64,000 nt of DNA, from the NCBI RefSeq assembly GCF_001194135.2, contig NC_068999.1, forward strand, positions 5,039,591-5,103,590, written 5' to 3'. This DNA comes from Octopus bimaculoides (Eukaryota). Numbering within the stretch: position 1 is the first letter of the stretch; each line of letters begins with the position of its first letter. Below the pieces are notes generated by a model. The model worked only from the letters and a program-made list of their open reading frames with translations, did no database searches and was not told the origin of the DNA. Below are positions 1 through 64,000 of this stretch, in pieces. The translations under genes were made by a program, and so were the position numbers.

Positions 1-690
1 CTGGTGCCAAGCTTTTCCTTTCCCCTTGGATAACACTGGTGGCATGGAGAAGGGAGGCCAGTATGCAAGGGGCAACTGCTGGTCTTCCATAAACAACCTT
101 ACCCGGACTTGTGCCTCGGAGGGAAACTTTCTTGGTGCAATCCCATGGTCAGTCATGATTGAAGGGGGTCATACACACATGCTTATTTTATACATTAACA
201 CTTCATATACACCATCAGTTAATATATTGACATTCTACACACTGTTAATTTCTATAGTAACAATACCCCTACATACTATTAACCCTGTCTACACCTTAAT
301 TTATACATTGGCAATATCTACATACTATTAATTTATGCTAATTAGCAATGGCTACACATGGTCATTAATATTTCAACTCTGTCTTATTAGACAACGAGTT
401 GGCAGAATCATTAATTAGCATGCCAGGCAAAATGCTGAGTGGCATTTCATGTTTTTGCATTCTGAGTTCAAATGCCACTGAGGTCAACTTTGTCATTCAT
501 CCTTTTGGGGTCAATAAAATAAGAACCAGTTGAAAGCTGGGTGGGGTCACTATAACTAACTTTCCCCCCTCCCGATAAATTTCGGCTGTAGAACGGAATA
601 TTTTAACTCTGTCTCTACACTCAATTTTTCATCACTGTCTCTAGTTTGTTAATTAATATTTTTTTTTTTTAATTAAACTTCATTTCACAG

Positions 691-1888
691 ACGGTTTTTT
701 ACTTCAACGTCCAACGGAAGTTCTTTGAGAAGGCTTTGGATATGTTTGCTCAGTTCTTCATCTCGCCCCTTATGCGGGAGGATAGCATCAATAGGGAGAT
801 TAAAGCTGTCGACAGTGGTAAGTGCTGCCCCCTTTTTGGATTTGCGGGGTTTGCAGGGTCGTTGGTGATGTTTATGCTGTCTGGGTTGGGCTCTAGTGTG
901 GTCACTGGGAAACTGATCATAGATAGGACTTGGGTTAAAACTGAGATATTGGTCATAATTGGATAGTTGGGACTTTGGTTATAGTTGAGACATTGGTCAT
1001 AATTAGATTATTGATCATAGCTGTGACATTGCAAGGGAATTGGGCATAGTTGGGACAATGGCCATAGGACAGTGGTCAGTGTGGGAATTTTTGTCATAAC
1101 TGGGAAGTCGGTCACAATACAACCCCAGAGACAAGACCATGCTCTAGCTTGGCCAGAATCTTTGATTTCAATCTATTGCTGAAGAATATGGTGTATGTAA
1201 TGCATATAGAACCAAGACTTGTATGGAATAGATATTATTATATGTCCAAAGTGACCAATAATGTTGTCCACTACATCACGTATCCATCTGTTGGGTTCTC
1301 TAACATTTTCTTTGCTCTGATTCCTACAGAATTTGAAGAAGGACGTCCTGACGATGATAATCGGTCTGCTCGTTTATTGGCCAATCTCTGTAGAACCGGT
1401 CACCCAATTGGGAATTTTATTGAAGGTAAGTAAAATCTCAAATATGGCTCTGGTCAGTTTATTATTATTATTATCATTAGACACAGGCATGGCTGTGTGT
1501 TTAAGAAGTTCAATTCCCAGCCACGTGGTTTTGAGTTCAATCTCACTGTGTGATACCTTGAGCAAGTGTTTGAGCTGACCGGAACTTTGTGAATAGATTT
1601 GCTCAAAGGAAACTGAAAGAAGCCTGTTGTATTTCTATGTGTGTATGTTTGTGTTTGTGCACCTTTTTCTTGACATTGCTTGTCAATTGTAAACGAGTGC
1701 CACTGTCACACAGGTGGCGTTCTTTTTTCTGAATCTTGTATGGAAAAATGTCCAGTCTCAGGGAAATATAATGTTGCTTGGAAGCAAGTGAAGGTTTGGT
1801 GACTGGAAGAGCATCTGGCCATCGAAAATTTGCCTCAGCAACGTCTGTGTAACTCATGCAAGCATGGAAAAGGGGTTGTTAAAGCTGC

Positions 1889-1925
<37 letters not shown>

Positions 1926-4900
1926 GAGCTGGCAGAATCGTTTGCGTGTCAGGCAAAAAAAGCTTGGCAGCATTTCGTCCATCCTTACGTTCTGAGTTCA
2001 AATTCCGCTGGGATTGCCTTTTCCTTTAACCCTCTCAGGGTTTTTAAAATAAGTACCAGCTGGATACTGGGGTCAATATTATTATTATTAGTAGTAGTAG
2101 TAGTAGTAGTAGTCGTACTAGTAGTAAGTAAGTAATGGGCACAAGGCCTGAGATTTCAGTGGGTTGGGTAGTCGATTACATTGACCCCAGCTGTTGACTT
2201 CTACCTATTTTATCAACCCTGAAAAGATGAAGGGCAAAGTCACCCTCAGCAGCATTTGAACTCGAAATGCAAAGCCACAAGAAATGCTTAGCAACATTTT
2301 GTTTGGCATGCTAACGGTTCTGCCAGTTCACCAGTTTCGTAATAATTCACAGGAATATTAGAAACTAACCCCAGTTGTTTGATTTTAGGGAATCTGACGT
2401 CTCTTCGCACTGATCCCAATAAAAGTAACATTAATGTATACAGTCGACTGAAGGAGTTTCACAAGAAGATGTATTCGGCCCATTTTATGACCCTTGCTGT
2501 CCAATCAAAAGGTAAGTAAACCACTTCTATACGTGTGTGTGTGGCTATGTCAGTTGTTATTGTTTTTACAACCAAATGATTCTGGTTTCAAACCCTCTCC
2601 GTTTCTCCTGGGGCAAGTATCTTTTAATTTAACCTCAGATTGCACAAAGCTTTGGCCAAGTATCTCTACTCTTGCTTTGTGTTGCACAATACTTTGAGCA
2701 AGTACTTTTTCTCTAGCCATACCTTGGGCAAGTATCTCTACTCTAGAGTTGGGTTAACCAACACCTTTTGAATAGAGTTTCGAAGAAAACTGTGTGCAAG
2801 CTGATCTGGTGAAAGATATGCACATTGTTAAACCAATAAACTGGTGCATTGAATGAAACACTGTGCTGTTTGTTCCATCCGAGTTGCACAGATACTCCCT
2901 TTATCACTAATGCTATTGGAAATTCCTTAAACCAATGATTGAGCTGTTGGAAACCAATAACCCATGCTGCTGAAAAGAATATACAAGAAATAATGTATTC
3001 AATGCCTGTACAATGTCACATGTTCTTTGGTGAAGGGATTAGATTATCAGATCAACCCCCACTTGCTTCCCAGTATTTGATTGGCACTTATATTATAGAA
3101 CTCCAGGAAGATAAAGGATAAACTGATTCTGGCAGGATTTGAACTCAGTATGTACAGGAATATAAGTAAATTATTTGAATGGCTCTGAATAAACTGCAAG
3201 AACTTAAGGAAACCAAACTGATGCTAGTATATACACAGCTCCCTCAGATTGTTACTTGTTCCATTCCATGGTTCCATGGCTCACCTCTTGTGCTCATGAT
3301 GCTTCAGTGGAAGCCTCTGTGAAGGAATCTTCTTCACCTCGAAGGACAAGAACTGGTATCAGCATGGGATCAAAGAACTAGCAGAAAGATGGCTTCAGAC
3401 TGTGCAACACGATGGCCTCTGCTTTGAATGCTTTTTGTTGTAACTTGATGAATAAAACAAATAAGTTGCCAAAATATTGCAAAACTTTTGATTTTGAATT
3501 AAGTCGACTGATGTCATCTTTGTGTCTCTAATTCTTGTTCTTCATTAAGTTTCTCTTGTACATTCTTTGATTTTCAGAAACCCTCGATGTTCTCGATGAA
3601 TGGGTCAGAGAAATATTCTCCAATGTTCCAAATAAGTAAGGAATTTACCATTATTGTTATTTTTTCTTTCAAAATAATTCTATTGATTTGAGCAGACTGG
3701 AGTGAGGTGTGGGTGTCATAACCTTTTAAGGACCTTCTGCACCACTGATTAATTAAGACTAATGATTGACGTGTATAATTTGGACTGATTTGTGTGTCTA
3801 TTATATTGTATCATCATCATCATCATCATCACCATCGACATGGATTGGACAAGTCTTGCTTTTTGTGGTCTTCTTCATTTTCCACATATGGCAATGGAGA
3901 ATTGAACTCAGAACACAATGGATCGCAACTTAACTAAATGTACCGCATGGTGTTAAGTCTACTAATTTTGTGAACCATAATATTTAATATTAATATTACT
4001 AATACCTCACATTGACATAAATGATTTTGATTTTTGGGAAAACTTACAGCCAAAAGTTGTGCAAGTTTTACTCTAAAGAGTCATTCCAGCATCAAAAAAG
4101 ATGGGAACAAAGACAATAATATAAGTTTCAGCTAGAAATGGTGACAATGAGTTGTGGATGTGTTTTATAAAGGACTTCTGTGAATATTCTATTGAGGAAA
4201 TGTTTCCTTTTGTTTTTTTCAGCAATGAAGCTAAACCAACATTTTCACATGAACCAGTAAGTTTGCTTTTCAAGGAGTTTACAAAGTTTATTTTTGTTGT
4301 TCTGAACTCTTGACTGATACAACTATGTTGTCCGATGTTTACCCTGCTGTCAGTATATTAACCCTTTAGCATTTAAACCTGCCATGCCTGGCCTAGTTAT
4401 TCTTGCCGTTTTATGTTCAAACTGGCCAGATCTTGCCTCTCACACCTACCCTACAATATCATTCTAAAAATAATCACATCATTGAAATCTGAAAGCTGTG
4501 AGATAATATATGCCAAATATGCATTGCAATGGATAGAGTAATCAAGATGCCATAGGGTTAACCGTGCTGTCTGTGTGTTAAGCCTGATTTAGATATTCAC
4601 ATTTAAATCTGCCAGAATGTATTTCAAATGGATACGTCACTATTTGCATTCTCGCTGCCTACGTGCACCTCTTGAATTATTCCCAGTTATCTCCCTTTTA
4701 GTTTTAGGACTGGGGACAGACAGACAGACTTATACAGACATATATTGTCAATTGTTTAGATCGTTTGTCTCATCTAATTTAGTTTTATCTAAAACTGATT
4801 TCTTTTCTCCTATTTTCAGTGTCCTTTTGATACAACAGAATTCTCCAAGTTCTACCATGGTAAACTTGTCACGTTTTATGTTTATTTATTTATATTTCCT

Positions 4901-7250
4901 CTTGCTGTTTAGACCCAATCTCGCCCTGGCTGTGAACACACCTATGATCAAAACATTTCCAGCCATGACGATTCCATCTACGGTTTTCTTAAGCACTCTG
5001 AATCAGATCTTACATTATGTCCGTGTAGTCTTACACATTCATTTACACAGACACAGACAACACACATGCATACATACACATACACAGGACAGCTTACACA
5101 TACAGATAACACTTCCCCCCGCTCTCTCTCTGTGCCAGTGTCGTCAATAAAATATTTTATGTCTGTCTGTGTGTCATTTCAGTTGTGTCAGTGAAAGACA
5201 CCCACAAAGTCTCGTTGAACTGGGCTCTGACCCCTCTTAATAAACATTATGAGTGAGTATATATACAATTCCTTCTTCTCTGTCTGCCTGTCTGTAACAT
5301 CAGTCGTGGTTTATTGTTGTACATATAAACTTACCTACATGTTTAAGTGTGTGTATGTATGAATGTGTGTGTGTATGCACACATGCAGAGTGTGGTGAAT
5401 AAAGTTGTCTAAATTACGCAAAAATAAAAATAACACTGACATCTCATTTTAACAGATATATTTACCAAAATTACATAAAAATATCTTGAAATACTAAAGA
5501 GTAAATTTATTCAATAAAATCACCATTGGCTTCAAATTTTTCACCTGTCCCCATTTGTCTCTTTGATCTGCTCCACCCTTTACTCCATGTTATTCCACTC
5601 ACTTCCAACCTCTCCATTTACAGGTCCAAGCCTTTAGATTATCTCTCTACGCTGTTCTTACACGAAGGTGCTGGAAGTATTCTTTCTTATTTGAAGAAAC
5701 GGTAAGTCTGGTTATCTTATTATTAATTTTTTTTTTCTTTGGGGCTGGGATTCATGAGAATCTAAAAAAAAAGAAAAAACAGTCCAATGTTACATGGAGT
5801 ATTTTCTGCTTTTGTGTTTTGTATAGTCTTGTTGCTATGGTTACTTTTCATTAAATCTGAAATTGAAGACAAAATAAGTGTGTGTGTGTAAGCATGTGGC
5901 CTAGTGGTTAAGGTGTTGGGTTCATGACCCCAAGGTCATGGTTTCAATTTCTGAACTGGGTTTGACACATTATGTCCTTGGGCAATGCACATGACTTCAC
6001 ATTGCTACAGCTGATAGTGAGGACCAAACCAGCACTACTAGTGCATCCCCTTATCCTTTTATCCCTCTCATCTTGGATGTTTCTTCAACTGTAAGAGGAC
6101 CAAAACCACATCTCTTTCTATTTGTGACTGGACATCCACCTTAAGCAGTTTGTAAGTTAATTTGTTTTCCGTTTTTGATATTTGAAATTACTAAGGTAAA
6201 CCCAGTGTTTATTGTTTGTCTTTGTAGGATGTGGGCCCTGCACATTGAAGGGGGAAACGCTACCAGTGGGTTTGAGTTCAATTCTGTCTGGTCCTGTTTC
6301 TATATTGACATTATTCTCACAGATTCTGGAGTCAATCACATTTACGAGGTGAGTGATACCATTACAACCACAATTATTACTGCTGTTGCTACTACTACTA
6401 CTACTACTATCATATCTACCACTATTACTATGACCAGTTCTATAGTAGTAGAGTTGTTAGTCTTTCATTAGCTATAAGTCGGCCCTCATTTGTGTGAACA
6501 TATAATCAAGGGCACTCTAATCACGACCATCTCATACTTGGACCACATTGTCCAGTTTTTTTTTTTATGTGCCTTTCGTCAATGTGCTGGGCTATTGTCC
6601 ACTAGGTTGTAAGTTAAACCTTACTACAGGGACTGTATTGTGTTCTTGTGGACCAGGTGATGACCCCCATCCCTGCCCACCTGGCCATTGTATTGCACCT
6701 CTTTGTTTAAGGCCTCTATCTTTGCTTGACTCAGTCTGCTAGACTGATAATAGGGTCGTACCTGAAGCCACCATTATTATACTTTCCGGATGGGTTCTGA
6801 AGCATGACTAATATAGATATATATTGCCTGAGGTGGTGAGCTGGCAGAAGTGTTAACATGGTGGGCGAAATGCTTAGCAGCATTTTGTCCATCTTTACAT
6901 TCTGAGTTCAAATTCCACTGGGGCCACCTTTGTCTTTCATCCCTTTCAGAAGTTAATAAAATAAGTACCAGTTGAATGCTGGGGTCAATGTCATTGACCA
7001 ATGTCATCACCCAAAACTGCTGGCCTTGTGCCAAAATTTGGAATCAATATTTATATTGTCTGTTACACCTAACCATTTTATGGAAGTGGTTATTGTTGCA
7101 GTGAAAATGGTGCACCCTTTCCCATGTGACAAAGTGGTATGATCCAGCCACTATAAGGTGCAGAATCCTGCCACAACATAATAGTAGCGATAAGAATATT
7201 ACAATGCTGACGATAACTTACAAATGGACAAGGATTCACATTATAACAGT

Positions 7251-7289
<39 letters not shown>

Positions 7290-10200
7290 AATGTATAAAC
7301 ATATTTCTTTGTGTGTGTAACAGGTCCTAACTGTGGTGTTCCAATACCTGGAAATGGTGAAGAACAAAGGACCACTGAAATATATTTATGATGAAGAAAA
7401 AGCTATTCAAGACATGAAGTTTCGCTGGCAGGAAAAGGTAAACTGAACGACTGTTGTTGTCTGGTGATGGATGGGGTATCTACAGATGAAGGGTATGTGA
7501 GAGAAAGAGAAGGTATGTGAAAGTGTAATGAGCAATGAGTGGTGTATGATGGTGCACATGTGGGTGTGTAATGGGGTGTATTGGTACAAAATGCTGATGC
7601 ATAATTGCAGAGTGTCCATGGGTAATTGTACAGTGTGACTGTCAAGTGGCTGTTACACTGCGACGGTGCTGTAAAAATATGCTGTGATGACACAGTGTGA
7701 CTGTATTGAGTGACTTTTCTTTCTCCGGACCCTGAATTAAGGTGCATCAACCCAGTTAGTGAATGTTGTTATGTTTAAGGTTTCTAATCTCACCAGAGAC
7801 TGTTTCTCGTATTTCAGGGTTCCTCAGTTGACTACGTGGAGCGACTGAGTGAGAATATGCAGGTGTACAACAAGGAGCACTATTTGACCGGAGACTGTCT
7901 TCTCTTTCAGTATAATGAAGAGGTAAGTTGATGATGATGATATAGTTTAGCCCCAGGTCTGTCCTGATACAAAAGGCTTATTATCAAAGACTTTCCAACC
8001 ATGACTATCTCCTCTTTTGTTATTCAGGTAGACTGTATTATCCAGTGTCTCCTTGCTTGTTTGTGTTGTCATTATGTAACCCCAAGTCAGTCAGAATCCA
8101 ACTGACTTAAATTCACAACATACCATATACAAATATTATTTTCATATTCGCAATATTAGAAATCTTTTTTTTTTTTTGGAAACCTTCAAATAAAGGACGA
8201 ATCTAATTCAACCTTTTTACATACACTCACACATATATATATATAATTTTTTTTTTGTGTGTGCAGCTCATTAAATCCTGTTTAGATCAACTGAGTCCTG
8301 CCAAAACCAATGTCATCTTATTGACCAAAAAAGACTCCAACCTTTGCACCAAAGATGAGAAATGGTATGGCACTAAATATTATGATACAGGTAATTATTA
8401 GTTGATTCCTAGATGTCATTGTGTAACCTTGGTTCCGTTTTGTATAGCAGAGATAACTCTACCCCTAGGGAGGTTGCCAGTCCATCTCAGTAAGAGACCG
8501 ATAGTGTTGAGTGGTTGGTACATCGAGTGGAAGTGAGTGGCCAAGTAAAGGCTGGAGACGGATTTCCAAGTGGAAATTGATGTGGGTGGTTGAGTGGAGT
8601 TTGATGATGGAGTAAGCCAAATGACCAAATGGTCAGTGAGGGAGTGGAAGTGAAATTTGGTAGGATGGGTGGTCAGTTAGAGAGGGGCACCAAATAGAGT
8701 TGGGTGGTAGAGTCTAAATGATTGCTGATGTAGTCCAAGTGAAAGATTGTAGGGTGGGTGGTCACTACAGTATTTGGTGGTCTGTTTACAATAAAGGCTG
8801 AAAAATTGTCTTGAATACATTTAAATGACACATTTATCAATTGATTGTTCTGTATATCTTGACAACAGTTTTATAGTTTCAAACATCGACTAAATTTGGA
8901 GAATTTCTTGTATTTCCAGATTTTGACCCGGAATGGTTAGCAAAATGGCAGAGTAAGTAAATTTACTTTCAGACGATCTTTTTTTTATTATTGTATTTTG
9001 CCTTTCTTGTATGTTGTTTGTCATGGTGTTTTTGGTTCTAGAATGGTATGATAGAACCAAGGAATCAGAGAATTTAAGAATCAGAATAGAATGACGGAAT
9101 ATTTGTATGTTAAGAGCTTTGCTTACCAACTACACGGTCCTGGGTTCAGTCCCATTCCATGGTAACATGTCTTCTACTACAGCCTTGGCGTAACCAAAGC
9201 CCTGTGAGTGGATTCGGTAGCTGGAAACTGTAAGAAGCTTATTGTGTATATACAGATCATCATCATCATCATCGTTTAACGTCTGTTTTCCATGCTAGCA
9301 TGGGTTGGACGATTTGACTAAGGACTGGCAAGCCAGAAGGCTGCACCAGGCTCCAACCTGATCTGGCAGAGTTTCTACAGCTGGATGCCCTTCCTAACGC
9401 CAACCACTCCGAGAGTGTAGTGGGTGCTTTTACATGCCACCGGCACGGGAGCCAGTCCAGCAGTACTGGCAACGACGTCGCTCGAATGATTTTCTAATGT
9501 GCCACCAGCACAAGTGCTAGAAGGCAACTCTGGAAATGATTACACTCAAATGGTGCTATTTACGGGTCACTAGCATGGAAGCCAGGCAGCTGCTCTGGAA
9601 AATGTGCAACATTATTCGTGTGGCAAGTTTTCTACAGCTGGATGCCCTCCCTGCCGCCAACCCCACCTGTTGCCAATATGTGAAGGCGCATGGCTCAGTG
9701 GTTAGAGCGTCGAACTTACGACCGTGAGGTTGTGAGTTCGAATCCCGGACCGGTCTGCATGTTGTGTTCTTGAGCAAGACCTTTTACTGGTACTAAGCTG
9801 TATTGGCCCCTTCTGCCTTTCCCTTGGATAACATCAGTGGCATGAAGAGGGGAGGTTGGTATGCATGGGCGACTACTGGTCTTTCATAAACAACCTTGCC
9901 TGGACTTGTGCCTCTAAGTGCAATCCCATGGTCAGTCATGATCGAAGGGGGTCTCCGATATATATATATATATATATGATGATGATGAAGTAAAGAGTTG
10001 TATATTTTGTCGTTAATGTCTCCTTTTATTTTTTATTCCCAGACTTGCAATTGAACCCAGAACTGTATCTACCAGAACCCAACAAGTACCTCGGTAACTA
10101 TATCACTCTTATGCAATCCGTTTCTTCTTTCTTTACAATTGTTAGAGTGACAGTTTTACTTTGTCTGCTAGTGACGGCCATACTGGAGCAATATGGCCAT

Positions 10201-13200
10201 ACTGTGAATTTGGGAAACAGAAACTGTAAGAAGCCTGTTGTATATGTGTGTTTGTCTTATCTTGACATTTGTTAACTGCAAATACTCACCATACAAACAA
10301 ATGTATTTCTTTCATGAAAACATGTCCAGCCATTGAGCTGTTCGTTGTTCAAAGTATAAGGTGGAAATATTTTCTTGCTTGGGAACAAATGAGGCTTGGT
10401 GACTGGAAGAGCACCTAGCTGTAAATTTTATCTGACCTATGCCAGGAGATGCTAAAATGATAATGATGATGTATTGATTTGGCATGATCTTTTGAGCATC
10501 TGAAGAATTACTGTGCAATATTTATTTTGAGGTCAGCTGGCAGAATCCTTAAGATGCTGGACAAAATGATTAGCAGCAGTCCATCCATCTTTATGCTCTG
10601 AGTTCAAATTCCATTGAGGTCAACTCTGCCTTTCATCCTTTCAGGGTTGATAAAATAAATTGACCCCAGTTGAACACTGGGGTCAATTCAATCAGCTTCA
10701 TCCTTCCCCAAATTTCAGGCTTTGTGCCTATAAGTAGAAAGGGTTCTTATCAAAGAATAAATGGTTTGTGTGTGTGCATTGGTGTTCTTCGTTTTGTACC
10801 TTCTCCCTCTCTTTGTCTTTCTTCAACAGCAAAGGACTTTTCTTTGAAAGACGTCCCACCAGAACAGAAAGATAAGGTAGGGAGATGCAGCTTTTAATTA
10901 ATCTTTTTTTTTCGTTGTATCATCATAATCATCTTCTACCATCCCTTTGTCAATGTGGATTCGATAGGTCTTCTGTACATAATCTCTCCCCCAAAGATCT
11001 AAACGGTCTAACAGGGAATCCATTGAGCAGTGAGTCTCTCTCTTCCACACTGACACCTCTCATTCCAACTCTAACCACCACTCTATCCTCAACACACCAT
11101 TCACCCCATCCACCCACATATATATATAATCTGTTGTTGCCTTCATTATTTATTCCAGAGTCCATTTTTGATCATGGAGAATGAGAAATGTAAATTATGG
11201 TTCAAGAAAGACACCAAGTTTAATATCCCAAAAGGTGAGCAACAAATTCTCCCTCTCTTCTTCCTATTCTCACATCCATAACTCTTTGAATTCCATTCTC
11301 TCTCTTCCCTCCTTCTATACTTTCCTGCCTCTCCTTCTTTCTATATCTCTGCCTACTCCCCATTACTCTCTCTCTCTCTCTCTGTTTACCTCTCCCTAAA
11401 TTCCCCCCATTTATTCTCTTCTAACTCTCTTTCTCTCCCTCAATTATTCACTGTCACACACACAGCCACAGTCCACTAGGTCCATCACGTGTATCCACAA
11501 TATGCAATAGTTCACAAATGACTGTATGTATTGCTCTGTAACCTCCGTCCTATTCATGTACTCCTAGGTGTACTGTGGCACCTACAAGTTGGTATCAAAA
11601 AGTTCCTGAACTTACAATTAAATAAGTACCAGTTATGCACTGGGGTCGATGTAATCAACTTAATTCCCTCCCCGCAAGCTGCCCTTGTGAAATCATTATT
11701 GTTATTATCATTATTACTATATTTCTTTTCAGTCCAAACATTCTTTAAACTGATGAGTCCAGTGATTGGGGAGTCACTAGAAAGGTTTGTGAACCCTTTT
11801 TTAACCCCACTGCTCTCTCTCTCTCGTTTTTGTTATTTACATTTACAGGCTTACATGAGAATTGAACCCTGCACCAACACACACACGTCATCATAATTTC
11901 CCAGCAACCCTTGTAATTTTTATATGATAGTTGGAGCTTAAGGGACACTGCTTAAGGTCCATGCAAACTCTCCCTGACTAGTTATGTTGTTATTGTCACT
12001 GTTTAACCCTTGGTCAACTTGGATCAAGCTAACCTATAACCAAAAGTGTTCCATCTATGGCCATCCTGTTTATTTATATCTATGTGTGCAGTATCTAATA
12101 TGCGTTTTTTTTTTAAGAGTGTAGATTGTGATTTGAATGATGCTTGACTGCTGTTTCTAGCTGCTTTAAGTAACCACAAAAAAGCTCTCCTGTGGCTCAC
12201 TAAAAATGGAGGTTCATCAGTCAAATGATAATTAAACAACTACCATACTCAGTATATTACTGGTACTTAGAATGAGTGCTAAACAGTTTCTTCTCACCAC
12301 TGCCAGTCAATATAATAAATATTTATGAGAACTTTACTTAGACTTTCCTACCTTGCCAGTACTCCCCCCCCCACGGATTTTGCACCCTTCTAAGTACACC
12401 CCACCACATCTTTATTACTATGGTAACCAAGATACGAAATCTCTTTGTTTTTCTTCTTTCAGTTCCATCCTCTTTGAACTGTTCATTGATGTTCTCCTGC
12501 AGAAGTTGGCAGAACCAACCTACCATGCCATTGAAGCTGATCTCAGGTACATAGAAATGTCTACCCGTTTCTCACCTCACCTCACCTGACTTCAAGATAC
12601 CCCCCCCCCTTCCTTTCTTCATCTCACCTTTGGTAATTTGAAGCAACTCCCTTCTCATCTCACATTCATTGTCTCGGAAGCCACCTTACTACTATCTACC
12701 CTGATATGAAGCTTCAGATAGAATGTACCCTGCTGTATTATTAGGTAGTGTCTACTCATCTGATACCCAGGGTAGAATATACCCTGCCATAACTAGACTT
12801 GGATGTCTTCTGTTGTTTCACTGGACGGAATGTACCCTGCCTTGAGTTTGTACTGAGTGCACCCTGAAGTACCTTGCTGCTGTTTCTGGGGACAGATTTT
12901 GTTCTGCTGTGCCCTGAGGTCCCTATTATGATAAAGGGTCAACTGTGAATTAAAGTAAGTGTACTCTAATAACACCCTACAATACAAGCTACATTTATCC
13001 TGCTGCTGCTGTTGCTATGGGTACACCACTATGACTTTAGGTACATGTACCCACCACAGGGTATCTAATATAACCAGGGCTATATGTGGATATGTAACCT
13101 TTGTTCAAAGCTTGGGTACACGTGGACCTCCTTTACTCATTGTCTCCCTTCTTACCGAAGTCCCTCACTCATTCTACTCCTCTTCAAATCGAACCCCCTT

Positions 13201-16200
13201 TTTCTCTGTCTCATTCACTGCTCCTTTCTTCTTACTCCCCCTCTCTCATTGATAGTCTTTCATAACTTTTCCTCTCTCACACTCTCCCCATCACTTTCTC
13301 TCATTTACAATCTCTTTTTATTTCTCACTCTCTCCACGTCTCTCTTACTCCCATTACTCTCTCCCACCCTCTATCTGCATATCTCTCTCTCTATCTCACA
13401 CAGCTACTCCCTCACAGACAAGAAAACTGGATTGGTAATCTTAGTGAAAGGATTCAATGACAAAATACCTGTAAGTATTTTTCACCTGATTAAATATATA
13501 TCTTATGCTATGCTTAATTAATTCTTGTTGGTTGATACAGGTGAGATGATGGATGAGACTAACTTGGTGTGGGGGGAGGGATGCTTTACTAATTGTTAGC
13601 AACTGTTAAAAGGAAGGGAGATAATTTCATGGCTATGTGGTAAGTAGCTTGGTTACCAACCACATGGTTCCGGGTTCAGTCCCACTACAACACTCAATAA
13701 AATGTCATTTTCAATTAGATTCCACGTCATCATCATTATCATTTGTTCATTATTGTTGTTGTTAATATAATGTATTTTTGTGTTTTATATTTAGATATTT
13801 TATATTATATTGTTTTGTGTTTGTCCAGGAATTATTCCAAACCATTGTCGATGAATTGGCAAACTTTGAATTTAGCGATGAACTTTTTGAAGTCTGTAAA
13901 TCACAGCTGCAGAAGGATTACTATAATTCTATGATTAGACCATATAACGCTGCTTGGTAAGTCATCACTCACTGTGATTAAACCGTTTAAGTACTTGGTA
14001 AGTCAACACCATCACTCATTCATTAACAAATTAGCTTTCCACAGTCTTTCTTAATTAGACAAAAAACTAATAATTAACTTGCCATGGTCTTAATTATCTG
14101 TTGAAAGTGTCATAGTGTTAATTATGTCCGTGACTAACCCTAAATTAGCAACTGACACCTCCCGCAAATAAATTCATCATGTGCTCCATCAAGTTCTGAA
14201 TTCAAATTCTGTCAAGGTCAACTTTACCATACATCCTTTTGGAGGTCAATAAGATAAGTACCAGTTAAGCACTGGGTCAATGTGATCAACTTATGCTCTC
14301 TCCTCTTGATGCTTTCTGATATTGCTCCCAAGGACCCAACAATAATTGGAACTATCTTCACCTTTTTTATAGCCAGGCTATTTCGTACTTAAGAGAGTTG
14401 TATCTATCTATCTATCTATCTATCTTTTGCCTTCCTTCTTGACTATTCATGGGTCAAAGGGCATGCAACATTAACTATATAGCATATTATTGTTATTGTT
14501 GTTGTTGTTATTATTATTATTATTTCTGCAGTGGCCTTATGTTGGCTGTTATCATGGACAAGTTCTATTCTCTCCCAAATAAATACTGTGAACTGCCTAA
14601 ATTGAAGCCAGATATGTTAAGAAATTGGTACCAACAGTTCCGGTGCCAGATATACTGTGAGGGTTTTGTCATCGGCAATATGACTACAGAGGTTAGTATC
14701 ATTGTTTTTCACTTATTGTTGTGTATCTCCTGGTCATCTGTCTTGGGGTGGACTTAAGGTACAGGTGGCACCCTGTTGTCTTCACCATGATGACAAACAA
14801 TCCTAAAACTGGACAACCTCAGTTTTAACCATTGCATGGAATTTGTTGTATTAAAATGCTACAGCTTGCTTCAGTGACCCCTGTTATAATTACACCATGT
14901 ATTATAGGGGTTGGGATGGGGTTAGACTTAGTCTGTTATTTTATTGGCAGGAGCATCATAGCATCAGAAAGACTGCTTCTTAGTATTTGTTTTGACGATT
15001 TATGCTCTGAGTTCAATTCTCATTGAGGTCAACTTTGCATTCATCCATTTTGAGGGGTCAATGAAAGTACTAAACTAAGGCAGTGGATTTGCAAAACTAT
15101 TAGCATGTCAGACTAGTTGCCATGTTGTATATGTTCAAACCCTTCCATGGTAGATTTAACCTGTTGTCTTTTTTTAATACCATCAACATTTTCGGTATGT
15201 TTAGTAGATTCCATTCTGTTGCAAATATTCCAGTTTAAGGGTGTTTTCCTCCCACCATCAACCTTAGAGGCTTTGTTACAAGTTATGGACATTGCATTCC
15301 TTCTGGCCAAAAGATTTAAACAAAAATAAGAATATAAGCTGGCCTTTGGCTACTTTTAACAGAATCAGCTATTTCTAGAATTTTAAGTCTGTTGTCCATT
15401 GTTACTGAGATCCTCCATTCCTTCTACCTGTCTTGGAGACATGGAAAACGGTTAAGTATGCCGCTTTTTATCTTCTAGATGATTAGAAAGCTTAGAATAT
15501 GAGAGTGTATATATGTGTTATAATATTTTATGTATACAGGCGTGTGTGCACAAATGTGTGTTTGACATGTATGTATATATATGTGTGTGTGTATACATAT
15601 ATATGAATATTTATTTGAGTGTGTACGTGATGAGAGAGAGAGACGTATGTATCAATGCTCTTTGCTACAGACTGTCTGACTATTTATATCTGATAAATTC
15701 CAGACCAAAACCTGGTCAAGGGTTTCTGGAAAAAGGCTTTTGCCAGTTGACTGTACATGCTAGGCTGATATAGCTTAGTACCAATGTGGTCCCAGATATT
15801 GGCATCAGTATGTAAACAGCTACAACAGAAACCACAAGATTCTCCCATTTAATTCTATAATAATGCCATTAATCCACCTGAAAGCATAAAGGACAAAGTT
15901 GTGACCGCAGTGGGATTTGAACTCTGAATACAGAGTTAGAATGAATACCACAAGGCATTTTATTTGATGCTCTAATGACTCTGCCAATTTGCCTCTATAT
16001 ATGTGAGTGTGCATGAAATTTTTAATTGTTGTTGTTTATTTTTCAGACTGCTAAAGGCATGATGGAATATCTCGTGGATAAGATGAATGCTAAGGCTTAC
16101 ATTGAAGATTGTTTTCAAGTAAGTAAGAATAACAAATATATATATCTTCATCATCATACCCACACACGGGGATTAGACTCTCTCAAATGCCCAGGAGGCT

Positions 16201-19200
16201 CTCTTGAGGTTGTGGATAGTATCTGTTACCTAGATGCCCAAATTAACAATGGTGGAGGTATACAGTTGCTTGATATGAATGGAATTTTCTTTTCATTTTT
16301 CAAAAGTTAGGAACAATTTTATTATAGAAAGAATTAGTTGGAACGAACACAGAATCATAGAAATTTCTATCCTGAAAAAGAAATATATGTATAAACACAC
16401 GAAATCTTCCTAAAATGTATATAAAACGACTGTTTCAGCAGAAGTGTGAATAAGGAGAGGTAATTCATGAAAATGTTTGTTCCAGTTACTTCCCCTAAAA
16501 ATGCATGACGGCTTGTGAGGACACAAGTTTTATGAAAGGAGAGGATGTTGTTAATTTAATTGAGCCCAGTATTTTACTGGTTCCTTATTTTATCGACACT
16601 GTGATATTTCTCTCGCTGTCTGTCTCTAATTCTCTTTTCCGTGTTCTTCCTTTCCAGAATTGTCTGCTGCAATTACCAGTTGGTCAGTTCTGTTGCCAAG
16701 TCCAGAGTTTCAACCTGGACAGCCCCCACTCTACTATACTGATGTATTACCAAGTTGATCCTGGCAGCATCTTTACCAGTTGTCTTAACGAAATGTTGGT
16801 GGTGAGTCTCAACACTTTTATAATAAAACACACAATTGATTCACGAGTTGCAGGAAGTCACACATATTAGATTAACCATAATCCCCACAGCCCAAATGTC
16901 GTTGATAAATACACCTGTCTCTTAAACAGCCGCACATAAACCCAGATCATTTTCATCTTCACTTTTCTATGCTTGCATGGGTCACATGGAATTTATTCAG
17001 GCTGATTTTCTATGGCCAGATACCATTCCCTTCATCCATTTCTCCATGGTGTCAGTCATATTTTCATTGAAGATTGAGAATGGAGGCCTTTGCTTGCAAA
17101 TAATTATCACACAATGACAAGGTAAGGAAACAACACACACGCAAACATGCATATATACTCAAAGGGCTTCTTTCGGTTTCTGTCTAAGAAATCCACTCAC
17201 AATTCTTTGGTTGAGGCTATAGTAGAAGATACTTGCTCGAGGTGGCAAGCTGAAGGACTGAACTTAAAACCATGATGTTGAGAGATACACTGTCACACAC
17301 AAACCCAATCGTTCCATATGTCTCTTGTGAACTCAATCAAATCCCAAACACCTGTCACCCCCACATCTTCCACCCCAATCCCAATCCCATCTATTGATCA
17401 ATATATGATTATTGCCTCCACTTCCTCTCATCTGTTTTGCCCTGTTTCTCTCTGCAGACTCGAATGTATGAGCCTCTCTTTGATATTCTGCGGACCAAAC
17501 ACCAACTGGGTTACAGTGTTTCTGTTTCTGAAGAAGTTCGCAGAGGAATTCTTGGATTCTCTATTGTCATTGAATTTCAAGCACACAAGTACAGGTAAGG
17601 CATGCTTGCCCTCAATTCTAGTATCACCCATTAATTACTGATTATATGCTGATCTTTTGTCCTATTTTATTGCAGTTTTAATAATCTTTCTATGGCATTG
17701 CAAGCATAAACTAACTGCTTACATTTCATATTCTATAATTCCACAATGATATTTTGAGAGTGGTGGCCACTTACCTTCTTGTATGGAATTTTTCAGCCCT
17801 GAACTTGTCAATAACAAAGCCTATGCTTTCATAAAGGATTTTGTTGATATGATGGTTAATTTGACAGCAGAAGAGTTCCAATCATTGGTGAGTATTTTCA
17901 GCTAGCTGCCCATGAGTCATACATACACACATACATTCCATTCTTTTAAAATATTCTTTTCTACTCTAGGCACAAGACCCCCAATTTTTAGATCAACCTC
18001 AGTACACAACTGGTACTTAATTAATCAACCTCCGAAAGGATGAAAGGCAAAGTTGACTTCGGCAGAATTTGAACTCAGAACATGAAGACAGACGAAATAC
18101 TGCTAAGCATTTTGCCAGGCGTGCCAGCATTCTCTAGTATATTAAGGCTGCGAGCTGGCAGAAACATTAGCACGCCTGGCTAATTCTGCTTAGCGGTAAT
18201 TCGTCTGCCGTTATGTTCTGAGTTCAAATTCTGCCGAGGTCGACTTTGCCTTTCATCCTTTCGGGGTCGATAAATTAAGTACCAGTTACGCACTGGGGTC
18301 AATGTAATCGACTGGCCCTAGAGTTCTTCCTCTGAAGATTTTTCCTGCTCTCTGCTTATCTTGTAGAGAGTTTCTCTTTTCAGTATCATACCATATTGTT
18401 AAATATTGTGTTTTCCAATGCTGAACAAGATCAAACTGCACTGTTCAATATTTTACAGAATTGTTTCAATATTCTTCAGTGTTGAAATGCAATACTTATT
18501 CAATTATTCTACCATTCCAGAAAGAAAGTTTGATCACAGCCAAAAAATGTGAAGACACGAAGCTAGCTGAGGAAGCGAGGAGATACTGGCATGAAATCTT
18601 CTACCAAATATATGTGTTTAATCGTCTGGAAAAAGAGGTGAGTCTTTGGTTTTGATTTGATATTTCAAGTGTGTGTCACTGTTCTAGGGTAGCCACCCCA
18701 CCCCTATAGCTACCCAACCAAATGGTGAAGTGTAATTCTCTATTACTTGTTTCAGTCATTTGACTGCGGCCATGCTGGAGTACCGCCTTTAGTTGGGCAT
18801 TAAACTGAACAATGAATCAGCTCTCCCCACCCACCTGCAAAAAACATGGTGGCGTGTGAACTTTGAACCTTGAGAAAATATTGCCAGATCCCATAATGCC
18901 TGTTTCTCATTGGCAAAGTTTGTAGCCCTTGCAGAGTTCTTTCAATATTCCATCTCTCGTCTGAAATGTTAAATTTCTCTTGACACTTGGCAAAATAATT
19001 TTACAATCTATCAATAATCATCACTTAACGTCCGTTTTCCACGCTGGTATGGGTTGGACGGTTTGACAGGGGCTGCACCAAGCTCCAATTGTCTGTTTTG
19101 GCATGGTTTCCACAGCTGGATGCTCTTCCTAACACCAACCACTTTACCAAGTGTACTGTGTGGGTTTTTATATGGGCCCCCCCCCCCTATACACCATTAA

Positions 19201-20025
19201 CCTCTAACCCCCACCTCATATTTGTATTTACTTCAGGTCGAAGCCTTACATCGAATCACCTACACCGACTTTATCAATTATGTCAAGAAATGTTTACTCA
19301 ACGAATGCAGAGTGGTCAGTCTGCAGGTAAGTTAATCTCTCATTCCCCCTCTTCTACTACACCCAACCGTTGCCATTGGTAACTGTAGGCCTTCACCAAA
19401 CAAGAAACCTCTTGTTGCATCTCTTCACCCGATCTGTAAATTCTCGTTTCCATTAATTAACTTTATGAAGGTGTGCGGCCCAGTGGTTCAGGTGTTGCAC
19501 TCATGATTGCAAGATCATGGTTTCAATTCCTGAACTGGATAGTACGTTGCTTTCTTGAGCAAAACACTTCATTTCACATCACTCCAGTCCACTCGGCTGT
19601 ATGACACTCTGTCCAGCAGAGACAGTCAAGATCTCCGTCCCTTGTACAGCATGGAAACTGAGAAACCAGTTCTGAGTCCTAAGGTTCGACTCCATCCCAC
19701 AACCACCACCACCTCCCTGCTGGTTACTGCAATTATAAAGACGACTCAATCTCTCTCTCTCTTCTAGGTTATTGGCAAGAAATCAATTAAGAAGAAGAAG
19801 AAAAAGAACAAAAAGAGTGATGCCTCATCAAGTTCGGAAAGCAACCCTGAGGCATCTGGTGACACAACAGCAATGCAAGACATTCGGTCTGCCTACACCA
19901 TGTTGACTTGCAACTGTGCACCGTCTCCAACAGAAGCGAAATGTATTAAAATTACAAATATTGACGAGTTTAAGGAGACTCTCACGAAATTACCAAACCA
20001 TAAAATTAAAACCTTAAATTATTAG
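691..20025 (+). CDS. NRDC: Nardilysin (M16A metalloendopeptidase), 3' portion; 28 coding exons in window, 5' exons lie upstream of the window
   Basis: Exons joined by hand, all AG/GT bounded and phase-consistent: 691-817, 1330-1425, 2389-2511, 3578-3635, 4223-4256, 4820-4859, 5183-5252, 5624-5701, 6228-6348, 7324-7437, 7818-7922, 8267-8390, 8920-8952, 10043-10093, 10830-10876, 11159-11234, 11733-11784, 12463-12546, 13404-13470, 13829-13956, 14532-14691, 16047-16118, 16658-16801, 17458-17594, 17797-17887, 18521-18637, 19237-19326, 19768-20025 (TAG). Peptides TVFYFNVQRKFFEKALDMFAQFFISPLMREDSINREIKAVDSEF, MYSAHFMTLAVQSKETLDVLDEWVREIFS, HEGAGSILSYLKKRMWAL, LVILVKGFNDKIP, EPLFDILRTKHQLGY and KCEDTKLAEEARRYWHEI match nardilysin as I recall it. 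HxxEH and the acidic domain are outside the window. Confidence 0.93.
890..1115. repeat. Degenerate tandem repeat (GGGACATTGGTCATAGTT-like)
   Basis: Recurrent TTGGTCATA/ATAGTTGGGAC motifs in an NRDC intron. Confidence 0.55.
9685..9957 (+). mobile_element. SINE family C with a well-preserved tRNA-derived head
   Basis: GGCGCATGGCTCAGTGGTTAGAGCG (A box)...GAGTTCGAATCCC (B box), followed by a body shared with 1-170. Confidence 0.7.
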
Positions 20026-20109
20026 CTTTGCTTTTTTTTTTTCCACCCCCAAACTTTTGAATTAAATTTCCAAGATTTTTATTTAAATTCAAAAACATCC
20101 ACCCATACC

Positions 20110-20115
20110 AATAAA
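20110..20115 (+). terminator. Candidate polyadenylation signal (AATAAA) for NRDC
   Basis: AATAAA about 85 nt after the NRDC stop codon; a second one follows about 20 nt later. Confidence 0.4.
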
Positions 20116-21042
20116 ATTTTATAAAATAATAAAGAAAAACCGGCCCCCCCCCCCCACCATTATTTCCTGATGACTGTTACAACAGTGATGATGATGATGG
20201 AACGTTTCAGAAAATAAATGGAAATTATCTGAATTAAAATTTGTTCTTATTTTTAAAGAAATATTGATTCCATTGTTATAGAGGCACAGGCGTGACTGGG
20301 GGGGAGGGGTAGCCACAAGCAGCATTTGAGTCTGCTGTAGGCAATATGTATTTTTTGTGGGGTCTGGGAGCGGAAAACTGAAGGGCTACCCCGGGTGGCA
20401 CACACACTAGCTAAGCTAGTGGTTTCAGCTAGATGGAATACAAAAAGGAGTTGTCTATTCTCCAGTACAAGCTACTCAGATGCCATCAACCAATTCAGTC
20501 ACCATCGAGTACCAACCACCCAAGTGTTCTCTACTGATTGTGTCACCCTCAGGTACTAACCATAAAAATAAAAAATGTTGAAATATTTTTGGTTAGAATA
20601 AATGGAAGAGACAAGAGGAAGCATGTCTATAGTTTATATCTCCTTTATTTGTTTAATTAATTGGGTGTGGATGGGTAATATGAAATAAATCAATCACATC
20701 TATTTAAATTAAACATGAAAAAAAATTGAAATATCATCACTTACATGGAAAAATTGAAATATTATCTTTCAGTATTTTACAAGATAAAATCTTAAATTGT
20801 TAATTGACACATTATTAATTATCTTATAACAACAATACCTGGAAAAATCATGGATTACATGGGAAAATGCAAGCATGAAAAGTAATATTCTTAAGATTAT
20901 AAACCAGGAAAAGTACAGGACAGGTTATTACACCGGTAAAAGTATAGGACAAGCTATTACTTCTAGTAACGAATAAGAAACTTTTTACTTAAAATATTGC
21001 AGCTAAAATTAAAATTTGAATATTAAAAATTATTTTATTATA

Positions 21043-23028
21043 TTGGGTTGGCAACTAAGTTTCTGCCGTTTTTTTTTAAATTTAATTTTTTTTAAAAGGT
21101 TTAATTAATCAATAATGAATTCACCCTTGTTGTTTACAACTTATTCCCAACGTTCAACAAGATTTTGAATACCTCGTTGGTAGAAATCACCCGATTTCGA
21201 CTCGAAAAAATGATCCAACCAGGCTCTCAATTCTGCATCAGTATTGAAAGAAACTCCGCGCATAGCATTTGAAAGAGGNNNNNNNNNNNNNNNNNNNNNN
21301 NNNNNNNNNNNNNNNNNNNNNNNNNNNNNNNNNNNNNNNNNNNNNNNNNNNNNNNNNNNNNNNNNNNNNNNNNNNNNNNNNNNNNNNNNNNNNNNNNNNN
21401 NNNNNNNNNNNNNNNNNNNNNNNNNNNNNNNNNNNNNNNNNNNNNNNNNNNNNNNNNNNNNNNNNNNNNNNNNNNNNNNNNNNNNNNNNNNNNNNNNNNN
21501 NNNNNNNNNNNNNNNNNNNNNNNNNNNNNNNNNNNNNNNNNNNNNNNNNNNNNNNNNNNNNNNNNNNNNNNNNNNNNNNNNNNNNNNNNNNNNNNNNNNN
21601 NNNNNNNNNNNNNNNNNNNNNNNNNNNNNNNNNNNNNNNNNNNNNNNNNNNNNNNNNNNNNNNNNNNNNNNNNNNNNNNNNNNNNNNNNNNNNNNNNNNN
21701 NNNNNNNNNNNNNNNNNNNNNNNNNNNNNNNNNNNNNNNNNNNNNNNNNNNNNNNNNNNNNNNNNNNNNNNNNNNNNNNNNNNNNNNNNNNNNNNNNNNN
21801 NNNNNNNNNNNNNNNNNNNNNNNNNNNNNNNNNNNNNNNNNNNNNNNNNNNNNNNNNNNNNNNNNNNNNNNNNNNNNNNNNNNNNNNNNNNNNNNNNNNN
21901 NNNNNNNNNNNNNNNNNNNNNNNNNNNNNNNNNNNNNNNNNNNNNNNNNNNNNNNNNNNNNNNNNNNNNNNNNNNNNNNNNNNNNNNNNNNNNNNNNNNN
22001 NNNNNNNNNNNNNNNNNNNNNNNNNNNNNNNNNNNNNNNNNNNNNNNNNNNNNNNNNNNNNNNNNNNNNNNNNNNNNNNNNNNNNNNNNNNNNNNNNNNN
22101 NNNNNNNNNNNNNNNNNNNNNNNNNNNNNNNNNNNNNNNNNNNNNNNNNNNNNNNNNNNNNNNNNNNNNNNNNNNNNNNNNNNNNNNNNNNNNNNNNNNN
22201 NNNNNNNNNNNNNNNNNNNNNNNNNNNNNNNNNNNNNNNNNNNNNNNNNNNNNNNNNNNNNNNNNNGAATGGCTTCCTTGGTCATATTGACGATATGAGG
22301 GCGGGCGTTGTCGTGTAGCAGAAGAACTCCATGCTGCCGATTAGGTCTTTTCTCTTGAATAGCCACGTTGACCGTTTGGTTCCGTTCAAGCAATTCGTAA
22401 TGGATAATCCCTTCTCAGTCCCACCATACACACAACATCGTTTCACGCGCGGTGTCGCTTGTTTACCAGGGCTAAGCCATTCCGTACGCTGCTTCATATT
22501 TATGTACAGGCACCATTTCTCGTCGCCAGTAACGATTCGGTAAAGAAATCGTTGCTTGTGTCCATGAGTTGAGCGGTGACTAGCAAACAAACCAGCGGAG
22601 ATTGTGGTTCATTGATTTTTGTTTTTGTCACTGAAAGCATGCGGAACCCCTGCTCCATACTTCTGAACTTTTCCCATCGAGTGAAGATGCTTCTTTATAG
22701 CAGTGTGGGAACATTCCATATTCTCTGCCAGTTCCCTTGTCATTTGACGAGAATTTTCGTGCAAAAGTTGGTTTAATTGCTCTTCGTCGAGCTCAACTGG
22801 ACGGCCAGAACGAGGTGTGTCTTCGAGGTCAAAATTTCCATTTTTGAACTTGGCATACCAATCACGAGCGATTCTTTCAGCTATGGCACCCTCTCCATAC
22901 ACAGCTCAAATGTCGCGAGCAGCTTTTGCGGCCTTAGAACCTTGATTAAAGGCAAAAAGAAGGAGGTGTCGAAAATGCTCGTTTTTCTTAACTTGACATT
23001 CCATTTCAACGATATGAAAATAAACTGA
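21043..23028 (-). mobile_element. Mariner (Tc1/mariner, mellifera-like) element, interrupted by an N gap
   Basis: TA plus TIR TTGGGTTGGCAACTAAG at 21041-21059; transposase fragments on both sides of gap 21279-22266; the other end is lost at a 10-N gap. Confidence 0.85.
21105..23004 (-). pseudogene. Mariner transposase pseudogene
   Basis: MECQVKKNEHFRHLLLFAFNQGSKAAKAARDI*AVYGEG...RSGRP...GVPHAF...IVTGDEKW...HDNARPH / LSNAMRG...FYQRGIQNLVERWE*VVNNKGEFIID*. It has premature stops and frameshifts. Confidence 0.88.
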
Positions 23029-24939
23029 NNNNNNNNNNTTACAAATAACATTATACTTATTTAAGTAGAATTTGGCTAATCTACCTTAAATACAGAAAAA
23101 AGTGACTAATTAGTGACCACTTTAAATACAGAAAGTACCTTAAAAGTGACTACCTTAAATACAGAAAAAAGTGACTAATTAGACAAACTTACAAATTAGC
23201 TGAACAGTTTTGTACAAGAAATTTAAGATGAGAAATGTAAAAAGTGATAAATTATACAATATTTTAAGTAAAAAGTTTCTTTTTCTTTACTTTACTAGAA
23301 GTAATAGCTTGCCCTATACTTTTACAGGTGTAATAACTTGTCCTGTAATTTTCCTGGTTTATAATCTTAAGAATATTACTTTTCATGCTCGCATTTTGCC
23401 CATGTTGATGTATGGATCGTTAGAATAAGTGAGGTAAGCATCGTAATTGTTAGTTCGTACCATTTACCATGTTGCAAAGACGAAAACCAATTACCGTAAT
23501 CTCAACTACCTTAAACAAATAATCAAATTGGCGAATTTACAAGAGCAAATGTTAAGCTGTTATTTAAGAGAGTAACCATTGATATTAAGCAGTGACGAAA
23601 AGATGCAAGCAAGAACATACACAATACATTAAGAATGTTATACTAAATTTACTAAGAAGTTAAAATACAAATAACATTGTGTTCTGTCACACAACACAAG
23701 CAATAAAATACAATAAGCGATGCAAAATGGAAAACTCAATTTAGAAATGAATATAAATTCGTAAAATCAGATTGATATTTAGGTTCATGTTAAAATGAAT
23801 GACTTTCGGGTTTGTAGTAGAATTATAATTCGTTAATGAATATTTGCGTTTCAGGTGGATTAATATTAAAGCTGTCCTATCGTCCAAATTAAAACATTAA
23901 GAATAGCATTGAAAGAAGTTCCGGTTATTTAAAGGGGAGGGAGAAATAAAAATTACTTACCATTTTTCTTCTTTTTTCGCTAAGTGGTTACCGAATTAGC
24001 TCCAGAATCTTCACCTGCTAAAGTATCAGTGGTCACTACTTTACTTTCAAAGCCACTAAATTGATCTTCAGAAGCTTTTACACACGACTGAGGCGAAATT
24101 CCATCTTCTTCAGTCACCATTTTGCCATACTCTCGATTACACTAGACTGTCTGATACAAGATAATTGGGGGTTTTTTTTTTTTCAATATTACAAACGTTG
24201 TTTTATACCAGTAAAATTTAATTGAAACACATTTCTTAAAATACAACTACTTCATGTTCCATATCAAAAACATTAAATTAACTGTTTGAAAACAATTATA
24301 AATGATATCCATTTTGTAACAAGTTGGTTAGAGAGTATGCATGTGGAAAATCGGTGTTTGTTTGTGGCGTTGTTAGCTAACTCCTCCTACATCGTTTTAT
24401 TGATTTTTATGAAACTTGACACGTGAGTAGAACTCATGTCTGGAAACCTCGTGACATATTTAGATTGTTGAAAAAAATCGTCAATACGGCCTCTGGAAGT
24501 GACCTTAATATCTACCTCAAATAACTGATTTTTTAACACCCAAGGGAAATAACCCATAGCACCTGTATAGTTTTTTTTTCTAAAACACTCAAGGGAAATA
24601 ACCCATTACATTGTTTATGCTCGATTACTTTGAATATTGATTTTTCGTGTGTCCTATTTCTAATTTTTGCAGACAATATCACTTTTATACTTTATTTGAC
24701 ACGTGAGTAGCACCCAAGTCTGGAAACCTCGTGACATACTTAGATTGTTGGAAAAAATCGACGATAGAGCCCTTCCAATAGATCCATCTACTGCATATTA
24801 TTATTTTATTTAAACAACCCAAGAGAAATAACTCATACCACCTGCAGATTTTAGCGAAGTGATCAATATTCGATGCTCACAATCAGCCGACCTAATTCTG
24901 CATTTCACTACTAGGGTCATCATTGCTGAGAATCCAGCC

Positions 24940-25480
24940 CCGCAGCGATAATTCGAGGGGGAGGGGGGACTGAATCAGCATGGTCAGTTCACGCATCAAA
25001 AGAAGAGGATAGGTGTCCTTCAGTTTCGCCCAAAATGTTGGGTGCTGTTGTTCAGAAAAATCAACTTTCAACTGAGTACCCTCGCGAATTTGAAAAACAA
25101 TTCTACCATCGCAGCAACATCAGTATCATTGGTACCACTGTCTTTCACTGAGAAGGGTCTGCAGGTCCACGCATCAGTACAGCAGTCATCCAATCATGAG
25201 AAGTAACTTTCAATGGCATCATTCACTGCCAGAAGATGAGTTGAGATCTCTTCACGGAAACTGCATTCAGCTTCTGGCATAGAATCCAGGATAGTTGTCA
25301 TCTGAAGGAAGACGGTTGTGGCACCGTCCTGAACTATTTTCTGGTAGAGTTGAATCTTACACTTGAATGCTGCAATGCAATACCTCAAATACATCAAATA
25401 AATTACTTTCTCCCAAATCCTCCGAGAGACCCCAAACGCTCCACCACCACGGGTCACAACCCTCAGGTTAAGAACCCCTG
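24940..25480 (-). mobile_element. Degraded hAT (Charlie/Buster-like) element: one terminus plus a C-terminal transposase fragment
   Basis: Terminus CAGGGGTTCTTAACC on the minus strand from 25480. Peptides IAAFKCKIQLYQKIVQDG, HLLAVNDAIESYF, AWTCRPFSVK and FWAKLKDTYPLL resemble Buster/ZBED5-type C-termini; frameshifted. Confidence 0.6.
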
Positions 25481-26436
25481 TACTATTTATTTCTTTATGT
25501 ATGGACGTCCTTAGTTGTCGGGTCTATAAAGTTCTCCTGATGTACAATCACTTCGTGAGAGTGTACATGCCGTCAATAAGCTTCGAATAGTTCCTAGTTG
25601 TTATTTTCTCTTTTAATCACCACATACTGAAGGATTATTAATTTTTTTTTCTAACAGATTTTACAAAAGAGGTAAAAAAAAAAAATATTAATGCAGCACC
25701 AAGTGCTTCAATTGGTCGCACACCACAAGGTCCGATGGAATCTATTGAAGGAAGCCGCCGATGGCGAGGCTAAGGCATTGGGAAAACCAAGCGCCTTCAT
25801 GGGCATCACCTGACACTTGGGTGAGGCAAACAGCCAATGATGACAAGAACTACATGGTTGGTGGCCCAGTCCTTCCAAACATCTCAAATACCAGCGAGAA
25901 GCAGATAGCTCACTGCCAGATTTCACAGCTCATGAATCACTCCCTTCATCGTCAATCTATGAACTTCTATCCCACCCTCGTATACATATCTAGTCCCATA
26001 CACAAATGTAAATCGATGCTACAGGCAGGCAGACAGAATTCAGAAAATAAAAACACAAATTATGAATATAGTAGAAAGTGAATCATACATGAATGGGAGG
26101 CAGCCTTGTCCTAAATTTATCAAAAATAATAGCAACCTCTGAACAAATAATGCACTTATACCCGATAGAGCTAGGTATGTGATTAAAGATTTAAATAAAC
26201 TGTCAACACCTGAAGTGGCAGCTGTGGTGCAACAACATTATAAATTCAGTATGATATACAAGAAAAACGAAAAGACAAAACGAAGAAGGAAACGTCGGTG
26301 GTTGGTCACTATACGACTGCTACAGTTAACAGCCGAAACTTTATGAAGTAACACCCTTCTGTTTTCACAACAGAGAATATCTGAATATATATAGATAAAT
26401 AAATAGAATGCCTTGCACACGCCTAGAAGGACTTTC

Positions 26437-27002
26437 GGATCTTTTTTAAAACGGGGGCCACATTTTCCATTAACGAAACACTTTGAAACTTGGAACACTG
26501 GTAGAATGTGTCATATAAAACATCTTTTTCTCTTAGTCTTCTTAAAAAAAAAAGAAATCCATAAATTATTCCATGTTAAAGTTGTCGTATTTCTGTAATT
26601 TCAACCAATCACTGACGTCCATTCAGCCGATATACATTAAGTGCCGACTACATAAACAAACGATTCTGAAACAATTAACCCTAACCCTAACCCTAGGGTT
26701 AGAGTTAGGGTTAGGGTTAGGCTTAGGGTTAAAGCAAATTTAAAATGAAAAAAGCAAATAAAACGAAGAATCGTTTGTTTATGTAGTCGGCACTTAATGT
26801 ATATCGGCTGAGTGGACGTCAGTGATTGGTTGAAATTATCGAAATAAGACAATTTTTTACATGAAATAAATTCGAATACAAAAATATTTTTCTGTTCTAT
26901 AACACAAAATAGATAAGTATACGAAGTTTGAAAGTCTTTCGGTACCAAAAACACTACGTAAAACATTAATGAAAAATGTGGCCCCCGTTTTAAAAAAGAT
27001 CC
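26437..27002. mobile_element. Non-autonomous DNA transposon (MITE, 566 bp), Merlin-like; 8-bp TSD; internal inverted repeats and telomeric core
   Basis: TIRs GGATCTTTTTTAAAACGGGGGCCACATTTT(C/T)CATTAA, 37 bp with 1 mismatch. Perfect TSD GGACTTTC at 26429-26436 and 27003-27010. Internal 72-bp inverted arms at 26596-26667 and 26767-26838. (TAACCC)3/(TTAGGG)n core at 26675-26732. Confidence 0.9.
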
Positions 27003-28367
27003 GGACTTTCTAATCAAGTCCGTTTGAACACGACTTTGAAAATATAAACAGTTGGCATGTGCGTGAGAGAGAGAGAAAGAGATAACTGAAATAAACATAC
27101 AAGCAAAAACAAAAAAAAACATACCTTCTCTCTCTCTGTCTCAGTGTGTGTGTGTCACTAAATCCATTCACACACACACGCACCCATGTTGTTATGTGTG
27201 AATGGATTCAATGACACATACTTTACGTACACCTATTGCATACATTTTTTGTACGTATACATGTGCATGTGTGTGTAAGGGAGGGAGAGAGAGAGAGAGA
27301 GAGAAGGTATGTTTTTTTTTTGTTATTGCTTGTTGTTTGCATGCATGTTTATTTCAATTACCTCTCTCTCTCTCACACACATACACACACCAGCAACATT
27401 ACACACGCACACATGCCAACTCCAAAAGAAATCGCGCTCTCTCTATCTCTTTGGCTTTTCCGACGTCATTNNNNNNNNNNNNNNNNNNNNNNNNNNNNNN
27501 NNNNNNNNNNNNNNNNNNNNNNNNNNNNNNNNNNNNNNNNNNNNNNNNNNNNNNNNNNNNNNNNNNNNNNNNNNNNNNNNNNNNNNNNNNNNNNNNNNNN
27601 NNNNNNNNNNNNNNNNNNNNNNNNNNNNNNNNNNNNNNNNNNNNNNNNNNNNNNNNNNNNNNNNNNNNNNNNNNNNNNNNNNNNNNNNNNNNNNNNNNNN
27701 NNNNNNNNNNNNNNNNNNNNNNNNNNNNNNNNNNNNNNNNNNNNNNNNNNNNNNNNNNNNNNNNNNNNNNNNNNNNNNNNNNNNNNNNNNNNNNNNNNNN
27801 NNNNNNNNNNNNNNNNNNNNNNNNNNNNNNNNNNNNNNNNNNNNNNNNNNNNNNNNNNNNNNNNNNNNNNNNNNNNNNNNNNNNNNNNNNNNNNNNNNNN
27901 NNNNNNNNNNNNNNNNNNNNNNNNNNNNNNNNNNNNNNNNNNNNNNNNNNNNNNNNNNNNNNNNNNNNNNNNNNNNNNNNNNNNNNNNNNNNNNNNNNNN
28001 NNNNNNNNNNNNNNNNNNNNNNNNNNNNNNNNNNNNNNNNNNNNNNNNNNNNNNNNNNNNNNNNNNNNNNNNNNNNNNNNNNNNNNNNNNNNNNNNNNNN
28101 NNNNNNNNNNNNNNNNNNNNNNNNNNNNNNNNNNNNNNNNNNNNNNNNNNNNNNNNNNNNNNNNNNNNNNNNCAGACAGATACTTCACTAGCAGTGAGCA
28201 CTTTCACTTCTGACAGCTAATAGCATGATAGTGCCAAAAATTGTATAGGCCTGTGTATTTTTGTGTTTGAGTCCATCGCTCCCCCCCCCCCCTTAGAAAT
28301 ACATAACAAAACACATTACAAACCTTTTAAGGACAATAATATTTAATGAAAGAAATCAACATAATTG

Positions 28368-29231
28368 TCATTTACATGTCGCGATACATTGCAACATTTT
28401 TTGGTATAAATCGCAATTTCGATGTCTGAGACGCCACATCACTTCACAGACGTACGACCCTACCATGGTACGATGTGTGCCGCGGCGACGCTTATTGGAT
28501 GATTTAAGGCAGTTTGGTATGGGGGTCCCATCTTTAGCGAGGATTAACTCAGATTTAGGCTTCGTTGCTTTGTGTCGAAAGTTATAATCTGGCATTTCAG
28601 GCATGTGCGAATAGGTTTGCCATAAGTCACTATACACAGTGGTTCCTGGTACAATACATTCCCGAATGCATTGCTCCAGCGTACCATTGTCTCGATTTGA
28701 CACGGCATAGAGGAACACCTGCTGAGATTCTGGGCACGTACCGCTGAAAACCCACCGCTCCATTGGCTCTTCTAGTTTAAAGAATTTACGTCTTCTATAC
28801 ATTATTTCTTCCAGTTGCACCGTCATCTCGGGACCACCAATCTGCATTGGGTTCTGAAGGAGGTCCTCTGCACACACTTCCCTCAAGAAGTATTTGTAAT
28901 CAACCATACAACCGGAACTTATTCCCAACTCCTCCCCACAAAAACGAGTACATATCATTTCCTTCGCCCAGGAATAAATGAAAACAGCTATGGTTGTTAG
29001 TGAAAGACTGGTACCTTCAAGCCAGGTTCCTTTCCGCACAGACACACTTAATCTACAATTTCTTTTGTTACAACGCCAACAGACGGCTCCACGAACAGTC
29101 AACTTCATCTGATGTCCGTTTTTACATCTTTTAGTCGCCGGTATTATTCCCTTCTCTTGGAAATACCTAGCTCCATCCAGTACTGTCTTTAATTTCTCCC
29201 ACAAACCTTTTAGATTTTCCACACTACTCAT
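28368..29231 (-). CDS. Merlin-superfamily (IS1016/IS1595-ISXO2-like) transposase-derived ORF, 287 aa, uninterrupted, catalytic triad degenerate
   Basis: N-terminal zinc ribbon (C36/H40/C54/C59; WRCNKRNCRLSVSVRKGTW), HTH-like ELGIS, VDYKYFLREVC, IGGPEMTVQLEE (family consensus IGGPGxxVEIDES), WVFSG, PGTTVYSDLWQTY, and GTHRTMVGSYVCEVMWR. ATTAAA lies about 20 nt past the stop (28342-28347). Confidence 0.85.
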   Translation of the reverse strand: MSSVENLKGLWEKLKTVLDGARYFQEKGIIPATKRCKNGHQMKLTVRGAVCWRCNKRNCRLSVSVRKGTWLEGTSLSLTTIAVFIYSWAKEMICTRFCGEELGISSGCMVDYKYFLREVCAEDLLQNPMQIGGPEMTVQLEEIMYRRRKFFKLEEPMERWVFSGTCPESQQVFLYAVSNRDNGTLEQCIRECIVPGTTVYSDLWQTYSHMPEMPDYNFRHKATKPKSELILAKDGTPIPNCLKSSNKRRRGTHRTMVGSYVCEVMWRLRHRNCDLYQKMLQCIATCK

Positions 29232-29242
29232 ATTTTCGCTTA

Positions 29243-29255
29243 GTTGCTATGCAAC
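29243..29255 (-). promoter_or_regulatory. RFX X-box-like palindrome upstream of the Merlin-derived ORF
   Basis: Minus strand GTTGCATAGCAAC fits GTNRC-N(0-3)-RGYAAC and ends 11 bp before the ATG at 29231. Confidence 0.5.
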
Positions 29256-29992
29256 TTAGACGCATAACACACGTCTGGTGCTCAAACGTGTTTTTATTTC
29301 TGTAATGTCACGAAAGTATAAATCTGATTAGTTAAAATTACAAAAAAAGCAAAACAACTTCTTGTTCAGTAATAATGTCTCACAAAAACGTTTGGATTAT
29401 TCTTAATTAACATACAAAATCACATCTGTTTAAAAATGTTGCTAATTGTTCTGTTTACGATCGTAAAAAAAGGAACATAAGTAAATATACCTAAGTATTC
29501 CTTGATGCTAACTCAAACGTGGTAGTAGAATGCACATCACGAGGTAATTAAGTAGGCGACACCTGTTCAAATCAAACAGGGTTTAGTGTTAATTAATTTC
29601 TCCATAAACATCCAGTGTAGTTAGATTCGGTATTTAATACCTGCAAAGTGTAAAATATCCAATTAGTTGCGTCGTTTAATTGTGAAGCGAGGTAGTAATC
29701 CCGAAGCAGTAAATATGATATCTTCTAATCAACAAAGTGTCCTGTCATCTGAACAACAAACCAACAACTGATGGTCACATATCAATGACCCGTCCGGCAA
29801 ATGACCTTTGCCTCTTAAAAAAAACCCCGCGCTTCGACGATGGGTGGAAATTGCCACACGTATCCCTTCGCGACCAGCAGTAGTTGGATGTTTGGGGCGT
29901 AGCACGACTGTGCTATACCGCCACAACAAAATAGTGCTAACATGTCTCACTACACTTTAATGGTTTGAATACTAAAAACTATGTCTGTAAAC

Positions 29993-30098
29993 GGATCTTT
30001 TTTAAAACGGGGGCCACATTTTTCATTAATGTTTTACGTAGTGTTTTTGGTACCGAAAGACTTTCAAACTTCGTATACTTATCTATTTTGTGTTATAG
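29993..30098. mobile_element. Second copy (one end) of the same MITE family, opposite orientation, truncated by an N gap
   Basis: Matches the reverse complement of the right end of 26437-27002 (about 26897-27002) and begins with the same GGATC TIR. Confidence 0.85.
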
Positions 30099-31067
30099 NN
30101 NNNNNNNNNNNNNNNNNNNNNNNNNNNNNNNNNNNNNNNNNNNNNNNNNNNNNNNNNNNNNNNNNNNNNNNNNNNNNNNNNNNNNNNNNNNNNNNNNNNN
30201 NNNNNNNNNNNNNNNNNNNNNNNNNNNNNNNNNNNNNNNNNNNNNNNNNNNNNNNNNNNNNNNNNNNNNNNNNNNNNNNNNNNNNNNNNNNNNNNNNNNN
30301 NNNNNNNNNNNNNNNNNNNNNNNNNNNNNNNNNNNNNNNNNNNNNNNNNNNNNNNNNNNNNNNNNNNNNNNNNNNNNNNNNNNNNNNNNNNNNNNNNNNN
30401 NNNNNNNNNNNNNNNNNNNNNNNNNNNNNNNNNNNNNNNNNNNNNNNNNNNNNNNNNNNNNNNNNNNNNNNNNNNNNNNNNNNNNNNNNNNNNNNNNNNN
30501 NNNNNNNNNNNNNNNNNNNNNNNNNNNNNNNNNNNNNNNNNNNNNNNNNNNNNNNNNNNNNNNNNNNNNNNNNNNNNNNNNNNNNNNNNNNNNNNNNNNN
30601 NNNNNNNNNNNNNNNNNNNNNNNNNNNNNNNNNNNNNNNNNNNNNNNNNNNNNNNNNNNNNNNNNNNNNNNNNNNNNNNNNNNNNNNNNNNNNNNNNNNN
30701 NNNNNNNNNNNNNNNNNNNNNNNNNNNNNNNNNNNNNNNNNNNNNNNNNNNNNNNNNNNNNNNNNNNNNNNNNNNNNNNNNNNNNNNNNNNNNNNNNNNN
30801 NNNNNNNNNNNNNNNNNNNNNNNNNNNNNNNNNNNNNNNNNNNNNNNNNNNNNNNNNNNNNNNNNNNNNNNNNNNNNNNNNNNNNNNNNNNNNNNNNNNN
30901 NNNNNNNNNNNNNNNNNNNNNNNNNNNNNNNNNNNNNNNNNNNNNNNNNNNNNNNNNNNNNNNNNNNNNNNNNNNNNNNNNNNNNNNNNNNNNNNNNNNN
31001 NNNNNNNNNNNNNNNNNNNNNNNNNNNNNNNNNNNNNNNNNNNNNNNNNNNNNNNNNNNNNNNNNNN

Positions 31068-31345
31068 TAAAGCGTCCCCTTTACCTTTGTAGCAGTTGAC
31101 TATGATGCTGCTACACCAGTCATAGGGTATGACTCCTTCGTGTATCACCTGGTTCGTAATACGGGTGACTAGGCTATAGCCAACACTGCCAGATATTTTG
31201 AGCATCTCTGCAGTGATTCCTGATGGGCCGGGGGCTTTCCCGGTCTTCATACTCTTAATTGCTTTATCTACCCTGGTACTATCAACTCGGATAGCTGGTC
31301 CCTCTATTGGGTCGACATAAGGCAGGCTCTCTTTCTCCCATTCAT
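31068..31345 (-). mobile_element. RTE-clade LINE reverse-transcriptase fragment
   Basis: EWEKESLPYVDPIEGPAIRVDSTRVDKAIKSMKTGKAPGPSGITAEMLK...IPYDWCSSIIVNCYKGKGDAL; truncated by gap 30099-31067. Confidence 0.85.
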
Positions 31346-31926
31346 TCTCTTTATTCTCTTTATATAATGTGTATACATATATATTGTTTTCAAAACCTTG
31401 TTTATTTGAGGCATTAAAAAAACCCAGATTGTGCGATATTTTACAAGGTACCATAAACCAAAATGGTTGGTAAAAACCCCAGATCAAAGAATAAAAATCA
31501 GCATTCACTGTCCTGATAAATAAATAACATAGATACACATGATACATACATACATGCGTATGTCCATACATGTATACATACATACATACATACATACATA
31601 CATACATACATACATACATGCGTATGTCCATACACGTATACATACAAACATTATATATAATACAAAATTATTATTTATCATATGCGTTATAAGTATGTCA
31701 ATATATATTTTTTTTATATAAAGCATTTAAAAGAACTTCTTTTCTCATGGAGCATTAGTTTCCAGATGTCTGCAGGACCATATCTGATTAAAACTTCAGC
31801 AGTTGCTTGAATTTATCACCCATTCTTCAAGTAATAAATATTGTGAGAATAGAGATTACAGGAAGCGAAGCAAGACTTCCATTCATTTTCTTTCTCTTTC
31901 TTTCTAAGCAGTTGTTTCTTTGTATC

Positions 31927-34900
31927 TCATGGTAGTTTCTCCTTCCTGTTGACCCAGTTGTAGTAAACTATTTGTACCATTATGACAATATTTAGCAGAA
32001 TGCTGCAGAGAAAGTTCATGGATACTACATGGTCTCCAGTTTCGTACAATGATGTTAAAAGACGAGCTATGAAAACAAAAAAGGAAAAAAAAAAATGTTA
32101 ATAATATTAAAAATAACAATGGTTTCAAATAACAATATGCAATAATAATAATAATAATAATAATCATATGCAATAATAATAATGATTACAAACTTTGCCA
32201 CAAGGGTGGCAATTTTGGGGGAGGGGATGAGTAAACACAGACAAAATTCCGCTAAGCATTTTGCCTGGTGTGTTAACACCTTAATGATAATAATAATTCT
32301 TTCTACTAAAGGCACAAGGCCAGAAATTTTGAGTGGTGGGGGTAAGTCGATTATATTGACCCAGTACTCAACTGGTACTTATTTTATCAACTCTGAAGGG
32401 ATGAAAAGCTAAGTTTGTCCAGCATGGTAACAATTCTGCCAACCCACCACATTAATAATAACAATTATTATTATTATTATTATTATTATTATTTCAAATT
32501 TTCTTCCACAAGGGCAGCTCGTGGGGATGAGTCAATTACATCGACCCTAGTATTCAGCTGGTACTTATTTTATCAACCCCTGAAAGGATGAAAGGCAAAG
32601 TTGACCTCGGTGGAATTTGATGATGATGATGATGATGGATTAGAATCTAAGAAAACAACTTTTTTTTTTTAGAAAAAAATGTTAAATGCCATGGAGTAAA
32701 TTTACCTGTTGAACAAACCGTCGTTGCAAGCCAAGTGGTGAAGCTTAACTGACCAACATCTTTGGACTGGTGCAAGGAATAGATCTGAAGCGATTTACTG
32801 AAGAAAGATATGGGTGTGGCCAATATCTGTTTGAAGTAGACAGGTAGGTAGACACATTTGTATTGAGATAGTATTACTGGTGGTTGCAATGGTGGTCATG
32901 GAAAGATGGTATGGTGGAGCAGGGCATGAGGCAGGCAGTAGATATAGGGGATGTGATGTAGTGATGGCAATAAAGAGGGATCATGACACAGCCGAGGGCC
33001 AGTGCTGTGCGGGTCAATCGAGTGATTAAAGCCTTCCTTCAAAATTCCATGTCATTTATGTTCAAAACATCAACTTAATAATGATGTTATTTTACAAAAT
33101 TCTTCATTATTTTTCAAAATCATCTGAAACAAAAGCAGTGGCTGTGTGGTAAGAAGCTCACTTACCAACCACATGGTTCTGGGTTCAGTCCCACTGCGTG
33201 TCACCTTGGGCAAGTATCTTCTACTATAGCCTAGGGCCAACCAAAGCCTTGTGAGTGGATTTGGTAGATGGAAACTGAAAGAAGCCCATCATATATATAT
33301 TATGCATGTATTTGTGTGTCTGTGTTTGTTCCCCCACCATTGCTTGACAACTGATGTTGGTGTGTTTATGTCCCTGTAACTTAGCAGTTTGGCAAAAGAG
33401 ACCGATAAAATAAGTACTAGGCTTACAAAGAATAGGACCTGGGTCGATTTCTTTGATTAAAGGCGATGCTCCAGCATGGCCGCAGTCAGTTGACTGAAAC
33501 AAGGAAAAGAGTAACAAAAAGTGTAAATAAAAAATAAAGGAGATTGAAAATGAGTGAGACAGAGAGAGACAGACCGGGATCAAGGACGAAGATACAATAC
33601 TTACAATTGCGATTTTTAATACAGCATTTGATATAACTCCAGAAGCTAAGAAAATGCAGCTAAAGAAATAGCTACAAGTATGGTTAAGGAACATAAATTT
33701 ATTCAGTAATAAATTAAGATGTTATCAATAAATGCTACATGCAGTGGGAGTAGAGAAGGCAGATGGAGTGGATAGCATAGGGGACAACCATCCAGAACGT
33801 CTGCAGAAAAACAGGGACATAGAAGGAACCATCTGTGAAATTAGAGATTTTACAGATGTTTTTTATTTCTTTATTGCCCACAAGGAGCTACACACAGAGG
33901 GGACAAACAAGGACAGACAAAGGGATTAAGTCGATTACATCGACACCAGTGCATAACTGGTACTTATTTTATCGACCCCGAAAGGATGAAAGGCAAAGTC
34001 GGCCATGGCAGAATCTGAACTCAGAATGTGGCGGAAGACGAAATACTGCTAAGCATTTCGCCCGGCGTGCTAACGATTCTGCCAGCTCGCCGCCTTTTGG
34101 TCCCTGACCTAGTGGTTACGGGTTCAGTCCCACTATACAGCATCTTTTACTGTAGCTCTGGACTGTGTGTGTGTACGTCCTTGACATCACATGACGTTTG
34201 ATGATAACTGCAAGCAAACAACACCGTCATCATAAATGGTGTCATTCATTTCCTGTTTTCCATGAAAAACATATCTGACCATGGGGCAATATTACCTTGC
34301 TGAGAAACAGTTTAGGGTTGGTGTCAGCAAAAGGACTCTAGCTGTAGAAAATAAAATCTTCCTCAACAAAATCTGTCTGATTCATGCAAGCATGGAAAAG
34401 TGGTGATGGCAATGATGATGATGGTCGTGGTGATGTTGGTGTTGGTGGTGGTCATGATGATGGTGATGATGATGAGGAGGTCAAAGTATGAGCTTAAAAG
34501 GATACACCATGAATCCAGTTACAACTCTCATGTCGAATCTATCATTGTAGTAGAGCAAAATACACAGAAGAATTAAATCTGTAACAAAACAAAAAATACA
34601 ATTGTATTTGAATTATAGCCTGTTGAAAGGTACAATCAAACAAAAATAACCTATATATATATATATATNNNNNNNNNNNNNNNNNNNNNNNNNNNNNNNN
34701 NNNNNNNNNNNNNNNNNNNNNNNNNNNNNNNNNNNNNNNNNNNNNNNNNNNNNNNNNNNNNNNNNNNNNNNNNNNNNNNNNNNNNNNNNNNNNNNNNNNN
34801 NNNNNNNNNNNNNNNNNNNNNNNNNNNNNNNNNNNNNNNNNNNNNNNNNNNNNNNNNNNNNNNNNNNNNNNNNNNNNNNNNNNNNNNNNNNNNNNNNNNN

Positions 34901-34934
34901 NNNNNNNNNNNNNNNNNNNNNNNNNNNNNNNNNN

Positions 34935-34977
<43 letters not shown>

Positions 34978-35866
34978 CATATAGTGTTTTTTGAAGTCTG
35001 TGTTGCGTTGTGTTGACAGACTTGCAATTGAAATTTCCACGTTTTAATCAAAACTTGTTAGTTACTAAGAGGACAACACTACCTACTTATCTATCTTTCG
35101 TTGTATTTCCTTCTCGACAACAACTTTTTCTCTTCCCCTTCTTTCCTCTCTGTACACAAGAGTTGTTAAGGACAGATAGATGGAGATCAGCTTCTCTTTT
35201 GTAAATCAAACGAATGTAGTTTTTCAATAGAAATATGGTAGCAGAAGGGTTAATATTGTAAAATATGTTTCCATATTTTAAAATATATTTATGTTTACTG
35301 TAGGACAATGTTAAGGTTATCATCAAAAATGACTGATGGTAGAATATAAAAAAAGACATAAAAGTTTTAAAAAATAAAGATAAATAGTTTCTTTTTTCTC
35401 ATTTACCTTGTGGCACCAGGAAGATATATTCGGAATAACTAGTGAATGGGTAATTCATGGCAAAATGGTACACCAGAACAATGGAATGGCTGTCAAGAAA
35501 AGATCACGAAAACAAACAGTAAAACAGAAAAATTAATTAATTGATTAATTAATTAATGGAAATAAACAAATAAGTTGCCTCCATTATCATCACCTCCACT
35601 ACTACCATCGCCACCACCACTACCTCATTACCACCACCATTCCTGGAAAAACAAACAAACAAATAAAGAGCAAACAAAAGGTGACCAACTTACCCACAAG
35701 TCTCAGTCAATATTGCCCGCAAACTGACACTTTTGGCCTTCTTAGCGTGAAGAATATTTCTAATCTGTGGCATCTTAATGAACATACTGCACAGAGCAAT
35801 TAAAAAACTAATTATGTAAAAATGGAATGTACTAGAGTCACTGTTATTAATCTCGTAGCCAAACAT
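31927..35866 (-). CDS. SLC66A3: PQ-loop repeat membrane protein, SLC66A3/PQLC3-like (MPDU1 family), about 218 aa, 6 coding exons
   Basis: Minus-strand exons 35866-35694, 35489-35407, 34578-34506, 33671-33605, 32826-32706, 32066-31927 (TGA), all AG/GT and phase-consistent. Protein: MFGYEINNSDSSTFHFYIISFLIALCSMFIKMPQIRNILHAKKAKSVSLRAILTETCGHSIVLVYHFAMNYPFTSYSEYIFLVPQDLILLCILLYYND...ILATPISFFSKSLQIYSLHQSKDVGQLSFTTWLATTVCSTARLLTSLYETGDHVVSMNF. KMPQI is the PQ motif, and YSEYIFLVPQD resembles PQLC3 YLEYPILIAQD. There is an in-frame upstream stop and a 5'UTR acceptor at 35927. The exon-4 acceptor could alternatively start at 33659. The paralogue MPDU1 is not fully excluded. Confidence 0.85.
33135..33515 (+). 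mobile_element. SINE family B (tRNA-like head GGCTGTGTGGTAAGAAG...GGGTTCAGTCCC)
   Basis: Copies at about 1486-1630, 9115-9250, 13630-13690, 40035-40200, 44695-44835, 49443-49570, 59050-59355(-), 62555-62720, 63940-64000(-). Confidence 0.8.
33868..34093 (-). mobile_element. SINE family A (GAGCTGGCAGAATCGTTAGC...GTTCAAAT...GGGGTCGAT), best-preserved copy
   Basis: More than 15 diverged copies, for example about 394-560, 1926-2076, 2138-2330(-), 6836-7035, 10535-10740, 17969-18128(-), 18146-18317, 32330-32445(-), 40360-40560, 56935-57125. It has a B-box-like GAGTTCAAAT. Confidence 0.8.
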
Positions 35867-36269
35867 ATTTAGGCAGTAAATCAGCTTTACACTGGGTTGT
35901 AGAGTTCTTCTTTGTTATAGAAAGATCTGGAATGATGTGTCTCGTGTCAGGAAACCAAAGTTGCAGTGTGTGTATTGCGGAAAATAGACATCATCTGAAA
36001 TAAAAGAAAAAAAAAAAGGAAAATGTTTTTGTAAATATATATATATATGGTTTGTAGACTTTACCTGTTGTTCTTCTGAAATTGATAAACTTCTTAAAAA
36101 TCTCTTGACCATCTCCGGGCAAAACAAAACTACAAGTAGCAGAACCAGCATCAACACCACTGCCACCAGTAAGGTGATGCCCCAGCATGACCGCAGTGCA
36201 ATGACTGAAAGAAAGTTTGCATATGCGTCTGTGCATACACACACACATATATATTCATACACAATACAT

Positions 36270-36301
<32 letters not shown>

Positions 36302-36731
36302 NNNNNNNNNNNNNNNNNNNNNNNNNNNNNNNNNNNNNNNNNNNNNNNNNNNNNNNNNNNNNNNNNNNNNNNNNNNNNNNNNNNNNNNNNNNNNNNNNNN
36401 NNNNNNNNNNNNNNNNNNNNNNNNNNNNNNNNNNNNNNNNNNNNNNNNNNNNNNNNNNNNNNNNNNNNNNNNNNNNNNNNNNNNNNNNNNNNNNNNNNNN
36501 NNNNNNNNNNNNNNNNNNNNNNNNNNNNNNNNNNNNNNNNNNNNNNNNNNNNNNNNNNNNNNNNNNNNNNNNNNNNNNNNNNNNNNNNNNNNNNNNNNNN
36601 NNNNNNNNNNNNNNNNNNNNNNNNNNNNNNNNNNNNNNNNNNNNNNNNNNNNNNNNNNNNNNNNNNNNNNNNNNNNNNNNNNNNNNNNNNNNNNNNNNNN
36701 NNNNNNNNNNNNNNNNNNNNNNNNNNNNNNN

Positions 36732-36779
<48 letters not shown>

Positions 36780-36904
36780 ACATATATATATATGTATACA
36801 TACATATACATATATAATATATACACATATATATGTATGTGTGTGTGTGTGTGTGTGGTGTGTAGTGGCTTAATGCAAGCATGGCATGGATTCGATCCTC
36901 GATC

Positions 36905-37283
36905 GCCATATTTAATTTAACAGTTCAACAGCACTTTTCCCAAGTGCTGTTGAACTGTGACTGAAACAATTACATTTGCCAGATGCCTTCGCTAAGCAGA
37001 ATAACAGCTTTGCCACTTGAACCTTCTAACCTCTTCTATGCCACCAAAAGCTAGAATAGAGATAACAGGTACCACCAACGAAAACTATTGTTCTCAATAA
37101 TATGGCTTTAAATGATTATTCCGGAGCATAGTCATCATCTACTTCAATTACTGCTTCCCATTTGCTTGGCAGACGGTCAGACCGTCATTTAAAGATGCTT
37201 TTGTTAAATATTGTTATTGTTTTTTTTTTTATATATAAAATTTGTTAAAAAACAAAGCCGCTATAATTATGCACCAACCCAAT
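36905..37283 (-). mobile_element. Internally deleted mariner remnant
   Basis: TIR-like TATTGGGTTGGTGCATAATTAT (reverse complement at about 37262-37283) plus a C-terminal peptide DRLPSKWEAVIEVDDDY near 37110-37180. The left boundary is uncertain. Confidence 0.45.
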
Positions 37284-37431
37284 AATTATACATACCAACC
37301 CGTCGTGGTTTTGGATATATACAAAGTGACGGCAAATAAATATTTCTTTACAACTTCTATCACTGTTCTTCGTTCATCTTGCACACCTGCAACAGCAATA
37401 CCTGACTCCAACAAAAATCACAATACAAACC

Positions 37432-37445
37432 GTTACACTGGCAAC
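37432..37445. promoter_or_regulatory. X-box-like motif at a putative SLC66A3 non-coding first exon
   Basis: GTTACACTGGCAAC fits the consensus. A minus-strand donor (TTG|GTATGT) near 37295 suggests a 5'UTR exon at about 37295-37450. Confidence 0.35.
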
Positions 37446-37556
37446 CAACACCTTAAAATCGATCGTTACAATTGTTGACCCTCAACTGTAACGAAGAACT
37501 AACCGTTATGTATATAAAATTATATATAAGTCTAAAATTTTATATATATACATATA

Positions 37557-37834
37557 CAGGGTTGGCCAAAAGTAACCCGATTATAAAAATCAAAGTTCCA
37601 TAAATACTATTTATAATTCTGTATTGACTCGAATGGAAAAATATGGGTTAATATCTAGGCGTGGATCTAGATATTAACCAAAATGTGTTGCTCAAGAAGG
37701 ACTTCAGTTTGAACTATTTTCATGGTGTTTCATATTTAGATGCTTTTATAAAATTCATTTAGTTAAACATAAATAAATCTTTGAATTAAATCGTTTTGAT
37801 TTACTGTGTCAGGTGACTTCTTTGGGTCAACCTT
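37557..37834. mobile_element. Tc1/mariner-type MITE in the SLC66A3-RSPH10B intergenic region
   Basis: TA-flanked imperfect TIRs CAGGGTTGGCCAAAAGTAACC and GGTGACTTCTTTGGGTCAACCTTA; internal 13-bp stem GGTTAATATCTAG...CTAGATATTAACC. Confidence 0.5.
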
Positions 37835-38243
37835 ATATTTATATATACACACATACATACAACGTACACACACGTATATGTATATATATATATATATATA
37901 TATAGCGATCTTACGTTNNNNNNNNNNNNNNNNNNNNNNNNNNNNNNNNNNNNNNNNNNNNNNNNNNNNNNNNNNNNNNNNNNNNNNNNNNNNNNNNNNN
38001 NNNNNNNNNNNNNNNNNNNNNNNNNTATAATTTAATAATAAGGGTAGAAATTGATATTAATCAATTAAAAGCAGTGGTCCAGCATATTAAAAACAATCCG
38101 AAGATTAAAATTATATTACATACACAAATAAGAGGAATGACCAGCAAAATATGCTAGAAATAGATGCCGAATCATTTAACCAGGTGATTCGGCATCTATT
38201 TCTAGCATATAGGAGTCCAGTTTTGCTGGTCATTCCTCTTATT

Positions 38244-38275
<32 letters not shown>

Positions 38276-38420
38276 ATTATTATGGTATATATAAATATAA
38301 AATTATATATCAATAAATATGAAATTATGTATGTATGTACGAAAGCAAAGCGATAAAGTAAAAAAAAGAAAAAGAAAGTAAGAAGTTGTTGAGTGTCGGT
38401 CAACTGTTTTCGAGTACGTT

Positions 38421-38433
38421 GTTGCCTGGCAAC
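38421..38433 (+). promoter_or_regulatory. RFX X-box of RSPH10B
   Basis: GTTGCCTGGCAAC, 38 bp upstream of the ATG and overlapping/followed by CCAAT. RFX control of motile-cilia genes is established. Confidence 0.7.
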
Positions 38434-38471
38434 CAATACACGCTAACACATGTTCTAGCGAAAGACAGAGA

Positions 38472-41400
38472 ATGGCGAGGAAGAAAGTGGCGAAAAGAAC
38501 GGACGAGATATTAGTTACCGAGGAAGAAAAGACGGAGCCGAGTTCTTGGGAAAACGAAGACGTGGAGGAAACGGAACAGCAGCAGCAACCACCAGCCGAA
38601 GCGGTGCAAGATGAGACGGAAGTGACAACTTCTTGTGTGACTGAAGGCCCCTTATTGACCAATGTGGTGATAAAAACGTAAGCGATCGTCATTGGAATTT
38701 AAACGTTTGTTGTCAAAACATCAGGCAACAGCGTTTACAGGGTGTATAGGAACACTACACTGTGTATGTGTGTGCGCTTGTGTGTACAGTGATTCCTCGA
38801 TTATCGCGGGGGTTGCGTTTCCAAAACCCTCCCCCCGCGATAGGTGAAAAATCCGCTATGTAGAAACAGTACTGTACTGTGTGTGTATATATATATATAT
38901 ATTTTTTAAATTATTTTTATAATTTGTATATATTTATTTTATTACAAATGCAGAAACATCACGGAGGAATCGGACGCAAGCTTAAGTAATAAACCGCGAT
39001 GTGGCGAGGGATTAGTGGTGCATATATAAATAGATACGGTAGTAGTTCGGTTTTCGGACAGCTCTGATCGCGAATGAGTCGTGCTTTATATATATATATA
39101 TATNNNNNNNNNNNNNNNNNNNNNNNNNNNNNNNNNNNNNNNNNNNNNNNNNNNNNNNNNNNNNNNNNNNNNNNNNNNNNNNNNNNNNNNNNNNNNNNNN
39201 NNNNNNNNNNNNNNNNNNNNNNNNNNNNNNNNNNNNNNNNNNNNNNNNNNNNNNNNNNNNNNNNNNNNNNNNNNNNNNNNNNNNNNNNNNNNNNNNNNNN
39301 NNNNNNNNNNNNNNNNNNNNNNNNNNNNNNNNNNNNNNNNNNNNNNNNNNNNNNNNNNNNNNNNNNNNNNNNNNNNNNNNNNNNNNNNNNNNNNNNNNNN
39401 NNNNNNNNNNNNNNNNNNNNNNNNNNNNNNNNNNNNNNNNNNNNNNNNNNNNNNNNNNNNNNNNNNNNNNNNNNNNNNNNNNNNNNNNNNNNNNNNNNNN
39501 NNNNNNNNNNNNNNNNNNNNNNNNNNNNNNNNNNNNNNNNNNNNNNNNNNNNNNNNNNNNNNNNNNNNNNNNNNNNNNNNNNNNNNNNNNNNNNNNNNNN
39601 NNNNNNNNNNNNNNNNNNNNNNNNNNNNNNNNNNNNNNNNNNNNNNNNNNNNNNNNNNNNNNNNNNNNNNNNNNNNNNNNNNNNNNNNNNNNNNNNNNNN
39701 NNNNNNNNNNNNNNNNNNNNNNNNNNNNNNNNNNNNNNNNNNNNNNNNNNNNNNNNNNNNNNNNNNNNNNNNNNNNNNNNNNNNNNNNNNNNNNNNNNNN
39801 NNNNNNNNNNNNNNNNNNNNNNNNNNNNNNNNNNNNNNNNNNNNNNNNNNNNNNNNNNNNNNNNNNNNNNNNNNNNNNNNNNNNNNNNNNNNNNNNNNNN
39901 NNNAGAGGGAAAAACCTCTCCATCAAAACAAAACTCTCCCCAGACACAACAAAATCTGTTTCAACACATGGATTCACATAAAGAATATTGCAAACCAGAT
40001 AAAAAAACGAAGTGTGTGTGTGTGTGTAGTGAGAGAGGCATGGGTGGGGGGCTTTGTGGTAAGAAGCTTGCTTCCCAACCACATGGTTTCAGGTTCAGTC
40101 CCACTGGGTGGCACCTGGATCAAGTGTCATCTACTGTAGCTTTGGGCTGACTAAATCCTTGTGAGTGGATTTGACAGACGGAAACTGAAAGAAGCCTGGG
40201 GGAGTTTACCATAAGTAAAACGAAAAATTAAAGAGGTAAACAGAGAAATATGTTACAGAAGTTTAGTTTGATCGTTTTTACCCAATCAGAAAACAGGACT
40301 TGTACGTAATACCTGTCTTCAATTTTTCAATATTACTGTATTCCCTAAATAAAACTGTGAGCTGACAGAATGGTTAGAATGCCAGGCAAAATGCTTAGCG
40401 ACATTTCATCTGTGTTTATATTCTGAGTGCAAACTATGCTGAGGTCAACTTTGCCTTTCATTTTTTCAGAGTCGATAAAATAGATACCAGTCATGCACTG
40501 CGGTCAATGTAATCGACTTACCCCCTCCCCTGGACTTGATGGCCTCATGCCAAAAGTTGAAATCAATATTATTGTATTTTCTTGACCTTGAAAAAGTTTG
40601 AAAGCCAAAAATAAGACTTATATTAACACACAATCACATTAAACAATAATGATGACAACAACAATGACAGTGATGATGTTGTGAATTACATCAATGGCAG
40701 TAGCAACAACAACAACATGAAAATAGACACAAAGAATTTATTAAAAAATATTTGCAAAATGTATTTACTTTCTTTTACTTCAGATATGAGGGCAAATTTT
40801 TAAATGGCTTGTTTGAAGGTGAAGGTTATATGGAATTTATTGATGGGCATATTTATAAAGTAAGTATAATCATTGTTTGACATAAAACTGCAAATGAATA
40901 TATATGTATGTATGTTTGTATGTAAGTATGTATGTATGGTTGTATGTGTGTNNNNNNNNNNCACAGCATTAATGAGACGAGTGAAAGAACTTCTAAGATT
41001 GATGGAAGGAAAGGAAGCAATTGAACTTCAGATAGGAAATCTGGATTGAAAGCGTGCAACAGGGTGGGGCCCTATCAAAGGTATGTTCAAGGAGTAGGGG
41101 GTGTTAAACTGGGTGTCAGGTTAAATCTGCTGCCAATAAAAGACAGAAACGGTGGTCTCTTCAATGGGTTTCCATAAACAGAGACATGGAAAATATTGGT
41201 CCAAAATGGAGTACCGCCTCCACATCGGAGCAACACTACAGCAATTTATTCCTTGTGTGCATCGACTAGCAATTGTTGAAGACAAATGTTGACAGCATTG
41301 TCTTCACAGGTATCGGAGTCAGGAGGGTGCGAAAGCCATAGATACAGACCCCCCCCCCCNNNNNNNNNNNNNNNNNNNNNNNNNNNNNNNNNNNNNNNNN

Positions 41401-44400
41401 NNNNNNNNNNNNNNNNNNNNNNNNNNNNNNNNNNNNNNNNGTCGTCTACACCTAACAGGCCCCTACCAAAACAAACAAAAACAGCTTATTACTTTATTTT
41501 ATCAGATAACTAAATATAACATTAATGTCGACAGACTCAGTCGAAGGAAACTGGGTATTTTGCCATGTAAGCCACTGTTTAGAGCACGAGTATTAAGAAA
41601 CAACCGTACGAACATGCCGAAAGGAGGTCTGAAGAGAAACAAAATCCTACGTAAGGGAGATGACTCCCAACAGAATAAATAGATATTTTCTCTTTATCTC
41701 CCTTTAATTTATCTTTCAGTTGAATAAATACTGTTCAAATGGAGAACAACTTTCAGCTACGAATGATAGCAATTAATTGTTGGTTAATTCTATAAGTTTT
41801 GTCGACAAACGACTGAAAATGCTTTTTTGGAAATTATAAAACTTATTAGAATATTTACATTTATATTACATCCTCATTGACGTCCTGAACAACTCATCGC
41901 AATGCCATCATCATTCATTCATTCATTCACTAACACTCTACAAAATACATGGAGCCACATTTTCCTCCTCGGTCTACTCTTGACTCAGGCTTATATCTCA
42001 GTCAAAAAAGCATGTCTGATTAACGTCACTTGAGGCGATGTAAGCATTCACTATATCGACCCAATCTTCCAGCAATAGCTTCATTCCAGCTCATTTCTTA
42101 ATGAGAATAGCCACAATTTTGGTTACCCTCGTTTAGTTCTTGTCCACGCAGAGTTCTGGTAATTGTTCATACTAGTTGTTGAGCTCTTCAAATGAAATCA
42201 GAGATAACTACTGATCAATAAAAACTTCCCTTCTCAAACGACAAATTACCAGACGCACGACCGTTCCTACTTGATCTGAGTTCTTATTGTCATCTCAAGT
42301 TCTTCCAATTTTGTGTGATTACCTCGATTTGCCAGGAGTCCGATACTATAGTGGTGACCGTTTGTATATACAGACATAGTCAATCATTTCTGCATCTGTA
42401 GCCCAAATATACAATATCGGTTTGAAAAGTACCCTTAACTCACTGTCTGTGTTATTTCTAACGGTTCTGGTAAATAAACTGCTTACAGTGGCCACTGATC
42501 AGATGCACGTGAACAAGGCAGAGACCCAACCTCTGAAGACGGAAATAAAACTGGTTAGTCTTAGAACATCAGCCAATAGTTGCAATGATTCACGTAATCG
42601 GATACTTTCGATTGATTTATATTTTATTAGAGTCTCCAATGAATGGCTTTAATATGCAGGCATGACTGTGTGGTTAAGAAGTTCACTTCGAAATTACGTG
42701 GTTTCAGGTTCAATTGTACTACATGGGCCATTGTGCCAGTAAGTTCATTTCTAACAGCCAGCCCATAACTGGCCCCAAAGCTCAATTCCATGCCATCGTC
42801 CATCCCCACCAATCCTGTGTGTCGCATTAAATGTAAATTCTGAAATTGCCTCTTGGTGAGCAAAACTGAACATCAAACTCCTTCATGGTGTTCAGAATAA
42901 CACCCAAGGAATATTCAAACCCATAGTTAGATATTTTGATTCATTTACTCATTTCTTCAACCACTTCTTTGTATACGGAGTCCTCCTACATCAGACTTCA
43001 ACATCCCCCATGAACAAAGAAAAAACGCAATTAATCTTTACTTCACAAGACTCAATAAACATCTCAGACTCTCGTAGTTGGCCTAACTTTTATCTCTACC
43101 ATTTTTCTCTACTTCAAGCAGTGTATTACCGGCTAATGACGACCCTATCCACTCTTTGTGGTTAGTTTTAGAAGTACTTGATTCTGTTGTTATTGTTGTT
43201 TGAACCCAGGTCGGCCCTAACTGAGCGGGCCCACGGTCGAGGTGAGAGACCACTTGGTCCAATGAGATAAACATTATAATTACATTTTTGTGTTTTTTCC
43301 TCCTAGGGTTCTTTCCATCAAGGTCTGATGCATGGTCGCGGATATTACAAATGGAATGATGGTGTCACCTATGAGGTATATAAAACCTAAAACGATTTTT
43401 CAAGATTATTTAACTTCATTTTGAAAAATTGGTAGCCTAATGTTTAGACAACTGGACTCTCGATCATAGAGTCGTTGGTGCGATTCAAGGTTTGAGAAGC
43501 ACATTGTGACGTTGGGTGGTCGTGGGATGTGCTAAAAGTACCAGCTAAATCAACTTTAAATTACAAACAAAAAAAAATTTTCTTTCGTTCATAATCATAT
43601 GAATTCCTGTGTGTAGAACACAAATTCGCAAAATTTTTCTTAAAATTCCAAAAAATAATAAATGTTATGAGGGATTATATATGATATGTTGTTAATATTT
43701 ACATTATATGTAAGTTCATTTTTATCTAAAAACAAAAAATAATAGGCAAAACAATCATCTCTGCCACCACAGCAAAAACAACCACCATCACTAGCAACCA
43801 GGGCTGTGGAGTCAAAACAAAAAACTGACTCCTCTACTATTGGCACCTCCAACTCTGACTCCGACTCCTCTTTATGTAATAAAGTGATTGTGGTCTACAT
43901 ATCTCATAAAGCATATGCATACACTTGTGCTTTGACTAGGACTATAGGTTATAATTGTTTTATATCAAAGAATAAAGACATTATGAGTCAGAGTCAGTAT
44001 AGTTTTACCAACTCTGACTCCAGCTACCCCTTAATTACTTCTGACTCCACGACTCCGACTCCACAGCCCTGTTAGCAATACCATGAGAAGTACCAACTAA
44101 CAGATCATAAGTTGTTGCTATTATGCAAACGTCTCGTAAGTCCAAAATGTTACTTTTTCAGAAAACAAAGAAACAGTTTCACCATTCCATAGCAAAACCG
44201 TTCTACTACACTTTTGTTAATTGTTGACATCTTGGCATCTGAAGCAGCTGGAGATACGATAGTTTGACCAAAAGAACTGGTTATTGGAAGCAAAAATAAA
44301 TATTGCAAAAAAACGCATTTGGCCAAATTTGGACATACGACAGTTTAACATAGTAGCAAGAATATCTATTTTTATTTTGAGAATCAACACACACACACCT

Positions 44401-45542
44401 GCATATATCTTAATATATAAAACAGAGTGTGTGTGTGTGTGTAGGTATGTTCCTTATGGATTCAAAAACTGAGTTGCTGATTTTGACATATGAGGTATCA
44501 AAAAATCCAGTAATCTTTCAGCAGCAAATAAAGTATGTTTTTTGCACAACTCTTTTTTACTACAAAAATAACCTCGAAAACAAGGTCAGGTTGCACAGTT
44601 TTGAAGTCTTTAGCTAAAGGTGGTAACTCTGCCAGACACAATACTCAATTTCACGACAAATGTAAACACACACACACACATTAAGTACAAGAATGACTGT
44701 GTGGTTGAGAAGTTTGCTTCCCAACCACATGGTTTCGTGTTCAGTTCCTCTGCATGGTACCTTGGGCAAGTGTTTTCTACTATAGCCCTAGGCCAACCAC
44801 AGACTTATGACTGAATTTGGTAGAAAGAAACTGCAGCGTTTTTCACCAGAAAATGATCAAAAACCATGCTTATAAAGAAGAGCTGTTTGCTTCATATTCC
44901 TCGTGTGTCAATTCTTCCCATAAGAAAAGAACAAATAATACAATGTTACTGTAGGTCATAACACCCGGGCAATGTCAGGGTGCATTGCTAGTGTATAATA
45001 TATATGTGTGTGTATGTTTATATATGTATGTATGTATACTTTACAGGGAGACTTTATGTTTAACTACATCACAGGTAAAGGAACATACACCTACTTAGAT
45101 GGAAGGTGAGTATTATTGATCTTTATTGAACTTGATTGGTCGATAGCTTTTTCTATGTTTGTGTCCTTTAACTTAACTTAATAACTACGACCATAACGGA
45201 GCACCTACTTCACACTTGAATATTCTTTGACCTTCGTGTCATCTCTATGTGTGTCGTCTCGGTGGAGACTACTCTATTTTAGTTGTATAATTTGTGGGCC
45301 TTGAGGTCTCAAACTTGTTGTGTGGGTCCCTATAACCTCCCTAAAAACCAGGCCACTTCAACCCTTTATTCTCTTCTTCACTCTCTTCTATTACAAACCA
45401 TATTTTCATGTGGTTGCTGTGGTTTAACCCCATGTCAGCTCTGACTGGATAGAGGCTTATGATCAGATATTCCAAACATGACCATTCCATCTGTTATGGT
45501 ATCTAGGACAAAATTATCAATTGTTCACTTTCTCTTTCTGTG

Positions 45543-45599
<57 letters not shown>

Positions 45600-46100
45600 N
45601 NNNNNNNNNNNNNNNNNNNNNNNNNNNNNNNNNNNNNNNNNNNNNNNNNNNNNNNNNNNNNNNNNNNNNNNNNNNNNNNNNNNNNNNNNNNNNNNNNNNN
45701 NNNNNNNNNNNNNNNNNNNNNNNNNNNNNNNNNNNNNNNNNNNNNNNNNNNNNNNNNNNNNNNNNNNNNNNNNNNNNNNNNNNNNNNNNNNNNNNNNNNN
45801 NNNNNNNNNNNNNNNNNNNNNNNNNNNNNNNNNNNNNNNNNNNNNNNNNNNNNNNNNNNNNNNNNNNNNNNNNNNNNNNNNNNNNNNNNNNNNNNNNNNN
45901 NNNNNNNNNNNNNNNNNNNCCCTTTATTCTCTTCTTCACTCTCTTCTATTACAAACCATATTTTCATGTGGTTGCTGTGGTTTAACCCCATGTCAGCTCT
46001 GACTGGATAGAGGCTTATGATCAGATATTCCAAACATGACCATTCCATCTGTTATGGTATCTAGGACAAAATTATCAATTGTTCACTTTCTCTTTCTGTG

Positions 46101-46138
<38 letters not shown>

Positions 46139-48720
46139 CCGTGAATGAACATGTATGTATGAATATGTATGTAATTATGTGTATGTGTGTGTATGTATAT
46201 ATATATTTATGTGTGCATCTGATTTTGAGGTAAAAATTGGTTGCTTTTTCTACCAGGTGGAGACTCCATCGGCTCATAAATTCATTTGGTTTGATGACCA
46301 AGATATATTTGTGTTCATTCTTTCAGGGATGTATGCAGTTTGACAAAGACAGTCAATGCTTCTACCACGGTGATTGGCAATATGACCTTCCCCATGGATG
46401 GGGTCTCCAGAGGTACAGCAGCCATAACATTTATGAAGGGTTCTGGTTCAAAAATAAGCCAAATGTTGAAGGTGTAATGAAGTGGTTCGTTCAAGGCCGA
46501 CCAAAGGATATCGAAATATACAAGGGCCACTGGGCCAATGGTATACAGGTAACTTAGATCCTTTATTTTGTTTTTCCCTTTCTAATTATCTTTCTTATCT
46601 GGACTTGACTAACAATGTCACCTGTTTATAAATCATCACAGGACAATCAGCTCCACAACCATATGTCTTTCTCACATGCTTCTCAACACTAACTTACCAC
46701 ACACACGTCCTGTTTCCCCCCATCTTTCTCCTGTCTACTTTATCATCATTACTATTCTGCGACACTCTGCCCTTGACCTTTTCTTTGCATTGTTAGTCAT
46801 CTCCTATGCCTCCTACCTCCCACTGTCATTCTGCATCCCCACCTTCATCTACTGCCTTCTCTTCAACTCCTGGAACCATTTCACTTATTGTTGTTAGCAC
46901 TCTGTCGCTTACGACGTCGAGGGTTCCAGTTGATCCGATCAACGGAACAGCCTGCTCGTGAAATTAACGTGCAAGTGGCTGAGCACTCCACAGACACATG
47001 TACCCTTAACGTAGTTCTCAGGGATATTCAGCGTGATACAGTGTAACAAGGCTGACCNNNNNNNNNNNNNNNNNNNNNNNNNNNNNNNNNNNNNNNNNNN
47101 NNNNNNNNNNNNNNNNNNNNNNNNNNNNNNNNNNNNNNNNNNNNNNNNNNNNNNNNNNNNNNNNNNNNNNNNNNNNNNNNNNNNNNNNNNNNNNNNNNNN
47201 NNNNNNNNNNNNNNNNNNNNNNNNNNNNNNNNNNNNNNNNNNNNNNNNNNNNNNNNNNNNNNNNNNNNNNNNNNNNNNNNNNNNNNNNNNNNNNNNNNNN
47301 NNNNNNNNNNNNNNNNNNNNNNNNNNNNNNNNNNNNNNNNNNNNNNNNNNNNNNNNNNNNNNNNNNNNNNNNNNNNNNNNNNNNNNNNNNNNNNNNNNNN
47401 NNNNNNNNNNNNNNNNNNNNNNNNNNNNNNNNNNNNNNNNNNNNNNNNNNNNNNNNNNNNNNNNNNNNNNNNNNNNNNNNNNNNNNNNNNNNNNNNNNNN
47501 NNNNNNNNNNNNNNNNNNNNNNNNNNNNNNNNNNNNNNNNNNNNNNNNNNNNNNNNNNNNNNNNNNNNNNNNNNNNNNNNNNNNNNNNNNNNNNNNNNNN
47601 NNNNNNNNNNNNNNNNNNNNNNNNNNNNNNNNNNNNNNNNNNNNNNNNNNNNNNNNNNNNNNNNNNNNNNNNNNNNNNNNNTGAAACTTCATCAAAACAG
47701 TCCTTCCCGCAAAGTAAATTAAATAAAATTTGGGATTTTTTTTGCAGAGGGTTAAAGTGGTAACAAAAACAGGACAGTAAGGACAAAACAGTAAAAACAA
47801 ACGGTGAGGGCTGTTAAGCCATAACGAGGTGAAGTGGTGAATGCTGGAAAAACAAGCTTTGAGAAGAGACAAGCAAAAGCATGTCTTGTCTTTAGGAAGG
47901 AAGTGAAAAAAAGATGGATGGCCGTTGGTCACGTGTGAGCAACAAGAGAATCAAGGAGGAAGAGAGAGAGAGAGAGAGAGAGAAGGAATTGTGAAGGGGA
48001 GATGAGAAGAATTAGAGAAAGGGTGGGAGAGAAAATCAGAAAGGAAGAAGAACAAGAGAGGGAGATAGAATAGAGATAGGTTGTAGAGTGCGCATCGGAA
48101 TTATTAAGATAAATCTTACTATATATATATATATACATTATCATCGTTTAACGTCCACTTTCCATGCTGGCATGGGTTGGACGGTTTGATTGAGGACTGG
48201 CAAGCCAGGAGGCTGCACCAGGCTCCAATCTGATCTGCCAAGCTTTCTACAGCTGGATGCCCTTCCTAACGCCAACCACTCCCAGAGTGTAGTGGGTGCT
48301 TTTTACATGCCACTGGCACAGGGGCCAGTCAGGTGGCATTGGCATCGATATATATAACAATATTCTGTCTATTTGCTTTATAGTCAGTAAAATTGCTGTG
48401 CCAGTTCTCTCAAAAGCTAGTTTCTATTTGCATTTGCTGTAGCTGAAGAATTCCAAAGACCATGACTTATATGTATTGCAAATGTGTTCCTGTCTTGTTT
48501 TAATTGCAGGCTAAATTCACTCAAAGAACTGGAGGTGTCTATGAAGGAAGATTTGAGAATAATGCTCTTCCTGATAATACCTTTGTCAAAGGACTTCCGG
48601 CTCTTATTAATGACCAGGACAATAAATGTGAGTCTTTAATTGTAAATCCCCACCTCTCTCTCTCTCTCTCTCCCTTTCTCCTTCTTTTTCTATTTCTATT
48701 TCTCTCGCTCCCTCTATTTC

Positions 48721-48775
<55 letters not shown>

Positions 48776-50445
48776 AAACAAGAAAAATGATATGTTCTAT
48801 ATTTAAGAGATGAGGAATTATGTATATTATTTATCATTATTTACATTTGACGGATATTGGAGGGTGTATCAGCCGAAACGTTGTGTTAACAACAAACAAG
48901 ATGAGGACAAATAGCCGTCAAATGTAAATAATGTAAATAATGTAATACCATGTTGTTTTTGCTCCCCCCCAATGAGCTTCATTATGCATTTGACTTGCTC
49001 TGGTTCCCCAAATATCTCTGCAGCTCCCGAAAAGGAAGTGAACATGAAATCAGTCGACAGTAATTTCATAATGGACATCAACAGCTTACTGAAAGGTTAC
49101 AAAGGTGTTGACCCCAAACAAGAACTGACACAGGTAATTAACATTAATTAACGTATTCTTAGAATTGCTGCCGCTACTAAAAGTTTCCCTTGAGTAAAAA
49201 AAAACACAATGATAATTAGTTTTACACAGAAAATGTAACGATACTGCAATGGGATGCACCACTATGCCATTGCAGCATGTTGCATTGGTGCAGAAATATG
49301 AATAACTGATACTGCAATGAAACTGCATTGTGTTGCACTAACACTGCATGACACAGTACGTTGCAGTTACAATGCATTGACACTGCAGTGACATGACAGC
49401 AGCTTGTACTTTATTTGGAATGTGTTGCACTAATACTGGACAGACATGGCTGTGTGGTAAGACGTTTGCTTCCTAACCACATGGTCCAGGGTTCAGCCCC
49501 CCTGCATGGCACCTTGGGCAAATGTCTTCTACTATAACTCCAGAGTGACGAAAGCCTTGTAAGTGCATTTGATGGAGATATATACACACTGTGTATATAT
49601 ATATATATATGTGTGTGTGTGCATGTGTATACATATGTGTGTGTACATTTATATATATATGTGTGTAGTTGTGTGTGTGTGTATAAATAGGTGGTGGTGT
49701 TGGTGGTGACAACTGTGGTTGCAGTAAAGGAGGTGAGGGTGATGGTGTTTGTAGTAACAGTGATGGTGGCGGTGGTGGTGGTGGTGGTGGTGGTGGTGGT
49801 AGTGGTGCAGCTTCTAATTCACTTTAATCCAGTATTACCAATATTCTATGACAGGCACCAGAGATACTTTCTTCCACTAAAATCCTCGTCGCTGGAATTA
49901 ACCCATAATCCGAGTAGTAGATCTGTAGCCAGTGATCAAGACTCTTCACCATGACGAGTGCAAAGGGTGCCGATGCCTGAGTTCAGGCCAAGGGTTGTAT
50001 AGAAGACCCAGGGGCATTTATCGCAGGGGAGAATTGGTGGGGGGACGAAGAAGTGCAAGTCACTCTAAAATATATTGCATCAAAGTCCACCAAAATCCAT
50101 TGCAATGTGTTGCAACGGGTAATTGCAATGTGTTGTATCTGGAGGTAATTCTGTTTTCTTTAATTTCCATTTGGTATCATTTGGCATCACTACACCTGCC
50201 ATTGTTAATTACAGGTGAATAAGAACGTGTGGAGGCATATAGCATTTTTGAAGAAGATCTACTTGTTTTATGCAAGTTTGGGCCAGGAACCAGCCATTGA
50301 TAATGTCTACTTGATGGACAATCTTCAGTTCTGGAGATTTCTCAAAGACTGTCGCTTGCATCATCATGGCTTTACCCTGATGCAAATGGATAGATTCCTT
50401 GGTAAGTTCTTTTAGTGTTCTTTACCATTTCGAAATCAAGTGATA

Positions 50446-50489
<44 letters not shown>

Positions 50490-51719
50490 CCATCACCATC
50501 ACCATCATTATCATCATCATCATCAACAACAACAACAACAACAACAAGGCAGCAAGCTGGTAGAATTGTTAACATTTCAGACAAAATGCTTAGCAGTATT
50601 TCTTCTGGCTGGCACCAGGTTCAATAGCCTATAACCTTTACCAGGCTCAGTAGCCATATACCCTTCAGCAGGTCCAATAGCCATATAACCTTCAATAGTC
50701 TGTAATCTTTACCAGGTCCAATAATCGTATAATCTTTACTAGGGTCAACAGACAGATATCTTGCATTAAGGTTCAGTAGCCAATAATTTTTATCAGAGTC
50801 AATAACCGACAACCTTTAGAGTTTCTAATCAAATTATGCTGATCTAAAAATTTAAGTTTTAATTAAGTTTCAGAATATGCAAATTCTCCTTTTTATTATA
50901 GTTTTTAAAAAATATTATTTATTAGATTTAGAATTATGTGGAGTAGGTTTGAAATATCTGCAAATTTTTTTTCTCTTGTTCTATTTAGTTTTGTCATGAA
51001 TTTAATATATTTGTAAATAATGATTTTGAATATTTTGTTTATATCAATGTTATAACTGAATGATTGTTTGAATAGGTTTACAATTTTATAATTTTTTTTA
51101 AAAAAGAAATTGTATATAACTTTTTGGTTTTTCATCATTTCATCTGTCATTCATTGTGTAATTCTTTCTTTCCCAGCGAAAGATAAAAAAGTAACCAGTC
51201 TCCATGACCCTTTTGGTAAGTTGCTGCTACGGGAATTTATAGCGAACCTTGTGATCTTGGCCTTCAAAGCATACAGTGCACAATACGATGACGCAAAAGC
51301 AAACTTAAAGTAGGTCATGTCATCTTTATCATCATTAATATCTACACACACTTCCACCACTACCACTTACTTCTTTCACATATAGCCAGGTGGTTAACCG
51401 AAACGTCAGTGATTTTATAATTGCTGTTTTACCTACATCAGTAACAGAAGGTTGTGTTTTCAGCATGTGGCTGGCAGTGAGCATTTGCTACTGATGGAGT
51501 GCAACAAGTCAGAAATGCACATCTAGCGACTTCACCACCACTGCTGGATGATTTTTGCCTGCTACTGATATAATTTTGTGTTTTTAAACACAGTGTGTCC
51601 ATACAAGTTATTATCCCTGGATGAATACTGTACTTAATTTGTTTTTCGTAATGTATCTATGTATCTGCATTAAGTAATTTATGTATTTATTTATATACAT
51701 GTGTATGTGTGTATGTCTG

Positions 51720-51766
<47 letters not shown>

Positions 51767-51781
51767 GTATGTATATGTTTG

Positions 51782-51813
<32 letters not shown>

Positions 51814-54800
51814 TGTATGTATGTATGTATTAAAGGAAAAAGGATGACTTGAAGGCCTACTATGGATCCCTAGAAGGCTGAAATTATATTTATTCAGAAC
51901 TCTTGACGAATTTTTAGATCATGTGACATGTCAGTTAAAAAAAGGGGAAAAAAACTGAGTCCAAATGTTTCACTTTCCATTCATCTAGGTACCATTTTCT
52001 TCTGCTGGATTGGTGCTTCTATCAACTTCTCAAAAACAACATCTACCCCAATGTGTTCACCGTTAGAGGTAAACAATCCACAGATTTAAACCATCTTGTT
52101 ATTTATTTTATGTTATTTGTTTTTTTTTTCTTCTCTTTCAAAAGAATTTAACTCATCAAGAGAACCTAACCCCAAGATTCTTGTGAATTCATGTGTTAAT
52201 GTTGTTTCTTGGGAGGGTCATTATGTCAGTAATGAACACACCTACTGGTTCTATTTCTCTTCTTTATTTGCCAACTAGCTAACCACTTAACCAATTAACT
52301 AATTGATTTTTGGATTACTTATTTGATCAATCAATCATTCGGGTTTATCAAAGTCTCATAATTGTTATTTTGTCCCCATTTTTAACCTCATCTATGACAT
52401 GCTCTTTCATTGTGTTTAAGGATGCAGTTGCATACATTTGTTTCAAAATGCTACAGAGCTTTGAATTACGTTTTCTTTCACTGCAGGCCATATCTTCACA
52501 GAAGTCCGCAGAGCCATGAACATAATGGAACACGTCCAGGAGGTTTACAAAATCTACACTGCCATTTGTAAACCACGAAAGGTGAACAGACATTTTTTTT
52601 AATAAAAATTTCCAGTACCAACAGATGGGATGGAAAAGTCACTCTGTTTGTCTGCATGATGGATCGATGGGGTGTCTGATGCTACAGAGACACCACACAA
52701 TGAACTTTTATATCCCCATGTATGGTAGTAAAAGCAGCCCACACTGTCATCATCATCATCATCATCATCATCGTTGTCGTCATCATTTAACATCCGTTTT
52801 CCATGTTGGCATGGTTTGGACAGTTTGATAAGAACTGGTCAATTGTAAGTTGTGGCATGGTTTCTATGGCTGCATGCTCTTCCTAATGCCAACATTGTCT
52901 CTTATAAGTGTATATCTGATGGTATGGAAAGATTTGACTTGGTCCTTATTTCATCAACCCCAAAAGGATGAAAGGCAAAGTCAACCTTGAAGAAATTTGA
53001 ACTCAGCACCATTTTGTCCAATGTGTTGATGGTTCTGCCACCTCACCACCTTAAAAATAATAATGATGACGATGACGATGATGACAACGACGACAAATTG
53101 TCAGGTGAAAATGTGTTAATTAGTTGAATGTACTGACCATTCCCCTTCATTCTGTCTTTCACAGTTACCTCCCCATGATTCTTCCATGAAGATGAGAGAC
53201 TGTTTAGTCATACTCAAGGTAAACTAAAGCATCTTTTGTATTTTAAAAGTGTGTGTGTGTGTGTGTGTGCGCACATGCTTGTGTGTGTCTGGGTGTTTTC
53301 TGCATAGAGAGGCACATATACTTCTCTTCCTCCCCCTCCTTCACCGCCTCCTTCTCCTCTCATCTTCATCCTCTGTATTTTGTTTATATATTAACCAATG
53401 TGTCTTTCTCTACGGAAAGGACTTAAACCTGATCAATGAGAACCTCACCGCCAAAGCTGCCATTGATGTTTTGGCCGAAGATGATCCCAATGTTATCGTT
53501 GATGGTGACTACAACATGGAGTTGGAGGTAAGAGCATTCGACTTCCAATTTTATTTAATCCATCAGCATACACAAGCATAACATATGCATATACCAAATA
53601 TATATATATTTAGAACAGAGGCAGCTGAAGGAAAAGTCCCATAAGTGGCTCGTCTGTCTTCCTATGCATTCATTCTGATGTCTGTAAAAAAAGTCTGTTT
53701 TTTGTGCTTTATGTTCCCGTTCCTTTTTTGACGTCCTGTACCTGGATATGCATCTATATAGACATGTAGATGTAGGTATGTACATATATGTATGTATACA
53801 TGCATATGCTCTTATATCATTTGCATTATTATTATATATATAAAAATATACAAGGTGTAAAGATAATGAAGATTCAGTATACACCACGTAGCAAAATTAT
53901 GAGTTGAAAATATGCGTAAAAAAAATATAAAAAGTGGAAGAGAAATGCCTTCGTTTCATATAGTTTAATATCTTTTTATAAATATATACATATTAAATGG
54001 ACATCGTGAAATCCAACCAGTTTTCACTATTTAAATTAGCTTTTCAAGGGTCATTGTACAGTAATCAGTTCCCATGTTTTTCTGTTCATAGATGACCTAC
54101 CTTGAGTTTCTGGAAGCGCTTGTTGGTTTTGCTGAGATTTACATCACAGAAAGCGTGGTAGAGTCAATGACGATACCTCTTGATACCGTCACGTCAAGTC
54201 GGTCTCCAAAGACAAGCAGTCAACCTGTCATGTCACCTGTCCTCAGCACCAATGTGTCCAGCACTTCCTTCCAACAACACTCGAAGACAAGAGAGACAAC
54301 AGAGAATAGGACATCGGAGACAGTGGTAAGTGGTGGTTTTTAGGGTTTTTTTTAGTCTTGTTGGTGGAAATATAGAAATGGGGAGGGAGATGGGTGGATG
54401 GTCTTTACACATTTTCACTTTCACACACACACACACGTGCACTTGTGTGCTTGCATGCATCAGGTTAAACAGATGGACGGACAGACAGATGGATGGAGAG
54501 CTAGTTATGTATTGACATTGAGACAGAGAGAGGGGGAGAAAAAGAAAGAGAGAAATAGGAAAAGTGAGAGAAAGAAAGAGTATAGAGAGAGAGACAGTAA
54601 GAGAGGAAGAGGCGGGGAGAGAAATGGAGAGAGACACAAAGGCAGAGAGAGAGAGCCAGAAATTGAGAAAGAGTGTGTGAGAGGGACACTCATAAAACAT
54701 TATCTGTGACCGATGAGCTAACTACCCATCATCATCATTGTTTAATGTCCATCTTCCATGCATGCATGGGTAGGACAGTTCACAAGGGCTGACCGGGTAG

Positions 54801-56416
54801 AAAATGTACTCTATCCTACTCTGCCTGTTTTGGGAGGGTTTTTACAGCAGGATGCCCTTCCAAATGCCAACCACTTTACAGTGTAGACTGGATGCTTCTT
54901 ATGTGGCACCAGCACCGGCAGGGTCACCAAGTAACTTGCAAGACAAGGGAATAGAATATTGAGAGGAGATGGGGCATTGGAGGAGGGGATCTTGTGTCAG
55001 ATGATAAAATCACATAAGCCAATGAGGAAGCCTCTATGTAGTCATTCAATATGTTAGAAATAGCAGCTAAATCTCTTTAAAAACCACAGTCTACTTTCTT
55101 AAAAAAAAAAAAGAGAAATGGCAAATCAGAACTTATTCTTTAATTAATTAAATGGTAAAATATTAATTTTTTGTAGCAAGAGGAACAAACAAAATCTTTA
55201 TCTGTGTTGTTCAGTCCACTTGAGAGTTTGATGGAAACGAGTGACAGCAAAGAGACAACAAACGGTATGTTAATAAGACTATTGTTGTTGCTGTTGTTGT
55301 GGCTGCCATTGCGGTCATGTTGGTTTTGTTGCTGTTGTTGCTTTTGTAGTTGTTGTTGCTGTTGTTGTTATTGTTGCTGTTGTTGTTTTACAATTACAAA
55401 TTTTGTGAATGGAAAAATGATGGGAGGGGTGGAGTAAAGAAGGGAAACATTGATTAGAATTCAGAGGCAAAAATTAAAATTACTCACACACACACATTCA
55501 TACACACACACACACACACATTCATACACACACACATTCATACACACACACATTCATACACACACATACACATTCATGCACACACACACACACATTCATA
55601 CACACACACATTCATACACACACACATTCATACACACACACACATACATACACATTCATACACACACACATTCATACACACACACACACATACATACACA
55701 TTCATACACACACACACATTCATACACACACACACATACACATTCATACACACACACACACATTCATACACACACACACACCCATACACACCCATACACA
55801 CACATGCACACAAAATGATATTTCATTTTAATTAGATGCAAATTTCAGTTTTTTTTTGTTCTTGTAATGCCCCCTCCCCACTAGCTACGTTAATGATTGT
55901 AACTGTTGAAACAGCAGTTGAACTTTGATTGCAATTATGAAGCAACTGTGAAATATTTACTATTATAAAATCTCTAATTTAAATTCTAACAAATTTTACT
56001 TTCTATTTTTTTTTTTTCCCCTTAAAAAAATAATACACATGTACATAAAAACAGAAGAAACTGAAGCAGAGGTAGAGGCTGAAGAACTTGACCAAGCTAC
56101 AAAAAAGTACAACTTCTGGACTCACCAAATACACATTTTCTTCATCGAGAAATTCATTCGTCCGGTCAGCAACCTTTTGAACATGCAGCAGACGGTCAAC
56201 AAACTGGTGAAAGAAGAATTAAAGAAAATAAAGAAGAAGGAGAAACAGAAGGCAGCGACAGAGCGATGGCACCAGTTACGCCGAGAAGCAGTAGAAGAGG
56301 CATCGCTGAGTCAGGAACCGGAACAGGAACACGACCAGAACATTGCTGAAAACGTTCATGTCTTTGATGAGTTTGGTGAAGTGAAGACGAGCGGTCCAAA
56401 TGGACATGCAACATAA
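38472..56416 (+). CDS. RSPH10B: Radial spoke head 10 homolog B (MORN-repeat ciliary protein); 16 exons visible, at least one missing at gaps
   Basis: Exons 38472-38677, 40784-40859, 43307-43375, 45047-45105, [missing], 46327-46548, [probably missing], 48510-48627, 49024-49133, 50215-50401, 51177-51309, 51989-52068, 52487-52581, 53165-53218, 53420-53527, 54092-54325, 55177-55264, 56055-56416 (TAA). MORN repeats include YEGKFLNGLFEGEG, GSFHQGLMHGRGYYKWNDGVTYE and YHGDWQYDLPHGWG. The RSPH10B-type post-MORN motifs are LKKIYLFYASLG, LQFWRFLKDCRLHHH, LPPHDSSMKMR and MTYLEFLEAL. Confidence 0.88.
38787..39103. mobile_element. pogo/Tigger-like non-autonomous element (one end) in RSPH10B intron 1
   Basis: TA followed by CAGTGATTCCTCGATTATCGCGG, a Tigger-type terminus; runs into gap 39104-39903. 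Confidence 0.55.
43799..44071. mobile_element. hAT-type MITE (273 bp) with GAGTC/GACTC subterminal repeats
   Basis: TIRs CAGGGCTGTGGAGTC and GACTCCACAGCCCTG; degenerate 8-bp TSD CTAGCAAC / TTAGCAAT; many internal GACTCC motifs. Confidence 0.75.
50617..50790. repeat. Degenerate about 26-bp tandem repeat (AGGTTCAATAGCCATATAACCTTTACC-like)
   Basis: Six to seven units beginning AGGT(T/C)CA(A/G)TAGCC in an RSPH10B intron. Confidence 0.65.
55484..55815. repeat. (CACACACATTCATA)n compound minisatellite
   Basis: More than 20 degenerate CATTCATA/CA units, directly visible. Confidence 0.9.
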
Positions 56417-56433
56417 AAAGAAAACCTACAAGT

Positions 56434-56439
56434 AATAAA
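56434..56439 (+). terminator. Candidate polyadenylation signal (AATAAA) for RSPH10B
   Basis: AATAAA 17 nt after the stop codon. Confidence 0.35.
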
Positions 56440-57789
56440 GCAATACATTCCTCCATGGAATATCAAAATGGTATTTCCTTTGGAAAATAGTGGAAGATGG
56501 TGGTGGGTGAGAAAGGGAAGGAATAATGGAGGCAGGGGTGGGGAAGTCAGGGCTGAATTATTTCTTTTTAAGGATTTCTTTCATAAAATAACAATTGCTT
56601 TACTAAAATAAATCTTGTTTTGTTTTGTTTTGTTTTTTTTTTTGCATTTATTTTGGGGGTTTTCTGTGTCGCACCATTTAATATTTACTCCACAAATTTA
56701 ATTATTTTAAACAGAGTCAAGTTTGTGACTCTTAAAACCCTCTCCCTCCTAACCCCCACTTCCTTGCCTCCCTCCATCTATCTATCTTTCTCTCCCTCTC
56801 ACACTAACTTTTTCAACTGCCTTTCTCCCCAACACTCCCTCTCTCTCTCCCTCTCCTTTTCTCACACACACTCAAACACCTCCCCGCTCTGTGTCTCCAT
56901 GTAATATCTACATCACCTAATATTTTTAGCTCCTAAGGTGGCGAGCTGGTTGAAATGTGTAGTGCTATTTCATCTGTCTTTACATTCTGAGTTCAAATTC
57001 CACCGAGGTTGACTTTGCCCTTTGTCCTTTTGGGGGGGTCGATAAATTAATTTTGGTTGCGTATTGGGGTCGATCTAATCAACTAGCCCCCTCCTCAAAA
57101 ACTTTGGGCCTTGTGCCTAGAATAGAAAAGAATATTTTTAGCTCCTGTCATGTTTCTCACTCACTCTCCTCCTCCTGTTTTTCTCTTTCGCCTCCCCTTC
57201 TCTCTCCTCCCTCTTTCTCTTTTCCTCTCCCTCTCCATCACCATCTCTCCCTCCATATAACATCTACACAGAAACACATATCCACACAATGAATAACCAT
57301 AAATCAGCTCCAATAGCCAATATATCATTCATCTGTTATCACTGGATATTAATCAATTCATCACATTATAATTACATCCTATTTACATTATAGAACAAGT
57401 GGCTGAATCTGCCATGGACATTTGCATCCTTAATATAACCCTTTACTCCCAGGCAAACTTAACATGACACAGAGTGTTTATCAATGTTAGACTTACCCAA
57501 ACACAGCTACATTTCACTCAACTCAATTTCATTCACAACAATATGATAGAAGATATTTGTCTAGGGTGCTGTTGAGTGAGATTGAACCTAAGATTTCACG
57601 ACTGCAGGCTTAAACAGAGAAGGAAAGGCAGCAGCGATGACCTCTTTTTTTTTTGATTTTGTTTTTCAGGGCTTTTGTGACTGCATAAATGGAAACAGCT
57701 GTAGGAAGAAATGATTATCAATTTATTAATAAATAAATATTAACCACTAACTTACCATTTTCTCTGAATTTAATACAAATTTTATATAT

Positions 57790-58330
57790 CATCATCATCA
57801 TCATCATCGTTTAACGTCCACTTTCCATGCTGGCATGGGTTCGATGATTTGACTGAGGACTGGCAAACCAGATAGCTGCACCAGGCTCCAATATGATCTG
57901 GCAGAGTTTCTACAGCTGGATGCCCTTCCTAACGCCAACCACTCCGAGAGTATAGTGGGTGCTTTTACGTGCCACCGGCATGAGGGCTAGTCAGGCAGTA
58001 CTGGCAACAGCCACGCTCAAGTGGTGTTTTTACATGCCACCTGCACAGGAGCCAGTCCAGCGGCACTGGCAACGACCTTGCTCGAATGTTTTGTTCACGT
58101 CACCGGCACAAATGCCAGTAAGGCGATGCTGGTAACGATCACGCACAAATGGTGCTTTTTACGTGCCACCAGCACGGAAGTCAATCAGCTGCTCTGGCAG
58201 TGATCGTGCTTCGATGGTGCTCTTAGAGTTCCACTGCCACGGGTGCCAGTCATCAAATTTGCGAATTTGATTTGGTTTTGATTTCACTTGCCTCAACAGG
58301 TCTTCACAAGCAGAGTTTAGTGTCCAATGA
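57790..58330 (-). mobile_element. Dispersed repeat ending in a (GAT)n tail, probable 3' end of an RTE-type LINE or its SINE partner
   Basis: Core CGTTTAACGTCC...CATGCTGGCATGGGTTGGACG...CAGCTGGATGCCCTTCCTAACGCCAACCAC recurs at about 9258-9660, 19019-19180, 48138-48345, 52750-52900, 54722-54950, 59450-59770, 61870-62090, 62720-63290. Confidence 0.7.
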
Positions 58331-58832
58331 AGGAAAAGTATGCATAAGTGGGCTGGTTACAGCNNNNNNNNNNAAGGAAAAGTATGCATAAGTGGGCTGG
58401 TTACAGCCCTGGGTTATGGTCTCACGTGGCTTGCCGGGTCTTCTCACGTACTGCATGTTTCCAAAGGTCTAGCCCCCAACGCCTACACACCAATTTCAGG
58501 CCTTGTGCCTATGGTAGAAAGGATCATCATCATCATCGTCATCATCATCATCGATTTATGAGGAAACAAAGTCATACGGGGTGGCAGACAGTATGCTAAA
58601 TAGAGAAATCTGTAATAATCTGGTAGTTTACAGACTTCTGATAATATTTAAACATAAATATGAGATCTCATATTCAGTGGAAAGAAGGCAAATGCAATAA
58701 TGTGGCGTTCATGCCTTTCGTAATAATGTTAGATGTATAAACGATGAACGAGATACTGAATTTGTAACGAAAGAAAACATTAAAGTGAGAGTAGTCTCCC
58801 TTTAGTTCGTGGAATTCTTTACAACTGAAGCA

Positions 58833-58847
58833 GTTGCCAATAGCAAT
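58833..58847 (+). promoter_or_regulatory. RFX X-box-like motif of DNAAF11/LRRC6
   Basis: GTTGCCAATAGCAAT (one terminal mismatch), 72 bp upstream of the ATG. Confidence 0.55.
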
Positions 58848-58919
58848 TGATACACAAACAAGGCACGTGTGAAATATGATTTTGACTGAGGAACTTTAGG
58901 AAAAGATAGAGAGAAAAAT

Positions 58920-59805
58920 ATGGTTGCAAGTAAGCATAACACTTCCTAGTTATTTAACCCTTTAGCATTCAGACTATTTTATCAAATGTAATGTTCATTT
59001 ATATTATTTTGAAATAATCATACATTATCCTGTATTTTAATGATGTAATTTTTACTCTTTTACTTGTTTCGGTCATTTGACTGCGGCCATGCTGGAGCAT
59101 CGCCTTTAGTCGAGCAAATCGACCCGAGGATTTATTCTTTGTAAGCCTAGTACTTATTCTATCGGTCTCTTTTTGCCGAACCGCTAAGTTACGGGGACGT
59201 AAACACACCAGCATCGGTTGTCAATCGATGTTGGGTGGGGGTGGGGGACAAAAACAGACACACAAACACACACATATATATACATATACATATATACGAC
59301 GGGCTTCTTTCAGTTTCCGTCTACCAAATCCACTCACAAGGCTTTGGTCGGCCTTTTTTTTAAAAGACATTATCAGGTTGGTCTGAGAGGCCAGATAAGG
59401 CCAGGCTGAGCATATAACAGGTAGAATATTTGGACTTGATATAGCCACTAAATGGCTGGTGGCATATAAAAAGCACCATCCGAACGTAGTTGATGCCGTG
59501 CCCCTCAACTGGCTTCCATGCTGGTGACACATAAAAAGTACCATCCGAATGTGGTTGATGCCAGTGCCGCCTGACTGGCTCTTCTGCCAGTGTCACGTAA
59601 AAAGCACCCGCTACACTCTCAGAGTGGTTGGCATTAGGAACGACATTCAGCTGTAGAAACACTGCCAGATCAGATTGGAGCTTGGTGCAGTCATCTGGCT
59701 CACCAGTCATCAGTCAAACCGTCCAACCCATGCCAGCATGGAAAACGGACGTTAAATGATGATGATGTAGAAGTGTCACTAGTTATGATATAGTATGTAT
59801 ATTTA

Positions 59806-59838
<33 letters not shown>

Positions 59839-59848
59839 NNNNNNNNNN

Positions 59849-59887
<39 letters not shown>

Positions 59888-62800
59888 TATGCACATACTG
59901 CATGTATGTGCATATATGTGTCAAATGGGTATACATTTGTGTTGTCGTTTAGCCCTATGTCTACCCCTGATCAAGTAGATCTCTGATGAAAAAAGGTATT
60001 CTATTCATGACCATCCTATCTCTCTGTGCATCTAGGATAACATTGTCCAACAAGCCCTTTTCTTAAATTTTTTTTTTTTTTAATATGGTAAGATGCAACC
60101 CATGGCAAGATTTAACTGCTATTCTTAGCAGATTGAACAAGCCTATAGAGTCTCCCTTTTTTGGCTCATATACATGTGTGTGTTTGTGTGTATGTCTGTA
60201 TGTGTTTTATGCATTTGTGTATACTATGCATGTGTCTGTTTGTGGTTGTATATCTACGGGTGTGTACATACAATGCATGCATGTATTTATGTGTGTGTGT
60301 GTATTATGTGTGTGGTGTGCATGTATTTTATGTATGTGTGTGTGTGTGTGTTGTAGGTACAGTTTTTGTTGCTGTTGTTGTTGCTACTGTAGTTTTTCTT
60401 CTTTTTGTTTCTATTTTCCCAAAGTTCTGCGGTGTAACTCTACCCGCCTGCCATATTGTCTGAATTCCAATGAAGGAGCCTTGATTCTTGATTTAAGATT
60501 CGTACATTATTTGGTGAAGAATTTGAAACAACAACAACAACTCAAAAAAAAAGGAAAGGAAGAAGAAAATAAAAACAAAAGAATGTACATAAATTTCAAT
60601 TGTATGTTGCACTTTAAATGTGCGTATGTACATGTATGTATGTGTGTTGTGTGCATGTGTTGTTTGTGTGTATGTGCGTGTGTCCCCACATGTGAGTGCA
60701 TTTATATGTATGTGTGTATGAGAAGGGGTGTTTTATGTGTGTGAGAGAGAGTGAAGAAGAGAAAGATAGAGAGACAGAGAGACAGAGAGAGCAACTTTCC
60801 TCTGCATGTACCAAGTTTTTATGGAAACTCTACAATGTGGTTTCAATTCTCAGTCAGAGCATAGTACAAGTTTTCCATCTATGCTGCTGAATATATCTTT
60901 CCAGAAAGGCATGCCCACCACACAATCTCTCTCTGGGTTCTTTTATATATTTTTCCTAGATTTGTACTGTAAGTATTTAGTCAAAATAAAGCTATATATG
61001 TCTTTATATATATGTCTTTCTCTCCTTCACTTGTTATGGTTCATACCCTTTCTTAATCTTTAAATGAGATTCTTTCTCAACCACATGGATCTGGGTTCAC
61101 TCCCACTGCATGGAACTTTGGGCAAGTGTCTTCTACTTGTTCAAACCCCTTCTTTACCCTTCCCACCCACATTTCCTTGACCAGCTCAATATTTTTCTAC
61201 CCTACCCCATCATCACCCTATTTCTTTGACCACAACCCTCTTTCATGAACCCTCTCCTCCCTCCCTCACACACACACATTATGACAATACTTAGATTCCC
61301 TTTCTGACACTTTCTGATTCAGTTACAGAGGACCTCCTTAGGAAAAGGGCCGAACACAACAACTGTGAGATTTCCACCCTTGAAGAAGTTTCTTTACACC
61401 AGCAAGAAATTGAAAGGTTTGTCCTGTTATCTGATGATGTTGTTGTTGTTGTTGTTGTTGTTGTTGCTGTTACTGCTACAGCAGTTGATGTTTTTGTTGT
61501 TGTTGTTACTCTTGCTTTTGCTGTTGTTGTTGTTGTTGTTGTTGCAGCAACAACACATACACACTCAGGCAACATGCACACACTCACATGTATACTTCAC
61601 ATATAAGTGCCTGTGCAATGCCATGTAAAAGTGCCCATTATGGTGTCACATGAAAGTGCCTGTGTAGTGTTACATAAACGCACCTGTGTGGTGCTGTGTA
61701 AAAGTGCCCATGCAGTGCCATGTAAAAGTGCCAGTGTGGTGCCACATGAAAGTGCCCATGTGGTGCCACATGAAAGTGCCTGTGTAGTGCCACATGAAAG
61801 TGGCTGTGCAGTGTCACATGAAAGTGCCTGTGCAGTGTCACGTAAAAGCACCTATGCAGTGGGTGCCATGTAAAAGTGTCCATGTGGCACCACCACATAA
61901 AAGTGGTGGTTCCACATAAAAGCACCCAGCACACACTATAAAGTGGTTGGTGTTAGGAAGGGCATCCATCTATAGAAACCATGCCAGATCAGACTGGAGT
62001 CTGGTGCAGCTCCCCCCCAGCTTGCCAGCCCTGGTCATGCCATCCAACCCATACCAGCATGGGCAACAGACGTTAAATGATGATGATGATATGCATACAC
62101 TTACTCACACACAGAACAAACACGTAAAGACACACACACCAACAAACAAACCCAAATGCACATACGCATTCTTAATCACACGTGCACACACACACACATG
62201 CATGCAACACACATCCGCTCACACCTGCAACACACATACACTCTTTGTCTTTCTTCTTCTCTCTCTCTTTCTCTCTGATTCTGCCATTCTTTATCTAAAT
62301 GGTCCGTATTATTTTCAGGATTGAAAACATTGATAAATGGTGCAGAGATCTGAAGATTTTATATCTCCAGTGTAACCTGATTCCTAAAATAGGTAAGTGG
62401 TGTGGAACAAGATTCGGTTTACGATAAATATATCCAAGAATAAAAAAGAAAGCTTCTTTTTTTCCTTTTCTTTTTTTTTTGCAGTTGTGCAGAAATGAAG
62501 GAAAGGACATTATATTTACATTATTAGATTTTTAAAAAAATAAATATGGACATGGACACGGCTGTGTGGTTAAGAAGTTTGCTTCCCAATCACATGGTTC
62601 CAGGTTCAGTTCCATTGTGCAGCACCTGGAGCAAGTGTCTTCTACTATAGCTCTGAGCTGAGCAAAGCCTCATGAGTGGAATAGGTTGATGGAAACTGAC
62701 AGAAGACTGTCATATGTGTATATCATCATCATTATTATCGTCATCATTTAACATCCATCTTCCATACTGGCATGGGTTGGATGGGTTTGGCAGAGTCTGA

Positions 62801-62927
62801 CAAATGGAAGGACTGCACCAGGTTCCAGTCTGATTTGGCAGGGTTTTTACAGCTGGATGCCCTTCCTAACACCAACCACTTTACAGTATACAGGGTGCTT
62901 TTTACATGACACCAGCGCCCATATATG

Positions 62928-62984
<57 letters not shown>

Positions 62985-63585
62985 TTATCAATCATCATCA
63001 CCATTGTTTAATGCATGCATGGGTAGGACAGTTCACAAGGGCTGGCCAGGTAGAATAGGTACCCTATGCTACTCTGCCTGTTTTGGCAGGGTTTTTACAG
63101 CTGGATGCCCTTCCAAATGCCAACCACTCTGCAAAGTGGACTTAGTGCTTTTTACGTGGCACTAGCCCAGGTGAAGTTAGTTTTGGCCTGATTTTGTGGC
63201 TGGATGCCCTTCCAAATGCCAACCACTTTACAGTGTGGACTGGATGCTTTTTACATAGCACCAGCACTGGCAGGGTCACCAAGTAACCCGCGTATATGTG
63301 TGTGAGAATTGGTTTGAGAGTTGGAAATGCACCTGGGTCTCAAACGGAATTTTGGTTCTCAGTCATACACTCTGTCTGTCTGTCTGTCTGTCTGCCTATC
63401 AGTCTGTTTTTCTGTCTCAGTTTCCCTCTCTTTCTCTCCCTCCTCTCCCTCTCTCATTTCTTTATCGCTGTCTGTCTCTCTTTCTCTCCCCTCTCTCTCT
63501 ATTCCAGAACATGTCAACAGACTAAAGAAGTTGGAATACTTAAATCTGGCGCTCAATAATATCGAACGGATCGAGAATATAGAAG
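58920..63585 (+). CDS. DNAAF11: Dynein axonemal assembly factor 11 (LRRC6/tilB homolog), first four coding exons; gene continues beyond the window
   Basis: Exons 58920-58929 (ATGGTTGCAA|gtaagc), 61323-61416, 62319-62392 and 63508-63585 give [85 protein letters not shown]. This is the hallmark LRRC6 N-terminus and LRRs; phases are consistent. Confidence 0.93.
61610..61925. repeat. About 21-bp minisatellite (GTGCCACATGAAAGTGCCTGT-like)
   Basis: About 13 degenerate units, contiguous with the RTE-tail repeat that carries the same GTGCCACGTAAAAGCAC motif. Confidence 0.8.
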
Positions 63586-64000
63586 GTGAGTTGACCAAGG
63601 TATTATGTGACTCTTCTTCCTTCCTGCAAACAAATGCCATGCCCCTAAGCCTTTGAACCCACTCAGGACCACAAGGGCATCTCAACATGGTTACTGGCCC
63701 TGCTAAAACACAGCAGCCAAATATCCCTCAAATTCCAAACTACTATCTTAAATAAAAAGGATACAATAGACAATGTAGACCCTGATGTATAAAAGAAATT
63801 GAAGGGTCATGGCTGACCAGGAGGCCTATGAACATTAAAGGCCTTCTGGTTGAGCAGGATTGACCTAGGGCTAAACAGCAACAATCACAACCTTGATACC
63901 ATGAATCAAGAAGAGAACCTGTCTGGGGTTATGTGTCACGCAGTGGGACTGAACCCGGAACCATGTGGTTGGTAAGCAGGCTACTTACCACACAGCCACT

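Follow-up and report, generated by a model that had tools for sequence, protein, structure and literature searches.

Candidate RFX X-boxes at the starts of octopus RSPH10B and DNAAF11, and a most likely incidental X-box-like 13-mer before a Merlin-derived reading frame

The window, that is, the whole stretch of 64,000 nt of Octopus bimaculoides DNA that was analysed, contains a conserved gene block in which an SLC66A3-like gene on the minus strand is followed by an RSPH10B-like gene and DNAAF11/tilB on the plus strand. The features on which the analysis turns, including a Merlin transposase-derived ORF and four X-boxes or X-box-like sequences to which no strand is assigned, are as follows.

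28368..29231, minus strand: Merlin (IS1595-like) transposase-derived ORF, 287 aa, intact frame, ATG at 29231-29229
29243..29255, no strand: X-box-like 13-mer GTTGCATAGCAAC, 11 nt before the Merlin ATG; 13.4 bits, rank 4
35693..35866, minus strand: SLC66A3-like (PQ-loop) first coding exon, ATG at 35866, from tblastn against the Argonauta locus and translation
37432..37445, no strand: X-box-like GTTACACTGGCAAC, SLC66A3/RSPH10B intergenic, one perfect half-site; 11.7 bits, rank 8
38421..38433, no strand: X-box GTTGCCTGGCAAC, 13 nt and perfectly palindromic, 38 nt ahead of the RSPH10B ATG
38472..38677, plus strand: RSPH10B-like first coding exon (MARKKVAKRTDE...NVVIK), GT donor at 38678; later exons to at least 54271
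58833..58847, no strand: weak X-box GTTGCCAATAGCAAT, upstream of the DNAAF11 ATG by 72 nt; 12.9 bits, rank 5
58920..58929, plus strand: DNAAF11/LRRC6/tilB first coding exon, ATGGTTGCAA followed by gtaagc, ATG at 58920, joins exon 2
61323..61416, plus strand: DNAAF11 exon 2, joined to the first coding exon

An earlier note had placed four motifs in this stretch. All four were matched exactly, each with a single occurrence (29243-29255, 37432-37445, 38421-38433 and 58833-58847). At Merlin, RSPH10B and DNAAF11 the box and its own ATG share a single contig piece free of gaps (28173-30098, 38026-39103 and 58374-59838, respectively), and the distances of 11, 38 and 72 nt given in that note were borne out. 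Its identification of RSPH10B and DNAAF11 and of their start codons was also correct, as the N-termini match those of relatives. The RSPH10B-like protein, with its ATG at 38472, starts with MARKK both here and in Argonauta (MARKKVAKRTDE versus MARKKTLKRSDE), carries MORN repeats (59.8 bits in Pfam) and has as its best solved-structure match FAP266, the Chlamydomonas RSPH10B orthologue. The gaps within this gene (39104-39903 and 40952-40961) are intronic, and in the Argonauta protein exon 1 runs straight into the exon that matches window positions 40779-40865. For DNAAF11, the N-terminus reads MVA/ITEDL here and MVRITEDL in oyster, Elysia and other orthologues, the first coding exon is 10 nt long as it is in Elysia, and the joined exons show 86% identity with the oyster tilB homologue. 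The first coding exon of the SLC66A3-like gene gave a PQ-loop match of 27.5 bits in Pfam.

When the window was scanned for GTTRCY-N1-3-RGYAAC with at most one mismatch, 13 sites were found against 4.5 expected, and none of the 400 Markov-1 simulations that served as the null reached 13. The earlier note had also proposed a scan with an RFX matrix. A scoring matrix derived from validated Drosophila dRFX sites placed the RSPH10B, Merlin, DNAAF11 and 37432 boxes first, fourth, fifth and eighth in the window. Of the five top-scoring sites, three fall in the 100 nt upstream of a validated ATG, each at a different one of the four, an arrangement with a probability of about 3e-6 under random placement, which counts against regarding the Merlin box as incidental. 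Taken one by one, the RSPH10B box alone of the four is far beyond chance.

The RSPH10B box (GTTGCC T GGCAAC) has no mismatch to the published consensus (RTNRCC N1-3 RGYAAC; GYTRYY N1-3 RRHRAC) and scored 22.7 bits, a quality for which 0.008 sites are expected per window with the Drosophila dRFX matrix. In Argonauta hians, GTTGCCTAGCAAC sits 81 nt before the RSPH10B start codon (MARKK) and, at 20.3 bits, scores higher than any other site across 26.5 kb of the locus. The box is the sole non-repeat match between the RSPH10B promoters of the window and Argonauta, the flanks being unalignable, and the boxes of both species each match validated Drosophila dRFX sites at every letter. These comparisons lend good support to the prediction that the RSPH10B box is an ordinary RFX site, with a footprint conserved between the octopodid and Argonauta.

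The DNAAF11 box (GTTGCC AAT AGCAAT) has one perfect half-site (GTTGCC) and a 3-nt spacer, with CCAAT inside. It fails the published consensus by one mismatch, a final T where C is invariant, and resembles the validated Drosophila site GTTGTC AAT AGCAAC. Sites as good as this one are expected 2.4 times per window in the matrix scan. In the DNAAF11 loci of Elysia and of one other eukaryote, which included 3 kb upstream and where upstream non-coding exons are possible, no site reached 10 bits, and no box with two or fewer mismatches lay within 400 nt upstream of the DNAAF11 ATG. It is plausible that DNAAF11 is controlled by RFX through this weak box with its one good half-site. The box at 37432 had been assigned to the likely first exon of SLC66A3, which is wrong for the coding exon. 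Because that exon spans 35693-35866, with its ATG at 35866 on the minus strand, the box falls outside it, about 1.57 kb upstream of the ATG and across a 430-N gap; its distance upstream of the RSPH10B ATG is 1.03 kb. The Argonauta intergenic region holds one further site only, a weaker and unalignable candidate, GTGACCAGACAAC (locus position 8642; 12.6 bits, 2 mismatches).

These boxes are like the X-boxes of RFX, DAF-19 and dRFX in C. elegans, Drosophila and vertebrates, which are 13-15-nt imperfect palindromes with GTTRCY and RGYAAC halves and a 1-3-nt spacer, lie tens to about 300 nt upstream of the ATG (56-321 nt from it for validated Drosophila dRFX sites) and form conserved islands in diverged promoters. 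Unlike them, the octopus boxes are known from sequence alone, and three of the four (DNAAF11, 37432 and Merlin) miss the restricted consensus at one position each. Laurencon et al. (2007) reported that an X-box found upstream of the start codon in a single species is no predictor of RFX dependence, that conservation is one, and that palindromic boxes are over-represented in true dRFX targets (PMC2375033). In mouse, the promoters of Rsph10b and Lrrc6 (Dnaaf11) are bound by RFX1, RFX2 and RFX3, and both genes have reduced expression in ependymal cells that are Rfx2-/- or Rfx3-/- (PMC7498320). Fox and Rfx motifs also occur near the starts of tilB/LRRC6-class genes (PMC4168999). The octopus locus presents the same two genes with an X-box next to each start; it differs from the mouse in belonging to a cephalopod, in having the two genes adjacent on one strand and in that regulation is read here only from the DNA. 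We infer that an RFX dimer would bind the palindrome near the transcription start and, once bound, would activate the gene in cells with cilia or flagella, and that RSPH10B and DNAAF11 may have kept promoter-proximal X-boxes like their orthologues across animals. This part of the earlier interpretation was supported, by the conserved RSPH10B box and by the standing of the two genes as known direct RFX targets in mouse ependymal cells; its extension to the Merlin-derived ORF was not supported.

The Merlin ORF resembles members of the Merlin superfamily (IS1016/IS1595-related; Feschotte 2004; PMC8101967) in length, in its N-terminus and in its 37-39% identity to intact Merlin transposases (phmmer, E about 1e-56 to 1e-58; 3701 relatives), with whose start its own start coincides. 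Unlike theirs, its catalytic triad is not intact: the first D is replaced by E141 (VQLEEI for VEIDES), D202 is kept, and the third catalytic block, HTQxIE, is unrecognisable. The Pfam match to DDE_Tnp_IS1595 is weak (18.4 bits, below the cut-off of 27). Neither GG...CC terminal inverted repeats nor 8-9-nt target duplications were found in 28173-30098, where 195 nt separate the stop codon from the gap, and no second copy of the element was found within the window. Judged by these features, the ORF is a catalytically degenerate transposase relic. Its neighbours are a mariner remnant, a foldback/MITE-like element and a LINE reverse-transcriptase fragment, and it sits on a 1,926-nt island (28173-30098) flanked by gaps of 702 N and 969 N. 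Because the island is bounded by gaps on both sides, the adjacency of the ORF to the cilia genes rests on scaffolding.

The only close relative of the ORF is an ancient paralogue, O. sinensis LOC115225578 (pS 0.76, which is saturated; pN 0.34), and tblastn detected no Merlin homologue in the Argonauta locus, whose coverage extends 3 kb downstream of SLC66A3. The exact protein was absent from the protein collection; this is uninformative, because the RSPH10B control query returned no Octopus protein either. A frame that stays open over 287 codons despite lost catalytic residues, with an ancient paralogue as sole close relative, is what a domesticated gene would be expected to look like. For ciliates and dinoflagellates, domestication has been proposed for Merlin-derived ORFs that have no terminal repeats (PMC8101967). 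The octopus ORF is like such domesticated transposases in being intact, in having no recognisable element ends and in its degenerate DDE triad, whereas they are defined by a syntenic orthologue under purifying selection and by expression, and the octopus ORF is represented by a single genome.

The 13-mer before this ORF (GTTGCA T AGCAAC) has perfect GTTGC/GCAAC cores, with A instead of Y at position 6 (on the other strand, T instead of R at position 8), and through this one position it misses every published consensus, even the loose RYYNYY-N1-3-RRNRAC (PMC2375033). It is one base apart from the Argonauta RSPH10B box, and a length of 13 nt and a 1-nt spacer are common to the Merlin and RSPH10B boxes, which are the only two sites of the form GTTGC-N3/4-GCAAC in the window. 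Sites of at least this quality are expected 2.2 times per window and with a probability of about 0.4-0.7% within 100 nt upstream of one given ATG, in agreement with the earlier note, which had estimated about 2 chance matches per window and less than 1% near a given ATG. Because 191 Merlin-related sequences have been reported in O. bimaculoides (PMC8101967), chance alone should place a box near a few of the Merlin ATGs in the genome. That note had also raised the case that the motif belongs to ordinary Merlin copies. Neither the closest paralogue (O. sinensis LOC115225578) nor any of four other Merlin elements showed an X-box upstream, and the Merlin box lies in no repeat of the window or of the comparison loci. 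The upstream region of the paralogue does contain, 81 nt from the ATG, GTTGCATAGTAGG, a sequence that does not qualify as an X-box but shares the 9-mer GTTGCATAG with the Merlin box (P about 0.001 by Markov resampling, for a match noticed after the fact). The presence of this 9-mer upstream of the paralogue as well hints at constraint on the spot.

Taking the locus as a whole, we favour, with moderate confidence, the reading that RSPH10B and DNAAF11 have promoter-proximal RFX X-boxes in a conserved block and that the Merlin box is most likely incidental, either a chance near-palindrome or an inherited piece of the 5' region of the Merlin lineage. The claim that the Merlin-derived ORF has joined the RFX regulon came down to one near-consensus 13-mer in one genome, absent from the paralogue and four other elements; we infer that the 13-mer has no function as an RFX site, and it probably does not indicate that the ORF entered the ciliary regulon. 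It is nevertheless possible, if unlikely, that the ORF was domesticated, that its box is bound by RFX and that it is co-expressed with the motile-cilia/sperm-flagellum programme. The perfect cores 11 nt before the ATG, matched in the window only by the conserved RSPH10B box, argue for this, as do the rank of 4 with a chance placement of about 0.4%, a frame that is intact although its catalytic residues are degenerate, the lack of terminal inverted repeats, the NCBI gene annotation of the O. sinensis paralogue, which lists two isoforms, and the enrichment of palindromic boxes in true dRFX targets (PMC2375033). The position outside every published consensus argues against it, together with the occurrence of the box in a single genome when a one-species box is not predictive (PMC2375033), the paralogue without an upstream X-box, the 3 kb downstream of Argonauta SLC66A3 without a homologue and the transposon-rich surroundings of the ORF. 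That a dead Merlin transposase was kept open in octopods, acquired or retained an RFX X-box and came to be expressed in ciliary or flagellar cells is a slightly less likely proposition still.

Two further explanations, both of which we regard as improbable, would account for the 13-mer or for its neighbourhood in other ways. The 13-mer, or its left part GTTGCATAG, might be inherited in the 5' region of the Merlin lineage and serve the element itself, as a promoter or protein-binding sequence, with the resemblance to an X-box confined to this copy. The 9-mer shared with the paralogue, in upstream regions that are otherwise unalignable, is consistent with such inheritance, but it was noticed post hoc, its distances to the ATG differ (11 versus 81 nt), the motif is missing in the four more distant Merlin elements and no terminal repeats are definable. 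Alternatively, scaffolding may have misplaced or misoriented the Merlin island, which would then not be a true neighbour of the cilia genes. Here, the small size of the piece (1.9 kb between the 702-N and 969-N gaps) is suggestive, and so is its right end (29992-30098), which repeats 26897-27003 in inverted orientation with 100% identity and reaches the gap, a type of repeat that causes assembly breaks and misjoins. However, scaffolders usually use read pairs to place such pieces, and the repeat has a real inner boundary and is therefore not a simple overlap. In any case, the relation between the Merlin box and its ATG is independent of the position of the island.

Under the favoured reading of RFX sites at the two cilia genes, the wiring of RFX to the motile-cilia gene RSPH10B, and probably to DNAAF11, would reach the cephalopods with the box sequence of the fly. 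This is expected, and the RSPH10B box may be useful chiefly as a positive control in X-box scans of molluscs. If the co-option of the Merlin ORF were true, a gene of transposase origin would have entered the ciliary regulon, a rare event, and a transposon-derived DNA-binding protein would have been recruited into an ancient and otherwise very stable regulon.

We found each of the four X-box motifs reported in the earlier note once in the window, at 29243-29255 (before the Merlin ORF), 37432-37445 (between the SLC66A3-like and RSPH10B-like genes), 38421-38433 (before RSPH10B) and 58833-58847 (before DNAAF11). The distances claimed from box to ATG, 11, 38 and 72 nt for Merlin, RSPH10B and DNAAF11, were confirmed. 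The genes of the window are as follows.

Left part of the window: M16-peptidase gene (nardilysin/IDE-like)
28368-29231, minus strand: Merlin-like ORF, 287 codons
31930-32067, 32701-32802, 35402-35491 and 35693-35866, minus strand: coding exons of an SLC66A3-like PQ-loop gene
38472 to at least 54271, plus strand: RSPH10B-like MORN-repeat gene
From 58920, plus strand: DNAAF11/LRRC6/tilB

The start codons were compared with those of homologues. The RSPH10B-like protein begins MARKKVAKRTDE and its Argonauta hians orthologue (protein P0006, locus L001) begins MARKKTLKRSDE; upstream of the Argonauta gene lies the same divergent PQ-loop gene as in the window. Among solved structures, the RSPH10B-like protein is best matched by FAP266, which in Chlamydomonas is the orthologue of RSPH10B (PMC7999657). 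The first coding exon of DNAAF11 is ATGGTTGCAA followed by the donor gtaagc, and exon 2 begins cag|TTACAGAGG at 61323; a 10-nt first coding exon is also found in Elysia. MVRITEDL starts the DNAAF11 orthologues of oyster, Elysia, a sponge and others, and the first 86 residues share 86% identity with the tilB homologue of oyster. The Merlin ORF starts at the alignment position where intact Merlin transposases start. The SLC66A3 coding sequence starts with the ATG at 35866 (MFGYEINNSDSS; Argonauta ...SMFGHEDS), and here the earlier note, which had put the fourth box at the likely first exon, did not hold as regards the coding exon: the 37432 motif lies in no coding exon of this gene, being 1.57 kb upstream of its ATG and 1.03 kb upstream of that of RSPH10B.

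The window has 38% G+C, a CpG observed/expected ratio of 0.45 and 14 runs of N. Each box shares one ungapped contig piece with its own ATG, and the gaps therefore leave the box-ATG relations untouched. Two gaps within RSPH10B are intronic, since in the Argonauta protein the exon-1 sequence is followed directly by the exon at 40779-40865 of the window. Identical 34-nt sequences flank the 10-N gap at 58364-58373 (58330-58363 and 58374-58407), which indicates a contig-overlap artefact in continuous sequence. The Merlin ORF lies on a 1,926-nt island bounded by gaps of 702 N and 969 N, and at its right end this island repeats 26897-27003 perfectly in inverted orientation; the adjacency of the ORF to the cilia genes thus depends on scaffolding.

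Chance matches were assessed with two yardsticks. By the mismatch count (GTTRCY-N1-3-RGYAAC, at most one mismatch, against 400 first-order Markov simulations), the window holds 13 sites where 4.5 are expected, a number reached in none of the simulations, and the four boxes are all among the 13; two of the matches are perfect, with 0.2 expected. The other yardstick was a half-site matrix built from 26 promoter-proximal X-boxes (52 half-sites) of dRfx-dependent Drosophila genes (Laurencon et al. 2007, Table 2). In the window it ranks the RSPH10B box first (22.7 bits), the Merlin box fourth (13.4), the DNAAF11 box fifth (12.9) and the 37432 motif eighth (11.7), with 0.008, 2.2, 2.4 and 4.8 chance sites expected per window at thresholds of 22, 13.3, 12.9 and 11.7 bits. 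At the Merlin threshold there is no significant excess (4 sites against 2.2 expected, P=0.19). The X-box excess is thus significant by mismatch count but not by matrix score at that threshold. The estimates of about 2 chance matches per window and under 1% within about 100 bp of a given ATG were both accurate for sites of Merlin grade (2.2 expected; about 0.4% for 100 nt upstream). The count is unremarkable at this grade, and the argument rests instead on where the sites lie with respect to start codons: of the five top matrix sites, three fall in the 100 nt before a validated ATG, each before a different one of the four, with a random-placement probability, by our own arithmetic, of about 3e-6.

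The top matrix site in the 26.5 kb of the Argonauta locus is GTTGCCTAGCAAC, 81 nt before the RSPH10B ATG (20.3 bits). Sequence common to the window and Argonauta hians is confined to coding exons (about 74%), and the two RSPH10B promoters are unalignable apart from the box and microsatellites. When the intergenic region was compared by blastn at low stringency, most hits were microsatellite noise; the single remaining promoter match is that of the box, pairing 38421-38435 with 9908-9922 of L001 at 14 of 15 positions. Both versions of the box are found verbatim among the validated fly sites. Mouse ependymal cells show reduced expression of 28 genes, Rsph10b and Lrrc6 included, in both Rfx2-/- and Rfx3-/- animals, and RFX1, 2 and 3 occupy the promoters of these genes (PMC7498320). 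It is therefore well supported that the RSPH10B box is a conserved, ordinary predicted RFX X-box.

The DNAAF11 box, GTTGCCAATAGCAAT (GTTGCC AAT AGCAAT), combines one perfect half-site with a 3-nt spacer; its second half-site ends in T where C is invariant, and it can also be read as a CCAAT box. Validated fly sites with a 3-nt spacer exist (for example GTTGTC AAT AGCAAC), and degenerate second half-sites have been described in motile-cilia genes (PMC4168999). No cephalopod orthologue of DNAAF11 was present among the 120 homologues listed. An X-box was not found within 400 nt of the DNAAF11 ATG in Elysia or in one other eukaryote, which is weak evidence either way because first exons may be non-coding there. 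Taken together, the DNAAF11 box is plausible as an RFX site, though a weak candidate.

The Merlin box, GTTGCATAGCAAC, has perfect GTTGC/GCAAC cores, seen elsewhere in the window only in the RSPH10B box. It shares the 13-nt architecture of the conserved RSPH10B boxes and is one base off the Argonauta box. That base, an A at position 6, lies outside every published consensus, even RYYNYY N1-3 RRNRAC, and occurs in 0 of the 52 validated half-sites of the matrix. No Merlin homologue was detected by tblastn in the Argonauta locus, which covers 3 kb beyond SLC66A3.

The earlier note had held that its reading would fail if the motif were common to ordinary Merlin copies. This was not seen: none of the five Merlin loci checked (L004/L005, L006, L007/L008, L009 and L010), four of which are more distant than the paralogue at L007/L008, had a box upstream of the ATG, and we rejected the X-box as a general Merlin feature. 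Within 2 kb upstream of the Octopus sinensis paralogue (L007) no X-box of at least 10 bits was found, and its promoter region does not align with that of the window ORF. At 9907-9919 of L007, 81 nt before the ATG, we observed GTTGCATAGTAGG, which has the 9-mer GTTGCATAG in common with the Merlin box (P about 0.001 by Markov resampling, for a match noticed post hoc). The left half of the box could thus have been inherited within this Merlin lineage; such sharing comes near the condition set in the earlier note and is insufficient to decide. Separately, an unrelated Merlin copy has a perfect X-box, GTTGCTCAGCAAC (17.9 bits), within its CDS (L010 3366-3378, GCA_000701005.1), and such matches therefore do arise by chance. 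From the sequence, we consider a functional RFX site before the Merlin ORF unlikely, and co-expression of the ORF with the cilia programme slightly less likely still.

Homology of the ORF to transposases of the Merlin/IS1595 type is clear from phmmer, with E about 1e-56 to 1e-58 against intact proteins of 292-295 aa carrying PF12762, and a library of 1.8 billion proteins holds 3701 relatives; the ORF's own Pfam match is under threshold (18.4 vs 27 bits). Aligned with these proteins, the ORF has Glu (VQLEEI) in place of the first catalytic Asp (VEIDES) and retains the second (SDxW); the HTQxIE block, which contains the third catalytic residue, can no longer be recognised and shows a net deletion. 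The exact ORF has no record in public assemblies or the protein collection, which is uninformative because the RSPH10B query likewise returned no Octopus protein. Its closest relative is O. sinensis LOC115225578 (49-52% identity; two isoforms in the NCBI annotation). This is one locus, L007, together with L008, an unplaced scaffold 99.6% identical over 18.7 kb that, judged from the sequence, is a haplotig with an interrupted ORF copy, not a second transposon copy.

The third catalytic block is incomplete in both ORFs, with a different part missing from each, and the two are ancient paralogues whose frames have remained open. Open, catalytically degenerate frames are compatible with domestication; they also fit a lineage that diverged as a functional element and lost catalysis only recently. 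Synonymous sites are saturated (pS 0.76, pN 0.34), and dN/dS is therefore uninformative on selection since that loss. No terminal inverted repeats or target duplications were found in the island, where just 195 nt separate the stop codon from the gap, and no further copies of the island in the window or the fetched loci. O. bimaculoides has an unusually large number of Merlin-related sequences (191; PMC8101967). Two proteins, P0127 (1611 aa) and P0128 (1750 aa), each contain 10-11 separate Merlin-transposase-like stretches and are either tandem arrays called as a single gene or an unusual fusion.

The region from 22 to 31.4 kb, the Merlin island included, is transposon debris. Besides the Merlin ORF, the mobile-element features in this region and beyond it are as follows.

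22285-22905, minus strand: mariner-like transposase remnants
26436-27003: foldback/MITE-like element with 38-nt terminal inverted repeats
31068-31330, minus strand: LINE reverse-transcriptase fragment
33339-33351 in the window, and 490, 919, 4999 and 7115 in L007: GTTGTCAAGCAAT within SINE copies

Inside the foldback element, 90-nt hairpin arms (26578-26667 and 26767-26856) enclose a core of telomere-like repeats in inverted arrangement, with (CCCTAA)n facing (TTAGGG)n, at about 26670-26740. A partial second copy, 100% identical, occupies 29992-30098 and runs up to the gap at 30099. Since it belongs to this separate element, the perfect inverted repeat of 107 nt (26897-27003/29992-30098) was rejected as the Merlin ends. 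SINE-type repeats are common to the window and the O. sinensis loci (81-89% identity), which, with only coding exons shared with Argonauta, places the sequence in an octopodid. Every copy seen of one octopus SINE family carries the weak X-box-like GTTGTCAAGCAAT (11 bits), a possible source of numerous low-grade RFX-like matches across the genome.

The second-best X-box of the window, GTTGCCATTGGTAAC at 19369-19383 (18.7 bits, 0.19 expected per window), is intronic in the M16-peptidase gene, about 40 nt past a GTAAGT donor, and contains a palindromic CCAAT/ATTGG. CCAAT (or CCATTGG) adjoins or lies inside three X-boxes (38431-38437, 58836-58841 and 19373-19379). MHC class II promoters pair an X-box with a Y-box (RFX with NF-Y), an arrangement that the one seen here recalls.

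Collectively, the RFX reading of the earlier note is well supported for RSPH10B, whose box is conserved, and plausible for DNAAF11, and for the Merlin ORF it is a possible but unlikely lead. The RSPH10B part is sound, yet already predicted by established knowledge, and adds one more case to a well-known regulon.
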